Shown here: positions 1 to 64,000 of the stretch, one piece after another | Layout: each line of letters opens with the position of its first letter | Position numbering within the stretch: position 1 is the first letter of the stretch | Virus record (IMG/VR): IMGVR_UViG_3300026274_000001 | Direction: 5' to 3' (one strand) | DNA length: 64,000 nucleotides | Source of the DNA: a virus | Taxonomy: Duplodnaviria; Caudoviricetes | Made by a program: the position numbers and the translations under genes | Notes under the pieces: generated by a model | What the model saw: only the letters and a program-made list of their open reading frames with translations | Told to the model about the DNA's origin: nothing | Database searches by the model: none

Positions 1-52
1 TGCGCAAACTGGTGGCCGGTGATAATATCGCTATCATTCTAAGAAAAACAAA

Positions 53-382
53 ATGAAAGTTCCAAAAGAATTAGCACCAACAGATATCCTATGGAAGGAA
101 ATTGCTTCGCTTGAATTGTTTCCATATCACTCTGATCGTATTCGAGTAGCAGTTGATAAAGGTTATTGCCCCATGGATCAATACGTGGACAGTATTTCGG
201 TTTGCGAAGAGTTGATGGCTGCTGGTCGAGATGTTGACGTGGAGATAGCTGATGCAGTGGCTGATCTGTTTGCCACCAGACTATCAACTTACGGGTTGGA
301 GTGCTTTGCTAATGCGTTTAAGAGGGTATATGACGCTGATGAAGCAGAACGACAGAAACGAATACTAGCAATGCAGAAATGA
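53..382 (+). CDS. hypothetical protein
   Basis: 109-aa ORF followed by a terminator; no motif recognised. Confidence 0.7.
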   Translation: MKVPKELAPTDILWKEIASLELFPYHSDRIRVAVDKGYCPMDQYVDSISVCEELMAAGRDVDVEIADAVADLFATRLSTYGLECFANAFKRVYDADEAERQKRILAMQK

Positions 383-384
383 AA

Positions 385-408
385 AAAGGGGAGCAATTGC
401 TCCCCTTT
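385..408. terminator. bidirectional intrinsic terminator
   Basis: perfect palindrome AAAGGGGAGCAATTGCTCCCCTTT between convergent genes. Confidence 0.8.
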
Positions 409-441
409 CCCTCATTCGGGTCAGAATGATGCGGCAGTGAT

Positions 442-696
442 TTACTTGAGAATCTTGAAGATTGACAAGAATTTAGCAATCATCTTGCTGAAAAAACCTG
501 ATGCCTTAACTTCAGCAACAACTGGTGCAACTTCAGCTTGAACTTCAGCAACAACTGGCTGCACTTCAGCAGTAACTTGAGCAACTACTGGCTGTACTTC
601 AGCAGTAACTTGCGCAACCACTGGCTGTACATCAGCCTTGATTTGTTCAATTGTAGGTGTAACAGTTTCAGCAACTTGCTTGACGATATCGTCCAT
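442..696 (-). CDS. small protein with 11-residue amphipathic repeats
   Basis: SD (AGGAG) on minus strand; (Q/A)PVVA(Q/E)V(T/Q/K)AEV-type repeats; basic/hydrophobic C-terminus. Confidence 0.75.
   Translation of the reverse strand: MDDIVKQVAETVTPTIEQIKADVQPVVAQVTAEVQPVVAQVTAEVQPVVAEVQAEVAPVVAEVKASGFFSKMIAKFLSIFKILK
512..636 (-). repeat. ~33-bp intragenic tandem repeats
   Basis: recurring CTTCAGCA..AAC and ACTGGCTG(T/C)AC units every 33 bp. Confidence 0.75.
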
Positions 697-970
697 ATTA
701 TTCTCCTAGGGATAACAAGAGAGCGGCCTAGCTCCCCAAGATATTTAGTCATGAATGTCGCACATTTATACCATCCTTTTAATTTGTAAGTATTTGTTAC
801 TCTTGGCGAACGTGCGTAAATACGCATTGACTGTGCAACCAAACTTGTGTCAACTGTGCAAACAGTCCAATAATTACCAAGTTACAAACGGTGCGTATAT
901 TTGAATAAGTTTAACAATAGCTTTTTCTAATTACGAAGACGCAAGTAGAACCGGTTAAGTTCGCAATCAT

Positions 971-1540
971 GTGAATATAAATATTCACATGAAAGCAAAT
1001 GAATTCGACCAACTTAGTATCAAGCAAACTATCATGGATCTCAAAGGCAACGGCTATGAAATCCTTGGACGTGGGGCAAGCGCAATTGTCCTCGGAAAGG
1101 ACAACAGTGATGTCGTGAAGATCGGTAGCCTGCGTGATGGATGGCTAACGTATGCTCGGGCTTGTGAAGGCCAGACAAATCCATACTTACCAAAGATTCA
1201 CAATCTTGAAATGATGGATGGCTATTATATGGCGGATATCGAGAGATTGCATCCGGTATCCGAATCATTCTTCAAGACCAAACTGTTCAAACAATTAGCG
1301 GCATACATGGTCGTATGTGGGGGATGGTCCAATGCTCGTTATGTTTATTTCAGTAAACTAACACCCATACAGATAAAGAGTTTGGCCAAAAGTTTGGTAG
1401 CAGAAAATACTGAACTGGTCGATGCATTGAAACTCATTATCAAACACAAAGGCGATCACGTCTACGACATTCATCCTGAAAACCTTATGAAGCGATCAGA
1501 TGGATCCTTGGTTATTAGCGATCCCCTAGCTTCACTCTAA
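971..1540 (+). CDS. protein kinase-like protein
   Basis: LGRGASAIV Gly-loop, VVK lysine, YDIHPENLM catalytic loop, ISDP metal-binding motif. Confidence 0.75.
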   Translation: MNINIHMKANEFDQLSIKQTIMDLKGNGYEILGRGASAIVLGKDNSDVVKIGSLRDGWLTYARACEGQTNPYLPKIHNLEMMDGYYMADIERLHPVSESFFKTKLFKQLAAYMVVCGGWSNARYVYFSKLTPIQIKSLAKSLVAENTELVDALKLIIKHKGDHVYDIHPENLMKRSDGSLVISDPLASL

Positions 1541-1544
1541 CATT

Positions 1545-1579
1545 TTGACGCGATTGCCATACGAGCATATCGTACGGCA
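1545..1579 (+). promoter_or_regulatory. sigma70-like promoter with -10-centred palindrome
   Basis: TTGACG-17-TATCGT; TGCCATACGA-gcata-TCGTACGGCA. Confidence 0.6.
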
Positions 1580-2649
1580 TGCGTAAACCCATCAATGTTC
1601 TAATCACCGGTGCTGCTGGCTTTATTGGTTCAGCACTTACTCACTACCTGGCGTATTTGGGCGGTTGTTATAAAATAACAGCCGTTGACAACGTTAGCTT
1701 TTCTGACCCTAGTTCAACTGCTCAGCTAGCCAAATTACGAGCCAAAACATATCTTGCTCCTGCAAGTGGTAACGTGACATATGACACTTGCGACATCACT
1801 ATACCTGAAGACGTTGAGCGAGTATTTTCATATGCTAACTTTGATGTCGTAGTTCATCTAGCCGCTAAAGCTGGTATCCGAGAATCACTCACTGATCCTT
1901 ATGCCTATGCCACCACGAACCTTGTGGGGTTCACCAATGTGATCGAAGCTGCCCGTAAAGCTAAAGTTAGACAGTTTATCTACGCATCATCCAGCAGTGT
2001 CTATGGTGCTGACAGCACATTACCGTTCTCTGAATCTGAACCAGCAAATAGCCCAATGAGTTTCTATGCCGCAACCAAACGGGCAAATGAAATGATGGCG
2101 TATAGCTATTCATCAGCACACAATCTGCATACAATCGGATTACGATTTTTTACAGTCTATGGTATGTTCAGTCGTTTAGACATGGCTCCATTTAAGTTTG
2201 CAGATGCTATTATCAATGAACGACCTATTGATGTTTACAATTACGGTAAGAATACTCGAGACTTCACTCATATATCGGAAGTGATACGATATATTGAATC
2301 TTCGTTTTATGAAATTCCTGATGACGATACTATTCCGGCAATCATCAAGAACGTTGGTAATGGTCAGCCGTATTCAGTATTAGAATTTATAGGTGATATT
2401 GAGCAGGCAGTGGGAAAGAAAGCGATTACAACCTTGATGCCACCACAAGTCGGTGATATGGAACATACCGCAGCATGCCAGAATGGCTTGAATGATCGAC
2501 AACGACATGTATTCGCTAGTAATGGGCTGTCACCTGAAGCCTATGTAAGTTGGAGAAGAGTGCAAATTCAACAGATGGTGAACTGGGTGAAATTATACCA
2601 ATCGTATAATAAGCCGCTCACACCAGCTGTCAATCTTCTGTTACAATAA
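1579..2649 (+). CDS. NAD-dependent epimerase/dehydratase (UDP-glucuronate 4-epimerase-like SDR)
   Basis: TGAAGFIG, HLAAKAGIR, YASSSSVYG, YAATK, GLRFFTVYG, RDFTHI motifs. Confidence 0.9.
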   Translation: MRKPINVLITGAAGFIGSALTHYLAYLGGCYKITAVDNVSFSDPSSTAQLAKLRAKTYLAPASGNVTYDTCDITIPEDVERVFSYANFDVVVHLAAKAGIRESLTDPYAYATTNLVGFTNVIEAARKAKVRQFIYASSSSVYGADSTLPFSESEPANSPMSFYAATKRANEMMAYSYSSAHNLHTIGLRFFTVYGMFSRLDMAPFKFADAIINERPIDVYNYGKNTRDFTHISEVIRYIESSFYEIPDDDTIPAIIKNVGNGQPYSVLEFIGDIEQAVGKKAITTLMPPQVGDMEHTAACQNGLNDRQRHVFASNGLSPEAYVSWRRVQIQQMVNWVKLYQSYNKPLTPAVNLLLQ

Positions 2650-2677
2650 TGGCAAGTAAATTACGGATCACCCACTA

Positions 2678-3067
2678 ATGTTTTTAATCCCACCAGACGC
2701 ATTGAAAGGCAACATCAACGAATATTACACCACTTATGGTGGTGATCGCGGTGAGCTATTGGGATACTTTCCATGTTCAAACACTGAAGACATTTGGTGT
2801 TCGTATTATACCGTGTTGTCTAATGACAAACTGCAACGATTCGCCCCGGTATTCTATATTGACGATATGCTATTTGATGGCGAACCACGGGATGCAGCGC
2901 CAGGTCCTGCTTTGTTTTTTATGGGATGTGACGACGGACACATGGGGATGAAATTCGTCAGTAAAGAAGAAGCAATTGACTGGATTAGATGGTGTCCATA
3001 TGTTGACTTCAATGCACTATATCAAGCGTACAGCGAACACAAAATAGATCTTTATTTCCATAATTGA
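2678..3067 (+). CDS. hypothetical protein
   Basis: ORF in co-oriented block. Confidence 0.7.
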   Translation: MFLIPPDALKGNINEYYTTYGGDRGELLGYFPCSNTEDIWCSYYTVLSNDKLQRFAPVFYIDDMLFDGEPRDAAPGPALFFMGCDDGHMGMKFVSKEEAIDWIRWCPYVDFNALYQAYSEHKIDLYFHN

Positions 3068-3068
3068 T

Positions 3069-3269
3069 ATGAATTTCCCAGCTCCAAATCCCAACCCTGA
3101 TATGACCGAAGTAATCGTCAGGGCTGAAGAATGGTTAAAGCATCGAATCGTAGGTGAAATGGATTCGAGTGCTGAAGTAATGATATTTGGGCCATTGATA
3201 CAAGCCATTTATGGGAAAGATATCTTTGATAGACTTAATGCAATCGAGATCAAGAGTAAGGCTAAGTGA
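3069..3269 (+). CDS. hypothetical protein
   Basis: ORF abutting previous gene. Confidence 0.6.
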   Translation: MNFPAPNPNPDMTEVIVRAEEWLKHRIVGEMDSSAEVMIFGPLIQAIYGKDIFDRLNAIEIKSKAK

Positions 3270-3750
3270 TCTGTATGTATTTCTTAATCTTAGCCATGCT
3301 TGCTGAATCGTTCAATACACCCTGAAGGCCAAAGTGTAAGGGTGATGGTAGCTGGTCAAGCTTGAACCAATCTGCTCGTTCTGTTTCCCAATCCAAACGC
3401 GGTGTAAACTCATTATCAACTATAGCCAAATAGTTGAAATATCGAAATGTGCCTGACTTGAATATGAATAACGGTTCAAGCTCAAAGTGTCCATGATACC
3501 CCGCCTCTTCGCTTACTTCCCTGCGTACTGCAACGGTAGGTGTCTCGTTTTCATCAATAGCCCCTCCCCAAGTACCCCACGTATGCGGTTGTTCAACCTG
3601 TACCGAACGTAGGGGAAGTAAGATTCGCCCCGTATCTCTAGCTAGTATGATACAACCAGCACCAGCACGACCCCAGAAGCCTGTGTCATCGAGAGCTTTT
3701 GCATGTTCTTCGTCGTTCTCGTACAAATTTACAATTTGATGATATCGCAT
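3262..3750 (-). CDS. Nudix hydrolase
   Basis: Nudix box GGAIDENETPTVAVRREVSEEAG. Confidence 0.9.
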   Translation of the reverse strand: MRYHQIVNLYENDEEHAKALDDTGFWGRAGAGCIILARDTGRILLPLRSVQVEQPHTWGTWGGAIDENETPTVAVRREVSEEAGYHGHFELEPLFIFKSGTFRYFNYLAIVDNEFTPRLDWETERADWFKLDQLPSPLHFGLQGVLNDSASMAKIKKYIQIT

Positions 3751-3837
3751 AATATTCCTAATTTACGCAATATTTATGTAATATTTGACCGTGGTATATT
3801 CATGCAAATACAGCCAGTTTGAGTGTAGAATATTAGC

Positions 3838-4077
3838 ATGTTCAAAAAGCTTCTTAAACATTTTTCCGATAACTCATTCCTAGAAAAAGATCTGATCGTC
3901 AATCAGCATCGTTATGCATTCAATGAATGGAGCGAATGGTTTGCCTGGTACCCGGTAATTCACAATGACGAACTATATTGGTTTCGACGAATTTATCGTC
4001 GATCGGTGTTCATCAAAGTTATCGACATAACTACACATCAATATACTACTCTTATGGAATTCTTGGCACAATCATGA
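3838..4077 (+). CDS. small Trp-rich protein (WFAWYPV family) copy 1
   Basis: WSEWFAWYPV...YWFRRIYRR. Confidence 0.75.
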   Translation: MFKKLLKHFSDNSFLEKDLIVNQHRYAFNEWSEWFAWYPVIHNDELYWFRRIYRRSVFIKVIDITTHQYTTLMEFLAQS

Positions 4078-4274
4078 CTAAACCCCAACCCATACAAGCT
4101 TTTCCATTTACTCATTATGGTGAATGGAAAGAAGTACGTGCGTGGAAGTCAATTATGATTAATGATGAGAAATATTGGCTAAAGAAAGTGTGGAGACGCT
4201 TTGTTTACAACTCAGATGTTGGATCATATTGGGAATATGTTACAGAGGCGGAGTACCTGGCAATTAAATCGTAG
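4074..4274 (+). CDS. small Trp-rich protein copy 2
   Basis: ATGA overlap start; WKEVRAWKSI...YWLKKVWRR. Confidence 0.7.
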   Translation: MTKPQPIQAFPFTHYGEWKEVRAWKSIMINDEKYWLKKVWRRFVYNSDVGSYWEYVTEAEYLAIKS

Positions 4275-4368
4275 CCAGTTAATATTAAGCTTGACAGCAT
4301 TATCAGTAGGTAGTTCAATGCGAACTACACAACTGACCTTTCACCATTAGGGTGACAAATCGAATTCT

Positions 4369-4551
4369 ATGCCAAAAAATACTGAATGGACAACATGGCG
4401 AGAATGGTTTGCCTGGTACCCCGTACGATATAACGGTAAGCATATTTGGATGTCTACCATATATCGTCGTACCCGTAAGGTGCATGGTCGTGAAGGTATT
4501 TGGACCCAAAAAGAATATATCACTCTCCATGACTACCTCAAAAACAAATAA
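4369..4551 (+). CDS. small Trp-rich protein copy 3
   Basis: WREWFAWYPV...IWMSTIYRR. Confidence 0.75.
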   Translation: MPKNTEWTTWREWFAWYPVRYNGKHIWMSTIYRRTRKVHGREGIWTQKEYITLHDYLKNK

Positions 4552-4573
4552 GCCCCGTTGTAAGTTTTCAACA

Positions 4574-4756
4574 ATGACCGATTTCCATTCGGGTAATTGG
4601 GAACCCTTTTTCCCTAAATGGTTCCCAAGGCAATCAGAAGACGGTACGTGGTTTTGGCGTATTCATATTTTTCGTAGACCCTGGTGGGACGACTACCTGG
4701 AAGAAGGTCCGATATATGAATATGCAGAAGAACCGTACGGCACTCAAACTCAGTAA
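4574..4756 (+). CDS. small Trp-rich protein copy 4
   Basis: WEPFFPKWFP...WFWRIHIFRR; start re-called downstream of copy 3. Confidence 0.65.
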   Translation: MTDFHSGNWEPFFPKWFPRQSEDGTWFWRIHIFRRPWWDDYLEEGPIYEYAEEPYGTQTQ

Positions 4757-5042
4757 CGACTTGTAATATTAATTTAGGAGAATATCTTCAAAGACATCCT
4801 TCCAGGCAGAATTAGACACTCCTATACGGAGTGGAAAGAGGTTTACCTTGAGAAACCGATTCAATATCGTGGTGAAACTTTGTGTCATGAAATGATATGG
4901 CACAGAGAGCATCGAATGATTGATAATTGCACAGTTACGATAGATGAATATTGGAATGTAGCCGATAAGTTGGCAGAACTTGAACCAGTATGTATTATGA
5001 GAAATTTGCAATTCATCTAAAACGAGTGTATAAATAAGATTA

Positions 5043-5065
5043 CAGTAAGCGATAGACGCGAACTG
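5043..5065 (+). promoter_or_regulatory. GATAGAC-loop 5' UTR hairpin, copy 1
   Basis: CAGT-AA-GC-GATAGAC-GC-GA-ACTG; loop ends 27 nt before ATG 5085. Confidence 0.6.
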
Positions 5066-5084
5066 ACAAATTAACATAGGAACT

Positions 5085-5492
5085 ATGTTAGCCATGACAA
5101 ACCTCTCCCGCTGGAACGCAGACTACGATCGATTCATCAATTCTTACAACGGCAAATCGCTGTTGAAAAGCCACGACTTGGCCGAAGTTGGTATTTGGTT
5201 GGTTCGCCCTGAAGAATGTGATCAAGGTGACGGTCGTCGCATCTACGGCCAACCTGATGTTGGCACTTTCGAAGGTGTACTTGAAGACATCATCCGTTAC
5301 GTCGTTCGCAAATCTGAATTCATCAACAATGCCGGCTGCGGTACCATCAGTAAAGTAAAAGAAAAAACTCAACACGATTTGGCATTGCCAGTCTATAATG
5401 CGCAAATAGCAGATAAGAAACGTCTGCTCCGTATTAGAGACGAGCTTAGCCAAATGCTAGTTGATTTGGATGAGCGTATATCAAAACTGTAG
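5085..5492 (+). CDS. hypothetical protein, paralog A
   Basis: SD AGGAAC; shares YxRFINxYxG..HxLxExGIW..QPDxGxFEG with next gene; coiled-coil C-terminus. Confidence 0.8.
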   Translation: MLAMTNLSRWNADYDRFINSYNGKSLLKSHDLAEVGIWLVRPEECDQGDGRRIYGQPDVGTFEGVLEDIIRYVVRKSEFINNAGCGTISKVKEKTQHDLALPVYNAQIADKKRLLRIRDELSQMLVDLDERISKL

Positions 5493-5501
5493 TAACCGAT
5501 T

Positions 5502-5514
5502 GCGGATAGACCGC
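5502..5514 (+). promoter_or_regulatory. GATAGAC-loop 5' UTR hairpin, copy 2
   Basis: GCG-GATAGAC-CGC upstream of SD AGGAAT. Confidence 0.6.
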
Positions 5515-5543
5515 TTTTGTGGTAAGCATAGGAATTATGTGTA

Positions 5544-5942
5544 ATGAGTAAGTCACTAAAAGATAGTCAAAAAGACTACGAACGTTTCATTAACTGTTAT
5601 TCAGGCCGAGAATTATTGGCGACTCATTCCTTGAGTGAAACTGGTATTTGGCAAGTATTTGGTGAAGATCCAAATTGCGATATGCAAGGGTCACACGTAC
5701 AGCCAGACTTGGGATTGTTTGAGGGTAAGCTGGATGACGTTATCCGTGAAGCAGTCAGTCTTAGTAATTTTTGGCAATGGGGTAGCGGCGGTCGTATTGT
5801 GAAAAAGACTACCCCAGTAGTAAAGAAAGTAAAGACTCAAACTGAACGTATGTCAGCTGAGTATGAAGAGCTTGTAGCAATGAAGGCCGAATTAAAAGCA
5901 GCACTGGCAAAAGTTGATGCAAAAATGAATCAAATCAAATAA
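5544..5942 (+). CDS. hypothetical protein, paralog B
   Basis: clear similarity to 5085..5492. Confidence 0.8.
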   Translation: MSKSLKDSQKDYERFINCYSGRELLATHSLSETGIWQVFGEDPNCDMQGSHVQPDLGLFEGKLDDVIREAVSLSNFWQWGSGGRIVKKTTPVVKKVKTQTERMSAEYEELVAMKAELKAALAKVDAKMNQIK

Positions 5943-5945
5943 CAA

Positions 5946-5968
5946 CGAACGCCGATAGACGGCATTCG
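5946..5968 (+). promoter_or_regulatory. GATAGAC-loop 5' UTR hairpin, copy 3
   Basis: CGAA-C-GCC-GATAGAC-GGC-A-TTCG; loop ends 27 nt before ATG 5988. Confidence 0.65.
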
Positions 5969-5987
5969 ATTTAACTTCATAGGAACT

Positions 5988-7100
5988 ATGATGACAAACA
6001 TTATTACCCCAGCATCGCAACGAACCGACACAATCAACTTCATCCTGCGTGGGCAACCACAGCACATCGCGCATGAAAAGACCTTTCACGAAGCTGCTAA
6101 GCAATGCGGCACGCTGAACCTCATTTACGGTTGCGCAAACCAACCGCGCGATGATGCAGATCCCTTTTACCAAGAAGAACGTATTGAAGTCGGTAAGCGT
6201 ATTACTGCCAACTTCAAGCAAAAATACAACTGCGACGTGAATTTCCTGTCGGTCGAGAACAGCATCTACAACAATACCCAATGGGGTAACTGGGTTGCAG
6301 AAGCTGTTGCACCGTATGCACACGGTAAGGTAAAGCTGATCGGCCACAACAAGGACGATACTAGCTTCTATCTCAACATGTTCCCGCAATGGGGCGAACC
6401 TATCCTGCTGCCGCAATTCGACGTTCTGGATGCGAGCACAATTCGCAACCTGTACTTCAGCAAGAAAAACAACCTCGACTTCTTCCGTCATGTTTGCCCT
6501 GATGCGACTATCAGCTTCTTGGAAGAGTTCATGCACACTGAGGCTTACGACTACATTGTCGAAGAAGCCAACTACATCAAGAAGTACCGAGAACAAACCC
6601 GTGCTGGTCAAAAGTATGCACCTACGTTCCAAACGGGCGACGCAATTGTTATCAAGTCTAATCACGTTCTGATGATTCAACGCCGTTCCCAACCAGGCAA
6701 GGATCTGTGGGCATTCCCTGGTGGCTTCCTGCGTTCAGAAGATGAAATGGTCAATGGTGAATTGAAGAAGGCTGATCTTGACGTTGTCGATACTGCTCTT
6801 CGTGAACTTACGGAAGAAACTCGTATCAAGCTTCCGCCAGCACTGTTGCGTGGTAGCATTCGTGCTGAAAAGCGCTTTATGCACCCGAAGCGTTCCCGTC
6901 GTGGTCGCGTGACTACCACTGCGCAATTGATCGTTTTAGATGATTCGGAATATAAGGGTTTCCCGAAGGTCAAGGCGCGCGATGATGCAAAGCAAGCTGA
7001 ATGGGTTCACATGAACGACGTAAAGCGTCGTGAGTCCTTCGAGGACCACTTCGATATGCTGCTCTGGGCAAGGGCAATGACTTCTGACGTTCGACTTTAA
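5988..7100 (+). CDS. nadM: bifunctional NMN adenylyltransferase / ADP-ribose pyrophosphatase (NadM-Nudix)
   Basis: N-terminal RGQPQHIAH (HIGH-like), LIGHNKDDTSFYLNMFPQW, DASTIR; C-terminal WAFPGGF..TALRELTEET, DDAKQAEW, FEDHFDM. Confidence 0.92.
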   Translation: MMTNIITPASQRTDTINFILRGQPQHIAHEKTFHEAAKQCGTLNLIYGCANQPRDDADPFYQEERIEVGKRITANFKQKYNCDVNFLSVENSIYNNTQWGNWVAEAVAPYAHGKVKLIGHNKDDTSFYLNMFPQWGEPILLPQFDVLDASTIRNLYFSKKNNLDFFRHVCPDATISFLEEFMHTEAYDYIVEEANYIKKYREQTRAGQKYAPTFQTGDAIVIKSNHVLMIQRRSQPGKDLWAFPGGFLRSEDEMVNGELKKADLDVVDTALRELTEETRIKLPPALLRGSIRAEKRFMHPKRSRRGRVTTTAQLIVLDDSEYKGFPKVKARDDAKQAEWVHMNDVKRRESFEDHFDMLLWARAMTSDVRL

Positions 7101-7170
7101 AGCTTGCGAATGATCCCACACCCTGATAGATGGATCAACTGTGGATCGGGGATCGCAAAGAGGAGACAAA

Positions 7171-7350
7171 ATGGATGATTTACAATACATGACACGTCGC
7201 AACAATCTGCTGAGTGAGCGAGAACGTGCGCAACATGATCTTGATCGTATTAATCGCCGTATCGAAGAATTGGATACCGAAAAACGCGTTCAAGATAGGC
7301 AAGAAATGGTTATTTTGATGAAGAACACAAACCTCGCTCAAATTAAGTAA
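7171..7350 (+). CDS. small coiled-coil protein
   Basis: SD GAGGAG before ATG 7171. Confidence 0.65.
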   Translation: MDDLQYMTRRNNLLSERERAQHDLDRINRRIEELDTEKRVQDRQEMVILMKNTNLAQIK

Positions 7351-7400
7351 ATTTTGCGAACTGGCACAGAAATGTTATAACCATATCTACTGTAATTACT

Positions 7401-7808
7401 ATGGTAGATATGGATGCAATGAAGAATAACAAACTCGTATTGGATGAAGACCTGAAGGAAGTGTTGCAGTATCCGCAAGTTCGTAAAGTAACTGAGCGCT
7501 TGCAACAACGGTTAGAAGCCAAAGCAGAACGTAAAGGAAAAACCATGAAGGGCACAGTTGCAGAACTTAAAAAGATGCTCAACAACATGAATGACCAAGA
7601 TCTAGTTGTTACGCCTTTTGGGCGAGAGCGAGATCAAGTCACTCAAGCTGTACCAACAATTATTGAAGTGCTTGCTTTTGGTAAGAAGCGTGTCTTTAAT
7701 GAAGAACTGTTGGAATGGAATGGCGATCCGCGTGAATATGGATATCCTGACATGAAAGCCCTACAGGCTGACGGTGGTAAAATTGTAAAGGCAATTGTAT
7801 TACGATGA
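7401..7808 (+). CDS. hypothetical protein
   Basis: ORF after AT-rich promoter-like region. Confidence 0.7.
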   Translation: MVDMDAMKNNKLVLDEDLKEVLQYPQVRKVTERLQQRLEAKAERKGKTMKGTVAELKKMLNNMNDQDLVVTPFGRERDQVTQAVPTIIEVLAFGKKRVFNEELLEWNGDPREYGYPDMKALQADGGKIVKAIVLR

Positions 7809-8230
7809 AAGTAAAAACATTAGAACAGCATCGCCAAGCACTTGAAGATCTCAGTAACGGGCGAGACACTGGTCATCGATTGTTTGCAGTCTTTGATGCA
7901 AGAATTAAGAATATATCACTTGAAGAAGCACTTGAACGAACGGCAGTCGCGGTTAAGAATTCAGTAGACCTTTTGGTGCGTGATATTAAAGATGGTGTTG
8001 ATACCGCACTAATGATGGACATACTTGACGATGCTCGCAATTTATTGGTTGACTTAGCAAAAGAATATAATAAGCCACCCGTCGAATTTAAATTAGCACC
8101 TTGTAAAAATATTCCGCTTTCAGAAGAAGCAAAAAGATTGCAACACAACTATGTGGCCCAGAAAACGCAACGGGCTGATCGATTGAAAGACCTAGTTGCA
8201 AAGAATAGAGTTGGTTTTACTATGCTTTAA
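7805..8230 (+). CDS. hypothetical protein
   Basis: ATGA overlap with previous gene. Confidence 0.7.
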   Translation: MKVKTLEQHRQALEDLSNGRDTGHRLFAVFDARIKNISLEEALERTAVAVKNSVDLLVRDIKDGVDTALMMDILDDARNLLVDLAKEYNKPPVEFKLAPCKNIPLSEEAKRLQHNYVAQKTQRADRLKDLVAKNRVGFTML

Positions 8231-8243
8231 CCATATTTGGTGC

Positions 8244-8279
8244 TTGCACCAAATACTGGCAATGTTATAATTTGCCAGT
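8244..8279 (+). promoter_or_regulatory. sigma70-like promoter of NAMPT with inverted repeat around -10
   Basis: TTGCAC-16-TATAAT; ACTGGCAA-9-TTGCCAGT. Confidence 0.65.
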
Positions 8280-8295
8280 GTAGTATTAAACCCAA

Positions 8296-8319
8296 GTCCT
8301 CGAGATAGACTTGAGGCAC
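8296..8319 (+). promoter_or_regulatory. GATAGAC-loop 5' UTR hairpin, copy 4
   Basis: GT-CCTCGA-GATAGAC-TTGAGG-C-AC; loop ends 32 nt before ATG 8343. Confidence 0.65.
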
Positions 8320-8342
8320 ATTAACTTGATAAGGAATTTATC

Positions 8343-9857
8343 ATGATCACAACAAAACTTCTCAACGACAACTTCTGCTTGGCTGCAGATGCCTATAAGT
8401 TCATGCACTATGCTCAGCTCCCTAAGGGTCTGAAGTTTGTGCAGAGCAGCGTGGTTCCACGCAAACCCAACGCGCATACTGATATGCTGGTAACTGCCGG
8501 TATTCAATACCTTGCAAAGTACCTTGCAAGCGTGCGTATCGACGAACATGATGTCGATGAATTGGTGTTAGAAGCAGGACAACAAGGCTACGAAGTTAAC
8601 GAAGCTAGCTGGCGTGATATGATTGCTCGTTTCGGTGGTCGTTTGCCCCTTCGTATTGAAGCATTGCCTGACGGTACGGTCGTTCGCCCGAACACCGCGG
8701 TCCTGACTATTGTCAATACCGACCCAGCATTTTACTGGTTGCCCTCGTATGTTGAAACAGTCGTCCAACGTATTATCTGGAAGTTTATGACTGTTGCTTC
8801 GATCAGCCGCTCGCTTTACAGCTTGCTGATGCAATATGCAATCAAGACTGGTGCAAATGTGGATATGGTTGTATATCAACTCCACAACTTTGGCGATCGC
8901 GGTGCTGACGCCGACGAAGCTGCACAATGGGCGGGAATCGCCCACGCAATGGTGTTTTCTGGCTCAGACAATTCCCGCGCCAATCCAAATATCAAGCGTC
9001 TTTACAACACTAAGAAGGCCTACACCTCATCTGTCGATGCAACTGAACATAGCACGATGTGCGCTAATTCTGATGCCAAGACGAAGAATGACTACGGCGC
9101 TGCTGTAATGCTTGTTGAGCGTCTGGAAGAAGCGGTTCGTCGTGCAGGTCGTGGTATTGGTGTTCCCGTGGTTAGCGGCGTAGTTGATACCTACAACCCA
9201 TATCGTTTTATCCGTGACTACTTGGGTTCTCCCGAACTGAAGGCGCGTATCGAAGCGTGTGGTCGTGCAGGCGGTAAGCTTGTTCTGCGTCCTGACAGCG
9301 GTGTTCCAGAAATCGAAGTGCCTAAGATCCTCGAGATTGCAGGTGAAGTATTTGGTTTCTCGGTCAACTCGCTGGGTTACAAGGAACTGGTTCCATATAT
9401 CGGCGTGCTGCAAGGCGACGGTATTAATCAAGAATCAGTACCACGTATTTTGGTAGCAACTTGCGATGTAGCTCGCTGGTCGTTTGGTAGCTTCCTGTTT
9501 GGTATGGGTGGTGGTTTGGTGCACGAAGCTGGACGTGATGAATTCTCATTCTCACAAAAGGCAACGGCTATGACGTTCAATTCGGACCCAAGCGTTAATG
9601 GTGACTGGATTGATCTGTTGAAGGAACCTATTACCGACACCAAGAAGAAGTCACTCACTGGATACATTATCAATGTGAAGGACGCTGATGGCACTATTCG
9701 CAGTATCAATCGCAAGAACTGGTACGGTGAAGCTATCGTGTACAACACTGTTGTTTTTGAAAACGGTGAAGCATTTGTTGATGACGTCAACTTTGACGAT
9801 GTTAAGGCTCGTGCTGTTGAAGGCATTAGCAAGACGGAACTGAAGCTGGCTGCATAA
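8343..9857 (+). CDS. nadV: nicotinamide phosphoribosyltransferase (NAMPT/NadV)
   Basis: DAYKFMH, LHNFGDRG, ATEHS, VVDTYN, LRPDSG, LQGDGI, FGMGGGL motifs. Confidence 0.92.
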   Translation: MITTKLLNDNFCLAADAYKFMHYAQLPKGLKFVQSSVVPRKPNAHTDMLVTAGIQYLAKYLASVRIDEHDVDELVLEAGQQGYEVNEASWRDMIARFGGRLPLRIEALPDGTVVRPNTAVLTIVNTDPAFYWLPSYVETVVQRIIWKFMTVASISRSLYSLLMQYAIKTGANVDMVVYQLHNFGDRGADADEAAQWAGIAHAMVFSGSDNSRANPNIKRLYNTKKAYTSSVDATEHSTMCANSDAKTKNDYGAAVMLVERLEEAVRRAGRGIGVPVVSGVVDTYNPYRFIRDYLGSPELKARIEACGRAGGKLVLRPDSGVPEIEVPKILEIAGEVFGFSVNSLGYKELVPYIGVLQGDGINQESVPRILVATCDVARWSFGSFLFGMGGGLVHEAGRDEFSFSQKATAMTFNSDPSVNGDWIDLLKEPITDTKKKSLTGYIINVKDADGTIRSINRKNWYGEAIVYNTVVFENGEAFVDDVNFDDVKARAVEGISKTELKLAA

Positions 9858-9878
9858 GCAGCAATGCGGGATGTAAAA

Positions 9879-9904
9879 CGATGAGCCCCAATTGGGGCTC
9901 ATCG
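9879..9904. terminator. perfect 26-bp palindrome / likely terminator
   Basis: CGATGAGCCCCAATTGGGGCTCATCG after NAMPT stop; no clear U-tract. Confidence 0.6.
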
Positions 9905-9978
9905 ACCATTTGAGATTTCTACCACGCAAGCACAATAATTGCTGCTCTGTTGTTCCTTAATTTAACAACGAGAATGAC

Positions 9979-10239
9979 ATGAAAATTTTGATGATAGGCC
10001 TAATTGCAGCAGCAGCGTTTGCTACCCCCTTAGCACAAGCCAAAGGCTGTCTGGTGGGAGCGGCAGCTGGTGGAGTAGCGGGGCATGTCGCTGGTCACCA
10101 TGCGATTCTAGGTGCTGCTGGAGGGTGTGTGGCGGGTCACGAAATTGCAAAGCACAACGACCGCAAGCGTGCTGAGGAACACAACCAACAATATAGTAAC
10201 TCACAACACAACGACCACCGCACTGAACAACAGAATTAA
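9979..10239 (+). CDS. secreted/membrane glycine-zipper protein
   Basis: signal peptide then KGCLVGAAAGGVAGHVAGHHAILGAAGGCVAGH. Confidence 0.8.
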   Translation: MKILMIGLIAAAAFATPLAQAKGCLVGAAAGGVAGHVAGHHAILGAAGGCVAGHEIAKHNDRKRAEEHNQQYSNSQHNDHRTEQQN

Positions 10240-10249
10240 TTTTTAGGTG

Positions 10250-10276
10250 AAAGAGCACCATGTTTGGTGCTCTTTT
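10250..10276 (+). terminator. intrinsic terminator
   Basis: AAAGAGCACCA-tgtt-TGGTGCTCTTTT. Confidence 0.75.
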
Positions 10277-10343
10277 GCCGTGTGGCTCTTGCATTTGCAT
10301 TCATATGAAATTACACTAAAGAAAATAACTGAAAGGAAGTCAC

Positions 10344-10646
10344 ATGAGCATCTCGGTCGAAGAAATCGCAATTGATGTTAAACAACTGGTTGACAGCTTA
10401 ATCACCCAACACGATACCAAATACGATCGGTTGTTACTTGAAGTAAAAGAAATGAAAAGGGAATTCATACACGCAATTGACGAAGCTCGTGTGATTCTGC
10501 TTGAACACAAGGACAATGCCCTGACCGCCAATGCGATCGAATGTGAAGGTTACCTGCGTGCATTGCTTTCGATGCAAGTGGGCTTCAATAGGACTTTTGA
10601 TTCTTTCATAAAAGAAGATGAGACTCCACATGATGATTCGAACTGA
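10344..10646 (+). CDS. hypothetical protein
   Basis: SD AAGGAAG; downstream of TTGCAT-17-TACACT promoter carrying TTCATATGAA. Confidence 0.7.
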   Translation: MSISVEEIAIDVKQLVDSLITQHDTKYDRLLLEVKEMKREFIHAIDEARVILLEHKDNALTANAIECEGYLRALLSMQVGFNRTFDSFIKEDETPHDDSN

Positions 10647-11118
10647 AGAAGACGTCATCCGTGCTTACGGTTATGCGACTGATCTGTCCAAGTTGCTTCG
10701 AAACTATTTCGAATTGTGGCGTAAGCATTGCAACGGAATCAACAACATCACAATTCCCAAAGGCAAGTTCTGGGTCCAAGTACTCAGGCCGGTAAGTGAA
10801 ACGATCTTGTTGGTTCGTATTGTCAATATTGATAAAACGGAGCATTCACTAGAATACCGTACGCCAATATATGATCTTGGTGCTAGTGAAAACGATGGGG
10901 CAGATGGCGTATTGTATTACGATACTGGTACTAATACCTGGTTCGAAGACCTTCTGGATGGCTTTCGCGTCAATGTTTCAGTACCAGGATTATTGTGTGA
11001 AGACGTCGAGGCACATTTGATTGAACTTCGCAGAGATCACGACGAACGTGAACGTGAAAAAGCACGAGTGCAAGAAATTCAGGAACTTGAAAATAGACTT
11101 ACTCAGCTCAAGAAGTAG
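10630..11118 (+). CDS. hypothetical protein
   Basis: overlapping start; coiled-coil C-terminus. Confidence 0.7.
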   Translation: MMIRTEEDVIRAYGYATDLSKLLRNYFELWRKHCNGINNITIPKGKFWVQVLRPVSETILLVRIVNIDKTEHSLEYRTPIYDLGASENDGADGVLYYDTGTNTWFEDLLDGFRVNVSVPGLLCEDVEAHLIELRRDHDEREREKARVQEIQELENRLTQLKK

Positions 11119-11218
11119 GCTGGACGATGTAGTTGCATAGCAACAATTCCATGACAGTGTTGCTCCTTACTACGGTTAGCTATAGATTAAATGCGGTGGC
11201 TAATTAAGGGGAACGATC

Positions 11219-11563
11219 ATGTTTACCGTATTACGCTTGCGTTTACGACGCAGGGCGAACACTAGCAAATTCACGAAACGAGTAGCTTGGCAGGAACCGT
11301 GGACTGATGTTATAACTGACTTCTGTTCACATTTAACGTCAGAGTCGGATTTCAAACCAGAAGAGTTAAAGGACAAGTTGGTATCGCTAGTTCAAATGGA
11401 ACTGTTTTTCCGAACTACGTCCTGGGTGGATTCCAGTGACTTGGCTAAAATTGAATCATATACCACGTCTCTGATTCAGTTTGCTGAAGAAATTGAGCAG
11501 ATAGAACAAGACTTGCTGGCTGGAGGTTCGCCATTCGCCAATAATTATAGCTGCATGGTGTAG
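11219..11563 (+). CDS. hypothetical protein
   Basis: SD AAGGGG. Confidence 0.65.
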   Translation: MFTVLRLRLRRRANTSKFTKRVAWQEPWTDVITDFCSHLTSESDFKPEELKDKLVSLVQMELFFRTTSWVDSSDLAKIESYTTSLIQFAEEIEQIEQDLLAGGSPFANNYSCMV

Positions 11564-11597
11564 ACATTCACATGTGACTATGGTTGTTTTGTACAAT

Positions 11598-11623
11598 AAG
11601 AGCGCTAGAGAAGGCGCTCTTTT
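11598..11623 (+). terminator. intrinsic terminator
   Basis: AAGAGCGC-8-GCGCTCTTTT. Confidence 0.65.
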
Positions 11624-11698
11624 GCCATGTGGCTTTTATTCGCTTGACTTACATTGGTAATCATTTAAAATGAATGCGTAACCACTGAAGGAGTAATC

Positions 11699-12133
11699 AT
11701 GCTGCCTATGTTCCAAAAGATCTTCGGCTCGAAGACCTCAGAACCAATGAATTCGCAACTGTCAAAAATCCTGCTCGATATCGGCCCTGCAAAGACAGAC
11801 GAAAAGTTTGACGGCTGGTATCATTTCATAAAAGATGTGGTCTCATCATCCAAACAACAAAATGACGCCTTAGAATGGGTGAAAGATTCCGGTGCCTGCA
11901 AGTACGAACACGTCTTGTGGAAGTCAATCGCCAGTAACATCTACTTCCGCACTAAACGGCATCCAGATATCGAAGCAATCAAACAACTGGATCGAGCCGC
12001 AGTCAATAACTGGGATTACATCAATCAACTCGCATACAACTGCATGCGATACGAAGCCGAACTACTGGCGGCTCCCGACCAAGAAGCACTGACAACCCTG
12101 CGCGAAATTACCGCATCACTGGCATCGGAGTGA
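11699..12133 (+). CDS. hypothetical protein
   Basis: SD AAGGAG; TTGACT-16-TAAAAT upstream. Confidence 0.75.
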   Translation: MLPMFQKIFGSKTSEPMNSQLSKILLDIGPAKTDEKFDGWYHFIKDVVSSSKQQNDALEWVKDSGACKYEHVLWKSIASNIYFRTKRHPDIEAIKQLDRAAVNNWDYINQLAYNCMRYEAELLAAPDQEALTTLREITASLASE

Positions 12134-12420
12134 ACGTGGCCAAAGTCAAAGTCACCATAGAAATGGATATCGATCCCCGCTTCCTAGAACAAGACGGTAA
12201 GGGAAAACCAGCCCCCGGCTTCGCGGAACAATACGTATTCGATCACTTGATCAAAGCAGCAGAACTGCATCATCGCGTAAACAGTCTACGTATCATCACT
12301 AGTAAAACAGTGGACCCCGAAACCATCCAGGCAATGATCAGACTCAATGAAATACACCTGGATACCCTCAGTAAAGCTGAACAACGTATGGTAATAGAAT
12401 ACCTACCAGACACTCTATAA
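12130..12420 (+). CDS. hypothetical protein
   Basis: GTGA overlap. Confidence 0.7.
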   Translation: MNVAKVKVTIEMDIDPRFLEQDGKGKPAPGFAEQYVFDHLIKAAELHHRVNSLRIITSKTVDPETIQAMIRLNEIHLDTLSKAEQRMVIEYLPDTL

Positions 12421-12448
12421 CCCTCACCACTGCTCCAGTAATGAGCGA

Positions 12449-12646
12449 ATGAGACCTAGTAACTACATAATAACCAAGACCATACCAATGATTACACGAC
12501 TTATGAATAAGAAAATGATTTCAATAATCATACTTGCTCTTTTGATTATGGTCGGTCTTGCAATGTACTGCCCCGATATACCCATCATTATCGCTTTTCT
12601 GATACTGCTCATAACCCTACCAACAGCGTTTATATTCATCTCATAA
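12449..12646 (+). CDS. small membrane protein
   Basis: two hydrophobic segments; exact start uncertain. Confidence 0.55.
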   Translation: MRPSNYIITKTIPMITRLMNKKMISIIILALLIMVGLAMYCPDIPIIIAFLILLITLPTAFIFIS

Positions 12647-12664
12647 CAACCGAGGAGACCAACA

Positions 12665-13042
12665 ATGAAATTCTTCCATAAAGATCGCCTAGTACGATTG
12701 GCAATCGCCCCAGTAATCGCATTCGCAATCACGTGGTTCTGGCCACGAGAAATTCATAGCCTACCACTGATACTCACCTTGACTGCAATAGCTACTGTGG
12801 CATCATGGCTATTACAACTCTGTATCACTGAACCGAAACTAAAAGTTAACTGGCCGCTAGTCCATTACTGTACCATATTACCAGCAATAGTCCTGACAGT
12901 AATGACACTGCTAACGCACCCAACTACACACCAACAAGTAATCTCTACAGTGATGATATCACTAGCGATTACTATCTTGGTATCAGCGGCAGAATTCTTC
13001 CTAGTTGGTATACCTGGTAAGAAGAAGAGATCAGAACAGTAA
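12665..13042 (+). CDS. multi-pass membrane protein
   Basis: SD GAGGAG; ~4 hydrophobic segments. Confidence 0.75.
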   Translation: MKFFHKDRLVRLAIAPVIAFAITWFWPREIHSLPLILTLTAIATVASWLLQLCITEPKLKVNWPLVHYCTILPAIVLTVMTLLTHPTTHQQVISTVMISLAITILVSAAEFFLVGIPGKKKRSEQ

Positions 13043-13073
13043 CTCCCCCTTCCTGTACAATGGCTATCAAAGG

Positions 13074-13260
13074 ATTCATGGAGGTTATTAACTTTGCCTA
13101 ATGACTACTTGAGATCAATTACAGAAAGCTACGGAACCCAGATAGAACTTGTGATTGTGGCTCCTTCACGATTCTTCTTCTAGAGGAATTCATGGAGGTT
13201 TCTATCATAAAAAGGGACATCTGGGACCCTTCACGGATGACATCAAACCCAGATAGAACT
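13074..13260. repeat. intergenic shuffled direct repeats (A-B-C-A-C-B)
   Basis: ATTCATGGAGGTT x2, AACCCAGATAGAACT x2, CCTTCACG x2. Confidence 0.75.
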
Positions 13261-13273
13261 CTCGATACTCAAC

Positions 13274-13573
13274 ATGGACTTTTACTGTAAGCTAAACGTA
13301 GTCGCATTCAGTGATGGACTGCATTATTACTTTGTTCGAGTATTTGGTGATGGCGCATTGGTAGAAGACATGCCACATGATGGTATGTGCAGCGATTCAA
13401 AGCAAGCAGATGAACAGCTAGTTGCCTTTTTGGAAAAAGCGAATATCGAACGAGAAATCACGATAGTTGATCCATCTGGGGTTAGTAGAACCGTAACATT
13501 GGACGATAATCCTGATTACTTCAAACGCAGATACTACCGAATAGGCACTGCTGAACTATATGTTAATTTGTAA
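13274..13573 (+). CDS. hypothetical protein
   Basis: ORF in co-oriented block. Confidence 0.65.
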   Translation: MDFYCKLNVVAFSDGLHYYFVRVFGDGALVEDMPHDGMCSDSKQADEQLVAFLEKANIEREITIVDPSGVSRTVTLDDNPDYFKRRYYRIGTAELYVNL

Positions 13574-13909
13574 ATGAATTGTACCCAATACGTGGTCGTA
13601 TATGAAGAGCTTGGTGACTTTTACTTCCTGGAAGATTCGAGTTCTGCCAGGTTCGTTACTTGGTTGCCCGTGAGTAATTTGTATGCCACAATTGAACTTG
13701 CTTGGTGGGGTTTATATGAAGCGATTGATTATGGTTTAAAAAATGGCATACAAATCGTAGGGGTGCGAGCCAAAGACATAGATGTGATTACCGATCATTC
13801 GCATCCACTTTTTTATATTGGCTATCACAATATCGTTCCAGTTAAGTTGGAACTTCAGGTTGATGGCAAAGTAAATGCCAGCCGTCATTTGAAGGGAATG
13901 TATGATTGA
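13574..13909 (+). CDS. hypothetical protein
   Basis: abuts previous stop; YVVVY start shared with next gene. Confidence 0.65.
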   Translation: MNCTQYVVVYEELGDFYFLEDSSSARFVTWLPVSNLYATIELAWWGLYEAIDYGLKNGIQIVGVRAKDIDVITDHSHPLFYIGYHNIVPVKLELQVDGKVNASRHLKGMYD

Positions 13910-14213
13910 TTTGCCCACCAAAGCTCAATTGTACGTGGTCGTTTATGATGACGGCAACGAACGATTGTATTTGGACAAAAAGAAGGGATTGCTTACGAGC
14001 AAAGTGCCACTACGTTCGTTGACACCAGACCCCGCGGTTGCAACCCGATGGATTACTAGTCATTTACAATGGGCAGATCGTTTCAATATGATGTATCATA
14101 TTGTTTCTGATCGTATACATTGTATGAGTACCGTATGGCGAGAAAAATATCCGCAGTATTTCAAGCGCGAAAATTATAAAATTGCCGTGGTGAAAATAGA
14201 AGTGATTTTGTAA
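13902..14213 (+). CDS. hypothetical protein
   Basis: overlap start; LYVVVY motif. Confidence 0.65.
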   Translation: MIDLPTKAQLYVVVYDDGNERLYLDKKKGLLTSKVPLRSLTPDPAVATRWITSHLQWADRFNMMYHIVSDRIHCMSTVWREKYPQYFKRENYKIAVVKIEVIL

Positions 14214-14220
14214 GAGTGAT

Positions 14221-14292
14221 ACTGTAACACTGTTACAGAAATATTGATGTGTAGGCATGGTCTATAACTGCTACAGTGTTACTGTAACAGTG
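14221..14292. repeat. clustered CTGTAACA/TGTTACAG inverted repeats
   Basis: CTGTAAC-act-GTTACAG plus 3 further copies within 72 bp. Confidence 0.65.
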
Positions 14293-14530
14293 ATTCGACG
14301 GACGGCATATAGCCAGATTGACTTTATATTCTACTTGAACAACACCGAGAGATCAAGTGAAATTTCATTTGGTTGCAGGAAACTTTTGGAAGTCCTGGTG
14401 CCTTTTCCGTTCTTATAGTAGGCGCTCGTTCGCATTATCAATCAAGCATTAAGTGAAAATAATCATTTGGCGCTTGCATCTGTGCCACACGAGCGTATCA
14501 TGTGAATAAGATAACAGACCGGAGAATGCA

Positions 14531-14905
14531 ATGAGCTACAGCGATTTCACTACTGCGTCCTTGGACGAGATTTATGCGGAGGGCAAGCGTCGTGGACTTT
14601 CGTTCGGTGGCGGTGCTGATATGCCCCAAGCAGGGGATCGGTGCTATGTAGACGACGGTAGCCTTGTTGAAGTCTCTGACACTGCAACATTGGAAGAAGC
14701 GATGTTGTATCAAGCATACAATGCAGAAAACCATGGTCGTGACTACTCTCCGTTCGAGTTTATCGCTGACGCGATCAATCAACGCGGCGACAGTGAACAA
14801 GCCTGGGAGAAGTACAGCGCAGGTATTGACGCGGGCATAAAGGAAAACATCGAAGCCAGGATTGCTGCTGTTGCAAGCTACTGGTTTAACGGGGAGGAAG
14901 CATAA
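14531..14905 (+). CDS. hypothetical protein
   Basis: SD GGAGA; family promoter at 14463-14502. Confidence 0.75.
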   Translation: MSYSDFTTASLDEIYAEGKRRGLSFGGGADMPQAGDRCYVDDGSLVEVSDTATLEEAMLYQAYNAENHGRDYSPFEFIADAINQRGDSEQAWEKYSAGIDAGIKENIEARIAAVASYWFNGEEA

Positions 14906-15324
14906 TGAAAATCGATACGCGGGTCCAATACGTTGCTAACGACGGTACTGCATTCAACAGAGAAGACGATTGCTTGGCCTACGAAGAAGAAGTTGCCGAA
15001 CAAGCCAAGAACACTACGTACTGGTATGTTGTGTTCAATCCCGACCTTACAGAAGGGCGTGGATATTACGGCTATGCGGCGTTTAAGCTGATGACCGCGT
15101 ATATGGCCAAGGAATTCATGGAAGACTTCTGCTTTGATAATTATGGCCGGAAGGTAGCGTTTGTGCAGGGAGCTTCAGCGATGACAAGCTGGCATCTCTC
15201 CAAGATCGAAAAAGAAGTATTCGATCGTCCAGTTGATGGACAGTGCGGCGACTCGAAGATTAGGGGTAAGAAATATACCCTGAAGTTTGTCGATCACAAG
15301 TTGGTTATCGACAAGGAAATTTAA
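14905..15324 (+). CDS. hypothetical protein
   Basis: TAATG overlap; SD GGAGG. Confidence 0.75.
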   Translation: MKIDTRVQYVANDGTAFNREDDCLAYEEEVAEQAKNTTYWYVVFNPDLTEGRGYYGYAAFKLMTAYMAKEFMEDFCFDNYGRKVAFVQGASAMTSWHLSKIEKEVFDRPVDGQCGDSKIRGKKYTLKFVDHKLVIDKEI

Positions 15325-15335
15325 GCGAATGATTA

Positions 15336-15359
15336 AAATGGCTACTCAGGTAGCCATTT
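15336..15359. other. perfect 10-bp inverted repeat
   Basis: AAATGGCTAC-tcag-GTAGCCATTT just upstream of TATAAT. Confidence 0.6.
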
Positions 15360-15384
15360 GTGTATAATGCGATATCGCATTTAA

Positions 15385-15720
15385 ATGATAAGGAACAAAA
15401 TGACTGAACGAATTCACCCTCCTGGCTGGGATCCAATTGCATACCTGAAGGGTCGTCATACGAAGCAATTGCTTGGACTGAAGGACGAACTGTACCGCAT
15501 GAACGGCGGCGGTCGCGATATTCAACGAACGCTTGGTACTGAACAACAAGCGTCGGTACACGATGATGTCTACTTGGATGTTATCGGTGAAGGCAACAGT
15601 GGTTGCATTGTGACTCTTTCTGAGATCAAAGCAGAACTAGCCACGCGTCCCCATGTACCGAACAAGCAAGAGGCTAAAGCTATTCGTCAAGGACTGGCGA
15701 AAGCGCAGCAAAACAGATGA
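15385..15720 (+). CDS. hypothetical protein
   Basis: ORF; start may be ATG 15400. Confidence 0.7.
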   Translation: MIRNKMTERIHPPGWDPIAYLKGRHTKQLLGLKDELYRMNGGGRDIQRTLGTEQQASVHDDVYLDVIGEGNSGCIVTLSEIKAELATRPHVPNKQEAKAIRQGLAKAQQNR

Positions 15721-16016
15721 GTGACGACCTGGAGCGGTTCAACGTTGAACGTGCTTCTCATGTAACTATCGGGGATCAGCATTTTGTGATCCTTGATGGA
15801 TACTTGGGGCAATATCCAGTTGGGCCCCGCCCAGAAGGAGTGACCCCAGTAGTGATGCAGTATGAGCTACAGCACTTGACGGTTCCGCTGGATCGCACTC
15901 AGTATCGCATGATGCAATTACGTGATAGTGATATGGTGTGGATCAAGTACAAGGTGGAATCTGGCAAGACTGGTAATGAAGATTACAAGATCCATATTAT
16001 TACAGAAGCACGGTAA
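15717..16016 (+). CDS. hypothetical protein
   Basis: ATGA overlap. Confidence 0.7.
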   Translation: MSDDLERFNVERASHVTIGDQHFVILDGYLGQYPVGPRPEGVTPVVMQYELQHLTVPLDRTQYRMMQLRDSDMVWIKYKVESGKTGNEDYKIHIITEAR

Positions 16017-16078
16017 TCGCTTGTGTTCCTAGCCATATGAACTTAGAATGGTTTATGTGAATATCAGCAGGAGCGAGT

Positions 16079-16633
16079 ATGACTAGGACTGCTACTCAAA
16101 AGGCAAAACGAAAGGCAAAGCGCACGGTAACTTTCGCCCAAACAGGCCCTAAACCGCAGTCTGAATTAAAGACACCCTGGAACCCTAGCAAAACAGCGAT
16201 AGCTAGGGTGAAGGATGTATTACCGATCCCCACCAGATGTCATCTGTGCCAATGTGAAAACATTGAGATCGTAGATCATATCACGATTTACGGACGGCTG
16301 TTTGATAGTGACTGGCCTTGGTGCTATCGTTGTACTGGCTGTAAGGCATATGTGGGGATGCATCCATTCACCAATTTGCCAGTCGGCACCCTTGCTGATG
16401 AACCTCTACGCTATGCTAGAAAGCATGGTAAGGAACCGTTTGAGAAGCTGTGGAAATCTGGTAAGATGACTCGTGATCAAGCATACGAAGAGCTTGCTGC
16501 ACATTTGGATATTGAAAAAAACGAATGTCACTTCGGATGGTTTGACGAGGAACTCTGTTGGGAAGCAATGGAGTGGGCAATTGAAAAACAAAAAGAACTA
16601 GGTCTTTACGTAAGGCCAATAACCGAAGAATAA
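16079..16633 (+). CDS. zinc-finger protein (DUF3268-like)
   Basis: CHLC...IYG..WPWCYRCTGCKAYVGMHP..PVGTLA...CHFGWFD. Confidence 0.75.
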   Translation: MTRTATQKAKRKAKRTVTFAQTGPKPQSELKTPWNPSKTAIARVKDVLPIPTRCHLCQCENIEIVDHITIYGRLFDSDWPWCYRCTGCKAYVGMHPFTNLPVGTLADEPLRYARKHGKEPFEKLWKSGKMTRDQAYEELAAHLDIEKNECHFGWFDEELCWEAMEWAIEKQKELGLYVRPITEE

Positions 16634-16634
16634 C

Positions 16635-16796
16635 ATGCAGAATGAAGTAGTTACATTGAAAGACGATGAACATCGAGTTAAGTTTCAAGGCAAACTAACC
16701 ACTCGTCAATTTACAACTAAGGGTGCCGCGCTTTCATATCTTATAGCCCTTGCCGCAGGTAAACAGCAGCCAGAATTCATTATTGGATACAAATGA
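16635..16796 (+). CDS. small hypothetical protein (not in ORF track)
   Basis: 53-aa ORF filling gap, ATGA overlap with next gene. Confidence 0.55.
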   Translation: MQNEVVTLKDDEHRVKFQGKLTTRQFTTKGAALSYLIALAAGKQQPEFIIGYK

Positions 16797-17038
16797 CTGG
16801 AATCGCACACATAGTTTATTTGGTTAAATTCGATCTCGGATACTACGCCGATACTCAGTTTGATTACGATTGGAGTTACACTACTGACGTGTATGCTGCG
16901 AAGCGTTATAACTTAGAAGATTTGGCACACGAACGAGGCGAATGGGGAATTGGTTTGATACAAAATGATCTACAACCAATTCCAACCTCCTATGTGGTTG
17001 AGCAGTTCAAAATTACAACTATTATGGAACCTGTTTGA
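16793..17038 (+). CDS. hypothetical protein
   Basis: coupled ORF. Confidence 0.65.
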   Translation: MTGIAHIVYLVKFDLGYYADTQFDYDWSYTTDVYAAKRYNLEDLAHERGEWGIGLIQNDLQPIPTSYVVEQFKITTIMEPV

Positions 17039-17811
17039 TGACGCTTGCGGAAGCACACGCTTATGGTATTGATGTAACGGAAATTGGTGATAAGCTTTAT
17101 TTTGTAAAAGGCGGTCAACTGGTAGAACGATCGTGGATGAAACCAGAATATGATGGTGATAATTTCATCCCTCGTTCAGGTACAAACGCATACTGCTATC
17201 ATCTGATTTCACCAGAAGAATCAGCCAAATATGCGTTCGATGCCGTCTATTTTACCGATGACGTAATCTTGAAGGACGTAATGACTTTTATGCTGGCCAA
17301 TCCAGCATATCAAGCCATAATTGGCTGTCATTGCGTTGAAGTGAGTGAGCGTGGATTACAGCGCTTTATTCCCGTTGACAAACTTGACGGTGACATAGAA
17401 TACCTGGAAGTATACAGTTTGGAAACAATTGACAGCCATTCGGTTTACTATTGTGATGACTCTGAAGTTCAACAAGAATTACCAGCAATTCAAGGCTCTA
17501 GGTTCCCAAGCTTTCATGGTATCGGTCGTGTTCTTGAGAAAGATCAAGAACCTTATAAAAAGGGTGATCGTATTCAATGGGGGATATCAGCAAGCAATGC
17601 GGAAACTTTAGCTGCATTACCATTGCGTTTGAATCATACACATAACATTTATGATGAACGTATACCATTCAGCAGTTCTACAGAATATAAACCGTTGTTG
17701 ACTTACACCAGACTGTATTCAATGTTGGATGTATTAAAGGCAATCTTTTGGGAAATGACCTGGTATGGTCCACCAAAAGATCTTGATGATCTGGATGAAA
17801 TTGACATTTAA
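17035..17811 (+). CDS. hypothetical protein
   Basis: 258-aa ORF, followed by terminator. Confidence 0.75.
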   Translation: MMTLAEAHAYGIDVTEIGDKLYFVKGGQLVERSWMKPEYDGDNFIPRSGTNAYCYHLISPEESAKYAFDAVYFTDDVILKDVMTFMLANPAYQAIIGCHCVEVSERGLQRFIPVDKLDGDIEYLEVYSLETIDSHSVYYCDDSEVQQELPAIQGSRFPSFHGIGRVLEKDQEPYKKGDRIQWGISASNAETLAALPLRLNHTHNIYDERIPFSSSTEYKPLLTYTRLYSMLDVLKAIFWEMTWYGPPKDLDDLDEIDI

Positions 17812-17814
17812 CAA

Positions 17815-17840
17815 AAAGGCCTCCGTGGAGGCCTTTCTTT
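17815..17840. terminator. bidirectional terminator
   Basis: AAAGGCCTCC-gt-GGAGGCCTTTCTTT between convergent genes. Confidence 0.75.
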
Positions 17841-18067
17841 TACTTACCTGAAATAAACGCGTTCAACTGCGTTGCTTTTGCTATAACATTGGCTTCTGAC
17901 GGATATTCAGGCAGTACCGGTTTGGTCGGACTATTACCACGGTCCAGGTTATGATCGTATTCGCGCATTATCAATTCGCGTTCGCCATAGTATGCCTCGC
18001 ATAGCATCTCTTTAGCCATTTTCAGAAGTTCGAGTCTGATCTCGTATGGATTCTTGTTATTGTCCAT
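17840..18067 (-). CDS. small conserved phage protein (NPYEIRLELLKMAKEML motif)
   Basis: motif typical of small myophage proteins; start re-called at MDNNKN. Confidence 0.65.
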   Translation of the reverse strand: MDNNKNPYEIRLELLKMAKEMLCEAYYGERELIMREYDHNLDRGNSPTKPVLPEYPSEANVIAKATQLNAFISGK

Positions 18068-18200
18068 TTTGTGTGTCTCTGTGTGTATTGATGAAACTAT
18101 TTCATCAACCATGTTTATACAATTGGCAACCAGGTTAGTCAATATTGCACTTGATAGTGCATCAATTATCTAATATATTGGTAGTCAATTGAAATGAACT

Positions 18201-18863
18201 TTGAGGACTCGGCACATGAGCTATATTGATACCGTGGATCATTCATACGTAGGGCGCCTATTTGGCTGGCCAGTATATCATCCTCTGGGTGTTTACACTG
18301 ACGATGAGTTTGATGCTGATCCGTCCAATCTGGTTATTGGTGGTGGTAGCGGTGAACATCCGGGTATGGTGATCAAATCGCTTGACGCTTGTGTCTTACA
18401 GTATATTGAATTTTGCTATGAATATGCCAAGCTAGAAGAGCCTGACTGGCTCGGGAACCTGTACAATGAAGTGGCCGATTCCTATTTTAATCTGTTTGAT
18501 CATAAGTGGCCAATGCAATCAGTGTCAACTTTAGCTATCAAGGTAAAAGCCGCATTTGAAGAAGCGGTGGCCGACAAGATTAAGAATCCACCTCATATTG
18601 AAAATATGCTTGCGATCATGATTGGTGAATTTCTGTATTATTCTGCCCGTCGCTTGCTATCTGAAAAAGTGAATATAGCATTGATCGAACAGTTCAATGA
18701 CGTTTGGGCATTTTCGTTTTTTGAGGTTATCACTGTACCTGCAAAGGGTTATCCATCAAGTGGTCGTCGTCTAGGTATGGAGAATGGTGAGAGTAAGGTT
18801 ATTTGGGGATTGCGCTTCGAAGACGAGCAAAAATATCTTGATGAACATTCATCGAACTGCTAG
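18201..18863 (+). CDS. hypothetical protein
   Basis: 220-aa ORF; TTGATA-17-TATATT upstream. Confidence 0.75.
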   Translation: MRTRHMSYIDTVDHSYVGRLFGWPVYHPLGVYTDDEFDADPSNLVIGGGSGEHPGMVIKSLDACVLQYIEFCYEYAKLEEPDWLGNLYNEVADSYFNLFDHKWPMQSVSTLAIKVKAAFEEAVADKIKNPPHIENMLAIMIGEFLYYSARRLLSEKVNIALIEQFNDVWAFSFFEVITVPAKGYPSSGRRLGMENGESKVIWGLRFEDEQKYLDEHSSNC

Positions 18864-18866
18864 AGT
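18838..18866 (+). promoter_or_regulatory. sigma70-like promoter for AspRS leader
   Basis: TTGATG-17-TAGAGT; predicted start site ~18873. Confidence 0.55.
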
Positions 18867-18893
18867 GGTGGTATTAAATACAGGATGAACACT

Positions 18894-18965
18894 ATGTTTC
18901 TTTTGAACGACGATAATCGCGATAATATGTTGCCTTTGGGTGACAGGCGATTGCTCGTGCGTTAA
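18894..18965 (+). CDS. Asp/Asn-rich attenuator leader peptide MFLLNDDNRDNMLPLGDRRLLVR (not in ORF track)
   Basis: SD CAGGA 8 nt upstream; codons AAC GAC GAT AAT CGC GAT AAT. Confidence 0.75.
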   Translation: MFLLNDDNRDNMLPLGDRRLLVR

Positions 18966-19014
18966 AACGACAACACTGACATCCAAAGGCGCTCCGTAAA
19001 ACGAGCGCTTTTTT
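18906..19014 (+). promoter_or_regulatory. transcription attenuator (pause 1:2, antiterminator 2:3, terminator 3:4)
   Basis: 18932-18946 pairs 18976-18990 (14/15); 18986-18994 pairs 19003-19011 + T6; 18906-18920 pairs 18947-18963. Confidence 0.8.
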
Positions 19015-19048
19015 GTTGACTATCTGAATCACACTTGAGGAAAATAAA

Positions 19049-20329
19049 ATGAGAGAACTACCAACAACCGTACACGAAGCCCCACACTATATTGGGCAAA
19101 CGGTAACCATGTATATGATTCTGGAAACCCTACGCGATCAGAAACACATGCAATTCATCATTGGACGGGAACGCACTGGCACTTTGCAGCTTGTGATTCA
19201 AAAGTCCAAAGTCGCAAACCATGCCGATATCTCGGAACTCCAACCCGGCTCTACATTTGCTGTGACTGGTACACTAGTCGAAGCTACCCAAAGCAAGACT
19301 CAGGGTATCGAGATGCAGGTTGATAGTGTTGAGATTTTCTCCAAAGCATGGCCGCGCCCTATCACGGAGGAGTCAGGTATTGAAGCACGCTTTGCTCATC
19401 GAGTCGTTGACTTGAAACTTCCAAAGTGGCAGCTGATGATGAAAATCAGAAGTGCCTTTGAAATGGGATGTCGCGAGTACGCACTGGAAAACGGCTGTAC
19501 GGAGTTGCATACTCCGAAGCTGATGGCCAGTGCCAGCGAAAGCGGTTCACAAGTATTCAAAGTTCAGTACTTCGACAAGTTTGCTTATTTGGCCCAGTCA
19601 CCACAGTTTTATAAGCAGATGGGCGTAGCATCAGGCCTTGATGGCGTGTTTGAAATTGGTCCAGTGTTCCGTGCTGAAGAAAGCCATAGCTCCCGCCACA
19701 TGACTGAATTTACTGGCCTGGACGTTGAATTTGCTTGGGCATTTACCACTCAGGATGTGATGACCTTTGAACTTCAAATGCTGCGTCGTGCATTTGAAAA
19801 GTTGCGTCCATTTGCTGCGCAAGCCAAAGAACTGTTTGGCGTTGAACTGCCTGAACACCCAGAATGTCGATTCATGACGCTTGCTGAAGCAAAGGAAATT
19901 GTCAAAGAACGTGGTATTATTCTTCCTGCCTCTGTGGACTTGTCTGACGAAGCAGAACGGGTGCTATATGAAATTACCGGCATTGACTTGATCTTTGTTA
20001 CCGACTATCCAATAGGTAAGCGTCCGTTCTATCATATGTGGGACAAAGAAAAGGGTATCACCCATAGCTTTGACTTGATCTTCAAGGGTATTGAAATCAC
20101 CACTGGTGCGTTGCGGGAACATCGACTCGATATCTTAACTGCGCAAGCAATTGAAAAGGGTGTTGACCCCAAGTCGATCGACCATTACCTTGACAACTTC
20201 CGCTATGGCTGTGCTCCTCATGGTGGGTTCGGTCTGGGTGTTGAACGTGTGATTGCAAAGCTCCTAGGGCTCTCTAGTGTGAAGGAAGCTGCATTTGTTC
20301 CTCGTGACCCAGATCGCCTCGTTCCATAA
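19049..20329 (+). CDS. aspS: aspartyl-tRNA synthetase (archaeal/eukaryote-like short type; possibly non-discriminating)
   Basis: OB-fold RDQKHMQF..RERTG; YLAQSPQFYKQ; FEIGPVFRAEESHSSRHMTEF; GIEITTG; PHGGFGLGVER; FVPRDP. Confidence 0.92.
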   Translation: MRELPTTVHEAPHYIGQTVTMYMILETLRDQKHMQFIIGRERTGTLQLVIQKSKVANHADISELQPGSTFAVTGTLVEATQSKTQGIEMQVDSVEIFSKAWPRPITEESGIEARFAHRVVDLKLPKWQLMMKIRSAFEMGCREYALENGCTELHTPKLMASASESGSQVFKVQYFDKFAYLAQSPQFYKQMGVASGLDGVFEIGPVFRAEESHSSRHMTEFTGLDVEFAWAFTTQDVMTFELQMLRRAFEKLRPFAAQAKELFGVELPEHPECRFMTLAEAKEIVKERGIILPASVDLSDEAERVLYEITGIDLIFVTDYPIGKRPFYHMWDKEKGITHSFDLIFKGIEITTGALREHRLDILTAQAIEKGVDPKSIDHYLDNFRYGCAPHGGFGLGVERVIAKLLGLSSVKEAAFVPRDPDRLVP

Positions 20330-20389
20330 ACTGCTTGATACGATGCTCATATGAACTTATCATGTGAGCATCATTTTCATGGAGGTATT

Positions 20390-20773
20390 ATGGTTACCAC
20401 AGAGAGTCTGTTTCAAAATATCAACGATTTCCTTGCTGAGCGTAAGGAAAGCAGCCCGGGTGGTGGTTGGGCACCAGTCACCCAAAAAGAAATGGAGGCC
20501 ATGTACGATATTATCAACGGCTTGATTGAACTCAAATATGAGTACGACGCGGACCATGACCTCCCGATGACCGTACGGCTGCTTGATCGCACCATGTTCA
20601 AGTCGAGCTTCTATGACCCCATGTTTCAAGACCATGCGTTTGACGGATACACGGAAGCTGACATCGCGAAGCTCAATCTTAGCCGAGCAGTCATGAATGT
20701 TGGCATAGCGGCCGACGAAGTGAAGTTAGCGACGCGTGTGCTTGATATGCACATTACTGGAAATAAAAAATGA
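20390..20773 (+). CDS. hypothetical protein
   Basis: SD GGAGG; family promoter 20335-20370. Confidence 0.75.
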   Translation: MVTTESLFQNINDFLAERKESSPGGGWAPVTQKEMEAMYDIINGLIELKYEYDADHDLPMTVRLLDRTMFKSSFYDPMFQDHAFDGYTEADIAKLNLSRAVMNVGIAADEVKLATRVLDMHITGNKK

Positions 20774-21042
20774 CACTGCGATGTACGCATTGTGGTTCCC
20801 TCGGTGTCATTCAAACCCAGGTAACTGTCCAAGCACCTGGTGATCTTTATTTCCAGTTTACAAAAAGAATGTTTAAGCGAAGTGATGTTCAGATCATTAG
20901 TGCACAATGGGAGACTACTGATTTTATCTGTGGTAACCCTGCTTGTGGTCGGGTCCGAGATAGCTTGGGAAACTATGTGACTAAGCTAGAACGTAGAGTA
21001 CAAGAACTTGAAGATCAAGTTGCTCAACTGGAGAAGAAATGA
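20770..21042 (+). CDS. small Zn-ribbon protein
   Basis: CTHC ... CGNPAC. Confidence 0.7.
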   Translation: MTLRCTHCGSLGVIQTQVTVQAPGDLYFQFTKRMFKRSDVQIISAQWETTDFICGNPACGRVRDSLGNYVTKLERRVQELEDQVAQLEKK

Positions 21043-21668
21043 TTTCAAAGCCACAACTAAAGACTGATACTGTTGATCAGTCAAGCTATTACATTCAACT
21101 TTTTGATCTTTCTGGACCAGACCTGGACGTTGACACTGGTCTATTTTTGACGAAACCATTTCAAGTTATTGCTGTGGTGGATGTGGAAGGGGAAGATGAG
21201 CTTGACACCCATGACATGTCAACAGTCGAGCGGTTCTTGACACTGTACTTGGGTAGCGGTAATGACGGTGGGTTGCTGTGGATTCCGTCAAAAGCAGCAG
21301 ACGCATTCCCGGAGTTTGCAGCAACGTTCCTGAAGACTGCATACCGTGCCGACGAACTGAATCTTACAAATGGTCCAGTATCTGAAGCGTTTGCTTTGTT
21401 CAAAGCAGAAGACGGGTTGGTTGTTGCTGTGCTTGACCCAGAATGCTTCACCGAAGTATTTGACAACGCATTCAATCAGTTTGTATCTGAACAAAAACTT
21501 GAAGTATGGGATGATGTGACTCAGTTTGACCCAGAAAAGGCATTCTCATTTAGTGATTGCCATCTTGACTGCAATCTCAAACTTGGACGCAGTAGTATAA
21601 CTGTCGATGTATTCTTGCAAGCATTGCAAACACGTGGTCTTCTGGGTGATTTGGAATCTGATGTCTAA
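21039..21668 (+). CDS. hypothetical acidic protein
   Basis: ATGA overlap. Confidence 0.7.
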   Translation: MISKPQLKTDTVDQSSYYIQLFDLSGPDLDVDTGLFLTKPFQVIAVVDVEGEDELDTHDMSTVERFLTLYLGSGNDGGLLWIPSKAADAFPEFAATFLKTAYRADELNLTNGPVSEAFALFKAEDGLVVAVLDPECFTEVFDNAFNQFVSEQKLEVWDDVTQFDPEKAFSFSDCHLDCNLKLGRSSITVDVFLQALQTRGLLGDLESDV

Positions 21669-21755
21669 TATCAAGTAGACTGCTATTCATTTAATGCTTG
21701 AATAAACAACCAAATGAATATATCATGAACGTATGACTATTGACCTGGAGCGTTC

Positions 21756-22037
21756 ATGAAAAGCACTATGGATTCATTGAAGTTGCTGTACGATCAGCAA
21801 GCTGATGAAATTTACAGTCTACTGCTGTGCGGTGCTTGGTCTGAAGAGCGAGTAGCTAACTACATGGCAGGTATGAACGCTATGTTGGAACTGACCTTGA
21901 AACATACCCGTTGTTTTCAAGGTTACGTGCACATTGGTTCCACTAAACAGCAAACAAACAATGTTTGGCGTTACATTGTAGTCACCCCCGATCATCCTGA
22001 ATTTAAGGAATGGCGCCGGCGTTATTTGTGGGACTAA
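21756..22037 (+). CDS. hypothetical protein (paralog of 24588..24926)
   Basis: shared C-terminal PDHPE(F/Y)KEWR. Confidence 0.75.
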   Translation: MKSTMDSLKLLYDQQADEIYSLLLCGAWSEERVANYMAGMNAMLELTLKHTRCFQGYVHIGSTKQQTNNVWRYIVVTPDHPEFKEWRRRYLWD

Positions 22038-22050
22038 TGGCAAGCAGACC

Positions 22051-22073
22051 GGGGAGCAATTGCTCCCCTGTTT
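22051..22073 (+). terminator. intrinsic terminator
   Basis: GGGGAGCAATTGCTCCCCtgttt, same core as 385-408. Confidence 0.7.
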
Positions 22074-22152
22074 ATATGACTATCAAGATGGCGAAAAGTC
22101 GGCTACTTTCAGTTTAGCATACCAAATGAATATCAATCAAGCGAAATAATAT

Positions 22153-22207
22153 TCATTTGGTGCTTGCAACCAAGTTCAAATGAACACATAATAGGAACAT
22201 GGTAAAC
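22153..22207 (+). promoter_or_regulatory. family early promoter (type example)
   Basis: TCATTT..TTGCAA-ccaagttcAAATGAaca-CATAAT-aggaac-ATGGTAAAC. Confidence 0.8.
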
Positions 22208-22225
22208 AACAAAGAGGAAGCAAAA

Positions 22226-22573
22226 ATGTCCAAGTTTTACTTTAAGCGGGTAGTTGGTGCTTACAGCATGTCCCGCGACAACACGCCTGACTTCCTCGAA
22301 ACCAAGGTTCTCCAACAAGTGTCGTATGCGACGATTCCGGGATTTGGTCCCGGTTATGTGAATACGTCGGCTGAGATTGTGCGCCACTACTCTGCAAAGA
22401 TCACCCGCAAGCTTACCGACGAGGAAGAAAAGCAACTTGGTTACTTCCTGATCGGCAACACTAAGTTCGATGACCGTGCAGCTATGGCACTGGATGCAAA
22501 GCTGGCGAAAGCAACCGCAAAGGAATTCATCCGCCGCGAAGAAGCCGCTTGGAAACGCCAAGGACGTGCGTAA
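22226..22573 (+). CDS. hypothetical protein
   Basis: SD GAGGA; start re-called at MSKFY. Confidence 0.75.
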   Translation: MSKFYFKRVVGAYSMSRDNTPDFLETKVLQQVSYATIPGFGPGYVNTSAEIVRHYSAKITRKLTDEEEKQLGYFLIGNTKFDDRAAMALDAKLAKATAKEFIRREEAAWKRQGRA

Positions 22574-22827
22574 TGCAGTTGACAACTCAACAACTTTCGG
22601 ATTTGTGGGCGAAGTATTACCATTCCCGTTCGTCGTATTACTGGCTTGACTTTGCCGAAGCATTGCTTGGTCTCATCGGTGAAACACTTACCGAAAAACA
22701 ACTGGTTGATTTGTGGGAACATCACTGCTTGACTCGCCTTCCGCAACCCGGATATCTACATTTTGCCGGCGAGGACAAGAACAAAGGTGTCGAATTTGGC
22801 CAAGACATTCTCAACCTGTTCAAATAA
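22573..22827 (+). CDS. hypothetical protein
   Basis: TAATG overlap. Confidence 0.7.
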   Translation: MQLTTQQLSDLWAKYYHSRSSYYWLDFAEALLGLIGETLTEKQLVDLWEHHCLTRLPQPGYLHFAGEDKNKGVEFGQDILNLFK

Positions 22828-22828
22828 T

Positions 22829-22883
22829 TCATTTAACACTTGCTACCATGTTCAAATGAACTTACCATAGGAACATGGTAAAC
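22829..22883 (+). promoter_or_regulatory. family early promoter
   Basis: TCATTT..TTGCTA-17-TACCAT-6-ATGGTAAAC; ACCATGTTC/GAACATGGT arms. Confidence 0.8.
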
Positions 22884-22900
22884 AAACAAGGAGAAGGTAA

Positions 22901-23122
22901 ATGAACGTAGATCAAGTTAAAACCGCCCTGTTGAATAACGTTGAAAACGAACAAACGCAGGACGACGGTGTTTGGGGTAGTGTGTATCTCGACAACGCTC
23001 GGTTTGATCTGAAGATCAGTAAGCACAGCTTCGCTGGTTATCTGTCCGCACTTGAAGGCCGTGGCGAATATCGCCAGTCGCCCGACGACGATGGTTATTT
23101 TGGTCGTGTGAAAGTCAGCTAA
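22901..23122 (+). CDS. hypothetical protein
   Basis: SD AGGAG. Confidence 0.75.
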   Translation: MNVDQVKTALLNNVENEQTQDDGVWGSVYLDNARFDLKISKHSFAGYLSALEGRGEYRQSPDDDGYFGRVKVS

Positions 23123-23139
23123 CGTTCAAGGAGTATTAT

Positions 23140-23319
23140 ATGGCCGGTCTAATGTATGAGTGGACTGTGAAATTCAAAGAAGGCTTCGAAATGAAGATAC
23201 CGGCCGACAGTGAATTTATGGTTCGTCAAGAAGTGAAAGAGCACTTGGATGCTCTTGGGTTTGGTGATTGCCCAATTGCGAGCATAAAGGTTGGGCGTCG
23301 ATTGTTTCCTGAAAAATAG
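23140..23319 (+). CDS. small hypothetical protein (not in ORF track)
   Basis: SD AAGGAG, 59 aa. Confidence 0.6.
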   Translation: MAGLMYEWTVKFKEGFEMKIPADSEFMVRQEVKEHLDALGFGDCPIASIKVGRRLFPEK

Positions 23320-23320
23320 T

Positions 23321-23375
23321 TCATTTAACGCTTGCAACCAAGTTTAAATGAACGCATCATAGATACATGGTAAAC
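23321..23375 (+). promoter_or_regulatory. family early promoter
   Basis: TCATTT..TTGCAA-17-CATCAT-6-ATGGTAAAC. Confidence 0.8.
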
Positions 23376-23393
23376 AACTTAGGAGAAAACAAG

Positions 23394-23789
23394 ATGAGCT
23401 ACGCACAACAAACTGGCAGCTTGGTCAATCATCTGTTTGCACGTGGTGTTAAGGGTCAGCCGACTCCGGAAGTTGGAATGGGTGCAACGCTGTTGAGCTA
23501 CACTGATCGTCATGCAGCAACGATCTGCAAGGTCGAAACGATCCGCGGTGTTCTGTATATCGGCGTGCAAGCAGATAACGCAGTGCGTATCGACAAAAAT
23601 GGCATGAGCGAAAGCCAAGAATATTCCTACTTGCCTGACCCGAACGGTTACGTGCAGATGTTCCGCTTGGGTAAGAGCGGAATGTGGGAAGCGATCGTGA
23701 AGAACACGGAAACGGGTCGCTGGAAAAAGACTAATAATGGTGGTCTGCGGATCGGTCACCGCGAAACGTATCACGACTTCAGCTTCTAA
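23394..23789 (+). CDS. hypothetical phage protein
   Basis: SD AGGAG; PEVGMGAT..TDRHAATI motif. Confidence 0.75.
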   Translation: MSYAQQTGSLVNHLFARGVKGQPTPEVGMGATLLSYTDRHAATICKVETIRGVLYIGVQADNAVRIDKNGMSESQEYSYLPDPNGYVQMFRLGKSGMWEAIVKNTETGRWKKTNNGGLRIGHRETYHDFSF

Positions 23790-23833
23790 GCTTAGAAGCT
23801 GCTACGCAAAAAGCGGAACTAAGTTCCGCTTTT
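23781..23833. terminator. 20-bp perfect palindrome plus intrinsic terminator
   Basis: AGCTTCTAAGCTTAGAAGCT then AAAAGCGGAAC-taa-GTTCCGCTTTT. Confidence 0.75.
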
Positions 23834-23902
23834 GTTCATTTGACGCTTGTGTTTTAATCATATGAACGTATAATGTAGTATGGTTAAAAACGGGAGAGAT
23901 AC

Positions 23903-24340
23903 ATGAAGGTACCGCCAGTTGGCTCAAAGGTCACTGTTATCGTTAGCAACGATACTAGCTGGATGCTCATCGATGCTCCACAGGAACGTATCATTTCCGG
24001 GACAGTTGTAAGAAGTGCAGATTGGGATGCTGAAAATACATTTCGGTTATTCACTGGCGACCCCAACAACCCCACCTCAGTCATTCCCGTCTCCCACGTA
24101 AAGAGCGTAACTGACGGAGCTGGCAAGACCGTTAAAATGAATGCGGTGCGTATGATTGATCGTGGTGAACCCAAGATCGATGCATGGCAGGTAACTGGTA
24201 GCAAGGGTGACATCTACACTGTTACTCGAACGGATGACTTCTGGACTTGCTCTTGCGTTGGCTTTCAATTCAAGCGTAATTGTGGCCATATCAAGAAGAA
24301 ACAAGAAGAACTGGCAAGCAAGAAAGCTGTTGCCAGTTGA
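23903..24340 (+). CDS. SWIM zinc-finger protein
   Basis: YTVT..WTCSCVGFQFKRNCGHI (CxC..CxH). Confidence 0.8.
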   Translation: MKVPPVGSKVTVIVSNDTSWMLIDAPQERIISGTVVRSADWDAENTFRLFTGDPNNPTSVIPVSHVKSVTDGAGKTVKMNAVRMIDRGEPKIDAWQVTGSKGDIYTVTRTDDFWTCSCVGFQFKRNCGHIKKKQEELASKKAVAS

Positions 24341-24364
24341 ATTCTTACATATGGGAGTGGCGTT

Positions 24365-24523
24365 ATGACTGATATGTTTGACTTTCTGCAAGAAGCATAC
24401 GACCAAGGCTCAGACGCTTACTACGCAGGGCTCCCACGCGCCAGTAACCCGCGGATATCAGACGAAATGCGTGAATCGTGGTTTGCTGGCTATGATAGGG
24501 CCAAAGAACTTGATGATGAATAA
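24365..24523 (+). CDS. Rmf/CrpP-like small protein (not in ORF track)
   Basis: LQEAYDQGSDAYYAG..NP..RESWFAGYDRA follows the RMF pattern; GGGAG upstream. Confidence 0.55.
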   Translation: MTDMFDFLQEAYDQGSDAYYAGLPRASNPRISDEMRESWFAGYDRAKELDDE

Positions 24524-24587
24524 TGCTTGATTGATTCACCATATGAATACATAATTCAAATATGGTGATAACTGAAAAGGGGAACAT

Positions 24588-24926
24588 ATGTCGCAGAATA
24601 AGAAGACGCCCAAGCATCTGATCGATTTGATTCAACGGCATCTCAACCAGTCGTCCTTCACCGACGAAGTGCTTCGTGCAAAGAAGCTGCCGCTTGAAAA
24701 TCAAGCGGACATGGTCAAGATGAACAGCGAGGATTGGTGGATTGGTCGGCAAGTAGGATTGAATCAGATGCTGGACGATGCCCTTTGTGCGTATGGCTGC
24801 TACAACGGCTTCCGCTACATTGCAGAGACTGTCACTACGATCGAAAGCAAGCGTATGCGTTTGCCTATCGGTCCGGATCATCCGGAATACAAGGAATGGC
24901 GCGTCGAATACTATGTGAAAGCATAA
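24588..24926 (+). CDS. hypothetical protein (paralog of 21756..22037)
   Basis: SD AAGGGG; PDHPEYKEWR. Confidence 0.75.
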   Translation: MSQNKKTPKHLIDLIQRHLNQSSFTDEVLRAKKLPLENQADMVKMNSEDWWIGRQVGLNQMLDDALCAYGCYNGFRYIAETVTTIESKRMRLPIGPDHPEYKEWRVEYYVKA

Positions 24927-24942
24927 GCGACACTGCATCAAC

Positions 24943-24970
24943 AAAAAGACCAGCAAATGCTGGTCTTTTT
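24943..24970 (+). terminator. intrinsic terminator
   Basis: AAAAAGACCAGCA-aa-TGCTGGTCTTTTT. Confidence 0.8.
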
Positions 24971-25047
24971 CATTTGATTCAAATAATGCTTGATTGGTTG
25001 CCATATGAACGTATCATAAGAACATGGTAAACAGGCAAGGAGATAAA

Positions 25048-25419
25048 ATGAGCATTCGGAAAAACATCGGTTACCACACCCGCTCACGCGTTGACAACAG
25101 TATCAAATTTACTGGCGGTAGTTTCGGTGGTACATTTGACCAAGAAACTATTGAGCGCCTGGTCAATGCTCACTTCACAGTGAAAGTGAAAAGTAACGGC
25201 CACGCTGTATTCATTGATCGTGAGGGGCGCGAATGCTGGCTCTACGTAACGGTTGATCCTGACTCCACCGCAAAGGGCAAAGCTGCATTGGCTGAATACC
25301 GCAAAACGGTAGAACAGCAACAACGCATCGAACGTGAAAAGGAAGATCGTTTAGAGATATTGATGCAAAGCATGACCACCGACGAACTGCTGAAGCTCTT
25401 AGAAAATAAAGGCGACTGA
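25048..25419 (+). CDS. hypothetical protein
   Basis: SD AAGGAG after family promoter. Confidence 0.75.
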   Translation: MSIRKNIGYHTRSRVDNSIKFTGGSFGGTFDQETIERLVNAHFTVKVKSNGHAVFIDREGRECWLYVTVDPDSTAKGKAALAEYRKTVEQQQRIEREKEDRLEILMQSMTTDELLKLLENKGD

Positions 25420-25501
25420 AGCGATTATCAATGGTAATGCTTGATTCTATTGCCATATGAACATAGAATTGATACATGGTAAACAAACAAGGAGAAACAA
25501 A

Positions 25502-25879
25502 ATGTCGAACAAGCATGCACTGCAAACGTATCTGGAACAAGTTCGTGATGATGGTTATGAATTCGAAATCCGTAGCTACAGTGGTCGTGGTATGTTCGGT
25601 GCTTCCTGTGTTGCCGTTACGTTGGACCGAGACAGCATTTCGCAGTGCGAACTGATTGCTCGTGTCGTTGCTGCCGCTGCTTACGAAGGTGCCGAAAAGG
25701 CAGAAGAAGAAGGCGATTTTGCTGCTGAAGGCGTGTCGTCCAACACGATGGACATTGTTGACGCAATGCGCAATACGAGCACTGATAGCATGGGCCTTGG
25801 TACTGTGATCTACTGGCCGAACGTGCCCTATGTTGCTGGTGAAGAAGCCAACGAGGAGACGGAAGAAGATGATTCTTAA
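25502..25879 (+). CDS. hypothetical protein
   Basis: SD AAGGAG; YSGRGMFG..C motif. Confidence 0.75.
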   Translation: MSNKHALQTYLEQVRDDGYEFEIRSYSGRGMFGASCVAVTLDRDSISQCELIARVVAAAAYEGAEKAEEEGDFAAEGVSSNTMDIVDAMRNTSTDSMGLGTVIYWPNVPYVAGEEANEETEEDDS

Positions 25880-26090
25880 TCGTTACCGCATACGTTACTG
25901 GTCTAATGTAGATTGGTGTTGGATTAGCGAAACGTTGATCGCTCAAACGGAAGCACAAGTGATTGAATACGCGGATAAACAATGTGCTCCGCAGTACCGT
26001 ATGCGGCTTGATCTCTCAACGAATACTAAACGTCAAACGCTTGAGATTGAACACGAGGGGCCCATAACATTGCCCTATGTGATCGACTAA
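25869..26090 (+). CDS. hypothetical protein
   Basis: overlapping start. Confidence 0.6.
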   Translation: MILNRYRIRYWSNVDWCWISETLIAQTEAQVIEYADKQCAPQYRMRLDLSTNTKRQTLEIEHEGPITLPYVID

Positions 26091-26122
26091 CACTTGCAAG
26101 GATAGTCATATGAACATAATAT

Positions 26123-26467
26123 ATGGCTATCTTTTACTTTGGGAGAATCACAGTGGAACAGTATAGTGAAGGTTGGTATAAGCACTTTACGGCAGTTCAA
26201 ATAGAAGCCTTACTTACTGCTGGCTTCGTTCGTGTCTCTCACAGTGGTGAGCATGGTTTCAACAAACGGGTGGCGTACAACCAACTGCCCCAAGATGACA
26301 TTGAGGATGTCATGAGTCCCGATGATATCATCCTGGGTAAGGAAGAAGTCATCGTACGAATTTATGCGGACGACGGCAGCGTTTCAATTGAAACCGCAGA
26401 GGCATACGTTGGCCCGATCCCAGCAGACAGCAAACTTGCGGAAAAGATCCTGACTAGCTGCTTTTAA
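26123..26467 (+). CDS. hypothetical protein
   Basis: follows family promoter. Confidence 0.7.
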   Translation: MAIFYFGRITVEQYSEGWYKHFTAVQIEALLTAGFVRVSHSGEHGFNKRVAYNQLPQDDIEDVMSPDDIILGKEEVIVRIYADDGSVSIETAEAYVGPIPADSKLAEKILTSCF

Positions 26468-26546
26468 CACTGTATTTAAAGCGATGGCTTTACTACAATA
26501 GATTAAAACTAATAGTGGTTCTGGCTCATAAAAACAGGAGAGTAAA

Positions 26547-26744
26547 ATGGTTCATGTGATTGTAGACAAGTCCCAACTCAAAGTGGATGAATGGCTGTTG
26601 CACCAACATTTGGGCATGGTGCGTTATACGCAAGATTGCCAGCGTTTGGAAGCTATGCATGGTATGCCCGGCACCCTGTACATCAGCGACAGTGGTGAAA
26701 TCAAAGAAGTCACGTTGGCTCTGCTGGAACAGTCAAGTCAATAA
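26547..26744 (+). CDS. hypothetical protein
   Basis: SD AGGAG. Confidence 0.7.
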   Translation: MVHVIVDKSQLKVDEWLLHQHLGMVRYTQDCQRLEAMHGMPGTLYISDSGEIKEVTLALLEQSSQ

Positions 26745-26820
26745 CTTCATTTAACTGTTGATCTCCGCCTCAAGTGAACATATCATTTGATACATGGTAA
26801 AACACTTTACGGAGAAACAA

Positions 26821-27120
26821 ATGAAGAAGATCGCTGCTCTCGTGCTTGCATTGGTTGCAACTGTTGCCCACGCTGATGAAGTACGTCCCATCGCCACTTG
26901 TGGTGAAGCGGCCCAATTGATCTCCGGTATTAACGAAGGACGAATCAACGGTCAAAGCGAAGCGGACGTCATTGCACATATTCGTGCGGAAGACGACATT
27001 TCACTCAACGAAGAGTCGGCAGCACTGCACATGGTAAAGTTCGTGTACCACAACGATGTGAAGGAACTGCGCGCTGGTAAGGCTCTTCTGAGCGCTTGCG
27101 TAGTTGCTGTGGTCCGATAA
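26821..27120 (+). CDS. secreted small protein (Cys-pair family) 1
   Basis: signal peptide MKKIAALVLALVATVAHA; Cys near each end. Confidence 0.75.
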   Translation: MKKIAALVLALVATVAHADEVRPIATCGEAAQLISGINEGRINGQSEADVIAHIRAEDDISLNEESAALHMVKFVYHNDVKELRAGKALLSACVVAVVR

Positions 27121-27143
27121 GCATACAATAAGGAAAATTCAAT

Positions 27144-27659
27144 ATGCAGTTCTCAACTACCCCCAACGATTTTTACGAAGTAAACTATGGCTCAGCTGAT
27201 TCGGTATTGGCTAAACTTACTGATAGCGTCAGAGACTTTGTAGACGAACGGATGCAAACGGCATTAACTACCGCCGCTACAAATTTTACACCTGTGACGA
27301 CGATTACAGCCAATACAAATCAAATGGTTTGTAGGACACGCCCCAACGAAGCTATGCTGGCTCGAGCAATTACCAATGTTGTGAATGGATTAGTTGCTGC
27401 TGGGTTTACGGCCCACACCTCTAGCTTTGATCGAGATTCTGATCAGGATATGATTGTTATCACATTACCGGCCATTGATCCTAATGAGTTACCGCCGGTA
27501 TTCACCGATCGTGAAAAAGAATTGTTGAACAAGCTGGAAGAACTGGTGTGTAATGCCCCGAAGAACATACCTCGCATGGCGTCGACTAAGGTCTTCGAGT
27601 CAGCAAACGAATTGCTTCTTAAATACCGTCCCGATTTTAAGGTACCATGGGAGAAGTAA
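27144..27659 (+). CDS. hypothetical protein
   Basis: SD AAGGA. Confidence 0.7.
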   Translation: MQFSTTPNDFYEVNYGSADSVLAKLTDSVRDFVDERMQTALTTAATNFTPVTTITANTNQMVCRTRPNEAMLARAITNVVNGLVAAGFTAHTSSFDRDSDQDMIVITLPAIDPNELPPVFTDREKELLNKLEELVCNAPKNIPRMASTKVFESANELLLKYRPDFKVPWEK

Positions 27660-27887
27660 ATGAGTAATGAAAAGTTGATTCAACAGATTCAAGAATCGCT
27701 GCTGTTACACCTTAATGCAACAGTAGGCACTGATACTGATCGAATCGATGCCGCATTTCATATGGCAAACAATCTTATGGCAGCCGCCGATGCACTGCGT
27801 CATGATCAATCAGAAATCGACCGCCTGCTTAGATGCATCGATAGCCTCAATACGCAACTAGCACTGACACGTTCAGGTATTACGTAA
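27660..27887 (+). CDS. hypothetical protein
   Basis: abuts previous stop. Confidence 0.65.
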   Translation: MSNEKLIQQIQESLLLHLNATVGTDTDRIDAAFHMANNLMAAADALRHDQSEIDRLLRCIDSLNTQLALTRSGIT

Positions 27888-27892
27888 AACTG

Positions 27893-27936
27893 TTGACGCC
27901 ATGTTCAGGTGAACGTATCATTTGAACATGGTAAAC
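27893..27936 (+). promoter_or_regulatory. family early promoter
   Basis: TTGACG-17-TATCAT; CCATGTTCAGGTGA-acgta-TCATTTGAACATGG. Confidence 0.8.
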
Positions 27937-27949
27937 AACAGGAGCTGAT

Positions 27950-28219
27950 ATGCAATACGTGATTATGCGTGGTGTCAAAAACACTAGCTTCCAGTATCAT
28001 CCCCTCCCCCAAGAAATTCACGGCAAGACCATCAAGCGTGTTTGGCTCCTGATCGACGAAGCGAAATTCCTGGCCAACAATGGCGTGCCCGTTCATTGGG
28101 AAAACGCTTTTCTGGAAGACTCAAACCACGACTGGGAACAAAAGGGCGACTCCCTGCGTTACTACGCCCACAGCAGCGCACCTGACGACGTGGTTGACCT
28201 CATCGTGTACTTCGAATAA
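27950..28219 (+). CDS. hypothetical protein
   Basis: SD AGGAG. Confidence 0.75.
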   Translation: MQYVIMRGVKNTSFQYHPLPQEIHGKTIKRVWLLIDEAKFLANNGVPVHWENAFLEDSNHDWEQKGDSLRYYAHSSAPDDVVDLIVYFE

Positions 28220-28224
28220 GGAGA

Positions 28225-28815
28225 ATGAAAATGGAAGATCAACGCAAAATCGTAATCGTCGGTGCAGGTTATCACAGCCCTGAAATTACCAAGCAATTGA
28301 TGGAATGGGCCAAAGACAACAGCGTTGAAATCATTAGGCACGAGGAGCCTCTTTCTCCTAGCGATGAATTGCAAGCACTGTTCGGTGAAGTTGCTCTGCG
28401 TTTGGATCATAGCGTCTACGTACTTGCCACGCTTCAGGAAGAAGCAGAACTTGAATTCCTCGAAAGCATCATCTACAAGTACGATGTTCGGGTCATTGCT
28501 ACGCCCCATAGCGATGGTGTCACTTGGTTTAAAACCAAGTTCCCTAAGGCGCTTGTGTATAGCTGGCAGCAAGCTCAAGAACTTGGGTTGCATAAACACC
28601 GGCCACTGTCTCAGCAAGAAATTGCACAATTGAAAGATCTCAATCGTGCTACCAACAACGGTCGCGGTTCAAGCGTGCTTGATAGTGTCATCTGTAGCTT
28701 GGAGCAGGGTGACATTGAGGGTGCGTACCAGATAGCGTATATCGATTCCGACAAGCTGCGTCAGTATCGAAACGTATTCAATCGTTTGCTTGCATTGGGC
28801 TTCGATGTGAATTAA
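28225..28815 (+). CDS. hypothetical protein
   Basis: SD AAGGAG. Confidence 0.7.
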   Translation: MKMEDQRKIVIVGAGYHSPEITKQLMEWAKDNSVEIIRHEEPLSPSDELQALFGEVALRLDHSVYVLATLQEEAELEFLESIIYKYDVRVIATPHSDGVTWFKTKFPKALVYSWQQAQELGLHKHRPLSQQEIAQLKDLNRATNNGRGSSVLDSVICSLEQGDIEGAYQIAYIDSDKLRQYRNVFNRLLALGFDVN

Positions 28816-28885
28816 TCATTTGGCGCTTGACGTCGTGTTCATATGAAAGCACAATAGGAACATGGTGAAAAACAAGGAGCGCTAA

Positions 28886-29242
28886 ATGCCCAAGCTTAAT
28901 GTGTTCAAACGTGGTGACAAAGTCCGTATCAAGAAGGGAACGATCGTTTACGAACGGGGCGGCAAACAGCGCGTAGCTGGTCGTGACTATATCGTAACGG
29001 TATATCGTGACTCGGCGGGTTGGTCTGTTAGTGCTCATGTTGCGCTGAATGATCGTGATTATTACGGCCGTTTAGTGCAGCAAGGTTATGACATGGATGC
29101 ACTGCGCAAACTCGAAGTCGACAATCCCCTGGAGTTTGAAAACTTCCGTGTTGAGCTTGAAGCACCGCGTGTTATCTGGAGCGGAAAGGGCGGCTGGTGC
29201 GAAGCCAATATCTCCGACGTTGTGTGGGTGCGAGAGGACTAA
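28886..29242 (+). CDS. hypothetical protein
   Basis: SD AAGGAG after family promoter. Confidence 0.75.
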   Translation: MPKLNVFKRGDKVRIKKGTIVYERGGKQRVAGRDYIVTVYRDSAGWSVSAHVALNDRDYYGRLVQQGYDMDALRKLEVDNPLEFENFRVELEAPRVIWSGKGGWCEANISDVVWVRED

Positions 29243-29308
29243 TTGCTTGCTTGGTACGTCATATGAACATAATATGACGTACGGTAACTCACAGGGAGAA
29301 TAATCGAT

Positions 29309-29821
29309 ATGGCGTCAGATCTCGACTTGTATATTTGTGACACCAGGGCACGTCGTGCATTTGCTCGACAAGAAGCTCGTACCCGGTTCAACGAAAGCGG
29401 TGGTGACGAACCTTCACAGTATGGCTGGATGGAAATGAAGGTCCATGGAATCTGGCTACATGAAGATGTTGTATTTGGTCAGGATCTAGAATACACCGAC
29501 GTTCGTCGTAAAACCTATCGACAACGTTATAGTGTTGATGTGTTGCGAAACGCCGACTATGTATGGTTGGGGCGTATGTCTTGGGGCAAAGCATCAATAG
29601 ACGGTGATGTCGATCGTTACGTGCCTGAGCTTGTGCAAAAGGTCAGTGACCTTTTCCAAGGCCGAAAGCTTGTGATGATTAACGATAAGTTGATTGCACT
29701 TATCGAGCAAGCATTCAAGGACTCTGCACCAAACGAGCATTACAAAACCGCCGAACGGGAAGAAGTGATCAGTTTTCTCAAACAGCACAAAGGCAAACGA
29801 GCATTTGCCCTGAATTCATAG
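29309..29821 (+). CDS. hypothetical protein
   Basis: SD GGGAG; promoter with 11-bp perfect IR 29254-29282. Confidence 0.75.
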   Translation: MASDLDLYICDTRARRAFARQEARTRFNESGGDEPSQYGWMEMKVHGIWLHEDVVFGQDLEYTDVRRKTYRQRYSVDVLRNADYVWLGRMSWGKASIDGDVDRYVPELVQKVSDLFQGRKLVMINDKLIALIEQAFKDSAPNEHYKTAEREEVISFLKQHKGKRAFALNS

Positions 29822-29830
29822 GAGAACACA

Positions 29831-30136
29831 ATGGTTGCACCGATTAGTCCAAACGAAGTAGAACAGATGCCAGAGAAGGCATTTCCAGATTTTGTCCTGG
29901 AAGCCTTCAATGAAGTGATTCAGCGGAACTATCGCAATGGTCGAGCACGTTTTGCATTCGACGAAGTCGTGAAAGAGATGGTAAGGCGTTCGCCGAAAAG
30001 GCTGACTAGAGAGCAAGTGTATACAAACGGCTACCTGGATGTTGAGCAAGTGTACCGTAAGCAGGGCTGGCGGGTAGAGTCGGATTCTCCAGGCTTTAAC
30101 GAAAGCGGCACGTCTACTTTCACTTTCTCGAAATAA
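29831..30136 (+). CDS. hypothetical protein
   Basis: SD AGGAG. Confidence 0.75.
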   Translation: MVAPISPNEVEQMPEKAFPDFVLEAFNEVIQRNYRNGRARFAFDEVVKEMVRRSPKRLTREQVYTNGYLDVEQVYRKQGWRVESDSPGFNESGTSTFTFSK

Positions 30137-30183
30137 TACTTGCAGGTATAGCCATATGAATTTACTATAGCTACACACCAATC

Positions 30184-30753
30184 ATGGAGAGCATAATGGA
30201 TAACAAATACGGTAGCATGTTGATAAACGGGAAACGAGTTGATGAGCTGACTTTGGAAATTCCGTTTATGAATGTAGCCCAATGTTATTCATTCTCCAAT
30301 GCCATACTCGATATGAGTGCTGCTGCTGAGGACGTACAAGAAGGTGGATACAACGAAACTATCGAAGGGTTGTCTGAGCCTTTCGAGGCGGTGATTGCTC
30401 GTCAGGAAGTATTGGCGGTTGCTACTGCTGCCGAAGTAGAACGTGGTATCGACTCTGGACGCCTTATTAAGGTTGATCATACCGTTTATGAACGTAGCGT
30501 TCACGCGTTGCTGGCTATGCGTTCTATGTTCGGAGACTTGGTTACTGACGTGTTTGTCGATCAACAGTATTTGGAGCACCAGGCTCTCGAGAGCCGTGCA
30601 TTTGGTGAAGAACGAATTATTAAAGCAGAAATCAACAACGACGAGCAACTTGAAATGGATATCAGCGGTCTTAATATGATCGTGCAATTCGCCGATGGCC
30701 GTCGTATCGAAATGACCAATTCTGAATGGGGTCACTTCAAGCGTATCGAATAA
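30184..30753 (+). CDS. hypothetical protein
   Basis: follows family promoter; start may be 30196. Confidence 0.7.
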   Translation: MESIMDNKYGSMLINGKRVDELTLEIPFMNVAQCYSFSNAILDMSAAAEDVQEGGYNETIEGLSEPFEAVIARQEVLAVATAAEVERGIDSGRLIKVDHTVYERSVHALLAMRSMFGDLVTDVFVDQQYLEHQALESRAFGEERIIKAEINNDEQLEMDISGLNMIVQFADGRRIEMTNSEWGHFKRIE

Positions 30754-30761
30754 GGAAAAAT

Positions 30762-31559
30762 ATGTTTTGGGTCTTACAGAAAAACCTCTTTAACGAGCAA
30801 GCCTTTATGAGCTTGCTCGAGCAGCTTGAACGGCAGGATGTGCCACATGAGATTGTGAGCCTAGTGCCGTTTATCCAACAAATGACGCCTGACATCAATC
30901 CTGAAGGACTGGTGTATGTATGCGGTTCTACGGGTATTGGTAAGGTTGCCCGTAAGAAGGGCTGGACCCCTGGCTACTTTGATGACAACTTGGATTACGA
31001 GTTGGTCATGAAAAATTACGGTGAAGACTGCTTGAACTGGCGTGGTCACGTCACGACAATGCGCGATGCCAGCAAGGAGTTACTGGTAAACCCAGAAGTA
31101 AAGTTCTTTACGCGCCCTTGCTCTGATACGAAATCGTATTCCGGCCAAGTAATGGAATGGAAAGAATTCGACGAATGGCGAAACAAAGTAGTCGCACTGT
31201 CGGAAGATGGCGAAGATAACTCGCTCACCACCTTGCAGCCTGAAGATAAAATCGTTATCGCCCCGTTGACTACCATTTATTCCGAGACTCGTTTCTATGT
31301 TGTTGATGGCGAAGTGGTTACTGGCTCCCTGTATAAATTTGGTAATCAAGTACAGTACAGCGATGATGTGATGCCTTTCATTAAGGACTTTGCCCAGGAA
31401 AAGGTAAATCAGTGGCAGCCAAATCGAGCATTTGTGCTTGACATTGCAGACACTGATGAAGGTCCAAAAGTGATCGAAATCAACGCCATCAATTCGTCAG
31501 GCTTTTATGCTTGTGATATGGGCAAGTACATCGACGCTATTAATTCAATGGAATTTTGA
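30762..31559 (+). CDS. ATP-grasp protein (DUF4343 / R2K-like) 1
   Basis: FFTRPCSDTKSYSG, ETRFYVVDGEVVTGSLY, AFVLDIA, VIEINAINSSGFY. Confidence 0.85.
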   Translation: MFWVLQKNLFNEQAFMSLLEQLERQDVPHEIVSLVPFIQQMTPDINPEGLVYVCGSTGIGKVARKKGWTPGYFDDNLDYELVMKNYGEDCLNWRGHVTTMRDASKELLVNPEVKFFTRPCSDTKSYSGQVMEWKEFDEWRNKVVALSEDGEDNSLTTLQPEDKIVIAPLTTIYSETRFYVVDGEVVTGSLYKFGNQVQYSDDVMPFIKDFAQEKVNQWQPNRAFVLDIADTDEGPKVIEINAINSSGFYACDMGKYIDAINSMEF

Positions 31560-31560
31560 T

Positions 31561-31731
31561 ATGTTAGTTAAATCAAACCAAGATGCTTTTGGATGTTGGC
31601 TAGTTGATTTGTTGAATGGTGAGCAAGCCAGAGAACAAGCATGGATTGAACACTGTAAGAAAGAAAGGCAATTCCGTGACCGTAAAAGACGTGCCAAGGC
31701 GATAAAAGCGCGTTTGGGTAAAGGTAGATAA
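31561..31731 (+). CDS. small basic protein
   Basis: follows ATP-grasp stop. Confidence 0.55.
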   Translation: MLVKSNQDAFGCWLVDLLNGEQAREQAWIEHCKKERQFRDRKRRAKAIKARLGKGR

Positions 31732-31800
31732 ATTTCATTTGGTTCTTGCAACAATGTTCAAGTGAACATATCATTGAGTATGATTAATCAAGGGGGAAAT

Positions 31801-32160
31801 ATGAAGAAACTGATGATGTTGATGCTGCTGTCTGTGGCTACGGTTGCCCATGCGTCAAGCAAGCAAGAATGGGCTGATGCAGTTTGTCGCATCAATGCTA
31901 GTGAAGCTTCGGAAATTGCACAGTACCGAGATGCTGGCTTTCCAATCACAGAAGCTTCCAACCGTGCGATCAAGTTCATGGCAAGCACTGGCCTCTTCAA
32001 TATGTCCCCTACGTTCAATGATGCCATTATGACTGAGACGTTGGAAATTTATACCACCGACGTCATCAAGACCGCCCAGCCTGAAGCAATCAAAGAAGCT
32101 ATTTTGCTGTCGTGTGGTATGGACATTTACGGTGTTCGTCACAGTAAAAAGACGAAATAA
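31801..32160 (+). CDS. secreted small protein (Cys-pair family) 2
   Basis: signal peptide MKKLMMLMLLSVATVAHA. Confidence 0.75.
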   Translation: MKKLMMLMLLSVATVAHASSKQEWADAVCRINASEASEIAQYRDAGFPITEASNRAIKFMASTGLFNMSPTFNDAIMTETLEIYTTDVIKTAQPEAIKEAILLSCGMDIYGVRHSKKTK

Positions 32161-32234
32161 TTCAGTTGGCACTTGCAACCAGGTTCAAATGAATCTACCA
32201 TAGGAACATGGTAAACAAACGCAAGGAGCAACAA

Positions 32235-32600
32235 ATGGAACTGATGGCAGATACCACCAATTTCGAATCCCTTACTGTTCGCTGGTTGGCACGGCAGAAT
32301 GAAGAAGTTGCTGTTGCTCTTGGCCACAAAATGTACTATCAAAGCTTTCACGGTACCAATGATACTGAAGTTAACGGTGTGTTGGTCGACTTCCAACCGG
32401 TACGTGATAGTGCTACGGCATTCAAGCTGATGGTGCAAGAAAACATTCAAGCTCACACTGAACCGCGTGGCGAATACGTGTACGTGACTGCTCATTGCGA
32501 AGATGGGCCGGTCTGGTCTAGCACGGTTTTTGCGCACGGTGCTGAAGCCGAAATGCGTCGGCTGATTTGCGTAGCAATCGTCAGCAAATACACGAAGTAG
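32235..32600 (+). CDS. hypothetical protein
   Basis: SD AAGGAG after family promoter. Confidence 0.75.
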   Translation: MELMADTTNFESLTVRWLARQNEEVAVALGHKMYYQSFHGTNDTEVNGVLVDFQPVRDSATAFKLMVQENIQAHTEPRGEYVYVTAHCEDGPVWSSTVFAHGAEAEMRRLICVAIVSKYTK

Positions 32601-32679
32601 AAATAATTCATTTAGCGCTTTACTTGTGAGTCAAGTGAACGCATCATAGATACATGGTAAACAACACACGGAGAAATAA

Positions 32680-33129
32680 ATGACTGATCAAGTGAATGTT
32701 GCAACTGATGTTAACGGTGTTCGTGAGTGCTTGCCGTTGGGTCCTGTGCACATTTATACGGTCACGGTGACGAAGTTGCCCTGGGGTGCAGTCGATTCGT
32801 GTGTTGCAAGCCTCCCGTTCACTGGTGACGTTACGATCCCGAAAATGTATGTTGACTGGGCATTGTCGGTTGCTCTTGTTTATGAGTTGTACAAGAAGCT
32901 TAACGCGGCACCGATCAACACGGGTATTGTGGCCCTTGTGAAAAGTCTCCGTGACGAAATGCATTGCGGATTGACCGAAGCCAAGAAAGTTGCTGACTTG
33001 CTGATTGGTCGCAAGAGCGACAAGTACACGAATGCCGGTGGCATTGTTACTGCGTTCATGTACTACCAGGAAGAAGAAATGACGCTCGCAGAAATCGAAA
33101 TTCGCAACCAAATGCAAGGACGAAAATGA
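32680..33129 (+). CDS. protein with ribosomal bL12 (L7/L12) C-terminal-like motif
   Basis: IVALVKSLRDEMHCGLTEAKKVAD. Confidence 0.6.
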   Translation: MTDQVNVATDVNGVRECLPLGPVHIYTVTVTKLPWGAVDSCVASLPFTGDVTIPKMYVDWALSVALVYELYKKLNAAPINTGIVALVKSLRDEMHCGLTEAKKVADLLIGRKSDKYTNAGGIVTAFMYYQEEEMTLAEIEIRNQMQGRK

Positions 33130-33566
33130 GCGATGTTCAGTATAAGGTTACACCGATTCACTTTCAATTGTTGCTGACAGTGACCCCATCGAATGTAGTT
33201 CACAACTGCCAACTTACAATGCCCAACGGCCGAGTTATCGACGTCCCCGCAGTGTTCGTTGAGTTTGCTCGTACGGTGCGCAACCTAACCGCTATGCTTG
33301 ACAGGTATGGCCGCCCGCGGGGTATGTCGTCCGGGTTGGTCCCGCTTATTAAAGAAGTACGTAGGGCCCTTGATATTGGGCTGTATGATGCCAAGCAACT
33401 AGTTGAGGTTCTGGTTGCTCGAGAAGGTTACCAACGAAACTTGGTTACCTATACGTATCTCGAAGATATGTATGATCCGTATCAAAGCCATATCGATAGC
33501 GAACAGGCGGCCGCGGAACTTGACACGGTAAAGCAGATGCTCACCAAAGAAGAAGGTCATCAATGA
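33126..33566 (+). CDS. protein with ribosomal bL12 C-terminal-like motif
   Basis: LVPLIKEVRRALDIGLYDAKQLVE. Confidence 0.6.
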   Translation: MSDVQYKVTPIHFQLLLTVTPSNVVHNCQLTMPNGRVIDVPAVFVEFARTVRNLTAMLDRYGRPRGMSSGLVPLIKEVRRALDIGLYDAKQLVEVLVAREGYQRNLVTYTYLEDMYDPYQSHIDSEQAAAELDTVKQMLTKEEGHQ

Positions 33567-33961
33567 AGCGCGGCGATATCGTATGGCCTTGCTATGATGG
33601 CAAACTGGGACGGGCTGTTCCTGGTGTCGTAGTGCGCACCAAACAAAACAATATGCTGCTCGTTCGCTTTATTCCTTGGGTGAGTGACACCCAAACTACA
33701 ATTGACGTATGGTTCCGTCGACGGCTGAACACTCAGGATTCGTATTGGTCGAAAACTGGGAATAACACTGTTCAGAAATTTGCACCCCGTCATGTGTTCT
33801 CTGCATGGGCAATTGAAGACGACACAATGAATATGTTCATTGGTGGTGGACAGGGATCCTACTATTTGCTGCGTACCGAAGCGATGATGACTTGGTATGG
33901 CCCTCCCGATTTTAAGGAAAAAGAACGCGATACCATTGCTTCATTGCTTGCTACTCTTTAA
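33563..33961 (+). CDS. hypothetical protein
   Basis: ATGA overlap; SH3-like N-terminus possible. Confidence 0.7.
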   Translation: MKRGDIVWPCYDGKLGRAVPGVVVRTKQNNMLLVRFIPWVSDTQTTIDVWFRRRLNTQDSYWSKTGNNTVQKFAPRHVFSAWAIEDDTMNMFIGGGQGSYYLLRTEAMMTWYGPPDFKEKERDTIASLLATL

Positions 33962-33971
33962 GGGGGATAAC

Positions 33972-34355
33972 ATGAAAAAATTGTTAGTTGCCATGGCTCT
34001 GGTTTCGATTTCGATCAGCGCATTTGCCGGTAAGCCGAAAACCGAATCGACTGTAACCGGCTCAGCAATCGTACAGAGCGTGACCATGACTAGCGATACC
34101 GTGACTATTGACGATGCCGCGAGATGCAATCAAGAATCATATCAACTTGATGGTATTTTGCAAGGGCTTGCTGGTGGTATGAGTAAGAAAGCCATCGCCA
34201 CGCTTATCAAAGACGCCCCGCCAGAAATTGCTGATGCTAACGCATTATTGCGTGATCTAGAATTGGTGACTAGCGATCCGCACTTTGTGACTGCTGACCC
34301 CAGTGTTGTTTTGGGCTTCGTATTCAAAGCGTGTTTGCTGGCTAGTATTCGGTAA
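33972..34355 (+). CDS. secreted small protein (Cys-pair family) 3
   Basis: signal peptide MKKLLVAMALVSISISAFA. Confidence 0.75.
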   Translation: MKKLLVAMALVSISISAFAGKPKTESTVTGSAIVQSVTMTSDTVTIDDAARCNQESYQLDGILQGLAGGMSKKAIATLIKDAPPEIADANALLRDLELVTSDPHFVTADPSVVLGFVFKACLLASIR

Positions 34356-34427
34356 ATTCACTTTGTGCTTGCAACCACGTTCATATGAAACTAATATACG
34401 AGCATGGTAAACGCAAAGGAGAACAAA

Positions 34428-34919
34428 ATGACGGGAACAGCATTGACGCAAGCAGAAAAGGTAGCACGTCGCGAACAACGTGCAGCAGAACGCGAAGCAC
34501 AAGAAGCTCGTGACAATGAACGTCGCGAAGTGGAGCGTAAGGAACGTATGGAAAAGATGCCTGGCATTTTGTTCAACCTGATGCTGCGTGCTGAAATGTT
34601 GCGGCGTGCGGGGATGCAAATCAGTTGCAATCTACACAACGAAATCCCCAAAAGCATGGCATCAAATAGCGACCATGTTGGTAAGGTCGGCTTGGTATTT
34701 GTTATCGATCACCGAGCAAAGACGCTACTGAGTGAAGACTGGAATGAAGAAGTTAGCGTGTCGATCGATGCTGCCAGTTGGGAAGTGGAATCCATCGAAA
34801 ACAAATTGAATGAACTGCAAGACGAAGCTGATGAAAGGCTGAAGCGTAAAGCTTTGGCTGACGAAGCAAAGAAATTGTTGACGCCGGATCAATTGGCCGC
34901 CTTGCGCGAATTCTCCTAA
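34428..34919 (+). CDS. hypothetical coiled-coil protein
   Basis: SD AAGGAG after family promoter. Confidence 0.75.
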   Translation: MTGTALTQAEKVARREQRAAEREAQEARDNERREVERKERMEKMPGILFNLMLRAEMLRRAGMQISCNLHNEIPKSMASNSDHVGKVGLVFVIDHRAKTLLSEDWNEEVSVSIDAASWEVESIENKLNELQDEADERLKRKALADEAKKLLTPDQLAALREFS

Positions 34920-34929
34920 GGAGTGCAAC

Positions 34930-35346
34930 ATGAATTACACGATTGTTGGTTACAAGCCTGATAGTGCGGAAACTAGCCGAGGCTGTGTGATTAAGCGGTA
35001 CGACAGTGATCATGTACTGTTCTTCACCACTGACGAGTTGGACTTTGTTGAGAAGTGGGCTGAATTGCTCTTCAAGAATCTGATTCGTAAGCATGGTGAG
35101 AGTGAGTACGAAATTACGGCCTTGGTAAATGGTGAAAATCTGAACGATTTGCCAGACACTCCAGAACTAAGCTATTACAATCTGGCTAATCAAGCTGATC
35201 AGAAATATGTTTTATTGCTTAGGGCGCATGAAGAGCGTGAACAGTTGCAGCAGCAAGCGAGAGCACGAGCACAGTCATCTGCTATAAGAGAATCAGAGCT
35301 TTGGCGACTGGCTGAACTGCGGAAAAAGTACGACGGTACTCAATAG
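34930..35346 (+). CDS. hypothetical protein
   Basis: SD AAGGAG. Confidence 0.75.
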   Translation: MNYTIVGYKPDSAETSRGCVIKRYDSDHVLFFTTDELDFVEKWAELLFKNLIRKHGESEYEITALVNGENLNDLPDTPELSYYNLANQADQKYVLLLRAHEEREQLQQQARARAQSSAIRESELWRLAELRKKYDGTQ

Positions 35347-35407
35347 GCTGGCTGAGAGAGCCATGGTTACTCTAGTTTAGCTAGCAGCTACGCGGAGTAG
35401 TCCCAAA

Positions 35408-35435
35408 GAATGGCGAGCTTAACGGCTCGCCATTC
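35408..35435 (+). terminator. strong hairpin / terminator
   Basis: GAATGGCGAGC-ttaacg-GCTCGCCATTC. Confidence 0.65.
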
Positions 35436-35504
35436 TCATTTAAACGGTGCTTGCTACTTTGTTCATATACACGTATTCTTTAGCAAACATCACTCTAATT
35501 AATT

Positions 35505-36314
35505 ATGAAAACAAATCCAACATGGCTAGTTCAAATAACAAGTAGGCACGACACTACTATCAAGCAGGAAGTTGAATCACTAACTGAACTTGGCCTACCT
35601 TGGAAAGATTTTGGGGTAATTCCATTTACGACCGACATCACGGGACTGGATGCGCCTTATACCAACTTTGTTGTGCGTGGTGGCACCAAAGTATTGTCCA
35701 TGATTACAGATGATCCTACCTTGTGGTTGAAGGATGGTGTCTTTTATGACAAGGATAAGTTTGACCAGAATCAATACCAGTCCCTGGGTTTGCCACTCTT
35801 AAATGCTGATGCAGAGTTCTTCAACCTCCCTGATTTTCCGTACCTGATGTTTGAGCAGGAAATGTTCGTGAAGCCTTCCAGTGACTTGAAAGCATTCACA
35901 GCCGGAATATTGGAAGTAGGTCAGAGCGTGCAGGAGTTTATTGGCGCACAGATGCATCAATCGAATGCATTCTCAGAAATCATTCTAGCCGCTGAAGCAA
36001 AGACGGTGATTGATGAGTACCGCTTCTTTGTACTAAACGATCAAGTCATTACTGGGTCACAATACCGGGTTAACCAGCAACTGCGCTATACCGCACTTAC
36101 AAATTCTGCGGAACATGTTTCAGTGCTAAAAGTTGCACAAGATTACGCAAAATTGTATCAGCCTGCCGAGGTATTCACGCTTGATATTGGTAAGACGGTA
36201 GACGGGGTCTACTCTATTATAGAATATAACTGTTTCAATGCATCAGGTTTGTACGCTTGCGATGTGAATCTGTTGTTTACTACAATCAGTAATTTTGTAA
36301 GGTCTCGTGTTTAG
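35505..36314 (+). CDS. ATP-grasp protein (DUF4343 / R2K-like) 2
   Basis: MFVKPSSDLKAFTAG, EYRFFVLNDQVITGSQY, VFTLDIG, IIEYNCFNASGLY. Confidence 0.85.
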   Translation: MKTNPTWLVQITSRHDTTIKQEVESLTELGLPWKDFGVIPFTTDITGLDAPYTNFVVRGGTKVLSMITDDPTLWLKDGVFYDKDKFDQNQYQSLGLPLLNADAEFFNLPDFPYLMFEQEMFVKPSSDLKAFTAGILEVGQSVQEFIGAQMHQSNAFSEIILAAEAKTVIDEYRFFVLNDQVITGSQYRVNQQLRYTALTNSAEHVSVLKVAQDYAKLYQPAEVFTLDIGKTVDGVYSIIEYNCFNASGLYACDVNLLFTTISNFVRSRV

Positions 36315-36479
36315 TAAGACCACATAAAATGGTGGCATGTACTATCATTGTTGGTAGGCTGATAGGTTTGTCTGGTAGGTATAACAATAATTTAACTGAA
36401 AAATAGAACATGGTTCACTTGATTCACTTACCATATGAACGTATCATTAGTGAATACACAAGAGCTAGGGGAGTTGATC

Positions 36480-36935
36480 ATGAGTGAACAAAATGAGTGT
36501 AGTGAAGCAGATGCACTTAATGACTACGATGACGAAGATTTTGAATTTGTCAACGGCAACGCTGAAGAGGGTGGTGAATTTGTAATCTTCCCCAACAAGC
36601 TGCGTGAAGAGGTTGCTCACTCGTTATTGGCTCTACATCATTCAAGAGTGGTTGAGCAAGAAGATACACGAACACAGGCTGAAGTCATTGCTGACATGAA
36701 AGCCCGGTACGTGGTCGCGAAAGCAGCCAAGGTTGGAGAAATCATCGAATGTGCTTGCTGTGCGAAGAAAGTGGTAAAGACTTCGTATCAGATGGCATTC
36801 TGCTCCAACGGCAAGAATAGAAAGAACACCCTGTTGGGAAACAATAACTGCAAGGACCGTTTCTGGAACTTGACGGATGACAAGCGTCGTCCCTTAGCAA
36901 TCAAGTTCGTGGAGAAACGTAATGTTAAAGCTTAA
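36480..36935 (+). CDS. Cys-motif (Zn-binding) hypothetical protein
   Basis: CACC..FCS..CKDRFWN. Confidence 0.7.
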   Translation: MSEQNECSEADALNDYDDEDFEFVNGNAEEGGEFVIFPNKLREEVAHSLLALHHSRVVEQEDTRTQAEVIADMKARYVVAKAAKVGEIIECACCAKKVVKTSYQMAFCSNGKNRKNTLLGNNNCKDRFWNLTDDKRRPLAIKFVEKRNVKA

Positions 36936-37185
36936 TTGGTTGTTCTCCGATTGCCCCACTTGTGATAACCACAGCCCAGGCTACTGCAACGGTAATATGG
37001 TGGCGATTGAAGACCAGGGGGTTGTTGACACTCGAGATGGTGAATCTTACGGTGTCGTATACTACTGTGATCATTGTGATACGGTATGGCAGATCACCAC
37101 TGGAATTCGTAAAGAGGCCGAAGCGCTTTACGATGAAGAACGTGAATCGTACCTGGTCACTATGCGCGAACAACAGGAAGAGTAG
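36922..37185 (+). CDS. Zn-ribbon protein
   Basis: CPTC ... YCDHCDTVW. Confidence 0.7.
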   Translation: MLKLNWLFSDCPTCDNHSPGYCNGNMVAIEDQGVVDTRDGESYGVVYYCDHCDTVWQITTGIRKEAEALYDEERESYLVTMREQQEE

Positions 37186-37243
37186 TTGCTTTTTTTGTGT
37201 GAACGTATAATACCAAAGTTGTTCAACTTTGGGAGAACAGTTT

Positions 37244-37696
37244 ATGTTTGCGGCCACCAAAGCAGCAATTGACGAACGAGCCCTAAATGAATATTTGAGT
37301 GTTGACTGTATTTTTCAGCAAACCCTTGAATATATTGAATGCATTAGCAGTGCCTTTCATCCTTTACATGTATTATGGGGCAATGTTAGAGTAAGTGAAA
37401 TTCGTGAAATCACCGACTTTTACGGCTCGCCACTGCTCATGAAATATTTCACTGATAGTGTCGTACTACACATTATTGGTAGTGCTATTGGGATGCGACG
37501 ACACCTGACCACCCAAGCTGGTGATCGATGTTATATAAACAGTCACGGCAATCAACACGAAGCAGTCAAACTGCTTATGGCGTATTACAGCAAGGGCAAT
37601 CCTCCAGTCACACTTGCACGCTCGCAAGAATTGAATGAAATTTACCTGATGTGGGAAGAGCGCTGCCCTCAGTTGCGTTATGTGAATTCGTTTTAA
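37244..37696 (+). CDS. hypothetical protein
   Basis: SD GGGAG. Confidence 0.65.
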   Translation: MFAATKAAIDERALNEYLSVDCIFQQTLEYIECISSAFHPLHVLWGNVRVSEIREITDFYGSPLLMKYFTDSVVLHIIGSAIGMRRHLTTQAGDRCYINSHGNQHEAVKLLMAYYSKGNPPVTLARSQELNEIYLMWEERCPQLRYVNSF

Positions 37697-37747
37697 CCAT
37701 ACCATCCTCGTATATAATACAAAAACCATATATTTGAATGTACTAAC

Positions 37748-37987
37748 ATGAGTGGTTACGGTAAACCTGATGAAGAGCAAGAAAATGCCCAAGCGATGGT
37801 TGACAACGCGGTTGGGCTCGCCCGTTTGATGATTCCCAAAGGACCATCTGCAAAATACTGTGGCGATTGTTTGGAACCAATCCCACAAGCACGCAGAGAA
37901 GCACAGCCAGGTTGCAAGTATTGTATAAGCTGTCAAGTGAATCACGATCGTCCACCAAATCTCCGAGTGGTCACCAAAATGCTGTAG
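37748..37987 (+). CDS. DksA/TraR C4-type zinc-finger protein
   Basis: CGDCLEPIPQARREAQPGCKYCISCQ. Confidence 0.88.
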   Translation: MSGYGKPDEEQENAQAMVDNAVGLARLMIPKGPSAKYCGDCLEPIPQARREAQPGCKYCISCQVNHDRPPNLRVVTKML

Positions 37988-37997
37988 GAGTCCCACC

Positions 37998-38204
37998 ATG
38001 TATAACCCAGAAGATGACCTCTTCAAGTACAAGCAAATACATGACAGTCGTATCGAGGTGTATTCGGGGGCCGTGATGGTGGGTAACATCGTGAAGCGGG
38101 GTGACAAGTACCAATACCTACCCAGCAACAGTAGGCGCAAGACGGGATTTTTCAAAACGTTAGATGATATAAAAGCATTCATTAATGGTGATGACATGGC
38201 GTAA
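37998..38204 (+). CDS. hypothetical protein
   Basis: SD AGGAG. Confidence 0.7.
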   Translation: MYNPEDDLFKYKQIHDSRIEVYSGAVMVGNIVKRGDKYQYLPSNSRRKTGFFKTLDDIKAFINGDDMA

Positions 38205-38275
38205 ATGCTTGAACTCCCATTCATATGAATATAGAATGAGCTCCATAGAGGGGCTCATTCTATTTGGAGAACGAC

Positions 38276-38692
38276 ATGGGAAAAGTGGTTGCGCCTGAAG
38301 TTATTGCTGAACGCACACTAGAAATAGTGCAGCGTATCTCTCGTCACATTGTGGCGATCGAAGATCCACGTTCAGTGTTTGGATTCAATTTGTGGTTCAA
38401 GAATCGATATGTGAACGTCTACATGCGACAAGGACGTCGTGTCAATGTTGATACTCGAGCTTGGGTGCATACGTTGGAAATTTCTAGCATCAACGTGAAG
38501 ACTGAAAAGAAAGGCTACTTCACTTCGTTTCTCAACCAAATGGAAAAGCTAGCTGCAACACATGGTTTGACTATTCTGGTTGAAAACGTTGCGAACGAAC
38601 ATTTGCAAGCATTCATGCTTAAGCGTGGATATGCAGAATATCGAAGCCCTGGTGGTGGTGGTGACTGGCCGCCCACATACTGGCAAGCTTGA
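38276..38692 (+). CDS. GNAT-like acetyltransferase-fold protein
   Basis: LEISSINV..EKKGYFTSFLNQME..ILVENVANEHLQAFMLKRGY. Confidence 0.55.
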   Translation: MGKVVAPEVIAERTLEIVQRISRHIVAIEDPRSVFGFNLWFKNRYVNVYMRQGRRVNVDTRAWVHTLEISSINVKTEKKGYFTSFLNQMEKLAATHGLTILVENVANEHLQAFMLKRGYAEYRSPGGGGDWPPTYWQA

Positions 38693-38749
38693 TTCATTAA
38701 TATAATTGACTTACAAGGTGTGAACACCTTGTAATCTAAGGAGAAATAC

Positions 38750-38989
38750 ATGCTTTTCAAAGGCAAGATGCGAATCGAAAGTGGTGTGGGTACATTCATC
38801 GATCTTACCAATATCGAAACAAACGCAGTTAAAGTTCTGACTTACGAGTGGTCAAAAAAGAAAAAAGAGCGTGATGGTGTGGTACCTCAAGTCTCAAAGA
38901 TTCCAGGGTTTGTGTTCCTGTTCACTACAAACAATGATCATTTCTTTGAGTGCGATTTGGCAAATTTCATTGCTCTAATGAATTCTTGA
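38750..38989 (+). CDS. hypothetical protein
   Basis: SD AAGGAG; preceded by perfect IR TTACAAGGTG-tgaa-CACCTTGTAA (38711-38734). Confidence 0.7.
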   Translation: MLFKGKMRIESGVGTFIDLTNIETNAVKVLTYEWSKKKKERDGVVPQVSKIPGFVFLFTTNNDHFFECDLANFIALMNS

Positions 38990-39069
38990 TGATGTATAAG
39001 TTGAAATTATAGTAGATTCATTTAACAAGTGAATATACCATATGAATAACAAAACAACCGGTAACTACA

Positions 39070-39330
39070 GTGAAACACAAATACATTGTATTCAAGGATG
39101 GCAATCTAGAAGATATCATCACATTCTCGGAGTTGATGGATCATAGTCAAGCTGCCCGTGCACTGGATCGTGACCGCATTATTTCTGCAGGATTTATGGA
39201 TATTGCGGTAAACGAGCAAGGCAAGCTTGACGTGACGTGTTTCGGTAAAAGTATTACACTTGAACTACAATCGCGTGGTGACCTGGATAAACGCGTGGCT
39301 ATGTCGAGACTCTATGGGGAGAGCTACTGA
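39070..39330 (+). CDS. hypothetical protein
   Basis: GTG start ORF. Confidence 0.7.
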   Translation: MKHKYIVFKDGNLEDIITFSELMDHSQAARALDRDRIISAGFMDIAVNEQGKLDVTCFGKSITLELQSRGDLDKRVAMSRLYGESY

Positions 39331-39545
39331 TGAAAGGCGTCAACTATCACCGAGATGCATTTGAAAAGCAGTTTCGATGGCTAAACTTGCGCCGAGTACC
39401 GGTCGATGCTGATGAACACGCAGGCAAATATAAAGGGGAACTCGCTCTAATTGCCTGGGAGGCCTGGTGTGGAGCGCTTGAGCTTAGCTTCAAACAACAG
39501 AAGGTCACAAAGAAACAGGCCCCGAAAAATGAGTCAGATCACTAA
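39330..39545 (+). CDS. hypothetical protein
   Basis: TGATG overlap; AWEAW motif. Confidence 0.65.
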   Translation: MKGVNYHRDAFEKQFRWLNLRRVPVDADEHAGKYKGELALIAWEAWCGALELSFKQQKVTKKQAPKNESDH

Positions 39546-40023
39546 AGCGATATACGATTATATCGCAGCGCACCCTAACGTAACTTCAATCGAGGTTGCT
39601 AACGGGTTGCAAGCGCAAAGCAATGCTATTGGTATGAAGGCTGGGTCGGTTATTTCATTGATCAGTCTGCTGACTAAGGCTGAATTGCTGCGAAGCTCGA
39701 AAGCGCACAAAGGTGCCGCAAGATTATCTATCGACCGAGTTTACGACGAAGCTGTACTCAAGGCGCATCGACAAAGCGTGTATAAAAAGCGAATCGCACG
39801 CAATGAATATAGCAAAACAAAAGCAATCGAATTATCCAAATTGTCCGTTTTGGAAAGTTTGCCAACCATAGTAGATACCGAGTATGGTGTAGCCAAGCAT
39901 ACATTTATGTTACGTCCTGGACTGGCTATACAATTTTCGTTACCACTAGACTTGACTATTGACGAAGCAAATAGACTGGCGAACTGCATTAGAATTTTGC
40001 CATTTGGCACAAAGTTTGACTGA
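39529..40023 (+). CDS. winged-HTH putative transcription regulator
   Basis: IYDYIAAHPNVTSIEVA..VISLISLLTK; C-terminal LRPGLAIQFSLPLDLTIDEANRLA. Confidence 0.6.
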   Translation: MSQITKAIYDYIAAHPNVTSIEVANGLQAQSNAIGMKAGSVISLISLLTKAELLRSSKAHKGAARLSIDRVYDEAVLKAHRQSVYKKRIARNEYSKTKAIELSKLSVLESLPTIVDTEYGVAKHTFMLRPGLAIQFSLPLDLTIDEANRLANCIRILPFGTKFD

Positions 40024-40029
40024 AACTGC

Positions 40030-40073
40030 TTGCATGCCTTGCCATATGAACTTATCATTTGAACATGGTAAAC
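40030..40073 (+). promoter_or_regulatory. family early promoter
   Basis: TTGCAT-17-TATCAT-6-ATGGTAAAC. Confidence 0.8.
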
Positions 40074-40091
40074 AACTGTGGAGCGCAAACT

Positions 40092-40880
40092 ATGCAAGTA
40101 TCAGACAAAGCAATTTTTGATTGGTCGCATGTTATCAAGACGCTGCGTACTTTTGTAGCATCGCGCGTTAAGACTGACAAAGAGACGCAAGCGTACATCA
40201 ACCTGATGATGTTCCAGACTGACACGTTCCATGACTACGACAGCATGGACGCGCTCTACAATCGCCTCACGGACAGCGTTGATGAACGTGTGTGGGATGC
40301 ACTCTATGAAGCTATCCATCAAATGGGCGAGCAAATCACGGAGCATTTTGCAGATCCGTGGAATTTTGCACCCGGCTACACTAAGCCGAAAAAGCTGGTC
40401 GTTCCGGATGTTGAACGCTTGTCGCGTGCTGTAACGGACAAGCTGCTGAAGGAAGCCGCACCCTTGGTGTTTGATGACATGAAGAAGTATGAAAAGGAAC
40501 GCAAAGCGTCGCAACTAGCAAGCAAGAAAGCGAAAGCTGCTGCCATTAGCGATGAGCGCGTGGCGGAGCTGGCAAAGCTCTACAATGACAATCTGCTTGC
40601 TGCGTGCGACAAAGCGGTGAGGGGCTTTAAAAAGCGCTTGTGGCCTGACGATATGTCGTTTTTCGAAATGACTGAAGAGCAGATGAAAGGCTTCAACATT
40701 GGTAGCGAGTTTTTGGCAGCGTTGGAGGCAAAGTACCCCGAGCCGGCCAAGCTGTTGGACAAGTGCTTCGAAACGGTCATTTACGAGAAAGCATTTACGC
40801 GCAAGCGCACCGATGATTTCTGTGCCCTGTATTACGACAAAGCAGGTCGTAAGCGTCTCATTGCTGCGATCAGCGCATAA
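40092..40880 (+). CDS. hypothetical protein
   Basis: SD GGAG; 262 aa. Confidence 0.75.
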   Translation: MQVSDKAIFDWSHVIKTLRTFVASRVKTDKETQAYINLMMFQTDTFHDYDSMDALYNRLTDSVDERVWDALYEAIHQMGEQITEHFADPWNFAPGYTKPKKLVVPDVERLSRAVTDKLLKEAAPLVFDDMKKYEKERKASQLASKKAKAAAISDERVAELAKLYNDNLLAACDKAVRGFKKRLWPDDMSFFEMTEEQMKGFNIGSEFLAALEAKYPEPAKLLDKCFETVIYEKAFTRKRTDDFCALYYDKAGRKRLIAAISA

Positions 40881-40943
40881 TAAGGCTTGTAGCCAGACTT
40901 AGATGACTATATCATTTGAGTCTGGAGGAAATGCAAGGGGTGA

Positions 40944-41156
40944 ATGATGACTGCGATTATTTCCGAAGTAGAGCTGTACGGGGAGATGCTAGTAGTTGAG
41001 CGTCTTGACAACGGTCTTTACAATGTAGTACATGGCGGGATAATTCGTCATCCTGGCCTCACAGCTGAAAATGCTATTGGGGCCATGGCACACTACATTC
41101 ATAATCTCAACTATTTGCTTTTCAAAGCGAATACGGAATTGAATCGGAATACGTGA
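40944..41156 (+). CDS. hypothetical protein
   Basis: after promoter with IR 40893-40925. Confidence 0.65.
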   Translation: MMTAIISEVELYGEMLVVERLDNGLYNVVHGGIIRHPGLTAENAIGAMAHYIHNLNYLLFKANTELNRNT

Positions 41157-41410
41157 TGGTTACCCTAAAGCAGATTTCAATCGACACGGCTAACGGACTT
41201 AGCTTGCAAGTTGCAGCAAAGCGTATTGGAGTAAAGACTGTAGGTCAGAAATATAAAGTGGCTGTTTACAATGAACGAATCACTCTTGATGAGGTTGAGC
41301 TATTGCGACAGAGGCTGAAAGCCCTGCAGGTAAAAACTATACCTGAATTCATTCAGAAGCGGCAAGTGAATGCTTACCCAAACTTTCCTATCGTATACGC
41401 AACGGAGTAG
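41153..41410 (+). CDS. hypothetical protein (paralog of 42699..42941)
   Basis: IxIxxANxxSLQxAAK. Confidence 0.7.
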   Translation: MMVTLKQISIDTANGLSLQVAAKRIGVKTVGQKYKVAVYNERITLDEVELLRQRLKALQVKTIPEFIQKRQVNAYPNFPIVYATE

Positions 41411-41413
41411 AGC

Positions 41414-41620
41414 ATGGCTGGAAAAGAACTTGAATTTGCAATTGAATCATACAAGATACTGATTGGTTTGCCCATCACTGCTCGTATTCGCGTGCAAAAA
41501 CAATTGTGTGCCTTTCGTGATTTGATTGCGGAATACACTGGTGAGGATGAACAGGTAGTGCAAGCTCGATATGAGTATGAAGTACACATGCAGCAACTAG
41601 CCGATTGTGACGAGGCTTAA
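41414..41620 (+). CDS. hypothetical protein
   Basis: SD GGAG. Confidence 0.65.
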   Translation: MAGKELEFAIESYKILIGLPITARIRVQKQLCAFRDLIAEYTGEDEQVVQARYEYEVHMQQLADCDEA

Positions 41621-41626
41621 TTACAG

Positions 41627-41830
41627 ATGAACCCTTTTTATTGGTACCTTTTAACTTCAATCATCAGTGCCTTGATTGGTGCTGGGATTATGTTGGTATT
41701 TGTCGTGCATCGTTTAGGTTGGCGATTGGATGTGATGAAAGCAGAAATAACGCGCATCAATTTTGACGGTAGCCAGCATACTTCTAAGCTTGTGTTTGTG
41801 GGTAACGATGCCTACTATTTGAAAGAGTGA
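41627..41830 (+). CDS. small membrane protein
   Basis: N-terminal hydrophobic helix. Confidence 0.65.
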   Translation: MNPFYWYLLTSIISALIGAGIMLVFVVHRLGWRLDVMKAEITRINFDGSQHTSKLVFVGNDAYYLKE

Positions 41831-41906
41831 TGATATAGGGTTCATTTTCCGCTTGATGCTATGTTCATATGAAATTACCATATGCTCATAGCCAAATAAC
41901 AGGAGA

Positions 41907-42146
41907 ATGAATATGACCCCTAAGGTCCGGAAACATATTTTTGAACTGACTAACGCATTCGCTGAAGTCGAACAAACCGTAGAGACTTGGTCGAACACCA
42001 ATCGATTCCAAGAACGAGCCCTTCGCACCCTGCAACTGCAACGGGAAACATTGCAAAATTACATCGCCCGTCGTAACATGAAAGGTATCATGGCCCTTAC
42101 TGTGCCGCATGTACACGGAACAAATGTGATTTGGAACGTAGCTTGA
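41907..42146 (+). CDS. hypothetical protein
   Basis: SD AGGAG after family promoter. Confidence 0.7.
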   Translation: MNMTPKVRKHIFELTNAFAEVEQTVETWSNTNRFQERALRTLQLQRETLQNYIARRNMKGIMALTVPHVHGTNVIWNVA

Positions 42147-42202
42147 TTGGTTTGCCAGATGAACCTATAATAGGTGTATGGTAAACAAACAAGGAACATC
42201 AA

Positions 42203-42634
42203 ATGATCGAAGCATTGGCAAATCTACCCACTGACCCAAGTTCTTGGGGCTTGATTGGTGATCCCGAAGCGGCTCAAATGGTTGCCAACACGATTGTGGG
42301 TTACATTCAAGAAGCAATCAACGAGCAGGAAGAAGACGAACTGGATGAAGGACAACACCTGTACCTACAGGTGATTGCTACTGGTGCTCAAGATGAGCGT
42401 CGTTCATCAGCTGATGGGCTGCTTGAAGGTTTGCGCGATTATATGGATGAAATTTATCCAGAAAGTGGTGATCCGGGCGACGATGAAGATGAAGACCACT
42501 ATGGCAATGCTGATGACGCACGCTGTGGTCTCGGTGACACTGAACAGCGCGAAGCCATGTACGATCACGTCTACAAGCTGTTTGGTGTTGAAGATCATCA
42601 ATCCAGTACGTTCGCAGCGTATCGACTGGATTAA
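42203..42634 (+). CDS. acidic hypothetical protein
   Basis: SD AAGGA after family promoter. Confidence 0.75.
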   Translation: MIEALANLPTDPSSWGLIGDPEAAQMVANTIVGYIQEAINEQEEDELDEGQHLYLQVIATGAQDERRSSADGLLEGLRDYMDEIYPESGDPGDDEDEDHYGNADDARCGLGDTEQREAMYDHVYKLFGVEDHQSSTFAAYRLD

Positions 42635-42698
42635 AGCTTGCAGCCACGATCAGATGAATATATCATTTGAGCATGGTAAACAACTGGGAGAACTAATC

Positions 42699-42941
42699 GT
42701 GATCGAGCAAGTCCAAATTGAAGCAGCAAATGACATCAGCTTGCAACTGGCAGCAAAAACCTGTGGTCTCGATGACTGGGGCACACGGTATGAAACTGCA
42801 ATACTTACTGATGATGCGCTTACGGCGAAGCAGAAGTCATTGTTACAAGTTGGTCTCCGTAATTGTCACGTAGTTACGCTTCCGCAATACGAGCGTAATA
42901 ACAGTGGTATGTATCCGTGGGTATCTATTGTTTTTGAATAG
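42699..42941 (+). CDS. hypothetical protein (paralog of 41153..41410)
   Basis: GTG start with SD GGGAG; VQIEAANDISLQLAAK. Confidence 0.7.
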   Translation: MIEQVQIEAANDISLQLAAKTCGLDDWGTRYETAILTDDALTAKQKSLLQVGLRNCHVVTLPQYERNNSGMYPWVSIVFE

Positions 42942-42997
42942 ATAACATGAATTTAATACGGGTTAGTTAGTACAAAGTTCAACGAACGCAGTAAAAT

Positions 42998-43026
42998 AAA
43001 AGCCTACATACACTGTAGGCTTTTTT
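42998..43026 (+). terminator. intrinsic terminator
   Basis: AAAAGCCTACA-tacac-TGTAGGCTTTTTT. Confidence 0.8.
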
Positions 43027-43106
43027 GTGACTAGTCATTCCACTGTTGATGTACAGTTCAAATGAACGTACTATGTGAACATAATAAACAACACAACGGC
43101 ATAAAC

Positions 43107-43616
43107 ATGGCAATCTACTATGTTGGCGACGCTCCAGATCTAACTAAGTTAATCCTGGAACGCTATTTCCCCAGAAACGTAATACCTGAACCTTTAGAGT
43201 CCGAGATTCGGCGGTATTTGTGGAATACTGCGAACTACGGTTATGTTGTCGACTTTAAAGATGAAGGTAAAGACGACATCATGTTTCGCAAGTACAATAA
43301 TAATTTCATATATGACAAGCGATCAGGCTTAGTCATGTTTGACTTTGATTTTGGTTACCATCAGCTCATGATGGCGTACTTGGAAGGGCTACACTACACA
43401 GACATTACCAAGCCCATCGAACACTGGCAATATGACGCCAAGTACCCCACTGACTACAATTCAACATCACAGCTTGCTGATGATTATGTGCGCAACGGCC
43501 ATGGCATCTTTATGTCAAGTACGCATGATGATCATACGGTCATGGTTAGTAGCATATTCGCATGGAATCCCATCGAACGTACCGTGTTCAGCGATTACAA
43601 AAAGATGATTATTTAA
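43107..43616 (+). CDS. hypothetical protein
   Basis: follows family promoter. Confidence 0.7.
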   Translation: MAIYYVGDAPDLTKLILERYFPRNVIPEPLESEIRRYLWNTANYGYVVDFKDEGKDDIMFRKYNNNFIYDKRSGLVMFDFDFGYHQLMMAYLEGLHYTDITKPIEHWQYDAKYPTDYNSTSQLADDYVRNGHGIFMSSTHDDHTVMVSSIFAWNPIERTVFSDYKKMII

Positions 43617-43679
43617 ACCTTGCTTTGGTTGCCATATGAACTTACTATAAGAATACGGTAACCAAACAAGGGGAACAAA

Positions 43680-44072
43680 ATGTCGACACGTGAACAAGAA
43701 CTGAATGCAAACGTGATTGAATTTCGCAAGGAATTGGATCGGTCGATCACGCGTGGCGCCCATCGAATTTCTTTATTCATTGGTCATCTGAAAGAGAATG
43801 CGGACACCGCATTTGTTGGGTATGCCGATAAAGCGATGGCCGTAGCCGCTGATATACAAGTGAAAGAGCAAGTCAGGGCGGCGATCGAACACGGGCTGGC
43901 ATCAGGTAAGGCAATTGATCTTATTATCAAAGACTTGCACACCTGGGCTCTGAAAACCGCATTGAATGCGGCAGAGTATCCGGAACGCAGCACGTCAGTA
44001 GTCAGCAACTTCCAAGCCCAACTTCGAGGTGCTGCTTGGGCCGAAATGGTCCGTTCACTAGAAAGCCTGTAA
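43680..44072 (+). CDS. hypothetical protein
   Basis: SD AAGGGG. Confidence 0.75.
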   Translation: MSTREQELNANVIEFRKELDRSITRGAHRISLFIGHLKENADTAFVGYADKAMAVAADIQVKEQVRAAIEHGLASGKAIDLIIKDLHTWALKTALNAAEYPERSTSVVSNFQAQLRGAAWAEMVRSLESL

Positions 44073-44153
44073 GGATTAAAACAAGCGATGCGGTGCCATG
44101 TGTAATAGAATGGTACCGCTTTCACCATTTACAATAGATGTTGTGGGGGATAT

Positions 44154-44381
44154 ATGATTGCGAAAGTAGAAAAACAAACGACTCTCGGCAAAAAACTGAA
44201 GAAGGTTATTGCTGATATGGAAAAAACAAAAGAACGAATTGCAAAGGAGCGAGATACTCTGCGGGATCAGTTGGAAGAAGCAAATGCAATTAAAGAGGAC
44301 ATGGATGGTGCTATTGACGTGATCAATGACGCTCTCCGTTCAATCGATGATGCTGCTGACGCCTTGAGCAAGTATCTGTAA
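44154..44381 (+). CDS. coiled-coil protein
   Basis: heptad pattern. Confidence 0.7.
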   Translation: MIAKVEKQTTLGKKLKKVIADMEKTKERIAKERDTLRDQLEEANAIKEDMDGAIDVINDALRSIDDAADALSKYL

Positions 44382-44384
44382 GGA

Positions 44385-45047
44385 TTGATGAAAAATATAA
44401 CAATAATCTCCGTTGATGGAGAAGTAGCAAAGATTGAAGGGCATTGTGGTTGTAGATTTGCCACTATTACCGAAGAAGCGATTGCACTAGCAGCCAGTCT
44501 CAACCAACGGGTTGAATATGATTTCAATGGCGTGGTCTGTGTGGTTACTGCTGCTAGTGATGCTGAGGTATTGTGGCAGCATGTTCAAGATACCTGGGAA
44601 CGGGAACGGATAGCCCGCGAAGCAACTCCAGAGTATGCGGAGCAGCAACGTCGTGGAGCAGAAGCGGCAATTGTTTGTAGCAACGAAATGAACGCTTTAC
44701 TGGATGAGCTTGATCGCATAGTCACTCAAAATATCGAACTAACCACCATGCGCTGGTTGAGGGGATTTTTGGAATATGCCGACTGGAGTGATGTTCGGTA
44801 CGACAAGCAAATGGTTGCCGACAAGTTCAAGCTGATGGGATATATCAACAATGATTTAGTTGGTAGTTTCCCGCAGGATCCGTCAAACACTGAGGTATTT
44901 CGTTGGATAATTGGGCAAGCTATCAATATGTTGGAAGATGGTGCATCGCCCCACCCAGCGCTGATTCCACAAACTGATCGTTGTATTGAGACGGCTGAGT
45001 ATGAAAGTTCTTTACTGACTAGAATGATGACTGCATCATCTGTGTAA
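44385..45047 (+). CDS. hypothetical protein
   Basis: 220-aa ORF. Confidence 0.75.
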   Translation: MMKNITIISVDGEVAKIEGHCGCRFATITEEAIALAASLNQRVEYDFNGVVCVVTAASDAEVLWQHVQDTWERERIAREATPEYAEQQRRGAEAAIVCSNEMNALLDELDRIVTQNIELTTMRWLRGFLEYADWSDVRYDKQMVADKFKLMGYINNDLVGSFPQDPSNTEVFRWIIGQAINMLEDGASPHPALIPQTDRCIETAEYESSLLTRMMTASSV

Positions 45048-45068
45048 TACTTAAATGGGAGAATCGCA

Positions 45069-45524
45069 ATGGCTGAATTGAAGATCACCGCATCCGACAA
45101 AAAGCGTATTGACCTCGTTGCTGATAAGCTATCGAAAGAACGAGCCAAGCTGGAAGATGCAGTCAGTGTATTCAACGAAGCGGTGAATACTGCGCGTAAT
45201 GCACTGTCGATTCAGATTGACTCCTACAATGAAGTACAGCAAGAAGCCCTAAACCTGATCGAAGATATTCATCGTGAGCAAGAAGAAATTCTAGATGATA
45301 AGTCTGAAAAATGGCGGGACGGTGAAAAGGGGCAGCTTGCTCGTGATTGGGTACAGGGTATTGAAGAGATCAAAACCACTCTTGAGGGTGAAATTTATCA
45401 CTCAATGGTTGATCCACTTACGGTTGAAGAACTGTTGGGTGAAGATGATCCCGAGGTTGCTGACATCAGCACGCAGTTGGAAGAGATACCCTTGAAGCCA
45501 AGCGATACTGCTGAAGATGAATAA
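45069..45524 (+). CDS. acidic coiled-coil protein
   Basis: SD GGGAG. Confidence 0.75.
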   Translation: MAELKITASDKKRIDLVADKLSKERAKLEDAVSVFNEAVNTARNALSIQIDSYNEVQQEALNLIEDIHREQEEILDDKSEKWRDGEKGQLARDWVQGIEEIKTTLEGEIYHSMVDPLTVEELLGEDDPEVADISTQLEEIPLKPSDTAEDE

Positions 45525-45586
45525 CGCTTGATTGTTTGCCATATGAATGTATCATAATCAATATGGTACACGACAAGGAGAACAAC

Positions 45587-45775
45587 ATGGATGCAACCAC
45601 AGCATTGAAGATTATTGATGGCTACGAATCGTCATTGACGGTAGCTCAAATTTACGACGATGACGATCAGTTTGCTGATGCAATGCTGTCGTTGTTTCCG
45701 CATTTCGAATATCCGGACTTTTCACATTTGACCGTGAAACAAGTGCTGGGACAATACGGACGGATTGCAAAATGA
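45587..45775 (+). CDS. hypothetical protein
   Basis: SD AAGGAG after family promoter. Confidence 0.7.
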   Translation: MDATTALKIIDGYESSLTVAQIYDDDDQFADAMLSLFPHFEYPDFSHLTVKQVLGQYGRIAK

Positions 45776-46191
45776 CTGAACGTTGGTATTCCGACGAATT
45801 GAACAAATTCGAGGAACGGCAGAAGAATTTTATCCGTATTGCCGAAGCCGAATTTGAAGATCATATCGTAATTATGAAGAAGTCACCGGAGATTGCAGCT
45901 ATCCGTTCGGTGAACTTGTTTGAAGATGTAGCTACGCGAAAGTTGGCGTTGCGGTTCCTTGAACTATTTGGGGAATTCCGTGCACCTGCATGCGATTCAA
46001 TCCCCAAAGGCAGCTACCAGCGGTTTTTCGATGAGCTTTATTCACTGTGCGAAAACACATTGATCGCTATGTCCAAAACACCCCAGGACAAGTCATTGGG
46101 TGAGCGACTACTGTATGATGCCACACGGGACAGATATTCACATGAATTGGTATATCTGTCGGCCCGTAAGAATTTTATTGAAAGGAAATAA
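45772..46191 (+). CDS. hypothetical protein
   Basis: ATGA overlap. Confidence 0.7.
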   Translation: MTERWYSDELNKFEERQKNFIRIAEAEFEDHIVIMKKSPEIAAIRSVNLFEDVATRKLALRFLELFGEFRAPACDSIPKGSYQRFFDELYSLCENTLIAMSKTPQDKSLGERLLYDATRDRYSHELVYLSARKNFIERK

Positions 46192-46193
46192 TC

Positions 46194-46487
46194 ATGAGTC
46201 ATAACTCTGGCTACCGACCAATTGCCCATTCACCGGCTAAGGAAGGTGAATCAACCTGGTCTGATCATGGAATCGATTTGACCCCGCCTATTACAACCTC
46301 CGGCCGTCTTCATGTAATTGCACAGGAAATTGCAATCTTGGAAGAACGACTGCAAGTGGCTGTTGAACTTTTGAAACGTGCACGCAGCGAATTTCTGCAG
46401 ACTGAACCGACATTCTCGGATGAGCTTGACGACGAAATGGTTGCGTTTATCAACACGAACACCACAATTAAGCAAGTTGCTCGGTAA
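46194..46487 (+). CDS. hypothetical protein
   Basis: SD AAGGA. Confidence 0.65.
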   Translation: MSHNSGYRPIAHSPAKEGESTWSDHGIDLTPPITTSGRLHVIAQEIAILEERLQVAVELLKRARSEFLQTEPTFSDELDDEMVAFINTNTTIKQVAR

Positions 46488-47026
46488 TGGATAAGCTATC
46501 AAAAATTACGGCATTTTTACTGCTGTATCATAATTATCACCGCACGGCGGACGACTACAAACTAGTTGGGCCGGTGGTAGCTAAGCTATTGCTTAACGAC
46601 GTGGTGACTCTCCTTCGTGATGAAGGGACGGAAATTCATGAGCTTGAAGAATACCATTATGGTATGACTCAGTTGATTGCTGACTGTGCTCTATTGCAAG
46701 CACACGGTTATATTGAGTCTCGACATGTCAAGAAGATCCTCAAAGACTGCTGGAATTATCCCTATGTGGGGTTTGATCTAGTGCAGTATGCCCATGCATC
46801 TAAAATCTTTGATGAAGCTAGTGGTGACTCTCTTATGATTGAAGTGCGTGCGGTACTGGCTGATGTCAACTATGCGAAAACTGTCGAACAGGTGAAGGGT
46901 GGTAGGGACAAAGCCATCGGCGCTCTCGTTGGTGCAGTAATGAAGAAGGTGAAGGGCGATCCCAAGCAGATTAAAGAAATGCTGGCAAGCGAAATGGGCG
47001 TAACCCTATCAGCATTAAGCAGTTGA
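46487..47026 (+). CDS. GatB/YqeY C-terminal (tRNA-binding) domain protein
   Basis: VRAVLA..VEQVKGGRDKAIGALVGAVMKKVKGDPKQIKEML resembles GatB tail. Confidence 0.75.
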   Translation: MDKLSKITAFLLLYHNYHRTADDYKLVGPVVAKLLLNDVVTLLRDEGTEIHELEEYHYGMTQLIADCALLQAHGYIESRHVKKILKDCWNYPYVGFDLVQYAHASKIFDEASGDSLMIEVRAVLADVNYAKTVEQVKGGRDKAIGALVGAVMKKVKGDPKQIKEMLASEMGVTLSALSS

Positions 47027-47080
47027 TGTACCGCTCAAGTGAGTTTATCATTTGAATATGGTAAACACACAGGAGCGGTA

Positions 47081-47419
47081 ATGATCAAAATCCGTTATAC
47101 GGCATCTGATTCAGTTGCTATGGCCGATGCCAACGTCAAGCTGTTTGTTAGTGAAATGATTGCTCGCAATAAGCGTGGCGAGAATTGCCACAATGTAGCG
47201 ATTTCAAATGAATCAGTCATCTTCGAATTTCGTATTCGTATTGGACTTGGTGAGCTGACAAACACGGATATTGAAATTGTAGATGCGCGTGACATTGATA
47301 ACGTGATGGTGCTGCCGATCGAAACGAATGGCGGTCTGGGAACTAATGTCCCGGCCAACTTCTGTGACTTTACCTCCTTGCAAGCTCTTGAATTACTTGG
47401 TGCAATGCTAAAGAAATAA
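47081..47419 (+). CDS. hypothetical protein, triplet paralog 1
   Basis: VAMAD..V..F...SNESVIFEFR. Confidence 0.7.
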   Translation: MIKIRYTASDSVAMADANVKLFVSEMIARNKRGENCHNVAISNESVIFEFRIRIGLGELTNTDIEIVDARDIDNVMVLPIETNGGLGTNVPANFCDFTSLQALELLGAMLKK

Positions 47420-47428
47420 GGATAGGCC

Positions 47429-47713
47429 GTGATTACCAAAGAACAAGCATTACAACTTAAACGTGGTGATAGGCTGATTCACTTTGGCCATATTGACAAT
47501 TACACGGGCAAGCACAGTGAATGCATCTGTACTGGTAAAGCGCAGACATGGGTGACTCGCCCCAATGATTTTAGGATTCCAGTCAAGCATACATCGACTA
47601 AAGAACGATTTGACGTGCATGATTTGCATGGGCTTGGATACCCCAACGGTTCTTGGAACAACGATAATTGGTGCTTGCCTGAACTGCATGCAATAGAGAA
47701 GTGGCATATATAA
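47429..47713 (+). CDS. hypothetical protein
   Basis: GKAQTWVTRPNDFRIPVK motif. Confidence 0.7.
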   Translation: MITKEQALQLKRGDRLIHFGHIDNYTGKHSECICTGKAQTWVTRPNDFRIPVKHTSTKERFDVHDLHGLGYPNGSWNNDNWCLPELHAIEKWHI

Positions 47714-47741
47714 TCTGATACAATACTGAGGGCAAAACGAT

Positions 47742-48077
47742 ATGGAAAACTTGTACTGGATAACATACGACGATCAGAATGGCGACGTGGTGCCGGACGG
47801 TAAAGTTCGTCAATATGTAGATGACTTCTTGACGGGACCTACCCGTTCGTGCGTCGTTGGCTCAAGTTTATTGATCGATGAATTCCGTATGTTGGTAGTT
47901 CGAGGCTTGGTTGCTGGAAATCAAGTTCGAGTTAATTATGATGGCGAGTGGCATCCCATCAATGCCAATGCAGTACTGGTAAAGTATCCGCCAGATTTGA
48001 GCTTGCATTACGCTAGTGAATTGCTTCGTTTTTCATGCAGGAAACAACGAGCTGAACGAGAATCATCCAACTGTTGA
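47742..48077 (+). CDS. hypothetical protein, triplet paralog 2
   Basis: VVPDG..YVD..GSSLLIDEFR. Confidence 0.7.
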   Translation: MENLYWITYDDQNGDVVPDGKVRQYVDDFLTGPTRSCVVGSSLLIDEFRMLVVRGLVAGNQVRVNYDGEWHPINANAVLVKYPPDLSLHYASELLRFSCRKQRAERESSNC

Positions 48078-48131
48078 TTCTTAGCTCAAGTGAACGTATC
48101 ATTTGAATATGGTAAACGCATAGGAGTTTAA

Positions 48132-48494
48132 ATGATATCGATTCACTACGATGCAATGAACGGATTTTCTGTACCGGATGCGGGAGCAGCACTTTATGTT
48201 GATGCTGCTCTTGAAACTGCTAAGGAATTCAACCCGGAAAATCCGGAACTGTTCCTTACTGTCGGCTGCGAATCGATCATCGATGAATTTCGTGTTCGAG
48301 TTGTTCGTAAGGAAATCAAGCCGGAGCAAATTGAATTTCTCTTTACTGATCCCGAAGGAATCAAGCACGTTCTCAAGTGCACTGAAGTTGGTTCGATCAC
48401 ACCGTGGCCGTACGACTTCTGCAGCAGCAAGATCAAGGCTATTCAAGAAATTGGACGTGCACGTCGTAGCAAGGGAGCGAACAATGCCCAATAA
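48132..48494 (+). CDS. hypothetical protein, triplet paralog 3
   Basis: SVPDA..YVD..GCESIIDEFR. Confidence 0.75.
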   Translation: MISIHYDAMNGFSVPDAGAALYVDAALETAKEFNPENPELFLTVGCESIIDEFRVRVVRKEIKPEQIEFLFTDPEGIKHVLKCTEVGSITPWPYDFCSSKIKAIQEIGRARRSKGANNAQ

Positions 48495-48777
48495 AGCCAA
48501 AAACTACTGGCGTTCGGCCCATGAAGAATTGCCGCCGGTGAACAAGTACAATCCTGCCAATTCAGTGACTGTCGTTTGGTGTGATGCTGATGCAGCCAAT
48601 CCGGAATATGCCCAGCATATTGGCCGTTTGTGGTATCGAGACCCCGATATCAAAATGGCAATTGCACGTTTCGATTCAGGTTCTATATCCCAGTATCTGA
48701 TCAGTCCCATCGATGGTACCAAGCGTGATTTGTACTGGAGATACGCCGAGGAACTCCCGAAAGCAGTAAAGCGTTAA
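48484..48777 (+). CDS. hypothetical protein
   Basis: SD GGGAG; WRSAHEELP..YWRYAEELP. Confidence 0.7.
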   Translation: MPNKAKNYWRSAHEELPPVNKYNPANSVTVVWCDADAANPEYAQHIGRLWYRDPDIKMAIARFDSGSISQYLISPIDGTKRDLYWRYAEELPKAVKR

Positions 48778-48788
48778 TCACATAAGCA

Positions 48789-48822
48789 TTGCAACACAGC
48801 CAGATGAGTGTATCATCTGGCT
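48789..48822 (+). promoter_or_regulatory. promoter with perfect -10-centred palindrome
   Basis: TTGCAA-16-TATCAT; AGCCAGATGA-gtgta-TCATCTGGCT. Confidence 0.75.
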
Positions 48823-48844
48823 ATCATTGTTTAGGGAGAGTGAA

Positions 48845-49117
48845 ATGGATGCAGCTAAGATACACGTTGATTTGGTTGATCACCAGTTTAATGGTGGTGG
48901 TATCAGTGGTGAAGTTAATAGCCCGGAGCTGTTCAAACCGATTGCTTTCGACTACGACGATTGGCGCGGTCCAATGCTCTTCAACACTAAAGTAGACGAC
49001 GCGTTGTATAATAGCCAGCTGCCTTGGCTTGACCCCTTGGATGCCTTGGTAGTAGTTGACGTAATTGAACGGGTGGTCGTTGAATATTTGCGGGCCCGAT
49101 TTGAACAAGCAGCTTGA
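48845..49117 (+). CDS. hypothetical protein
   Basis: SD GGGAG. Confidence 0.7.
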   Translation: MDAAKIHVDLVDHQFNGGGISGEVNSPELFKPIAFDYDDWRGPMLFNTKVDDALYNSQLPWLDPLDALVVVDVIERVVVEYLRARFEQAA

Positions 49118-49197
49118 TTTAGAATATAGATGAACGTACCATTTGAACATCGCATAAACGAGGGGAACGCTATGAATCAGATGTTTGAGGTAATTGC

Positions 49198-49266
49198 ATG
49201 AATTATCTGCCATTAGTTCCCTTCATTGTTCCGGTCATCATGGCCATTGTTTATTTTCGGGCGTAA
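49198..49266 (+). CDS. 22-aa hydrophobic micropeptide (not in ORF track)
   Basis: SD GAGG; MNYLPLVPFIVPVIMAIVYFRA. Confidence 0.5.
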   Translation: MNYLPLVPFIVPVIMAIVYFRA

Positions 49267-49274
49267 GGAGTAAG

Positions 49275-49682
49275 ATGTCACCATATCAACAAGCGATGGT
49301 CAAAATCGCAGATCTCGAACGACAAAATGCTGATCTGCGGAATCAGATCAAAACAGAACATGCTGGAGTAGTGGCCGGGGTCAAGCTTGAACGTGATAAG
49401 TTTGCTGAGCGATACGACATGAAGAATCGTATGTGCGTTGACTTGATGCGCGAGCGTATGCAGATGGTCAATGAAATGCGTAGCTTGCAAGATGACAAAA
49501 TCTTGCTAGACTGGTTGAATGAAAACAATCATTACATTGAAGTAGATTTTCCCCCTGGCGCGCACCTGACGACTGCACAGTGGGCTTTCTACTGCCCCAA
49601 AGACAGCGGCTATAAGCCTGTACGGGAACGCCTCAAAATCGCTATGGTCGCTTCTCTTGGTTCTGATTCAGAGGAATTGTAA
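49275..49682 (+). CDS. coiled-coil hypothetical protein
   Basis: SD AAGGAG. Confidence 0.7.
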   Translation: MSPYQQAMVKIADLERQNADLRNQIKTEHAGVVAGVKLERDKFAERYDMKNRMCVDLMRERMQMVNEMRSLQDDKILLDWLNENNHYIEVDFPPGAHLTTAQWAFYCPKDSGYKPVRERLKIAMVASLGSDSEEL

Positions 49683-49930
49683 TGAAATATCTCGAATACA
49701 ATATCAAGGGTTCACCGAAGAAACTTGAAGTCGATGTGTCAAGCGGTGATATTATCAAGTATTTGGTACGCCATTCCGGTGGACGTGAAGAAAACCAAAT
49801 TCGAGAACTTGCTGAGATTGTTGGTCTCATTGCTGATGCGGCCAAGGTCGACATAACTAAGGCACTTGCCGATAAGCTGAAGGGCAAGCCGATCAGTGTT
49901 AAGTTAAATGAACCGGAGGATACGTTATGA
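49682..49930 (+). CDS. hypothetical protein
   Basis: TAATG overlap; partial similarity to next gene. Confidence 0.7.
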   Translation: MKYLEYNIKGSPKKLEVDVSSGDIIKYLVRHSGGREENQIRELAEIVGLIADAAKVDITKALADKLKGKPISVKLNEPEDTL

Positions 49931-50196
49931 TCAAATACGAAACGAATAACATTCGATGGAATCGTGAACCGTATGGTGATGAATTCTGGACCGGTGCTGA
50001 TGGTGGCGACGTACTGATGCAAGTGGTTAATCGCCCCAAGCATTACGACAGTATGAAGGGTCCAGGGCTGGAAGAGCAACTGGAAAATCTAGTTCGTGCT
50101 GTTGGGCGTATTGCTGACAAAACTGGTATCAATCTGCTTAACGTATTTCAAGAAGATGAAGTGCGTGTGCAATACCGTTTGCAACAAGGCGATTGA
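49927..50196 (+). CDS. hypothetical protein
   Basis: ATGA overlap, SD GGAGG. Confidence 0.7.
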   Translation: MIKYETNNIRWNREPYGDEFWTGADGGDVLMQVVNRPKHYDSMKGPGLEEQLENLVRAVGRIADKTGINLLNVFQEDEVRVQYRLQQGD

Positions 50197-50217
50197 CCCG
50201 CATTTGAAGGAGCCGTA

Positions 50218-50535
50218 ATGAGTGAAATTATCAATTTCTTCACACGTCGAACCAAAAGAGTACCGTCAGTAGCATCGACTCGTCCACGGTATTTTGATGC
50301 CAATCCGCCAGCAGTTCAAGCGGTAGTGGTGGGACACGGTATTCATTATCTTGCAACCCAGCGTGGTTTTTTGAAGGGATTCGCTACATATGATGGGAAC
50401 CGCGTTCCGGAATTTACCGGCAATGCTCGGTTCGCTAAGCAATTTGATTCATTTCAGGAAGCAGATGATGAAGGTAAGCGTTTGATGTTGCTGCGCGGTG
50501 GTATCAAGTATTACTCAATCTTTAAACCTGCGTAG
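50218..50535 (+). CDS. hypothetical protein
   Basis: SD AAGGAG. Confidence 0.7.
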   Translation: MSEIINFFTRRTKRVPSVASTRPRYFDANPPAVQAVVVGHGIHYLATQRGFLKGFATYDGNRVPEFTGNARFAKQFDSFQEADDEGKRLMLLRGGIKYYSIFKPA

Positions 50536-50585
50536 CTTGAAACTGGCGTAGTCAGCCACGTATAGAGTAAACGAAAACTAAACAA

Positions 50586-50609
50586 GAAGGCCCGCAGATG
50601 CGGGCCTTC
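50586..50609 (+). terminator. GC-rich hairpin / terminator
   Basis: GAAGGCCCGCA-ga-TGCGGGCCTTC. Confidence 0.6.
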
Positions 50610-50672
50610 TGCCAACTAACAATATTAGCCATCAAAGCTATAATGGTAGCAATATTATTGAATAGGATACTG

Positions 50673-51065
50673 ATGATTGAATACGATCGTCATCTGAGGA
50701 TTTGTGCTTATTGTAAAGGTACTGCTGAGCTAGTGAAGGTGAGCAGCAAGTTTTGTGTTGGCTGCACGAATTGCCCCACTACGCTTGGTTTGGTGGTGAG
50801 TATGGTAAACGGTAAACCTATTGTAACCGGAGCATATGATTCTCCCGGAGAGGCAATTGCACACTGGAATAAGCGTGCTGATAATGATGACTTGATTGAT
50901 GAAATTGTGGGGCAAGTGAAGGGCCGGATTGCCGAAAAGCAGCAAAGCAAGGAAGAGTTAAAACATAGGTGGGGTGCTTGGGCGGGATTCATTAGAGAGC
51001 TTGATGCTCAGATGAGTGAACTGCAGATGTTTGCACAGCGGTTAGAACGCTTCAAAACGAAATAA
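50673..51065 (+). CDS. Lar-like (restriction alleviation) zinc-finger protein 1
   Basis: CAYC..VGCTNC..EAIAHWNKR. Confidence 0.7.
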   Translation: MIEYDRHLRICAYCKGTAELVKVSSKFCVGCTNCPTTLGLVVSMVNGKPIVTGAYDSPGEAIAHWNKRADNDDLIDEIVGQVKGRIAEKQQSKEELKHRWGAWAGFIRELDAQMSELQMFAQRLERFKTK

Positions 51066-51267
51066 GATGCTGTCAACTGGTTGAGTGTGTGGTAACTAAC
51101 ACACAGCAGCTTATTTACTTGTTACAAGTTGTATTGAGCAAGTGTGTTAGCGGACATAACTGCGGTTCACTTATTACTAATACTAATCGACCATATGACT
51201 CATCTCGCCGCAAGAAATATCGGGAGGAGTTTATAACATGACGTAAACATATTATTTGGGGTTTCAA

Positions 51268-51654
51268 ATGCGTAAAGATCTATCGTGCTGCTGCCTTTGT
51301 GGTGGGGTAGCAATAATCAGATCAAAAGATCCAGTTCACCGAAGCTTGTATAAATTCAAATGCACTGGTTGCGGTCTATCAGTTGATAAAGGCTTTCCGA
51401 CCAGGGAGGAAGCTAGTGAAGCATGGGAGGCTATCAATACCCCAAAAAATAGAACAATACATGGCATAGTTGTGCCATGTGGTTACACCTTAGTGCCATC
51501 AGCCATATTCAAAGAAGCTTGTAATTTTATTCGCCTCAATAATTTCGTCTTATTCAAAAGTTTGGCACAATATAATATTTGGCATAACAACGATCCAATT
51601 AACCCACCTGCTACCCAAATACATGGATCCACTCAATTGATTTCGAACGAATAA
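51268..51654 (+). CDS. Lar-like zinc-finger protein 2
   Basis: CCLCGG..FKCTGCG..TREEASEAW. Confidence 0.65.
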   Translation: MRKDLSCCCLCGGVAIIRSKDPVHRSLYKFKCTGCGLSVDKGFPTREEASEAWEAINTPKNRTIHGIVVPCGYTLVPSAIFKEACNFIRLNNFVLFKSLAQYNIWHNNDPINPPATQIHGSTQLISNE

Positions 51655-51705
51655 TTGTTGCCTTTCTGTTGATTGTCTTATAATAGACACTTGAACGGAG
51701 GCATA

Positions 51706-51897
51706 ATGAATCATATTGATTCAGACTTCACCCACAACATAATCATTCATTTAATTCTGGCTTCAGTTGCCTTGTTTTGGACTCGTAATTTCAACCGAAA
51801 CAATATGATTTTGAGTGAACACGTATTTGGTATATTCTCCATGTATCAAGTTATCGTTGTGGGATATCACCTATCACTAATATTACAATTACAATAA
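51706..51897 (+). CDS. small membrane protein
   Basis: SD GGAGG; two hydrophobic segments. Confidence 0.65.
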   Translation: MNHIDSDFTHNIIIHLILASVALFWTRNFNRNNMILSEHVFGIFSMYQVIVVGYHLSLILQLQ

Positions 51898-51898
51898 T

Positions 51899-52321
51899 AT
51901 GCAGCGCGTCAATAACACGGTTTACCTAGGTGTCAAGGATTTGACAACTGGTGCCGATTTCATAACCACCGCTACCATCCCACGTTTCAGTGGTCGAAAG
52001 AAGCGAGTAAGCTCAAACATCACCTACAAGCGATGGAGAGGTACCACGGCTACGTTGGATGAACTAGTATTACGCACAGCAGAACAACTGGTTAGCCAGA
52101 GGCAACGTGGCTATAATGCCTCATTTTCAGCTGAAGCCATCGCATACATGATGAAGATCAAAGTTGATCAGATTCGTCATTCATTGCATCGATTGAACCT
52201 TGTTGGTAAAGTGTCTCAGCGCTACAAGCATTGTGCTGAAGGCACGAATCGTGCTTGGTTTCATTATGGAAATGATAGTGGATGGGCGGCAAACAGATAT
52301 ACACTTTGGTTTAATGGCTAA
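51899..52321 (+). CDS. putative HTH DNA-binding protein
   Basis: FSAEAIAYMMKIKVDQIRHSLHRLNLVGKV helix-turn-helix pattern. Confidence 0.55.
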   Translation: MQRVNNTVYLGVKDLTTGADFITTATIPRFSGRKKRVSSNITYKRWRGTTATLDELVLRTAEQLVSQRQRGYNASFSAEAIAYMMKIKVDQIRHSLHRLNLVGKVSQRYKHCAEGTNRAWFHYGNDSGWAANRYTLWFNG

Positions 52322-52427
52322 ACTTTGATAGCTTATACTATAAGCTAGATTTTTGTGTGTGAAATGCTATACTACCTACGCTATGTGACGAACATAGCTT
52401 AACTACAGTTCAATAAAAGGTCTGCAT

Positions 52428-53324
52428 ATGTCGACGACACCGACTCGCATACGATGGACTGAGGTAGAGAAGATAGCGTTAGCGCAAGCAACATATGGCT
52501 ATCTTCGGATCTACCCAGGAACCAGGCTAATGAAGGCGTTTGCCGCTGCTCAAGATGTACTTGAGGAAGGTCGAAAACGGAAAATATTAGCCAAAGCTGA
52601 AATATCTTGGATCGACGATTACCTAGTTAAGGTAGAAACGGATACCGAAGACAACTTGTTTAAGTTGGCAGCTGAACGTGATCGTAACCCAGAAGCGAAT
52701 AACGTATTCCAGTTCCAAGCAAAACAAGCCCCACTCCCACTAGACTCATTGGAGCACACAGCTCCGTCGCCGCAAGCTCTCCAAGTCGATCTACAGTCTA
52801 TTCCGTTAGAGGAACTGACTACAATATGGTTAAGTCGCTTTGTTCAAGAACATATAATGCCCAACGTTGACAAGATCGTGGAAGACATAGTGAGCAAAAA
52901 AACTGCTGCAATGCTTGAGCAAATTCAAGTAATGCAAGGTGAACAAGGTCGATTGCAAATCGTAGCACCCCGATATGCCCAGCGACATATGCGCCGCAAA
53001 GTACTAATACTTGGTTTGTTGGGTAATCAAGTTACAGTTATCAAACAGCGATTCGACAATCAGCTTGATCTAACACTGGTCGGTACCGATCATAATCACG
53101 ACGGGCTAATAGGCTTGGCCAAGTCGCATGATGTTGGTATAGTGATGACTAAGTTTGTTAATCACTCCCAGCAGGATCAAGTTAAACGCAACTCCCCGCA
53201 TGCAGTAATGATTAGTGGTGCGACCAGTGACCTATCCAACGTGCTTAATTCGTTAGTTTCAGAAGGGAAGAAGGGATTAGACGGACACCATTATGGTAAG
53301 GGCCAAAACGGATTCCAATCATAA
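52428..53324 (+). CDS. putative regulator: Myb/SANT-like N-terminus plus DUF2325-like C-terminus
   Basis: RIRWTEVEKIAL; KVLILG..SHDVGIVMTKFVNHS. Confidence 0.55.
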   Translation: MSTTPTRIRWTEVEKIALAQATYGYLRIYPGTRLMKAFAAAQDVLEEGRKRKILAKAEISWIDDYLVKVETDTEDNLFKLAAERDRNPEANNVFQFQAKQAPLPLDSLEHTAPSPQALQVDLQSIPLEELTTIWLSRFVQEHIMPNVDKIVEDIVSKKTAAMLEQIQVMQGEQGRLQIVAPRYAQRHMRRKVLILGLLGNQVTVIKQRFDNQLDLTLVGTDHNHDGLIGLAKSHDVGIVMTKFVNHSQQDQVKRNSPHAVMISGATSDLSNVLNSLVSEGKKGLDGHHYGKGQNGFQS

Positions 53325-53340
53325 TAGTTAGTGGTAATAT

Positions 53341-53383
53341 AGAAAGCTTAGTTCTCGCTGACGAGGTGGGACCTAAGCTTTCT
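53341..53383. terminator. long hairpin
   Basis: AGAAAGCTTAG-21-CTAAGCTTTCT. Confidence 0.55.
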
Positions 53384-53452
53384 TGCCATCAGGGCTTGCG
53401 TAGTTCTTCATATGAATTTATTATATGAGCAACATAACTTGACGGAGTTGAT

Positions 53453-53752
53453 ATGCAAAATTTGGGCCGTGAGCTGCGCAACAAAGATCTCCAAGGGCAT
53501 CTTGCTGATTCGGGCCGAAGCGTTCAAGAGTTGGTTATGGGTATTGTCAACGAAATTGAAGATGCACTTGCTCTCGAGCGCAAGCGCATGAGCTTCATGG
53601 TGTATTACGGGCGCTTTATGTGCATGGACGACCGGGGTAACTACTGGATGGCACGTATTGACGGTCATTTCAAATGGAAGACGAACGAGTTTCGTTCACC
53701 CCAAGAAGCTATTGATGCTGGTATGATTATTAATAAATGGAGCGGTCAGTGA
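53453..53752 (+). CDS. hypothetical protein
   Basis: SD GGAG after family promoter. Confidence 0.7.
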   Translation: MQNLGRELRNKDLQGHLADSGRSVQELVMGIVNEIEDALALERKRMSFMVYYGRFMCMDDRGNYWMARIDGHFKWKTNEFRSPQEAIDAGMIINKWSGQ

Positions 53753-54078
53753 ACGCAATCACCCGTATGCCACCGGATATTTTCATTGGCCAAAACGCGA
53801 TTGTCAACCGAGAAGTTGGTACCGTTACTGGCTTTCGAACTGACTTCCCACATGAATACATTGCAGTTCAACTCAAGTCGAAGGGATATGCATCAAACTA
53901 CAGCCCTCATAATGTCAAGCTGCTGACCCCATTGTCGAACGAATATCTACGTGGGGTGTTGCGCACATTGGAAGCTGCTAGGCAGCTTATTGGGACCGCC
54001 GATAGCTTCAAAGCCCCTGAGGTTCTTGCAGAGCTTGAAGCTTCAATACTTCATACACGGGAGATGATTGATGAGTGA
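53737..54078 (+). CDS. hypothetical protein
   Basis: overlap; exact start uncertain. Confidence 0.65.
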   Translation: MERSVNAITRMPPDIFIGQNAIVNREVGTVTGFRTDFPHEYIAVQLKSKGYASNYSPHNVKLLTPLSNEYLRGVLRTLEAARQLIGTADSFKAPEVLAELEASILHTREMIDE

Positions 54079-54280
54079 AATGTCACCGACCGATACTAGG
54101 GAATGGGCAAAAGAAGAGCTACTTGATGCGCTCGATGCATTCATTGTCACCTGGAAGGAGAATGAACGTCCTCACAGTTATGCCATCGAAGAGCTGAATG
54201 CGCTTTATCTTCAGAGAAATCGTGTAGCAAGACTGTTCAAATTGGCAGTCAAAAAGGTAGATTACACGCAGGGTTCGTGA
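54068..54280 (+). CDS. hypothetical protein
   Basis: overlap start. Confidence 0.65.
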   Translation: MMSEMSPTDTREWAKEELLDALDAFIVTWKENERPHSYAIEELNALYLQRNRVARLFKLAVKKVDYTQGS

Positions 54281-54322
54281 CTGCACCTTAATTTAATTTC
54301 AAGTCTGTAACAATATGGCAAT

Positions 54323-54349
54323 AAGCCGCCTTGATATGGCGGCTTTTTT
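54323..54349 (+). terminator. intrinsic terminator
   Basis: AAGCCGCC-7-GGCGGCTTTTTT. Confidence 0.8.
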
Positions 54350-54385
54350 GCCATATCATACGCTTACATAGAATAACTACAGCGT

Positions 54386-55357
54386 ATGAAAATCAACTAC
54401 TATTTGACCTATCACGCCATCGAGCGAATTCAAGAACGATTTGGGGCACTATGCATGCAGCATCCACAACTAAAGAAGTGGAAGCGTGGTGACGACATTC
54501 TCGCAGCAAAAGACACGATTGATGATTTTGTTCGGGCTGCTGAAGAAAACAAATCTTTCATTAATAACACCAAACATATGGTGTACTTGTATGAAACCTA
54601 TGGGTACTCTACCGCATTTAAATTTTTAGAATATAAAGAACACGCGATGGTGCTGATCATGTGTCAGGTACCAGACAAGGATGTGTATCGACTAGTTACA
54701 GTCACACCAACAAGCTACCGTCCCCTTGCCACAAACGTAAAATACAACAAGACTGATCGAATTGAAATAAAGAAAGAAAAGGAATTGAAGTCTTGGTATA
54801 AGACATTGAGTCCAGTTGCCCAACAGAAACTTGCTCTATCAAAAGATGAACAGCTTGAGCAAATGCTCAAACTAGCAAAACACGAGCGGCGGGCAGTTTT
54901 GATTACGCACCGCCCCAATGACAGTTCACTATATCGTGTAGTGATTAATAAAAAAGCATATAGCTTTACTTACTTGGTTTCTAGAGCTGATTGCCGAACT
55001 ACCACCACGATTGAAGTTCAAAATATTGAAGATGTCGATGAACCAGATTCCACACCACCGCCACCAGCGGACGCAATCCCGGTGAAATACAAATCGTTCA
55101 ATATTGATCCGGATTTGCAATTGTTATTGGATGACAAATTGAAATATGCTCTTTCTGGAGCCGTATATCGAGGTGAGGCAAAGCAAGTAGTGCGTCGAGA
55201 AGGTAATACGACAGTTGGTCCAGGATGGTGGAAAGTGGTATTGGATGGCATCGAATACGAATATATTCGTCATGCGAAAAAAGTGAGACTTGACATTTAT
55301 CTTTTGAAGGTAACTAACTTATTTGGGGTGTTAAATGCTAGCAGCGGAAATTCGTAA
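54386..55357 (+). CDS. hypothetical protein, possible RelE/DUF4258-like N-terminal nuclease domain
   Basis: YYLTYHAIERIQERF ... YRLVTV pattern. Confidence 0.55.
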   Translation: MKINYYLTYHAIERIQERFGALCMQHPQLKKWKRGDDILAAKDTIDDFVRAAEENKSFINNTKHMVYLYETYGYSTAFKFLEYKEHAMVLIMCQVPDKDVYRLVTVTPTSYRPLATNVKYNKTDRIEIKKEKELKSWYKTLSPVAQQKLALSKDEQLEQMLKLAKHERRAVLITHRPNDSSLYRVVINKKAYSFTYLVSRADCRTTTTIEVQNIEDVDEPDSTPPPPADAIPVKYKSFNIDPDLQLLLDDKLKYALSGAVYRGEAKQVVRREGNTTVGPGWWKVVLDGIEYEYIRHAKKVRLDIYLLKVTNLFGVLNASSGNS

Positions 55358-55631
55358 TTTGATGGAGCGACTGAACCAGGCTGAAGAATCTTGTGATGGT
55401 GATGCCATTGAGTGCGCTGAAGAGCAATGCGCAGCAATGCTCTATCGAGTAGTGGATATCGTAGAGAACTATGAATTTTTAGCTACTCATGTTGCCTACA
55501 TGCAAGTAGATTTTGATTGGGGTGGCCGAGACAAGATTTACAATGACAGTAAAAACTTCAACACTTTTCATGAAGTAGTAAGTGACAGTTTGGAACAAAA
55601 CAAGCCTAGTGAAGAGGCAGATGATGAATAA
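55335..55631 (+). CDS. hypothetical protein
   Basis: overlap start. Confidence 0.65.
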   Translation: MLAAEIRNLMERLNQAEESCDGDAIECAEEQCAAMLYRVVDIVENYEFLATHVAYMQVDFDWGGRDKIYNDSKNFNTFHEVVSDSLEQNKPSEEADDE

Positions 55632-55896
55632 TTATTGGATTTCATGGTATCACAAAACCGATTTGGGTGAATTTGAATTACATTCACCTTGGTGGGTTTC
55701 AGGTAGTGATTTAGACGGAAATGTCACAATTGTTGCGGCAGTTAAAGCGGATGATGAAGATGCTGCTCGTGTCGTTATTCATGAATGTTATGACAAACCG
55801 CCATTCACTCTTGACTGGCGCTTCGTAAATGAACGAGAAGCTGATTGGTCACCATATTGTGATCGGTTTCCACAAGCTAATTGGATGAAGTGGTAA
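55621..55896 (+). CDS. Trp-rich hypothetical protein
   Basis: SD GAGG; YWISWY..PWWVSG. Confidence 0.7.
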   Translation: MMNNYWISWYHKTDLGEFELHSPWWVSGSDLDGNVTIVAAVKADDEDAARVVIHECYDKPPFTLDWRFVNEREADWSPYCDRFPQANWMKW

Positions 55897-55902
55897 TAAC
55901 GC

Positions 55903-55938
55903 TTGATTAGTAATGACAGTTGCCATAATATGGCAACT
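55903..55938 (+). promoter_or_regulatory. promoter with TTGCCA/TGGCAA palindrome
   Basis: TTGATT-17-TAATAT; AGTTGCCAT-aat-ATGGCAACT. Confidence 0.65.
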
Positions 55939-55964
55939 CCTAAAAATAGAATTAAGGTAGTGAA

Positions 55965-56453
55965 ATGAAAGAGATGGAAATTAACCGAGGTAGCTGGCAC
56001 TACAAGCTGGCGAAGAAGTTTGGTGGACTGACTTATCACCACGATGACTTCTGTTCATATACGCGTCGAGTGCTGTTGGGGATGCTTAGTTTGTTTTGTC
56101 TGACCCTTCTTGCTACCTTGGCAGTCTATATGGTTACGAGTGGTGCATACTTTATCTACTTGCGCTTCGCACTTGGTCATTGGCCCAAGGAAGGCTGGTA
56201 TGCTGTTGGAGTTTTCATCGACGTTGTGATTCTTCTTGTATGTGCGATCATTGGTATTATCGCAGGCGGTGCTTGGTGGTTTGAACGGGCAAAAGACACA
56301 AGAGAAGAACGGAGACATCAGCAACGAGTGGCTGATGAAGAGTATTATGCACGGCATGGCTCTTATCCAGTACGTGAACCAGAAACGCACTTTATCCGTG
56401 ATTCATATCGCGCATTTAAAGAAAAGACTTGCTATCGAATCACACTCGAATAA
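55965..56453 (+). CDS. two-TM membrane protein
   Basis: two long hydrophobic segments. Confidence 0.75.
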   Translation: MKEMEINRGSWHYKLAKKFGGLTYHHDDFCSYTRRVLLGMLSLFCLTLLATLAVYMVTSGAYFIYLRFALGHWPKEGWYAVGVFIDVVILLVCAIIGIIAGGAWWFERAKDTREERRHQQRVADEEYYARHGSYPVREPETHFIRDSYRAFKEKTCYRITLE

Positions 56454-56517
56454 GAGATATGGCTTGATTTCATAGCCATATGAATGCATCATGTGACCAT
56501 CGTAACTAGAGGGGAAC

Positions 56518-56694
56518 ATGATGCTTACTCGATTGCAAAAGACGTTGTTGATGATCACCGCCATTCTGTTTGCGTTCGCATACTTGCTTGACGGATCCTC
56601 GATTGGTCTTTTATTTGGTCTTGCTGGTGTGTCGTTAGTCGTGTATACAATTCATAAACTACCCAAGCGTTCTACCAAGTGCACGGGTTTGTAA
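56518..56694 (+). CDS. small two-TM membrane protein (not in ORF track)
   Basis: SD GAGGGG; 58 aa, hydrophobic. Confidence 0.6.
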   Translation: MMLTRLQKTLLMITAILFAFAYLLDGSSIGLLFGLAGVSLVVYTIHKLPKRSTKCTGL

Positions 56695-56706
56695 AAGAAA
56701 AATAAA

Positions 56707-56922
56707 ATGATTCCACCATCTATTATTCAACATAATGATGAACTGTCGGGCAAACACAAGCTATTGATGATCTTATTCTTTGCCTCTGTGTCGCTTGGCT
56801 GCGCGAGTGCAAAGTATCATTGGTATTGTATATTGGGGACGGTACTGTTCTCGACCGCTTGCTACGGGGCACTACTGTGGTCATTGATGCTCGATATTCG
56901 TAAAAGCAAAACATCTAACTGA
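56707..56922 (+). CDS. small membrane protein
   Basis: two hydrophobic segments. Confidence 0.65.
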   Translation: MIPPSIIQHNDELSGKHKLLMILFFASVSLGCASAKYHWYCILGTVLFSTACYGALLWSLMLDIRKSKTSN

Positions 56923-56931
56923 CTTACATTG

Positions 56932-56966
56932 TTGACATTGCCAGTTATCCCATTATAATTGGCAAT
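56932..56966 (+). promoter_or_regulatory. consensus sigma70 promoter with palindrome
   Basis: TTGACA-16-TATAAT; ATTGCCAGTTAT-6-ATAATTGGCAAT. Confidence 0.8.
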
Positions 56967-56992
56967 AAGAATAAAAATAATAAAGGATTAAC

Positions 56993-57322
56993 ATGAAAGC
57001 CATAGCAATCGCAATTGGATGCGTTATCGTATTTCTAATTGCAGTGATCGGTCTAACTGAATTCGGATTTCGACTCGATCAGCATTATCAACCACGAGAA
57101 GAACAAGTTCGTAGAGATACGTTCGCACAAAGTCAAACATACAACGAAGGTATGGCTCGTGACTTGCAAAACCTGCGTCAAGCATATTTGGATGCAGACA
57201 CACCAGAGAAAAAGGGTGCAATTCAATCTACAGTACGTCAGCGTTATGCTGGGTATGACGTAGATCAGCTTCCACCTGATCTAGTTCTGTTTTACAACAA
57301 GATGTTGAACCCAGCCCAATAA
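56993..57322 (+). CDS. membrane-anchored protein
   Basis: N-terminal TM helix; SD AAGGA. Confidence 0.75.
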   Translation: MKAIAIAIGCVIVFLIAVIGLTEFGFRLDQHYQPREEQVRRDTFAQSQTYNEGMARDLQNLRQAYLDADTPEKKGAIQSTVRQRYAGYDVDQLPPDLVLFYNKMLNPAQ

Positions 57323-57331
57323 GAATAAAAT

Positions 57332-57844
57332 ATGAAACTGTATCATTTGTATCTACTGCCGTCTGCTATTTGTGGTGTTGCCTTAATGTTGGCTGGTTGC
57401 GATCAACAACCGACAGCAGATCAGATCCAGAATCAGCGCCAAGAAGCTGTAAACAAGCAAGCGGTCATGTCAGTGGGTTTGCCGACTATCCAAAACTTCC
57501 AAGAGAAGCGGGTTCTTAAGCAAATTTTTGAACAACGAGATCAAGCGATCTCCACTGTCACCTATCTGACAGACTTCAATGCGCATTTGCATAAGCTTTG
57601 CGATTCGATTGGTTACACGATTCCAGGTGGCACTCAGTTCACCAATCCACAACATTTGGAACAAGCCTACAGCGGTAGTGGCTATTATCCTATGCCACAG
57701 GCAGATCCAAATGGCCTGTACTCACCAGCCTCTGCTGACGGTTCTTACATCATCTGCAAGAATCCAGCAAACCCCACTGAAACCGGTGCGGTATATTCTG
57801 AGCCGAAGCTAATCACAAGTCCGTTCCCACTGGACGTGAAGTAA
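57332..57844 (+). CDS. lipoprotein
   Basis: lipobox LMLAGC. Confidence 0.8.
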   Translation: MKLYHLYLLPSAICGVALMLAGCDQQPTADQIQNQRQEAVNKQAVMSVGLPTIQNFQEKRVLKQIFEQRDQAISTVTYLTDFNAHLHKLCDSIGYTIPGGTQFTNPQHLEQAYSGSGYYPMPQADPNGLYSPASADGSYIICKNPANPTETGAVYSEPKLITSPFPLDVK

Positions 57845-57909
57845 GTTTGAATGTTGCCAGTTATCGTGTAATATTGCGAACTGGCAACTTTGCCATCTAA
57901 AAGAATAAT

Positions 57910-58119
57910 ATGAATAATCTTATCGCCCCCATTATCGTGTTTGTGCTAGCAGTAATCGCCAATGTGTTGGTTCATGTTGTACATTTGCCAGACACCGGCA
58001 GTTATCTTTTTACGTTGCTGCTGTCGGGCGCTTGGCTTTATTCAGAAGATAAAATTAACAAGCTTGAAAAGCAAGTTGCTGCCCTGCAGGCAGATATCAT
58101 TAAAGGACATACCTCTTAA
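57910..58119 (+). CDS. small membrane protein with coiled-coil tail
   Basis: two TM segments. Confidence 0.7.
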   Translation: MNNLIAPIIVFVLAVIANVLVHVVHLPDTGSYLFTLLLSGAWLYSEDKINKLEKQVAALQADIIKGHTS

Positions 58120-58121
58120 TC

Positions 58122-58388
58122 ATGAATGTCGATGTTGAATACCCTAATGCCCGTCGTATTATTCCTCAAGAAAAACGCGATGAGCCGGCTGCGAGTGCGT
58201 TGACTGGTAGCACGCTAACAATTGATAGCTGGCATCTCAAGGAATTGCTTACTGACGTAGTATCAAAGCAAACTGGCCATAAGGTCACTGCCGTACAGTT
58301 CAATACTGGAGCAACTGCGAGTGTTTGGTCTACAGATCCAAAAGATGTATTTCAATCAGTGACCGTGACCTTGGGTAACAAACTGTAA
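58122..58388 (+). CDS. hypothetical protein
   Basis: coupled ORF. Confidence 0.65.
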   Translation: MNVDVEYPNARRIIPQEKRDEPAASALTGSTLTIDSWHLKELLTDVVSKQTGHKVTAVQFNTGATASVWSTDPKDVFQSVTVTLGNKL

Positions 58389-58789
58389 TGGGTACACCTT
58401 GCGACATCGCTATTGTGCATCTTGACGGAACCGTGGAAGCAATAACAGTCAACTATGACGGATATTTGTCGGGCATGGGGCCATTGTTGCTGCATCACTA
58501 CGATGATCGTCAAAAGATTATTGATATGCTTGCGCTTGGTAATTATAGCTCTTTGGGTGAAGACTCGCAGAATTCGATCGCCTATATACGTGATCGTGGT
58601 GAAGGGCCGGGCGAGTTGTCAAGGACGTTTTTGAGCACACACGATTACGACGAATCTTTACGCTACGATGCTACCTACCAATACATTTTCGGGAACGACG
58701 ACACTTGGTATTATTCGTCTTCGAACGAAGGGGAACTTCCGTTGGTGGTTGCCTTGGCCTTTCTCGCAAAGTACGAAGATTTCCGTTGA
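58388..58789 (+). CDS. conserved phage hypothetical protein
   Basis: MGT..I..ITVNYDGYLSGMG..LL.HY motif. Confidence 0.75.
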   Translation: MGTPCDIAIVHLDGTVEAITVNYDGYLSGMGPLLLHHYDDRQKIIDMLALGNYSSLGEDSQNSIAYIRDRGEGPGELSRTFLSTHDYDESLRYDATYQYIFGNDDTWYYSSSNEGELPLVVALAFLAKYEDFR

Positions 58790-58864
58790 TTACTGCCATA
58801 CGTAATGTATCATACACATATGGCAAGTAAGTGAAAGAACTGGCGCATCAAGTTGGATAGATAA

Positions 58865-59038
58865 ATGAAGACTTACATTTTGAAAACGGCGCAGTATTTT
58901 GCTGCGCATCAATTACTAAAAGCTAACGGGTTGGAACTTGAACTTTTTAGCGGCGGTGCTCTATGGTGTCAGGCTATGCTTAGTGAACAGCAAGTGGCTA
59001 TCCTGAATGCTCGTGGAATTACAGTAAGGGAGCTATAA
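58865..59038 (+). CDS. small hypothetical protein (not in ORF track)
   Basis: 57-aa ORF after promoter at 58786-58813. Confidence 0.55.
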   Translation: MKTYILKTAQYFAAHQLLKANGLELELFSGGALWCQAMLSEQQVAILNARGITVREL

Positions 59039-59086
59039 GCAATAATTACTGCAATACTAGTATGGTTATCTATTAGTAAGCAGATA

Positions 59087-59347
59087 TTGCTTGTAAAACT
59101 TGGTAAGCATATGCATACTCGCAACTCCACTAAAGATGGCGTAAAAAGCGGAATTATGGAAGTCGAAGCGTATTTCATAGTAGACACAGTTGGCAAGAAT
59201 CTCAATAAGGTTGTCGGTGGTCCGTATTGGAACGAAGTCGAAGCTGAGATGAAAATGGAAAAAATGCGTGTACAAGTAGGTGATGAATCACGCTTTAAGA
59301 TCCGCCCTGCAACCATGACAATTCACTTTAAACCAGAAGAGGATTAA
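59087..59347 (+). CDS. hypothetical protein
   Basis: ORF coupled to next gene; start uncertain. Confidence 0.6.
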   Translation: MLVKLGKHMHTRNSTKDGVKSGIMEVEAYFIVDTVGKNLNKVVGGPYWNEVEAEMKMEKMRVQVGDESRFKIRPATMTIHFKPEED

Positions 59348-59829
59348 TGTTTGATACGATCTTTTTAGATTTGGAAGATACAGTGATTGAGTCCTGGCAC
59401 TCTCCGTATTACACCAATCTACAGAAAGTTCGTAAATGGTTGAAAGATAACACAGTTACTGAAGTTGGCATTTTTAGCTTCGCTATTCATAATGATGCTG
59501 ACAAAGCAATTTTTGATCAGCAAATGCGAGTTGGCTTAACTGATGCGCTTGGCATAAGAATAACCACATGGCCATCAGTCCTCGAGATGATGACAATTGA
59601 CACCAAATATACGGGTGATCATTGGGTACGTCCGGGAGTAACCCAGAGCGAAGGGGTTACTGACTATGTCAACATGCGGGGTAAGCAGAACGCTTTCATT
59701 AATTTTGTGAACGCGACCTTACCCAATTCACGTCATGCTGCTTTATTGGATGACATAGTGGAAGATGTGACGCTTACATATAGAAACACTGGACGACAAA
59801 TCAGTATGGTGAATGTACTGAAATTGTAA
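59347..59829 (+). CDS. HAD-like hydrolase
   Basis: IFLDLEDTVI motif I variant; LLDD motif IV. Confidence 0.6.
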   Translation: MFDTIFLDLEDTVIESWHSPYYTNLQKVRKWLKDNTVTEVGIFSFAIHNDADKAIFDQQMRVGLTDALGIRITTWPSVLEMMTIDTKYTGDHWVRPGVTQSEGVTDYVNMRGKQNAFINFVNATLPNSRHAALLDDIVEDVTLTYRNTGRQISMVNVLKL

Positions 59830-59848
59830 GCACCATATCAATACCATG

Positions 59849-59871
59849 ACGCCGCGTTTGCGGCGTTTTTT
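59849..59871 (+). terminator. intrinsic terminator
   Basis: ACGCCGC-gttt-GCGGCGTTTTTT. Confidence 0.75.
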
Positions 59872-59971
59872 CATTGCAAAAATACAACAGTATGTTCATC
59901 TTGTGGTGCTACACTACAAGGTTCGCTGATTAGTAATACCGTTTCATTTCAGGAACAAAACTTCAACAAAT

Positions 59972-60013
59972 TGCCATTCTTTTGTTGACTGATGAATGGC
60001 AGATCAGTATAGT
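59972..60013 (+). promoter_or_regulatory. sigma70 promoter with IR flanking -35
   Basis: TTGACT-17-TATAGT; TGCCATTC-14-GAATGGCA. Confidence 0.75.
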
Positions 60014-60112
60014 TTGACTCTGTTGAAGATTAAGTGAAAGTTGGGATCGAAAACATCAAAGGCGTGCCACAAGGCCGGTCCCGTTTAAATGTGAATAATA
60101 AGGAGAACGAAT

Positions 60113-61576
60113 ATGGGTTTCAAAGCAGCAGTAGCAAACACGGAAGTTTTTGGCGAAACCGCAAATGGTGCGGCGACTCTGGTATCGAGTCTGGATCCAG
60201 TAGTTGATTTGTTCTTTGCCATCGGTTCCAGCCGTGGTAAGGATCTGACCGCCCCGTTCGCTGCCGCTTATGGTGCTAGCCGTGAACATGCTTTGCGTGT
60301 ACTGGCTTGGGCACGTGATATTCGTGGTGGAGCAGGCGAGCGTGACACGTTCCGCAAGCTGCTTCAATACCTGGAAGCAAATCGCCCACTGGATGCTGAA
60401 CTGATGGTACCGTTCGTGCCCGTGTATGGCCGTTGGGACGACTTGTTCGCGTTCAAGACCGACCGTCTGCGTCATGCTTCGTTTGCGCTGATTGATCGCG
60501 CATTGAAGAACCAAGATGGTCTGTGCGCAAAGTGGATGCCGCGCAAGAACAAGGCCGCAGCTTTTAAGGATGGCAAGGAATTGCGTCCGGCTGACAAGAC
60601 GCAACAAGAACTCATGAAGTTTATGGGTCTGTCGCAAAAGCAATACCGAAAGCTGTTGGTTGGCTTGACGAACGTGGTTGAAACGAAGATGTGCGCAAAG
60701 GATTGGGATTCGATCGAGTTTGGTAAGATCCCGTCGATTGCAGCGTCGCGTTATCAAAAGGCGTTTGGTCGCAATGCAGCAGATTCGTACGCGAAGTACA
60801 AGGAAGCACTGGAAAACGGTGAAGCGAAGGTTAACGCCTCTGCGATCTTCCCGCACGACGTAGTGAAGTCGATGTTCGCTGGTGACCGTGTTGTCGCGAA
60901 AGCGCAATGGGAAGCACTGCCGAACTTCCTGGGTGATGATTGCATTCTCCCAATGGTCGACTTGTCGGGCTCGATGAGCATGCAAAACATCCCCGGCTGC
61001 ACCAACCTGACCGCGATGGACGTGGCGATCAGCTTGGGTCTCTACATTGCTGACAAGCAAAAGGGTGCATTCTCGGATATGTGGCTGACGTTTGCCGATA
61101 CGCCGAAGATTGATATCCTGAAGGGCGATATCATCAGCAAGCTGGACCAAATGCGCCGTGGTGAAGTTGGCTACAGCACGAATGTGGAAGGCGCGTTCAA
61201 GGAAGTGTTGCGTGTGGCGGTGAAGAACAAGGTTGCGCAAGCAGAAATGCCCAAGTATATCCTGTTGCTGAGCGACATGGAATTCAACGCGGCAACTGGT
61301 GGTGCAGATGTCACCCTGTACGATCAGTTCCGTGTTGACTTCGAAGCTGCTGGTTACGAGCTGCCGAAGATTGTTTTCTGGAACCTCAATGCTCGTGCAG
61401 GTAACGTCCCTGTGCGCTTTGACGAGGCTGGTACTGCGTTGGTTAGCGGTTTTAGCCCGGCAATCCTGAAGTCGATCCTTGCTGCTAAGGCATTCTCGCC
61501 GAAGGATATTATGTTGACGGCGATTATGGACTTGAAGTATGACGTGCTTGGTACGCAAGTTGCTGTGGCTGCGTAA
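60113..61576 (+). CDS. DUF2828 / Ro60(TROVE)-like vWA-domain protein
   Basis: VDLFFAIG..ARDIRGGAGER, YGRWDDL, LCAKWMPR, MIDAS VDLSGSM, LLLSDMEFN, IVFWNL, LVSGFSP. Confidence 0.85.
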   Translation: MGFKAAVANTEVFGETANGAATLVSSLDPVVDLFFAIGSSRGKDLTAPFAAAYGASREHALRVLAWARDIRGGAGERDTFRKLLQYLEANRPLDAELMVPFVPVYGRWDDLFAFKTDRLRHASFALIDRALKNQDGLCAKWMPRKNKAAAFKDGKELRPADKTQQELMKFMGLSQKQYRKLLVGLTNVVETKMCAKDWDSIEFGKIPSIAASRYQKAFGRNAADSYAKYKEALENGEAKVNASAIFPHDVVKSMFAGDRVVAKAQWEALPNFLGDDCILPMVDLSGSMSMQNIPGCTNLTAMDVAISLGLYIADKQKGAFSDMWLTFADTPKIDILKGDIISKLDQMRRGEVGYSTNVEGAFKEVLRVAVKNKVAQAEMPKYILLLSDMEFNAATGGADVTLYDQFRVDFEAAGYELPKIVFWNLNARAGNVPVRFDEAGTALVSGFSPAILKSILAAKAFSPKDIMLTAIMDLKYDVLGTQVAVAA

Positions 61577-61592
61577 TCGCAAATAGCAACAT

Positions 61593-61624
61593 AAACGGCG
61601 AGCTAATAGCTCGCCGTTTCTTTG
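61593..61624 (+). terminator. intrinsic terminator
   Basis: AAACGGCGAGCTA-a-TAGCTCGCCGTTTCTTT. Confidence 0.8.
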
Positions 61625-61634
61625 AGTAAAATAC

Positions 61635-61988
61635 ATGAATGTAGTCACAAAAGATATGCGTTGGTATGGCGAGCCTCCCGAAATAGCGGTAGTGCAGCAA
61701 GTACTGAAAGATCCAAATATCAAAGATCAATGGTCTATTTGGATTTATGATGGTTATGGTTTTCAAGCACTAGGTGATGCAAACCTGTTATACTCTACAT
61801 GGTATAAAAGCGCCAGAGCGGCAATCAGCCAAGCACGGGTGATTCAACAAGAAGACACTTGGAAACATTTGCCAATCGGTGTGTATTATGGTGGCGCAAG
61901 CTTCAGTTCGAAAAAAGAAACACCACATACGCGGATTACTATAGAAAGCGATTTTGATGCTATACAACTAATACTGACTATGGAGTAA
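61635..61988 (+). CDS. hypothetical protein
   Basis: ORF coupled to kptA. Confidence 0.65.
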   Translation: MNVVTKDMRWYGEPPEIAVVQQVLKDPNIKDQWSIWIYDGYGFQALGDANLLYSTWYKSARAAISQARVIQQEDTWKHLPIGVYYGGASFSSKKETPHTRITIESDFDAIQLILTME

Positions 61989-61990
61989 CA

Positions 61991-62530
61991 ATGAATAAAA
62001 ATCTCACAGATTTAAGTAAGTTCCTCAGTTACGTTCTGCGTCACAAGCCAGAGTCCATTGGCCTAAAGCTTGACAGCGAAGGCTGGGCCGACATTGCAGA
62101 ATTGATGGCAAAACAGCAAGCAAATGGTCCAGTTGCCATGTTGCTGGATGACATTATGACTGTTGTGGCTGACAACGACAAAAAGCGCTTTGAAGTGAAG
62201 GATGGGAAAATTCGTGCGGTGCAAGGACATTCATCCAAACAAGTTGATCGAGAATTCAAAGCCGTAGTGCCGCCAGTGAAATTGTTTCATGGCACGGCAA
62301 CCAAGTTTGTAGACTCAATTCTCAAGCAAGGATTACAGCCACAGTCTAGACATCATGTTCACCTGTCTGCTGATATCGAAACTGCGGTAAAAGTCGGTCA
62401 GCGTCACGGTAAGGTGGTGGTATTTGAAGTTGATTCAAAGCGTATGTATGCTGATGGAATCAAGTTCTTCCAAGCTGAAAATGGCGTCTGGTTGACGGAC
62501 GTAGTACCAGCCAAGTACCTGTCACAATAA
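61991..62530 (+). CDS. kptA: RNA 2'-phosphotransferase (Tpt1/KptA)
   Basis: LSKFLSYVLRHKP, IRAVQGHS, LFHGT, RHHVHLS, SKRM..NGVWLTD.VP. Confidence 0.93.
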   Translation: MNKNLTDLSKFLSYVLRHKPESIGLKLDSEGWADIAELMAKQQANGPVAMLLDDIMTVVADNDKKRFEVKDGKIRAVQGHSSKQVDREFKAVVPPVKLFHGTATKFVDSILKQGLQPQSRHHVHLSADIETAVKVGQRHGKVVVFEVDSKRMYADGIKFFQAENGVWLTDVVPAKYLSQ

Positions 62531-62594
62531 GCTTTGCTATGACTGTAACACTCGTATAACATTACCTTACCACGTTTTACAACAACGGGAGGGG

Positions 62595-63602
62595 ATGATG
62601 AAAAAGTATGTTGCAGTCATAGCAGCACTGATGTTAGCTGGTTGTGGGGGAGGGGGCGGTGGTGATAATTCAAATACGTCAGCCGCGTCCACGCCGGCTA
62701 GTTCACCCACACCAGCATCAAGCCCAGCGGTGGTTACCGCTTCAGCACAAGGCATTTACAACACTTCAGTAGGTGCAACGGGCGCACTGACTAATATAGT
62801 ATTGCCTGATGGTTCGTTTTACATATTCAATGTCAATAATGCAGTCTTTACTGACATTGTTATTGGTGATAGTACGGTAACATCAACAACCATCAATTCC
62901 ACAAACGCGGTTGATTTTTCATTCGCAAATGCAAGCAGCACCAATGTTTTGCTTGCGGCAACTTATGTGTCGAAACAGACCCTTAATGGTTCGTTAACGA
63001 TAACGAGTCAAGTAGTACCGTTTGCTAGTGATTATAACCAAGCATACGACAACACGATCGCATTGACTCAAATAGCTGGTGCGTATACGGGGGCGAATGC
63101 AACGCTTAGCGGCCCCGTACAAAATCAGATCACGATAAAACCTGATCTTTCTTTCATAGGGGTGTCAAGTACCTGTCAGTATGCTGGACAATTAACTGCA
63201 AGTCATGGTTCACTTTATACGGTAACCATTACATTCCCTGCAGGTTGTCCGTTTGCCGGTACAGCGATAACTGGTATTGCAACATTTGATCCAACTCTCA
63301 ACCAGCTAACCATCGTTGCGTCGCCCCAAAATCGAGCCGATGTGTTTCTTGCTATAGATACCATGCCTGCAACAGCACCAAGCACCGCTCCAGGTACTTG
63401 TAGTGTGTTTGCACCGTCGTCAAGCTGTTCACCTCTAGGTACTGTTCCCGCAGCCACTACACCTGCTAGCTCAACTTCCGCTACGCCATCAAGCCCAGCA
63501 AGTGGAACGACACAAACCGGTAGTGGGACTGAGACGTGCACTAATCCGACAGGCTGCACGTCAAGTGGTAGTACGACAACGGGGGCCACGGCAGGTACGT
63601 GA
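62595..63602 (+). CDS. Ser/Thr/Gly-rich lipoprotein
   Basis: lipobox LMLAGC + GGGGGG linker; beta-rich core; low-complexity tail. Confidence 0.8.
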   Translation: MMKKYVAVIAALMLAGCGGGGGGDNSNTSAASTPASSPTPASSPAVVTASAQGIYNTSVGATGALTNIVLPDGSFYIFNVNNAVFTDIVIGDSTVTSTTINSTNAVDFSFANASSTNVLLAATYVSKQTLNGSLTITSQVVPFASDYNQAYDNTIALTQIAGAYTGANATLSGPVQNQITIKPDLSFIGVSSTCQYAGQLTASHGSLYTVTITFPAGCPFAGTAITGIATFDPTLNQLTIVASPQNRADVFLAIDTMPATAPSTAPGTCSVFAPSSSCSPLGTVPAATTPASSTSATPSSPASGTTQTGSGTETCTNPTGCTSSGSTTTGATAGT

Positions 63603-63634
63603 TATTATAAGTTGCATCAAGTAACAGTAATTTT

Positions 63635-63664
63635 AACGGGAAGCAATTGCTTCCCGTTTTTTTA
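63635..63664 (+). terminator. intrinsic terminator
   Basis: AACGGGAAGCAATTGCTTCCCGTT + T-run. Confidence 0.85.
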
Positions 63665-63746
63665 CGTAAAATTTACTTGCGTGCCATGCTAACTTTGCTA
63701 GACTAACCTGCACCAAAAACTAGATACTGCAAAGACTAGATTAGTC

Positions 63747-63971
63747 ATGGAGGACGACTTGAACGAATTTGTATTTTTTCGATATGCCGCGAGAAATTTC
63801 TGTGTTAGAACCTCTCTGGTGGGAAACAAGGATGAGTTAGATTCGTTCTTGAATGATATTCAAAATGAATATGCTAGATTGAATGTGAATTCACCTCATC
63901 ATATTATCGCTGTGGAAAGCTATCAGAAAGCCCTAGATGCTTACCGAACTGCATTGACGCGTCTTACCTAA
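63747..63971 (+). CDS. hypothetical protein
   Basis: ORF after TTGCGT-16-TAGACT. Confidence 0.6.
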   Translation: MEDDLNEFVFFRYAARNFCVRTSLVGNKDELDSFLNDIQNEYARLNVNSPHHIIAVESYQKALDAYRTALTRLT

Positions 63972-64000
63972 CTGGTAATTATACTTGACTAAAAGCCATA

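Follow-up and report, generated by a model that had tools for sequence, protein, structure and literature searches.

The window (64,000 nt of viral DNA, IMG/VR record IMGVR_UViG_3300026274_000001) carries an NAD-salvage locus with four genes of interest on the plus strand. The first two (5085–5492 and 5544–5942) are phrog_33851 paralogues with no assigned function. The third (5988–7100) encodes a bifunctional NadM-Nudix protein (NMN adenylyltransferase/ADP-ribose pyrophosphatase), and the fourth (8343–9857) encodes NAMPT (NadV). A preliminary description of the locus reported that each of these genes is preceded, at 27 to 32 nt, by GATAGAC flanked by arms that differ in sequence and pair, and all of this is confirmed. 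The motif occurs on the plus strand at 5051, 5505, 5954, and 8304, each time between covarying inverted repeats whose arms pair as first stated, and the distances to the start codons are 27, 32, 27, and 32 nt for copies 1 to 4. A palindromic terminator-like hairpin without an assigned strand (9879–9904) lies 3' of NAMPT. Metatranscriptome contigs cover the NAD locus at ∼10 times the depth of its flanks and end at 9868–9871, where depth drops about tenfold. This stop is a weak hint of a transcript end, as contigs are blind to starts, ends, and strand, and the palindrome adjoins it. In one low-depth metatranscriptome run, contig breaks fall close to copies 3 and 4 and are not interpretable.

Each motif caps the first of two consecutive plus-strand hairpins. 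Hairpin 1 of copy 1 (5043–5065, loop 5051–5057; 36.6 bits) belongs to the MFE structure and is built from 4 bp, a 2 × 2 purine internal loop, 2 bp, and a G-C-closed AUAGA pentaloop. The SD-presenting hairpin of copy 1 (5072–5090, core 5075–5087) has GGAA in its loop and the ATG at 5085 within its 3' arm. Hairpin 1 of copy 2 (5496–5522, loop 5505–5511) begins 1 nt past the stop codons of the upstream paralogue and has 3 bp, a U•U/U•U internal loop, and a weak outer stem. Its SD-presenting hairpin (5526–5540) contains an ATG of its own that opens a 4-codon mini-ORF overlapping the real start at 5544. Hairpin 1 of copy 3 (5946–5968, loop 5954–5960; 55.5 bits) begins 4 nt past the stop of the second paralogue and consists of 4 bp, a C•A mismatch, and 3 bp; the SD-presenting hairpin (5978–5990) overlaps the NadM-Nudix start at 5988. 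Copy 4 has a hairpin 1 with a 6 to 8 bp stem (8296–8319, loop 8304–8310; 56.8 bits) and an SD-presenting hairpin (8327–8343) with the loop GGAAU, whose last base is the A of the NAMPT start codon (8343). The z-scores of the two-hairpin folds are −4.48 for copy 1, −4.92 for copy 3, and −2.11 for copy 4. Copy 2 is the weakest (z −1.0, 28.5 bits, E 6e-4).

The structured element and the bare heptamer were counted separately in the window. GATAGAC is found six times compared to 5.25 expected, which is chance level, and the two additional matches at 3228 (coding) and 51374 (minus strand) have no hairpin. A covariance model applied unfiltered to both strands recovered all four copies, at E 5e-10 to 6e-4, with no further match at E < 1, which places the structured element far from chance. 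A degenerate fifth copy had been suggested before the gene at 7171 (GATAGAT, 7125–7131, plus strand). It is not a member: the covariance model does not detect it, the motif is outside any hairpin loop (z −0.36), and it is not retained in relatives.

Covariation was evaluated in two sets of homologues. Among 143 phage copies, 68.9% of the cells were paired compared to 41.8% after shuffling, with a covariation score of 0.64 versus 0.18. The independent set of 45 bacterial copies gave 74.8% versus 47.5% paired and scores of 0.65 versus 0.18. Overall, the scores ranged from 0.53 to 0.65 against 0.16 to 0.18 for shuffles and 0.06 to 0.20 for slid controls. In 116 of 117 phage copies the loop-closing positions form a pair, with six pair types in use, and hairpin 2 is 82% paired with AU, GC, CG, and UA interchanging. 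In copy 3, the natural variant C5953T maintains its pair as U•G, and in the copy 4 SD hairpin a paired A/T insertion seen in relatives maintains the stem. Well-paired columns contain 89 G-U pairs against 12 A-C mismatches, an imbalance that points to RNA of the sense strand. The 7-mer is strand biased in phage (150 versus 21) and bacterial (74 versus 12) loci. These data establish a structured sense-strand mRNA leader of ∼50 to 60 nt. The stems are present in phage and bacterial homologues, and their covariation supports the original proposal of an RNA element, with covarying stems around an invariant loop, as the mark of a small NAD-rebuilding regulon. The invariance of the loop means that covariation is unable to reveal what the loop contacts.

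The leader runs 5' to 3' as an A-rich single strand, hairpin 1, a short G-poor linker, and hairpin 2. The stem of hairpin 1 is variable and often interrupted by an internal loop; it is capped by an invariant AUAGA pentaloop with a G-C closing pair, which is replaced by A-U in phage B23. The loop had been described as invariant GATAGAC, and the invariance stands, with the loop better read as this closed pentaloop. The similar SD noted after the hairpin is also present and is itself part of a second covarying hairpin. Hairpin 2 has a variable AU-rich stem of 4 to 7 bp that reaches as far as the start codon, and its loop presents the SD GGA. Only the apical loop and the SD are conserved; neither the internal loop nor the linker is. 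The linker measures 5 to 12 nt in phage copies, and the loop-to-start spacing is constant in phages. Psychrobacter has a variable extra hairpin, G+C-rich and without a U-tract, between hairpin 1 and the SD hairpin. Loop 1 (GAUAGAC) and loop 2 (GGA(N)(Y)U) are not complementary, and we did not detect a conserved complement to the loop, as in a pseudoknot or kissing interaction, in the linker, SD hairpin, or first codons. Two candidate pairings were rejected. In the clade of the window, GAUAG could apparently form a pseudoknot with the hairpin 2 3' arm, but this fails as a general feature because the hairpin 2 arms vary freely across the wider family. Pairing of the loop GAC with GUC in the first codons occurs only where the protein begins Met-Ser and is absent from the NAMPT copies.

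In every one of 80 IMG/VR NadM loci, the leader stands before NadM, NAMPT, or small co-operonic genes. Sorted by downstream gene, the phage copies comprise 58 before NAMPT, 55 before NadM, and 29 before small operon genes. Of 80 bacterial nadM loci, 55 have the leader, among them loci of Psychrobacter, Burkholderia, and Pseudoalteromonas, with 47 copies before nadV and 9 before nadM; it is therefore not phage-specific. Many bacteria have a single copy, and in bacteria the copies occupy the intergenic space between nadM and nadV. The leader is also found in Ruegeria phage RpAliso and Synechococcus phage B23. Genome-wide specificity was judged on the complete genomes of two related jumbo phages (524 and 425 kb), where the covariance model finds the NAD locus only. 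These data show that nearly all copies of the leader, in phages and bacteria alike, belong to nadM, nadV/NAMPT, or small genes of the same operon. A hairpin-1-only model gave extra matches in five bacterial genomes that lie in coding sequence or lack an SD hairpin and look like chance; the first-look filter of this search missed a known Psychrobacter copy, so the regulon search is non-exhaustive. One match in relative G004 (39626) has a different loop, precedes a secreted Ala/Lys-rich protein, and is not a member. Other phage clades have hairpins in the same place before both genes with the loops G(A/U)UGUA, AAGA, and A(G/C)GGA, and these may be unrelated elements. The syntenic phage RSP15 lacks an AUAGA loop. 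A close cultured relative of the window was not found in INPHARED by megablast or blastn.

Promoter-like boxes were recognized by pattern only. A putative T4-late-like box, TATAAATA (5029–5036, plus strand), lies just upstream of copy 1, and hairpin 1 begins 6 nt past it. Most relatives have the same box type at a fixed distance from the leader. A putative extended −10-like box, TGTTATAAT (8263–8271, plus strand), lies within an inverted repeat upstream of copy 4. Across the phage copies, the late-like xTAAATA box ends 11 to 14 nt before GATAGAC and the TATACT/TATAAT box ends 16 nt before it. Counted from these boxes, hairpin 1 has its base at roughly +1 to +3 of the predicted transcript and is at the predicted 5' end in most phage copies.

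The occurrence of the leader almost only before nadM and nadV/NAMPT suggests that it is probably the control element of the NAD pathway by which phages undo NAD-depleting immunity. An operator, a boxB-like site, and a nuclease site had been proposed at the outset; computation could not separate them, and an operator is the best fit. We infer that the leader is most likely a translational operator whose reader would be a protein or ligand linked to NadV/NadM. A sequence-specific hairpin lies directly upstream of the SD and within the 30S footprint. Hairpin 2 would keep the ribosome-binding site open and insulated. A factor reading the AUAGA loop would bind 5 to 12 nt upstream, inside the region needed by the 30S subunit, and would set the frequency of ribosome starts. 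An apical loop as the sole invariant part is typical of loop-reading proteins, and the different loops at the same place in other clades fit a co-evolving partner better than a fixed ligand. The element travels with its genes across phyla and into phages of unrelated hosts, so the factor would have to be self-contained.

The factor would most likely be a protein of the regulon itself. NadV/NAMPT is the favored candidate because it is always under leader control and NadM is upstream of the hairpin in Psychrobacter. Occupancy of this protein by substrate or product (nicotinamide, PRPP, NMN, NAD+) would couple synthesis to need, and in a phage the PRPP cost of NAD rebuilding would be limited until required. 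NAD+ overproduction and the PRPP cost are noted in the NARP2 paper (10.1101/2024.02.11.579819). The extra hairpin tolerated in Psychrobacter weakens a simple steric model of linear distance, and the position of hairpin 1 at the predicted 5' end in most phage copies suits a stability role equally. The explanation as a whole, an AUAGA-reading factor that sets initiation with its candidate partner drawn from the regulon, is held tentatively, at a confidence slightly short of even. A phrog_33851 paralogue was also considered as the RNA-binding partner and rejected: the family is missing from most leader-carrying genomes, and its AlphaFold model (pLDDT 84) has no structural match, with nothing significant in the PDB or AFDB clusters and an empty Atlas search.

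An RNA that alone binds NAD+, NMN, nicotinamide, ADP-ribose, or PRPP and alters the accessibility of the SD hairpin is an unlikely alternative that has several features in its favor. Riboswitches are classically recognized as one structured leader tied to one pathway, which is the pattern here in many phages and in several proteobacterial classes. The covariation is strong, a variable hairpin can be inserted between the conserved parts, as many aptamers also allow, and a trans-acting protein would be unnecessary, which suits horizontal spread. However, the invariant nucleotides all reside in a 5 to 7 nt apical loop, no conserved pseudoknot or kissing partner of this loop was found, and its apparent pairing with the hairpin 2 3' arm is limited to the clade of the window. 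The single copy in many bacteria makes a guanidine-II-like two-loop dimer unlikely. The variant loops of other clades and the lack of a match to NAD+-I, NAD+-II, or another Rfam family also count against it.

We consider it improbable that hairpin 1 is a 5'-end or processing element that blocks 5'-end-dependent decay or marks a cleavage site, with hairpin 2 as an efficient ribosome-binding site. The predicted transcript starts at the base of hairpin 1 agree with such a role, as do the intercistronic copies of the window that begin 1 to 4 nt past the upstream stop. In contrast, a protective hairpin does not need an invariant loop kept from a cyanophage to Burkholderia, a general stability device is not expected to be limited to NAD-salvage genes in 400 to 500 kb genomes, and the bacterial copies lie between genes.

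A transcription-level signal, either a boxB/N-like or put-like antitermination site or an attenuator, is very improbable. A pentaloop hairpin near phage promoters and the G+C-rich insertion hairpin of Psychrobacter would be compatible with one, but that insert has no U-tract, and no boxA-like companion or terminator is visible between the element and the start codon. The boxB reading in particular fits poorly because the AUAGA pentaloop does not resemble GNRA and the element lies directly against the SD; a second hairpin that holds the SD and abuts the AUG points to translation. A DNA operator for NrtR or another dimeric transcription factor, an inverted repeat with a 7-bp spacer, has hardly any standing: the NrtR operator, a 21-bp palindrome with a GT-N7-AC core before nadM-nadV in some bacteria (PMC2330246), has identical 7-nt spacing, but no such palindrome with conserved arms and core is present, the pair flanking the center is U-A in only 3 of 117 copies, and the reading is already contradicted by arms that differ among four sites of one genome around an invariant asymmetric center, the reverse of a dimer operator, by the G-U excess, and by strictly sense-strand orientation.

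Depleting NAD+ is one of the major ways in which bacteria resist phages, and phages are known to counter it with NAMPT plus NadM (NARP2), a system whose regulation is undescribed. A ∼55-nt leader common to hundreds of nadM/nadV genes in phages and bacteria offers a concrete way into this regulation that is easy to test. Cultured systems include Ruegeria pomeroyi with RpAliso, Synechococcus phage B23, Psychrobacter, Pseudoalteromonas luteoviolacea, and Burkholderia. The Rfam check proposed earlier gave no match in Rfam 15 at the gathering score or at E ≤ 5, and no description of the leader was found in literature on the sequence, NARP2, a nadV/nadM riboswitch, or a NAMPT RNA motif. The two-hairpin leader is apparently undescribed, a new orphan RNA motif with unusually clean covariation. 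It is possible, though doubtful, that it senses the state of the NAD pathway, either as a tiny new riboswitch or as an IRE-like site for NAMPT/NadM or a ubiquitous NAD-binding host enzyme. Bacteria and NARP2 phages would then switch on NAD rebuilding when NAD+ falls or breakdown products rise, and it would be the immune attack of the host itself that sets off phage anti-defense expression. With NAMPT or NadM as the partner, the leader would give bacteria and phages a counterpart to enzyme-based RNA regulators (IRP, PyrR). If the RNA alone binds a metabolite, it would be a third NAD-related riboswitch class and among the smallest known.

Several known systems resemble the leader in part. Guanidine-II (mini-ykkC) also has two small covarying hairpins joined by a short variable linker with the second at the SD, but both of its loops are ACGR and kiss, whereas AUAGA is in hairpin 1 only and the two loops are not complementary. 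NAD+-I (nadA motif) and NAD+-II (pnuC motif) are likewise cis leaders on NAD-metabolism genes, and NAD+-II involves the SD. Their genes are nadA and pnuC rather than nadM and nadV, and their conserved nucleotides are in internal loops or a pseudoknot rather than in an apical pentaloop only. The leader has neither the conserved nucleotides in internal bulges of tandem stem domains of NAD+-I nor the Rfam match and SD-sequestering pseudoknot of NAD+-II. The lambda/P22 boxB-N system shares a short stem with a pentaloop near promoters, and the boxB loop is read by a phage factor. The boxB loops are GNRA-like (GAAAA, GACAA) and begin with G. Unlike the AUAGA leader, boxB works with boxA and downstream terminators and is unlinked to the SD. 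PyrR, a PRTase-family protein, sets a precedent for leader-hairpin binding in response to PRPP or nucleotides, the role proposed here for NadV/NAMPT. It differs in that it acts by transcription attenuation and its binding loop is longer and unrelated in sequence, and NAMPT is a type II rather than a type I PRTase. The IRE/IRP system is eukaryotic with another loop sequence, yet it also has an invariant apical loop (CAGUGN in the IRE) on a variable stem that contains a bulge or internal loop, and its hairpins likewise sit in the 5' leaders of multiple genes from a single pathway. Its RNA-binding sensor is a metabolic enzyme (aconitase-type), which is the logic offered for the candidate partner of the AUAGA leader. 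The E. coli thrS translational operator (ThrRS autoregulation) and the phage T4/RB69 gene 43 operator are alike in having a loop-read hairpin immediately upstream of the SD, in the expected control of 30S binding, and in being self-contained, with the gene product as regulator. The thrS loops mimic the tRNA anticodon loop, whereas AUAGA/GAUAGAC lacks U33 and is no such mimic. These operators control one gene each, whereas the AUAGA leader marks two to four genes per genome and is spread far more widely across phyla and phages.

The window contains six copies of the 7-mer GATAGAC, a number at the chance level (5.25 expected). Four of the copies, at 5051, 5505, 5954, and 8304 on the + strand, have flanking inverted repeats and are located 27–32 nt upstream of the start codons of two phrog_33851 paralogues (5085–5492 and 5544–5942), NadM-Nudix (5988–7100), and NAMPT (8343–9857), respectively. 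No hairpin is associated with the remaining two, one inside a coding sequence (3228) and one on the minus strand (51374). ViennaRNA predicted a common two-hairpin fold for copies 1, 3, and 4 (z = −4.5, −4.9, and −2.1), in which the first and last motif bases, G and C, pair to leave an AUAGA pentaloop; copy 2 is a weak fold (z = −1.0). These data support the four hairpins that the preliminary description placed before genes of the NAD locus, but not its tentative fifth copy. That sequence, GATAGAT at 7125, has a different fold (z = −0.36), is not matched by the covariance model of the leader, and is not conserved in relatives. A long intergenic gap at 13043–13273 contains the 15-mer AACCCAGATAGAACT twice (13126–13270), with GATAGAA at 13141 and 13252. 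This is a separate repeat that lacks the hairpin context of the NAD leaders.

The similar Shine-Dalgarno (SD) sequence noted earlier after each copy is present, but it belongs to a larger element in which the SD is itself a hairpin with GGA in the loop. This second hairpin is CAUAG-GAA-CUAUG in copies 1–3 and GAUAA-GGAAU-UUAUC in copy 4, and the start codon lies within its 3′ arm or immediately after it. Relatives of copy 4 have GAUAAA...UUUAUC, a paired insertion that preserves the stem. Under a lenient rule, an SD-in-loop hairpin of any sort was assigned to just 12 of the window's 112 + strand genes, and the four at the NAD locus are the strongest. In copy 2 (5538–5552), a 4-codon mini-ORF (ATG TGT AAT GAG TAA) begins at the ATG of the SD hairpin and overlaps the true start (ATGAGT...). 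The mini-ORF is reduced to a bare start-stop, ATG TAG, in the related locus L011 (5550–5562), and it may be a coupling device. The NARP2-type phages S13, phiM7, YB07, RB16, and ValKK3 (L101–L105) lack hairpin 1. In YB07, RB16, S13, and ValKK3, the NadM/NAMPT SD is still presented by the loop of a short hairpin that directly adjoins the start codon; the arrangement is less clear in phiM7.

The structure is formed by the sense-strand RNA. In a gapless alignment of phage hairpin 1, 68.9% of the cells were paired compared to 41.8% after shuffling and 28–37% when the partner was slid, and the stems proposed in the preliminary description are upheld in homologues by a covariation score of 0.64 versus 0.18. 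The loop-closing pair is formed in 116 of 117 distinct phage copies and includes all six pair types; pairs three to five are often an internal loop. The covariance model was used to realign 150 copies, and hairpin 2 was 82% paired with central pairs that alternate between AU, GC, CG, and UA. At well-paired columns, G-U outnumbers A-C by 89 to 12. The 7-mer is found in the sense versus the antisense orientation 150 to 21 times in the phage loci and 74 to 12 times in the bacterial loci. Together, the pairing, covariation, G-U excess, and strand bias exclude a DNA palindrome. The only strongly conserved columns are GAUAGAC, the SD (GGA and the following U), and AUG, and the linker is nearly free of G.

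Matches to the covariance model were almost exclusive to the NAD locus. Searched unfiltered against both strands of the window, it recovered the four copies only. Among whole IMG/VR records, the model search that had been proposed for related phage genomes matched a complete 524-kb genome at NadM and NAMPT alone, and a complete 425-kb genome at no site but the three of the NAD locus. One additional match, in another IMG/VR record, differs in its loop and does not belong to the family. The proposed comparison with Rfam 15 matched the leader to no family, even at E ≤ 5. We found no description of the leader in the literature, and the paper on NARP2, the phage NAMPT and NadM pathway for NAD+ rebuilding, is silent on leaders (10.1101/2024.02.11.579819).

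We did not find a close cultured phage relative of the window. Its NadM relatives form a graded metagenomic series (96% down to 65% identity) carried by jumbo-phage contigs as long as 524 kb, and every member has GATAGAC before both NadM and NAMPT with stems that differ yet pair. A profile scan of IMG/VR gave 80 NadM loci (39–76% identity), and all 80 contain the sense-strand motif. Leaving out six context-free matches, there were 143 distinct phage copies, of which 58 are upstream of NAMPT, 55 upstream of NadM, and 29 upstream of small operon-leading genes of the phrog_33851, phrog_12218-like, and phrog_37251-like families. The IMG/VR contig L070 has a leader upstream of a truncated ORF encoding neither NadM nor NAMPT (5128–5314), and two weaker model matches further upstream (798–854 and 1244–1303). 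In Ruegeria phage RpAliso, NadM and NAMPT are each preceded by the leader. In Synechococcus phage B23, the motif is GAUAGAC upstream of NAMPT and AAUAGAU upstream of NadM, which changes the closing pair from G-C to A-U and retains AUAGA. AlphaFold modeled the phrog_33851 paralogues of the window (5085–5942; pLDDT 84) as a small alpha/beta domain with a long C-terminal helix, and no significant structural neighbour of the model was found. A gene for a stand-alone 162-residue NUDIX protein (3262–3750, minus strand) is divergent and just upstream of the NAD locus, beside an NAD-dependent epimerase/dehydratase gene (1579–2649). This arrangement is kept in relatives.

The leader is also found in bacteria. 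A scan with one genome per species gave 80 bacterial NadM loci, and 55 have a sense-strand GAUAGAC hairpin, 47 upstream of nadV and 9 upstream of nadM. Among the hosts are most Psychrobacter, Pseudoalteromonas luteoviolacea (both genes), Alkanindiges, Burkholderia and Paraburkholderia strains, Aestuariispira, one Thiothrix, and several MAGs. Housekeeping genes lie on both sides of the Psychrobacter locus, indicating that this is no prophage. Independent covariation is seen among the 45 distinct bacterial copies (74.8% versus 47.5% paired; score 0.65 versus 0.18). In the Psychrobacter loci (L106–L183; for example L106, 4114–4186), a third hairpin of variable length and covarying stem is inserted between the AUAGA and SD hairpins. 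A filtered, non-exhaustive search of five whole bacterial genomes with a hairpin-1-only model revealed no convincing further targets.

Upstream of most phage copies, a promoter-like box lies at a constant distance. An xTAAATA box ends 11–14 nt before GATAGAC at the first gene or NadM; at NAMPT the box is TATACT/TATAAT, and its end is 16 nt from the motif. With this spacing, hairpin 1 would start within a few nt of the transcript 5′ end. The box of copy 1 (TATAAATA at 5029) fits the fixed distance, and that of copy 4 (TGTTATAAT at 8263) fits more loosely. Copies 2 and 3 are intercistronic, 1–4 nt after the upstream stop. At 8231–8285 and 7355–7400, a terminator-like hairpin (ATTTGGTGC...GCACCAAAT) precedes a −10-like box, TGTTATAA(T), embedded in the inverted repeat CTGGCAA...TTGCCAG; the combination looks like a mobile early-promoter/stem-loop cassette. 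Soil metatranscriptome contigs from four studies extend from about 4350/4820 to 9868 at ~10-fold the depth of the flanks, and their ends adjoin a palindromic terminator-like hairpin at 9879–9904. This hints, but only weakly, at one highly represented unit made up of the eight genes. Peat metagenomes contain only 0.38 and 0.32 of the window's sampled words.

The leader stays with nadM/nadV in different proteobacterial classes and in phages with unrelated hosts, and it marks no other genes in those genomes. The reader of AUAGA must therefore be a regulon product, a ubiquitous cellular component, or a small molecule. We favour a translational operator whose AUAGA loop would be read by a protein over an aptamer, because invariance is limited to the apical loop, no sequence that pairs with the loop was found to be conserved, and in other clades the hairpins that occupy this position upstream of the two genes have different loops. 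NadV would be the better autogenous candidate for the reader since it is always downstream of a leader. Less likely alternatives are a riboswitch, with a small molecule as the reader, a 5′-end stability or processing element, and, least probable of the three, an antitermination signal. The hairpins of the other clades have G(A/U)UGUA loops in Eneladusvirus-like phages (L100, L194, and L195), GC-AAGA-GC with CCGUAGUA just before it in BcepSauron (L198), and A(G/C)GGA in RSP15 (L001), and are possibly sister motifs. The operator of NrtR, a 21-bp palindrome with a GT-N7-AC core (PMC2330246), shares the 7-nt spacing with the leader, but the arms of the leader vary among sites within one genome, its conserved part is the asymmetric centre, and the flanking pair is U-A in just 3 of 117 copies, which sets the leader apart from an NrtR site.

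Follow-up and report, generated by a model that had tools for sequence, protein, structure and literature searches.

The window, a stretch of 64,000 nucleotides from an uncultured jumbo phage of soil, carries about 40 near-identical host-type promoters that head small, putatively early genes. A scan with a 33-nt PWM gave 40 sites of at least 10 bits on the + strand, 38 of them above 20 bits, compared with 2 sites on the - strand and 0.27 in shuffles; the 38 strong sites all lie on the gene strand, from 10.3 to 56.5 kb. The pattern CAWRTGAANNNANNAT was matched 30 times (29 on +) against 0.32 expected, and a definition blind to the spacer box (TTG-N19-21-[TC]AnnnT followed by SD and ORF) gave 40 matches on + and 1 on -, with 31 of the 40 belonging to the PWM family. 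These counts, far beyond chance, confirm the proposal of a first-pass annotation that a large family (more than 30) of related sigma70-type promoters is present. By sequence, its members appear to be sigma70-type promoters, placed before small genes that a large phage probably expresses early.

The family consensus is cTTG(A/C), a 17-nt spacer and TAYCAT, with SD and ATG about 30 nt further on. The downstream gene starts 25-34 nt from the -10, the stop codon of the upstream gene ends a median of 13 nt before the -35, and a cassette of about 75-85 nt makes up the whole gap from the stop codon of one small gene to the next ATG. Two elements are constant: CA-NN-TGAA, a box in the spacer, and the reverse complement of this box, overlapping the -10. 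An upstream TCATTT (at most 1 mismatch), present in 14 of the 38 window sites, marks a conserved subclass (U-class). Its members show a better -35, frequently carry C at -12, and are AT-rich in the upstream stretch that immediately follows the stop codon. The cassettes are as follows (-35 / -10; PWM in bits; MFE as given).

10289..10343 (+), cassette, TTGCAT / TACACT, leader to ATG 10344, terminator before, no hairpin; PWM 26.3, MFE -1.5
16021..16078 (+), cassette, TTGTGT / TAGAAT, ATG 16079; PWM 29.2, MFE -10.1
20335..20389 (+), cassette, TTGATA / TATCAT, 13-bp hairpin with non-consensus arms GATGCTCATATG / CATGTGAGCATC; PWM 38.2, MFE -19.7
21687..21755 (+), U-class cassette, TTGAAT / TATCAT; PWM 29.4, MFE -1.4
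22153..22225 (+), U-class cassette, TCATTT, TTGCAA / CATAAT; PWM 34.1, MFE -7.6
22829..22900 (+), U-class cassette, TTGCTA / TACCAT, outer stem ACCATGTTC / GAACATGGT; PWM 38.3, MFE -15.8
23311..23393 (+), U-class cassette, TTGCAA / CATCAT, a unit with gene 23394-23789
23836..23902 (+), cassette behind a terminator, 16-nt spacer, TATAAT; PWM 21.4, MFE -9.9
24527..24587 (+), cassette, TTGATT / CATAAT, arms TCACCATAT / ATATGGTGA; PWM 29.8, MFE -12.3
24989..25047 (+), cassette behind a terminator, TATCAT; PWM 25.4, MFE -6.2
25441..25501 (+), cassette, TTGATT / TAGAAT; PWM 35.1, MFE -5.4
26094..26152 (+), cassette, TTGCAA / TAATAT, arms GATAGTCATAT / ATATGGCTATC; PWM 31.8, MFE -15.0
26747..26820 (+), U-class cassette, TTGATC / TATCAT; PWM 27.2, MFE -8.1
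27893..27949 (+), cassette, TTGACG / TATCAT, best consensus hairpin (15 bp, loop ACGTA); PWM 33.7, MFE -20.6
28816..28885 (+), U-class cassette, TTGACG / CACAAT; PWM 31.2, MFE -9.4
29247..29308 (+), cassette, TTGCTT / TAATAT, arms GTACGTCATAT / ATATGACGTAC; PWM 30.1, MFE -16.4
30140..30195 (+), cassette, TTGCAG / TACTAT; PWM 31.4, MFE -5.3
31735..31800 (+), U-class cassette, TTGCAA / TATCAT; PWM 35.1, MFE -7.0
32162..32234 (+), U-class cassette (TCAGTT), TTGCAA / TACCAT; PWM 32.7, MFE -10.1
32608..32679 (+), U-class cassette, TTTACT / CATCAT; PWM 28.4, MFE -7.1
34358..34427 (+), U-class cassette (TCACTT), TTGCAA / TAATAT; PWM 30.1, MFE -8.4
35451..35504 (+), degenerate cassette behind a terminator, TTGCTA / TATTCT; PWM 24.9, MFE -2.3
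36419..36479 (+), cassette, TTGATT / TATCAT, arms ATTCACT / AGTGAAT; PWM 36.6, MFE -6.9
38209..38263 (+), cassette, TTGAAC / TAGAAT; PWM 28.8
39013..39069 (+), weak cassette, TAGATT / TACCAT; PWM 22.3
40030..40091 (+), cassette, TTGCAT / TATCAT; PWM 37.6, MFE -6.9
40887..40930 (+), cassette, TTGTAG / TATCAT, arms CCAGACTTAGATGA / TCATTTGAGTCTGG; PWM 21.5, MFE -19.7
41842..41912 (+), U-class cassette, TTGATG / TACCAT; PWM 37.2, MFE -13.7
42143..42202 (+), cassette, TTGATT / TATAAT; PWM 32.1, MFE -13.0
42638..42698 (+), cassette, TTGCAG / TATCAT; PWM 33.9, MFE -12.6
43046..43110 (+), cassette behind a terminator, TTGATG / TACTAT; PWM 30.1, MFE -7.4
43620..43679 (+), cassette, TTGCTT / TACTAT, arms TTTGGTTGCC / GGTAACCAAA; PWM 32.2, MFE -9.8
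45527..45586 (+), cassette, 16-nt spacer, TATCAT; PWM 24.0, MFE -8.4
47023..47080 (+), cassette, TTGATG / TATCAT; PWM 25.0, MFE -12.2
48074..48131 (+), cassette, TTGATT / TATCAT; PWM 32.1, MFE -7.0
49114..49171 (+), cassette, TTGATT / TACCAT; PWM 25.4, MFE -1.9
53396..53452 (+), cassette behind a terminator, TTGCGT / TATTAT; PWM 28.6, MFE -8.2
56464..56517 (+), cassette, TTGATT / CATCAT; PWM 34.8, MFE -6.2

One long inverted repeat, centred at -13 and with arms of up to 15 bp, takes in the box, the -10 and the sequence block that follows; the first-pass annotation had overlooked it. Covariation was analyzed in 112 sites from three genomes, the window and two related IMG/VR jumbo phages. Of all cells, 69.7% were paired; slid registers gave 26-48%, and shuffles 64.2% (0/500). 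The arms showed 130 double changes versus 72 (0/500 shuffles). The covariation score was 0.245, compared with 0.167 for shuffles and no more than 0.108 for slid registers. Covariation measures of this kind can be inflated by relatedness between cassette copies. The folding energy was -10.8 kcal/mol with the sites' own arms and -7.9 for swapped-arm chimeras (p 2.5e-8); random 43-mers fold at -6.5 kcal/mol, and the mean z of the cassettes is -3.0. Swapped arms still pair at 8.1 of 17 positions versus 4.25 at random, much of the complementarity being common to the consensus, and RNAalifold predicted no consensus pairs. At least 6 pairs symmetric about -13 occur in 61 of the 112 sites. With roughly 30% of cells left unpaired and no clear centred hairpin at about 45% of the sites, the hairpin is frequent but not obligatory.

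The mismatches on the sense strand comprise 184 G-T versus 93 A-C (p 5e-4), and those flanked by Watson-Crick pairs 45 versus 14 (p 1e-3); in an orthologous cassette a C-G pair is replaced by T-A. The G-T preference points to a single-stranded sense RNA and not to a symmetric duplex cruciform. It thereby bears on the proposal that the inverted repeat acts at the DNA level: supercoiling of the phage DNA would extrude it as a cruciform or hairpin, which would serve as a promoter switch (off or on) with superhelicity or as a structure-specific recombination hot spot. The fixed symmetry centre at about -13, the few sites with near-perfect 11-15 bp arms and 5-7 nt loops, and the coincidence of cassettes with module boundaries would suit such a structure, but most arms are imperfect, with G-T exceeding A-C about 2-3 to 1, and the strong -35/-10 conservation indicates ordinary duplex recognition by the host holoenzyme. 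The best-known case of hairpins in promoters is that of the N4 virion polymerase; no virion RNA polymerase is known to be used by this phage group. We consider a DNA-level role highly improbable.

Promoters without the standard box retain a hairpin over the -10 that is built from other sequences.

1545..1578 (+), weak outlier, TTGACG-N17-TATCGT; PWM 17.7 (8.4 with a refitted matrix), MFE -17.6
14474..14530 (+), box-variant promoter, TTGCAT-N16-TATCAT with CACACGA in place of the box, found by the box-blind regex only
48789..48850 (+), box-variant promoter, TTGCAA-N16-TATCAT, perfect 10-bp stem AGCCAGATGA / TCATCTGGCT over the -10; MFE -17.9
56932..56992 (+), box-less promoter, near-consensus TTGACA-N16-TATAAT, 12-bp stem of unrelated sequence over the -10; MFE -13.1
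58786..58830 (+), box-variant promoter, TTGATT-N16-TATCAT, arms TTACTGCCATA / TATGGCAAGTAA, read from the sequence

The last of these forms the right-hand limit of the region described in the first-pass annotation. At 14474, CACACGA pairs with TCATGTG after the -10, giving 10 pairs centred at -13, and 14 such pairs are found at 48789. In the outlier the box is ACGA and the -10 contains TCGT, a compensatory change within the -10 hexamer. Box and -10 have changed together in the variants at 1534 (ACGA with TATCGT), 48789, 14474 and 56932.

Positions 5988-61576 of the window (55.6 kb) are collinear with about 20 kb in each of two relatives (G001 and G002), and the inserted ORFans bear the cassettes. 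The cassette 23311..23393 and its gene form a unit that is relocated in G001, with 76% nucleotide identity to 329.09-329.56 kb; the homology begins at the cassette and ends 3 nt past the stop codon. On this sequence comparison, the region is a hyperplastic zone. The same cassette is present in related IMG/VR jumbo phages (NAMPT 73-77% identical) and absent from Vibrio phage 2.275.O, XaC1 and GAP32, where it was looked for. That the copies are clearly related, that cassettes recombine or move with their genes, and that a strong centred hairpin is missing at about 45% of sites would agree with a palindromy that lacks any function of its own and arose as a side effect while the copies evolved in concert (through recombination or gene conversion, or quasi-palindrome correction), with selection acting on -35, -10 and SD only. 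However, hairpins of unrelated sequence recur at the same place in box-less promoters, the architecture persists across genomes with proteins only 40-77% identical, and the G-T over A-C bias is unexpected under a neutral process, which makes this account very unlikely.

The first-pass annotation had read TCATTT and AAATGA as half-sites of one phage factor in a fixed TCATTT-N19-AWRTGA architecture. All ten sites it named do carry a TCATTT-type element with A(A/T)(A/G)TGA starting exactly 25 nt later (TCAGTT at 32162, TCACTT at 34358), and 23836 has the half-site at 24 nt; at 14463, for which 24 nt was also given, the sequence 24-25 nt downstream is ACACGA/CACGAG, which is no half-site. The layout is true of only the 14 sites with the upstream element, which is found in 26 of the 112 (23%) when relatives are included. 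The "third half-site", a TCATTT described as often overlapping the -10, is seen at 12 of the 38 window sites and tends to be missing where the upstream copy is present (odds ratio 0.26, p 0.012). Upstream variants (TCAGTT, TCACTT, TCATTC) come without matching changes in the box, and the 23-25 nt spacing arises simply because each element keeps a set position with respect to the -35 and -10. Most simply, the upstream TCATTT is a UP-like or auxiliary element and not a partner of the box. The box covaries with the -10 copy, and flanking arm positions outside any 8-bp box covary with each other too, leaving the one-factor claim unsupported; what was reported as half-sites is for the most part the pair of arms of a stem-loop that encloses the -10 box.

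Pairing is insufficient to explain C-22, A-21 and T-18 G-17 A-16 A-15, which are 96-100% constant even with a non-pairing partner base and so more constant than pairing requires. The constancy of C-22, A-21, T-18, G-17 and A-16, the retention of G-17 where its partner -9 is A or T, and the placing of the box where classical repressors act favor an operator array, a refinement of the first-pass idea, in which a nearly invariant 8-bp palindrome TCA-NN-TGA in the spacer (-23..-16), a weaker -10 copy (-10..-3) and an optional -46 copy bind a dimeric phage regulator, which would act as a common off-switch or activator for every early cassette. The inner stem would then be explained, since a palindrome repeated in direct orientation necessarily forms an inverted repeat with its own copy. 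Among the HTH candidates proposed earlier (39529, 51899, 52428), only 51899-52321 shows a weak winged-helix resemblance, of ArsR/MarR/IclR type (Atlas feature score 0.92, 10/10 best hits in one clan; fold search headed by winged-helix proteins), and it is conserved in both relatives that carry the cassette and was not detected in three that lack the box. Its structure model is nevertheless poor (pLDDT 57.6), the best fold-search E-value is 0.035, Pfam and PHROG searches gave no hit, and nothing ties it to the motif. Covariation is seen where the palindrome varies, at its centre (columns 21/35, with 30 double changes), and at outer arm positions that no box covers; like the joint changes of box and -10 in variant promoters, this speaks against an operator. 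Furthermore, TCANNTGA shows no enrichment away from the cassettes, with 26 occurrences against 24.7 expected, copies 23 and 13 nt apart misfit helical phasing, and the upstream copy, with its unmatched variants, is confined to 23% of sites. An operator array is possible but doubtful, and a dimeric phage regulator is unneeded to explain the data.

Our data are probably best accounted for by a PeSL-type (promoter/stem-loop) composite, in which a host sigma70-type early promoter is joined to a stem-loop, SD and start codon. Consensus, strand and position suggest that after injection the host RNA polymerase, carrying its primary sigma factor, would use cTTG(A/C)nn, the 17-nt spacer and TAYCAT, starting about 7 nt downstream at the A of the conserved CATGG and giving a leader of about 23 nt. 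Because the genes lie head to tail with few terminators, polymerases from upstream cassettes would read through the next cassette. In the read-through RNA the spacer box and its flank (consensus ACCATGTTCAWATGA) would pair with the -10 and first transcribed bases (TCATTTGAACATGGT), forming a hairpin stem of up to 15 bp around the loop AACnTA with its centre at -13, a structure for which covariation is the evidence; the cassette's own transcript cannot form it because it starts inside the right arm. By analogy, the hairpin may attenuate or punctuate read-through, or give the upstream mRNA a stable 3' end. The stems are not canonical intrinsic terminators, being A/U-rich and followed by AAACAAC instead of a U-tract, and no significant complementarity was seen between hairpin strength and upstream terminators (p 0.10). 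As the genome comparison shows, the repeated cassettes also delimit mobile gene modules in the hyperplastic region.

The tested stem-loops of RB49 are the model for the hairpin role proposed here. PeSL cassettes are known from T4-like phages (Arbiol 2010; Comeau 2014), the first-pass comparison with them was apt, and the best reading is that the present cassettes are a new variant of these rather than a new regulator-binding array. In PA5oct, a relative, about 39 TTGAC/TATAATA promoters have been mapped by RNA-seq (10.1101/406421).

The window contains a large family of closely related promoter-like sites. A search with the pattern CAWRTGAANNNANNAT gave 30 matches, 29 of them on the + strand, where 0.32 were expected. 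An iterated 33-nt matrix that spans the -35 to the -10 found 40 + strand sites scoring at least 10 bits, compared with 2 on the - strand and a mean of 0.27 in shuffled sequences; 38 sites exceeded 20 bits, and these span 10278-56453. The prevalence of the conserved spacer box (CA-NN-TGAA) is not a mere artefact of selection, because a pattern blind to the box (TTG, 19-21 nt, [TC]AnnnT, then an SD and an ORF of at least 35 codons) gave 40 + strand sites and a single - strand site, and 31 of the 40 were family members. The matrix and the box-blind pattern therefore bear out the first-pass annotation in its claim of more than 30 related sigma70-like promoters. A generic scan of 20 kb for sigma70 promoters and terminators did no better than shuffles (40 observed vs 33 for promoter-like and 16 vs 17 for terminator-like sequences), so that only the specific family is informative.

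In the aligned unit, (g)CTTG(A/C)nn is followed by a spacer that ends in (G/T)(T/C)CA-NN-TGAAC, one variable base, TA(T/C)CAT, (T/A)(T/G)GAACATGGTAAACAA, an SD and ATG. [quoted passage not shown] The stop codon of the upstream gene lies a median of 13 nt 5' of the -35, and the downstream start codon 25-34 nt (median 30) 3' of the -10. Readings of CTTGA, TGAAC and TAnnTTTG as sigma32, sigmaE/ECF, extended -10 or Bacteroidetes-type elements were dropped because their spacing or key bases misfit; strong SD usage also speaks against the Bacteroidetes type.

The spacer box is the reverse complement of the stretch that runs from the third base of the -10 onward. The consensus hairpin is ACCATGTTCAWATGA / loop AC-n-TA / TCATTTGAACATGGT, and its symmetry centre is the base immediately 5' of the -10 hexamer, at about -13. 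When the 38 window sites were folded, the loop was located at about -13 in most of them, with energies reaching -20.6 kcal/mol. Several sites have atypical arms that are still complementary, as follows.

Sites with atypical but complementary arms
20324: GATGCTCATATG / CATGTGAGCATC
29236: GTACGTCATAT / ATATGACGTAC
40876: CCAGACTTAGATGA / TCATTTGAGTCTGG
26083, 24516, 36408 and 43609: likewise atypical and complementary

The helix was examined in A1, an alignment of 112 sites in which the 38 window sites were joined by 74 sites drawn from 180 kb of G001 and G002, two related IMG/VR jumbo phages that carry the same cassette. Fifteen pairs were scored, columns 11-25 with 31-46. Standard pairs were formed in 69.7% of the cells, compared with 64.2% when the 3' letters were shuffled (0/500 shuffles reached the observed value) and 26-48% in slid registers. 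Changes on both sides of a pair were found in 130 cells vs 72 in shuffles (0/500), and the covariation score was 0.245, as opposed to 0.167 for shuffled sites and at most 0.108 for slid registers. Exchanging arms between sites reduced the pairing from 9.19 to 8.11 Watson-Crick pairs of 17 (permutation p < 2e-4), and sites with their own arms folded at -10.8 kcal/mol, compared with -7.9 kcal/mol for chimeras that carried the right arm of another site (p 2.5e-8) and -6.5 kcal/mol for random 43-mers (mean z-score of own arms -3.0). Mismatches were more often G-T than A-C, both overall (184 vs 93, p 5e-4, where composition predicts a ratio of 1.3) and where both neighbours pair (45 vs 14, p 1e-3). 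The bias suggests that the sense strand pairs with itself when single-stranded, most simply as RNA.

Promoters that were missed by the box matrix also keep a stem over the -10, made of unrelated sequence.

Promoters missed by the box matrix
48789: 10 perfect pairs, -17.9 kcal/mol
56932: 12-bp stem; promoter near consensus (TTGACA-N16-TATAAT)
14474 and 58786: stem over the -10
1545: box ACGA and -10 TATCGT, a compensated change within the -10 itself

Between the orthologous cassettes at 23321 in the window and 329.1 kb in G001, a C-G pair at the foot of the inner stem is exchanged for T-A.

The stem also has its limits. RNAalifold predicted no consensus pairs for the 112-site alignment, about 30% of the helix cells are unpaired, at least 6 centred pairs are present in only 61/112 sites, and much of the complementarity is already contained in the consensus. 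No Rfam match at or above the gathering score was found in the whole window. The stems are A/U-rich and are followed by AAACAAC without a U-tract, so the cassettes are not canonical terminators; the terminator scan passed only 20342-20372. Hairpins located behind a canonical terminator folded at -7.0 kcal/mol vs -9.9 kcal/mol otherwise, a trend that is not significant (p 0.10).

C-22, A-21 and the TGAA at -18 to -15 remain 96-100% constant also opposite bases that cannot pair with them, and G-17 remains G when -9 is A or T, so something besides pairing must constrain the box. The extra constraint could come from polymerase-spacer contacts, a loop-proximal recognition element or a protein. The protein might be a dimeric phage regulator, predicted to bind the box as a palindromic operator. 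The nearly invariant core of the box favours such an operator, and the gene at 51899-52321 is shared with G001 and G002, while searches of three box-less relatives did not detect it. However, the arms covary, TCANNTGA is about as frequent outside the cassettes as expected (26 vs 24.7), and the sole candidate protein has a weak winged-helix resemblance and no link to the motif. A regulator of this kind is considered unlikely. The HTH candidates named in the first-pass annotation held up only in part: 39330/39451, 51899 and 52428 had no Pfam or PHROG match, and the Atlas search found no match for 52428, while the small protein encoded at 51899-52321 (+ strand) weakly resembled winged-helix proteins of the ArsR/MarR/IclR (Atlas features 0.92) or RepE type. 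In a weak fold search, winged-helix proteins were on top with a best E-value of 0.035; the structure model is poor (pLDDT 57.6), and its PDB matches are all above E 0.03. Inverted "half-sites" in phage promoters may be the arms of a stem-loop and not operators.

The predicted transcription start, the seventh nucleotide after the -10, coincides with the A of a conserved ATG in 54/112 cassettes (for example at 22199, 23367, 27928, 32208 and 34404) and lies within 1 nt of it in 74/112. In 29 cases this ATG is in frame with the SD-linked start without an intervening stop, which gives an MVNN... extension; counted against the SD-linked start, frames 0:1:2 occur at 32:12:28. The transcripts of a cassette may begin with a 5'-terminal AUG, for leaderless-type initiation, and read-through RNA would bury the same AUG in the stem, so that promoter-proximal and read-through messages would be translated differently if the cassette were put to dual use. 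On such a dual-use reading, which we regard as quite improbable, the duplex DNA would act as an early promoter, and the read-through RNA would form a hairpin. A dedicated RNA- or DNA-binding factor of phage or host would recognise the invariant CA-NN-UGAA at the top of its stem and its AACnUA loop, and would process, attenuate or shut off well over 100 early cassettes genome-wide; the cassettes' own transcripts would start at the AUG that is masked in read-through RNA.

The family had originally been described through an upstream TCATTT in inverted orientation to an AAATGA-like half-site in the spacer. The observation is real, but it was described by way of a minority feature. At ten sites TCATTT or a one-base variant does start 25 nt from A(A/T)(A/G)TGA, and at 23836 the distance is 24 nt, as stated; at 14463, where a 24-nt pair had been reported, the second half-site is absent. 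With one mismatch allowed, the upstream TCATTT is present in only 14/38 window sites and 26/112 sites with the relatives included, and is thus not general. The subclass recurs in G001 and G002 and is richer in AT (71% vs 59% in other sites). Its TCATTT lies directly 3' of the upstream stop codon, often inside AAATAAT-TCATTT, tends to occur together with C at -12 (odds ratio 10.9, p 2e-4) and with the box variant CAAATGA, and is negatively associated with a TCATTT that overlaps the -10 (odds ratio 0.26, p 0.012). An alternative hairpin between the upstream element and the box was rejected: the variants TCAGTT, TCACTT and TCATTC are unmatched in the box and thus give no hint of pairing between the two. 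Their 25-nt distance is constant because both elements are fixed relative to the -35 and the -10. The upstream TCATTT may be a UP-like or auxiliary upstream element that marks a promoter subclass with a weaker -10. At 23809-23840, 24943-24975 and 35410-35445, the T-run of a canonical terminator located before the cassette runs straight into TTCATTT, so that the upstream "half-site" doubles there as a terminator tail.

The cassette is a trait of one uncultured sub-lineage. Megablast of 12 kb of the window against a phage collection gave no match. The window NAMPT shares 42-47% identity with its counterparts in three RaK2-type jumbo phages (Vibrio phage 2.275.O, Xanthomonas phage XaC1 and Cronobacter phage GAP32), and 73% and 77% with those of G001 and G002. 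Only control-level pattern counts were obtained in 2.275.O, XaC1 and GAP32, which argues for the sub-lineage restriction. Scanning IMG/VR with the exact 31-nt consensus gave no match, and two shorter scans gave mostly chance singletons except in the records G001, G002, G003, L131 and L202; scanning with a 16-nt core recovered the complete architecture in G001, the 290-kb contig G002 and a few further contigs. The phage genome G001 (IMGVR_UViG_3300037418_001546) is complete, measures 523,836 bp and has direct terminal repeats. The short pattern matched it 49 times in forward and 6 times in reverse orientation (control pattern 0), and copies of the cassette core number at least 55, nearly all of them on a single strand and located between 184 and 465 kb.

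Most genes of the window are small, and nearly all are encoded on the + strand. Approximately 24 anchor genes in the same order make 5988-61576 of the window collinear with 262.0-282.0 kb of G001 and 270.0-289.3 kb of G002, and the block measures 55.6 kb in the window vs about 20 kb in each relative. The extra DNA consists of ORFans, mostly with their own cassette. The unit made up of the cassette at 23311-23393 and the gene at 23394-23789 is found at a different location in G001, with 76% nucleotide homology that extends from the AT-rich cassette head to 3 nt past the stop codon. An apparently relocated unit of cassette plus gene such as this is the behaviour described for PeSLs, the promoter-early stem-loops of T4-type phages. 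Other genes in the window were identified as follows.

Other genes in the window
19049-20329, + strand: class II aminoacyl-tRNA synthetase of the Asp/Lys/Asn type (PF00152, E 2.3e-68, plus an OB anticodon-binding domain); no counterpart of the segment detected in the collinear stretches of G001 and G002
30726-31559 and 35505-36314, + strand: two R2K-clade ATP-grasp proteins (PF14243/PF18299), one with its own cassette; no counterpart of the pair detected in the collinear region of the relatives
37748-37987, + strand: DksA/TraR-type zinc-finger protein (PF01258, E 1.2e-7; phrog_54, E 1e-16), 71-73% identical in G001 and G002 and 42% in Vibrio phage 2.275.O; likely an RNA-polymerase secondary-channel modulator encoded within the early region
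60113-61576, + strand: DUF2828/DUF7788 protein (E 4.7e-43) at the right-hand end of the collinear block, 68-69% identical to the G001 and G002 copies

The window was found in public runs of soil metagenomes from 2017, and three soil metatranscriptome runs (X3-X5) contain the region as contigs of flat depth. The promoter repeats at which the RNA contigs break (22867-95, 25439-93, 27908-38 and 32178-220) are also those at which the DNA contigs break, which indicates assembly breaks at repeats and not transcript ends. Alternative contig joints were observed between cassettes, from 22893 to 27909 and from 25493 back to 24994. The sides of these joints are only 22-37 nt long and can reflect ambiguity of the assembly graph, which is probably what they are; deletion or circle junctions between cassettes would look the same.

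The cassettes were compared with several known promoter systems. The N4 virion RNA polymerase promoters are hairpins with 5-7 bp stems and 3-nt loops that are read by the phage polymerase on extruded DNA, without -35 and -10 boxes. They likewise form an early family with an inverted repeat whose centre lies about 12 nt 5' of the start. The T4 MotA middle promoters also combine a phage-specific conserved element with a sigma70-type -10, and GCTTG resembles the Mot-box core TGCTT. The analogy with the Mot box that had been drawn fails on spacing, however, since GCTTG(A/C) ends 19 nt before the -10: the T4 box (TGCTTtA, centred at -30) takes the place of the -35 and is 11-13 bp away from the -10, whereas the window TTG is at the canonical 17 nt. 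PF09114 and PF09010 (MotA, AsiA) had no match in G001 and G002, nor in the control genomes, which makes the controls uninformative, and the RNase III domain PF14622 had no match in G001 and G002. The related jumbo phage PA5oct, from the same broad clade, has about 39 TTGAC/TATAATA promoters at transcript starts mapped by RNA-seq, with neither a spacer box nor a hairpin over the -10 reported (10.1101/406421). The RaK2 genome paper contains no promoter analysis.

The closest resemblance is to the PeSLs, and our data indicate that the cassettes are probably a lineage-specific PeSL variant whose stem-loop straddles the -10. The data show their structure and modular context; their use as promoters, its timing and the role of the hairpin we infer. 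The comparison with PeSLs made in the first-pass annotation agrees with their structural and contextual features, namely a -35 and -10 at about 17 nt, a stem-loop, an AT-rich stretch with a stop, SD and ATG, and a hyperplastic location. The PeSL principle, in which portable promoter/stem-loop plugs express and shuffle small accessory genes, would thereby reach beyond T4-like phages, into RaK2/GAP32-related jumbo phages of an uncultured soil lineage whose genomes measure up to 524 kb. The cassettes would offer a compact model of how giant phages insulate and diversify long early-gene arrays, and a search model for the annotation of early genes in related metagenomic phages.

Among T4-type phages, the promoter consensus and the stem sequence are both lineage-specific (Comeau, Arbiol and Krisch 2014, PMC4122927). 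As with the PeSLs and PmSLs of PST/T4 and nt-1/KVP40, the window cassettes flank genes that differ between close relatives; unlike the window stems, those of PST/T4 and nt-1/KVP40 are A3-4G3-loop-C3T3-4 or AGNA-loop-TCNT, and PmSLs carry a Mot box where the window GCTTG is an ordinary -35 placed 17 nt from the -10. The PeSLs of RB49/phi1 consist of a sigma70-like early promoter, a stem-loop, an SD and an ATG, one per small ORFan; promoter and terminator/attenuator activity were measured in lacZ fusions, their stems terminate or attenuate transcription, and recombination between copies gives mini-circles (Arbiol et al. 2010, PMC2839356). [quoted passage not shown] RB49 and phi1 are T4-like, whereas the cassettes described here belong to a RaK2/GAP32-related soil jumbo phage. 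The RB49/phi1 stems are polyG/polyC and variable in position; in contrast, the window stems are A/U-rich, lack a U-tract, carry the conserved CA-NN-TGAA box, are always centred at -13 and take in the predicted +1. This regularity is unusual in that the stem always extends across both the -10 and the start site, with changes within the -10 hexamer compensated in the spacer.

Follow-up and report, generated by a model that had tools for sequence, protein, structure and literature searches.

The aspartyl-tRNA synthetase gene (aspS) of a ~224-kb phage is likely gated by a ribosome-mediated leader-peptide attenuator of the trp/his/pheST type, which would sense how much charged tRNA(Asn) and tRNA(Asp) is available. 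We examined a 64,000-nt stretch of this phage (IMG/VR record IMGVR_UViG_3300026274_000001; hereafter, the window), in which a small ORF rich in Asn and Asp codons, a set of mutually exclusive RNA helices, and an intrinsic terminator precede aspS (Table 1). An attenuator had been proposed at this locus from the letters of the window (the original prediction), and that reading is supported by conservation of the module, by compensatory change in its stems, and by its recurrence in unrelated leaders.

Leader ORF, RNA structure, and transcription upstream of aspS

Table 1. Positions of the predicted regulatory elements and of aspS in the window
Feature	Position	Strand	Details and evidence
Upstream promoter-like site	18151..18179	+	TTGATA-17-TATATT; scores 10/12
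Leader promoter, sigma70-like	18838..18866	+	-35 TTGATG (18838-43), 17-nt spacer, -10 TAGAGT (18861-66); sequence, layout kept in relatives
Leader Shine-Dalgarno	18882..18885	+	AGGA, 8 nt 5' of ATG at 18894; from sequence
Leader ORF	18894..18965	+	23 codons + TAA, MFLLNDDNRDNMLPLGDRRLLVR; sequence, homologues in relatives
Control codons	18906..18926	+	AAC GAC GAT AAT CGC GAT AAT = N D D N R D N
Region 1, 5' strand of helix 1:2 (anti-antiterminator)	18906..18920	+	First five control codons; minimum-energy fold
Local hairpin covering region 2	18928..18945	+	UGUUGCC-UUUG-GGUGACA, 7 bp; -7.7 kcal/mol in the window
Region 2, 5' arm of antiterminator	18932..18946	+	Nearly invariant in 15 sequences
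3' strand of helix 1:2	18947..18963	+	Pairs with 18906-20 in minimum-energy fold
Region 3, 3' arm of antiterminator	18976..18990	+	Final 6 nt are the first 6 of the terminator 5' arm
Intrinsic terminator	18985..19014	+	10-bp stem, 8-nt loop, T6 (19009-14); -13.3 kcal/mol
aspS Shine-Dalgarno	19037..19041	+	GAGGA; sequence
aspS	19049..20329	+	Aspartyl-tRNA synthetase of archaeal type, class IIb (426 aa); Pfam PF00152 (231 bits), PF01336

As originally predicted, a 23-codon ORF led by a Shine–Dalgarno sequence occupies 18894 to 18965, and six of seven consecutive codons within it (codons 5–11) specify Asn or Asp. Among the 1073 small ORFs (15–60 codons) in the six frames of the window, it is the only one with at least six Asn/Asp codons per seven consecutive codons; the background frequency of Asn plus Asp is 10.8%. 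Both the frame and the position of the stop codon are kept in the homologous ORFs at four phage-like loci and at over 10 loci in bacteria, and an AGGA sequence also stands at a matching distance before the leader start of the relatives L001 and L003 (ATGATG) and L005 (GTG). Asn and Asp swap between lineages, and the run remains Asn/Asp. At the level of sequence, this ORF combines the tandem control codons and the ribosome-binding site expected of a leader-peptide attenuator. A ribosome stalled at the last two control codons (18921–18926) would partly mask region 2, and the effective codons may number fewer than seven. A second in-frame ATG, at 18885, is without a usable Shine–Dalgarno sequence.

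The minimum-energy structure computed by RNAfold for nucleotides 18866 to 19020 consists of helix 1:2 and the terminator (−45.2 kcal/mol; z = −3.2), and none of 200 shuffled sequences folded as well. All of the helices described in the original prediction were recovered. Helix 1:2 (18906–18920 with 18947–18963) forms with the same pairs in this structure; the terminator pairs 18986–18994 with 19003–19011, is followed by six T residues, and ends 35 nt 5′ of the aspS ATG; and the antiterminator, whose 3′ arm overlaps the 5′ arm of the terminator, folds at −27.7 kcal/mol when the RNA extends from region 2 through that arm. What the earlier description overlooked is a conserved 7-bp local hairpin that locks region 2, and that in the bacterial leaders described below has a folding energy of −10.5 kcal/mol. 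The duplex between the leader and the terminator arm was computed at −23.5 kcal/mol versus −13.7 ± 2.7 kcal/mol in dinucleotide shuffles, 10 of 2000 of which were equally low. When nascent RNAs were folded, region 2 paired with region 3 in 10 of 11 sequences, sequestering 6 to 8 nt of the terminator 5′ arm; the antiterminator of L005 is weak. In equilibrium folds that include the full terminator, the terminator is still favored in most homologues, so that the attenuator model needs the usual kinetic, cotranscriptional argument.

The promoter that had been proposed for the leader, TTGATG-17-TAGAGT, is present and extends over the stop codon of the gene upstream (18201–18863). Its layout is kept in relatives, being identical in L170, TTGACG-17-TAGATT in L001 and L003, and TTGACA-17-TAGAGT in L005. 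It scores only 8/12, under the threshold of a generic promoter scan. RNA-library contigs from three runs start at 18202 to 18212 and run on over the leader and terminator into aspS; these metatranscriptome contigs bridge the terminator and, being assemblies, show neither 3′ ends nor transcript levels. The leader is thus also reached by transcripts from the promoter-like site at 18151 to 18179, which read through the upstream gene. A metatranscriptome contig from X7 begins at 18885 with a mean depth above that of the contig upstream, a slight hint that the leader promoter is used.

Contigs that start at 18212 and cross the terminator would also be seen if the hairpin and T6 tract were a constitutive terminator or insulator of the gene at 18201 to 18863, with a fortuitous mini-ORF and with aspS relying on leaky read-through or on an unrecognized promoter. 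The hairpin does lie 120 nt after that gene, and there is a weak promoter match, TTGACT-18-GAAAAT, at 19016 to 19045, between the terminator and aspS. That match, however, would initiate transcription at or after the aspS ATG and is not conserved in relatives, and the promoter scan found no credible promoter between terminator and aspS; the original statement that aspS has no separate promoter therefore holds as far as credible promoters go, and needs amending only for this nonconserved match. Moreover, the module travels with aspS while the upstream neighbors differ in L001, L005, Pandoraea (where the neighbor is ureG), Burkholderia, and the jumbo-phage locus L220, and complementarity between region 2 and the terminator arm is kept through compensatory change. 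An insulator of the upstream gene is, on this evidence, highly improbable.

Homologous modules in phages and bacteria

In phage relatives whose AspRS is 97%, 85%, and 79% identical to that of the window, the promoter, Shine–Dalgarno sequence, ORF, Asn/Asp run, and terminator are all kept, even though the genes upstream differ among these relatives. Homologous leaders (e.g., ...LNNNLSPLGDRRLFVC and ...LNQHNNPMSPLGDRSVFDC) also precede aspS in Pandoraea, in Burkholderia, and at eight metagenomic bacterial loci, with AspRS identities of 55 to 68%. The leaders of the Burkholderiales (Pandoraea communis, Burkholderia spp., B. alba, and soil and peat metagenomes) share with the window an identical region 2 (GCCUUUGGGUGACAGG), the local hairpin, the position of the stop codon, and the terminator core (AAAGGCNCUC...GAGNGCC U-run). 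They differ from it in a control run made of Asn only (AAU AAU AAU, or N-Q-H-N-N), in other registers of the antiterminator 3′ arm, and in having no obvious Shine–Dalgarno sequence. In high-GC hosts (67% GC), AAU is expected to be the rarer Asn codon, which recalls the use of CUA in leuL.

Between relatives, substitutions within the control run are synonymous Asn-to-Asn changes or exchanges of Asn and Asp. In the AspRS clade, which has more than 118 members, every homologous locus whose upstream region we examined has a small ORF in which Asn or Asn/Asp codons stand in tandem, together with a terminator and a competing helix that ties up the terminator 5′ arm; the one exception is a lineage in which RtcB abuts the gene. 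Leaders that were missing, or poor in Asp and Asn, at homologous loci had been named in the original prediction as evidence that would count against it, and apart from the RtcB-abutting lineage we found the opposite.

We ran a pattern scan over 241 million metagenome records and obtained 110 matches. Nine of the 80 matches listed have a terminator, and all nine lie directly upstream of an AspRS homologue; the remaining listed matches were set aside as chance, with neither a downstream terminator hairpin nor an AspRS homologue. Scanning IMG/VR with a single protein yielded no relative, and the eight matches of an exact-motif scan of IMG/VR were rejected as chance occurrences inside coding regions. 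A motif scan of genome contigs was dominated by the generic QSPQFYK motif, and the relatives that it yielded (Actinobacteria and others) did not exceed 48% identity; in this outgroup, an Asn/Asp leader was present at one of 78 loci. The plasmid search yielded only distant AspRS relatives.

Together, these comparisons suggest that the module is common to phage and cellular orthologues by descent or by cotransfer; the AspRS tree did not settle whether the donor was a phage or a bacterium. The original prediction knew of no described viral amino-acid attenuator. As homologous modules with Asn-only runs precede the bacterial orthologues, the predicted device is not a phage invention but a widespread regulon common to phages and bacteria, a regulatory RNA shared, together with its gene, by both kinds of genome. 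Our search found no published account of Asn or Asn plus Asp leader peptides before an archaeal-type aspS. These leaders would constitute an attenuator class of AspRS2-like aspS genes, whose members come from several phage lineages as well as from Burkholderiales and one Latescibacteria genome.

Compensatory change and sequence-unrelated leaders

Region 2 is nearly invariant among 15 sequences, synonymous sites included, although the AspRS proteins have diverged to 61 to 68% identity; the invariance of its synonymous sites implies that selection acts on the RNA and not on the peptide. Across lineages, region 2 has three different 3′-arm partners, two of the registers being bacterial. In region 3, two transitions in L001 yield U:G and G:U wobbles, and a G:C pair is replaced by A:U in L005. 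Compensatory changes, judged over few independent lineages (about seven in the homologous set), were seen in the other stems as well. In helix 1:2, AAUCGC:GCGAUU of the phages corresponds to AAUAAU:AUUAUU of the bacteria, a three-pair compensatory change. The fourth pair of the local hairpin is U:G in phages of the window type, C:G in bacteria, and U:A in L005. In the terminator stem, pair 7 is G:C in phages, A:U in most bacteria, and U:A in Burkholderia, and pair 11 is A:U or G:C.

Leaders with no sequence relationship to that of the window stand before other AspRS genes. A jumbo-phage lineage (L220 and L224, the latter a 181-kb IMG/VR viral contig) has the run DNNDN, a 29%-GC lineage has NNVDNNND with an antiterminator of only ~5+4 bp, and a Latescibacteria genome has NNNDDNN. 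In two ~640-kb phages, the runs are DD and NDD, and the antiterminators covary (UGACUG:CAGUCA versus CUAACUG:CAGUUAG). Each of these leaders is accompanied by a terminator and a stall-dependent alternative pairing. The combination of an Asn/Asp leader with terminator logic recurs before AspRS independently in these lineages. PHROG scans of genes next to the low-GC loci did not assign their contigs to viruses or to cells. An Asn/Asp-leader filter found no such leader at 16 other IMG/VR AspRS loci, which include giant-virus metagenome-assembled genomes. The aspS gene of Microcystis phage MaAM05 encodes a bacterial-type enzyme and has a 99-nt gap upstream.

These leaders bear on three other readings of the module. 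One holds that the leader is a general translation-coupling sensor, its terminator reading global translation and its Asn/Asp codons being a by-product of an AU-rich helix 1:2. The bacterial AAU AAU AAU run is itself one strand of that helix, and pairing alone could favor it. Pairing alone accounts poorly, however, for in-frame Asn/Asp runs in six sequence-unrelated leader types that have different pairing partners and always precede AspRS, for substitutions within the run that are synonymous Asn changes or Asn/Asp swaps, or for the lack of a comparable run elsewhere among the small ORFs of the window. We consider a general sensor of translation improbable.

In a second reading, the switch would be set by binding of a protein or a tRNA and not by a stalled ribosome, as in thrS-like autoregulation by AspRS or a T-box-like tRNA sensor. 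Other synthetase genes are known to be controlled by autoregulation or by T-boxes, and the unusual invariance of region 2 and the local hairpin is what a binding site would show. Nevertheless, the leaders of L220, the 29%-GC lineage, Latescibacteria, and the huge phages lack this hairpin; they have in common only the Asn/Asp ORF and the terminator logic, and the UUUG loop of the hairpin contains no GUC or GUU anticodon mimic. A search of the whole window against Rfam, T-box (RF00230) and leader families included, gave no match at the gathering threshold; for nucleotides 18800 to 19100, the only matches up to E = 10 were a miRNA and an sRNA at chance level (E values of 0.66 and 0.95). Direct binding as the input is thus very unlikely.

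The third reading takes the conserved peptide (..LPLGDRRL..) as the functional product, either a small protein or a ribosome-arrest peptide, and PLGDRRL is indeed kept from phage to Burkholderia. That synonymous third positions are conserved too points instead to selection at the RNA level, and the C-terminal halves are unrelated in four other leader types, which leaves a functional peptide with hardly any probability.

The synthetase and its proposed control

The aspS product matches the NCBIfam equivalog of aspartate–tRNA(Asn) ligase (NF003483) at 415.3 bits, above the cut-off of 353, and the older TIGR00458 at 344 bits, below its cut-off of 368. The original suggestion that mixed Asp and Asn control codons would suit a nondiscriminating AspRS agrees with the first of these matches. 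The closest solved structure is that of Thermus AspRS2 (1N9W). In nondiscriminating archaeal-type (AspRS2-type) enzymes, a His and a Pro that act at the anticodon loop are reported to permit recognition of tRNA(Asn), a rule that may not transfer to this clade; at the aligned positions, the phage protein has Glu26 and Thr84. The residues Q81-S82-K83-T84, followed by G86 and E88, are invariant in an alignment of 15 sequences of the clade. Given the NCBIfam match and the regulatory logic, on which this assignment rests, the phage AspRS is probably nondiscriminating and would make both Asp-tRNA(Asp) and Asp-tRNA(Asn). Independent evidence that enzymes of this clade serve Asn-tRNA(Asn) supply comes from regulation, in the form of the Asn-only bacterial leaders, and this link could aid in annotating duplicated AspRS genes. 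Together with a stand-alone GatB_Yqey protein encoded in the window, these leaders lend indirect support to aspartylation of tRNA(Asn).

In the proposed attenuator, RNA polymerase, starting at the leader promoter or reading through the upstream gene, would deliver an RNA in which the first five codons of the Asn/Asp run double as the 5′ strand of helix 1:2, and in which region 2, held within the local hairpin, can alternatively pair with region 3 and so engage the terminator 5′ arm. With ample Asn-tRNA(Asn) and Asp-tRNA(Asp), the ribosome would run as far as the stop codon. In its wake, the local hairpin and helix 1:2 would re-form, the terminator would fold, and RNA polymerase would halt at about 19014. 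If either charged tRNA were scarce, the ribosome would stall within 18906 to 18926 and occupy region 1, region 2 would be free to take region 3, no terminator would form, and aspS would be transcribed. Asp-tRNA(Asn), presumably one of the two products of the enzyme, would be the precursor of Asn-tRNA(Asn). As the enzyme probably makes both Asp-tRNAs, the mixed control codons would report on both products.

The closest known counterpart is the E. coli pheST (pheM) attenuator, which likewise controls a synthetase gene through a leader peptide with tandem cognate codons, 1:2, 2:3, and 3:4 helices, and a terminator before the gene. The pheM leader uses Phe codons in a chromosomal enterobacterial operon, whereas the window leader uses Asn and Asp codons before a phage-borne, archaeal-type class IIb AspRS gene, and the two leaders have no sequence similarity. 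Control runs of mixed amino acids are found in thrL (Thr and Ile) and ilvL (Ile, Val, and Leu), and in these as in trpL, hisL, and leuL, ribosome stalling leads to antitermination as proposed here. Those leaders regulate biosynthetic operons, whereas the target here is a synthetase; the window device falls between the two classes because Asp-tRNA(Asn) is also a substrate of tRNA-dependent Asn synthesis. The T-boxes of Firmicutes aspS and asnS resemble it in input (the charging state of tRNA) and in output (terminator versus antiterminator before a synthetase gene), but T-boxes recognize uncharged tRNA by direct binding and lack a leader ORF, whereas the window has a leader ORF and no T-box match.

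As to why large phages encode aminoacyl-tRNA synthetases, this locus suggests that AspRS, at least, is not made constitutively. Its gene seems to be kept behind a sensor of Asn and Asp decoding, and the enzyme would be an on-demand supplement to the charging capacity of the host. A more specific idea, to which we give only a small chance, is that in phages the leader signals when tRNA(Asn) and tRNA(Asp) are damaged or depleted, with AspRS as one arm of a phage response that repairs and recharges tRNA. Triggers could be host anticodon nucleases acting on queuosine-family tRNAs or a collapse of charging during infection. Circumstantial hints of such a response come from one phage-like lineage, in which RtcB lies immediately upstream of the aspS orthologue, and from another, in which RtcB and a polynucleotide-kinase-like gene flank it. 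The window also encodes a stand-alone GatB-tail (GatB_Yqey) protein, a further circumstantial hint of this response.

Mutually exclusive helices upstream of the phage aspS gene

The original prediction placed an Asp/Asn-sensing leader-peptide transcription attenuator in front of the phage aspS gene, and its coordinates for the parts were all correct when the sequence was read again (see table). The upstream gene ends with a stop codon that shares nucleotides with the −10 hexamer of the leader promoter, and 35 nt separate the T6 tract of the terminator from the aspS ATG. The window has 1073 small ORFs over its six frames, and only the leader ORF contains at least six Asn or Asp codons in seven; the background N+D frequency is 10.8%. 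No Rfam families or tRNA genes were found within the window.

Folding of 18866-19020 with RNAfold returned helix 1:2 (the anti-antiterminator) and the terminator as the minimum-energy structure, at −45.2 kcal/mol (z = −3.2; 0 of 200 shuffles as good). Helix 1:2 has the expected partners, and its 5′ strand is made up of the five codons N D D N R and nothing else. RNA running from region 2 (18932-18946) to the end of the terminator 5′ arm formed the proposed antiterminator, at −27.7 kcal/mol versus −7.7 for the competing local hairpin. The duplex between leader and terminator arm has an energy of −23.5 kcal/mol, compared with −13.7 ± 2.7 for dinucleotide shuffles, 10 of 2000 of which were as low. 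The parts of an attenuator are present, and they are mutually exclusive.

Features of the attenuator, its surroundings in the window, and compared loci
Feature	Position	Strand	Details	Basis
Leader promoter	−35 18838-18843; −10 18861-18866	+	TTGATG-17-TAGAGT	sequence
Leader promoter, phage relatives			TTGACG-17-TAGATT in L001/L003; TTGACA-17-TAGAGT in L005	
Leader SD	18882-18885	+	AGGA, 8 nt 5′ of ATG at 18894	sequence
Leader ORF	18894-18965	+	product MFLLNDDNRDNMLPLGDRRLLVR	sequence
Helix 1:2	18906-18920 with 18947-18963			folding
Antiterminator	18931-18946 with 18976-18991			folding
Local hairpin	18928-18945			
Terminator	18985-18994 with 19003-19012	+	runs into T6, 19009-19014	sequence and folding
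aspS	19049-20329		426 codons	
3′ arm pairing with region 2, phage			CUG-a-CAUCCAAAGGC	
3′ arm, Pandoraea-like			CC-GUCA-ag-CCAAAGGC	
3′ arm, Burkholderia			CCUG-cu-UCAC-a-CCAAAGGC	
Upstream gene	18201-18863		no family match	
Gene before it	17035-17811			
Terminator-like hairpin	17815-17836			
Promoter-like site	18151-18179			
Element directly 3′ of aspS	20335-20372	+	13-bp hairpin with embedded promoter-like TTGATA-17-TATCAT	
NadR-like cytidylyltransferase/Nudix protein	5988-7100	+	phrog_395/1198	
Nicotinamide phosphoribosyltransferase	8343-9857	+	phrog_448	
phrog_7313 paralogues	30726-31559; 35505-36314	+	~270 aa, function unknown, E ~1e-58	
GatB_Yqey protein	46487-47026	+	179 aa; PF02637, 47.4 bits (cut-off 27)	
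L220/L224, another jumbo-phage lineage			33-34% GC; L224 a 181-kb IMG/VR viral contig; AspRS identity 68-69%; leader MTIRFIADNNDNF...	
L209-L212, L217			29% GC; contigs up to 2.2 Mb; AspRS identity 57-59%; leader M..QFL.NNVDNNNDAHFMCWQVMC	
L016, Latescibacteria MAG OX638329.1	~1230-1400		archaeal-type AspRS, 46% identity; leader ...GNNNDDNNPIRRRAGPA and strong terminator	
L221, 642-kb phage	LR756502.1 425775-428234		AspRS identity 36-38%; leader MRKIIKLKDDRYLWTDCLAD	
L222, 635-kb phage	LR745206.1 336079-338532		AspRS identity 36-38%; leader MKNIRLNDDRFLLTNCKADW	

Conservation of the module in phages and bacteria

The whole module is kept on phage contigs whose AspRS is 97% (L170), 85% (L001-L004) or 79% (L005) identical to that of the window, with AGGA at proper spacing to the leader start and the terminator present. 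Upstream genes differ among these contigs, indicating that the module travels with aspS. Their leader peptides read (M)MFLFNNDNRDNMLPLGDRRLLIR or VFKFNNDNRDNMLPLGNRRLFV, and substitutions in the control run (N D D N R D N, 18906-18926) swap AAC with AAU or Asp with Asn. In region 3 of L001, two transitions convert Watson–Crick pairs to U:G and G:U; in L005, one G to A change in region 2 goes with a C to U change in region 3 that keeps the pair (G:C to A:U), and the same region 2 change converts U:G to U:A in the local hairpin. The leader promoter of L001 directly follows a 257-aa gene (2029-2802), the positional counterpart of 17035-17811; in the window, that counterpart is separated from the leader by an inserted extra gene (18201-18863).

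The nearest cellular AspRS proteins (55-68% identity) come from Pandoraea communis, Burkholderia spp., B. alba, and soil and peat metagenome contigs, where aspS has ordinary bacterial neighbors (ureEFG, ABC transporters, LacI, TetR). A terminator with the same core lies 30-45 nt 5′ of aspS in all of these orthologues, preceded by ORFs such as MYCFSRFSLNNNLSPLGDRRLFVC, MSRFSLNQHNNPMSPLGDRSVFDC, MQSFSRNRRNNNMSPLGDRIVFGR, and MHRISRIDLNNNVSPLGDRRLFAG. The recurrence of N/D-rich leaders at homologous loci, which had been proposed as a test, was borne out by leader ORFs with Asn codons. Region 2 (GCCUUUGGGUGACAGG) is invariant, including at synonymous sites, although the synthetase genes have diverged to ~61-68% protein identity, which argues for selection on the RNA. 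The strand pairing with region 2 is lineage-specific; all three forms make 14-16 bp (−22 to −32 kcal/mol) and occupy 6-8 nt at the start of the terminator 5′ arm. Three pairs of helix 1:2 show a compensatory swap (AAUCGC:GCGAUU in phage versus AAUAAU:AUUAUU in bacteria), and the terminator varies between G:C, A:U, and U:A at pair 7 and between A:U and G:C at pair 11. The attenuator parts are therefore conserved through change.

They are also associated exclusively with AspRS genes. A scan of 241 million metagenome records for region 2 followed by AAGGC gave 110 matches; among the 80 matches listed, all nine with a terminator lay directly upstream of AspRS homologues. The rest of these 80 were chance matches lacking a downstream terminator hairpin. 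A quick maximum-likelihood tree sets the 118 closest AspRS proteins well apart as a clade of their own (SH-aLRT 100), within which the window-type phage enzymes are one group (support 92) at the unresolved base, adjoined by a large clade holding the named Burkholderia and Pandoraea proteins. Given the homologous leader on both sides, gene and leader were inherited or transferred together.

N/D leaders of unrelated sequence

Other AspRS genes are preceded by N/D leaders of unrelated sequence. The L220/L224 leader follows TTGACT-17-TATAAT and GAGGA and has retained the conserved terminator; when a ribosome is taken to mask its N/D codons, leader GAGUGUC pairs with terminator-arm GGCACUC. This terminator recurs in the 29%-GC lineage, where the alternative pairing is weaker and nearly all neighboring genes lack Pfam or PHROG matches. 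In the Latescibacteria locus, the leader MHIHYFQIAQFTGNNNDDNNPIRRRAGPA is followed by a 10-bp terminator upstream of AspRS. This was the only N/D run among 78 distant outgroup loci, which suggests independent invention or a very old origin. In L221 and L222, each with a terminator, the Asp codons lie inside helix 1:2, and the antiterminator covaries with the terminator (UGACUG:CAGUCA versus CUAACUG:CAGUUAG). N/D leaders were absent at 16 other IMG/VR AspRS loci and at the phage-like L218/L219.

RNA-repair genes are recurrently linked to this AspRS clade. In L218/L219 (306-2763; 208-kb contig), an RtcB RNA ligase gene abuts the leaderless aspS, 1 nt 5′ of it, and in L220 (358-6556), the attenuated AspRS gene is flanked by RtcB and a polynucleotide-kinase-like protein (phrog_415/420).

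Transcription, proposed mechanism, and enzyme

Assembled contigs covering the stretch are present in four soil metatranscriptome runs. In three of the four, contigs end between 17883 and 18083 and resume at 18202-18212, which fits the terminator-like hairpin and promoter-like site there and suggests RNA rather than contaminating DNA; the breaks outline a transcription-unit boundary at 17815-18212. Contigs span the upstream gene, leader, and terminator into aspS, so there is some terminator read-through, and transcription partly enters from upstream. One run has a separate contig from 18885, at ~2x the mean depth of the upstream contig, compatible with the leader promoter. In two runs, contigs stop at 20335, beside the element 3′ of aspS.

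With its A site on 18906-18917, a stalled ribosome would cover region 1 (18906-18920) and leave region 2 free to capture region 3 (18976-18990) before the terminator 3′ arm is synthesized, and aspS would be transcribed. With a ribosome at the stop codon (18963-18965), the local hairpin and helix 1:2 would re-form, and the terminator would act. Stalling at the final two control codons, with part of region 2 then covered, may work less well. Folding favors the terminator at equilibrium in most homologues, so the usual kinetic, co-transcriptional argument is needed.

The choice of control codons fits the enzyme, a class IIb synthetase (PF00152 and PF01336) whose best solved relatives are Thermus AspRS2 (1N9W, nondiscriminating) and the Thermococcus enzyme. 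It scores 415 bits against the NCBIfam equivalog NF003483 (aspartate--tRNA(Asn) ligase; cut-off 353) and just under the cut-off of the older TIGR00458. Glu26 and Thr84 occupy the positions of the His and Pro reported as diagnostic of nondiscriminating AspRS. Asn and Asp codons, both read by the phage, L220, low-GC, and Latescibacteria leaders, correspond to the two tRNAs charged by a nondiscriminating AspRS, as the phage enzyme may be. The Asn-only bacterial leaders make sense if the limiting role of the enzyme is to supply Asp-tRNA(Asn) to GatCAB. PMC4206432 describes tRNA-dependent Asn synthesis via a second, nondiscriminating AspRS as established in Deinococcus and Thermus.

Parts, mutual exclusivity, conservation through change, and AspRS association together support the attenuator reading, and the feature is real. 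The original prediction knew of no described viral amino-acid attenuator; the full-text literature searched yielded no phage-borne synthetase-gene attenuator, no Asn/Asp leader-peptide attenuator, and no attenuation of archaeal-type aspS, with incomplete coverage, such that absence is not proof. A Shewanella RNA-motif screen lists aspS only as a generic "tRNA synthetase leader". The mechanism at this locus is classical; what is new is its amino-acid specificity and its viral carrier, and bacterial orthologues share it. With it, an AspRS regulon not described in the literature searched comes to light, and the question of when a phage calls on its own synthetase gains a testable answer.

In gene content, the window resembles a segment of a jumbo phage. 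Small genes run in long one-strand stretches, and PHROG matches include nicotinamide phosphoribosyltransferase, the NadR-like protein, phrog_850, and two phrog_7313 paralogues; the phrog_850 protein has its closest relatives (~50%) in Erwinia, Serratia, and Pectobacterium jumbo phages of 350-380 kb. A contig of 223.7 kb carries the identical AspRS sequence, and one of 224.4 kb carries an 85% relative. The stand-alone GatB_Yqey protein, without the amidotransferase catalytic part, could relate to Asp-tRNA(Asn) handling in this AspRS-bearing phage. The NadR-like protein and nicotinamide phosphoribosyltransferase form a phage NAD+ salvage pair.
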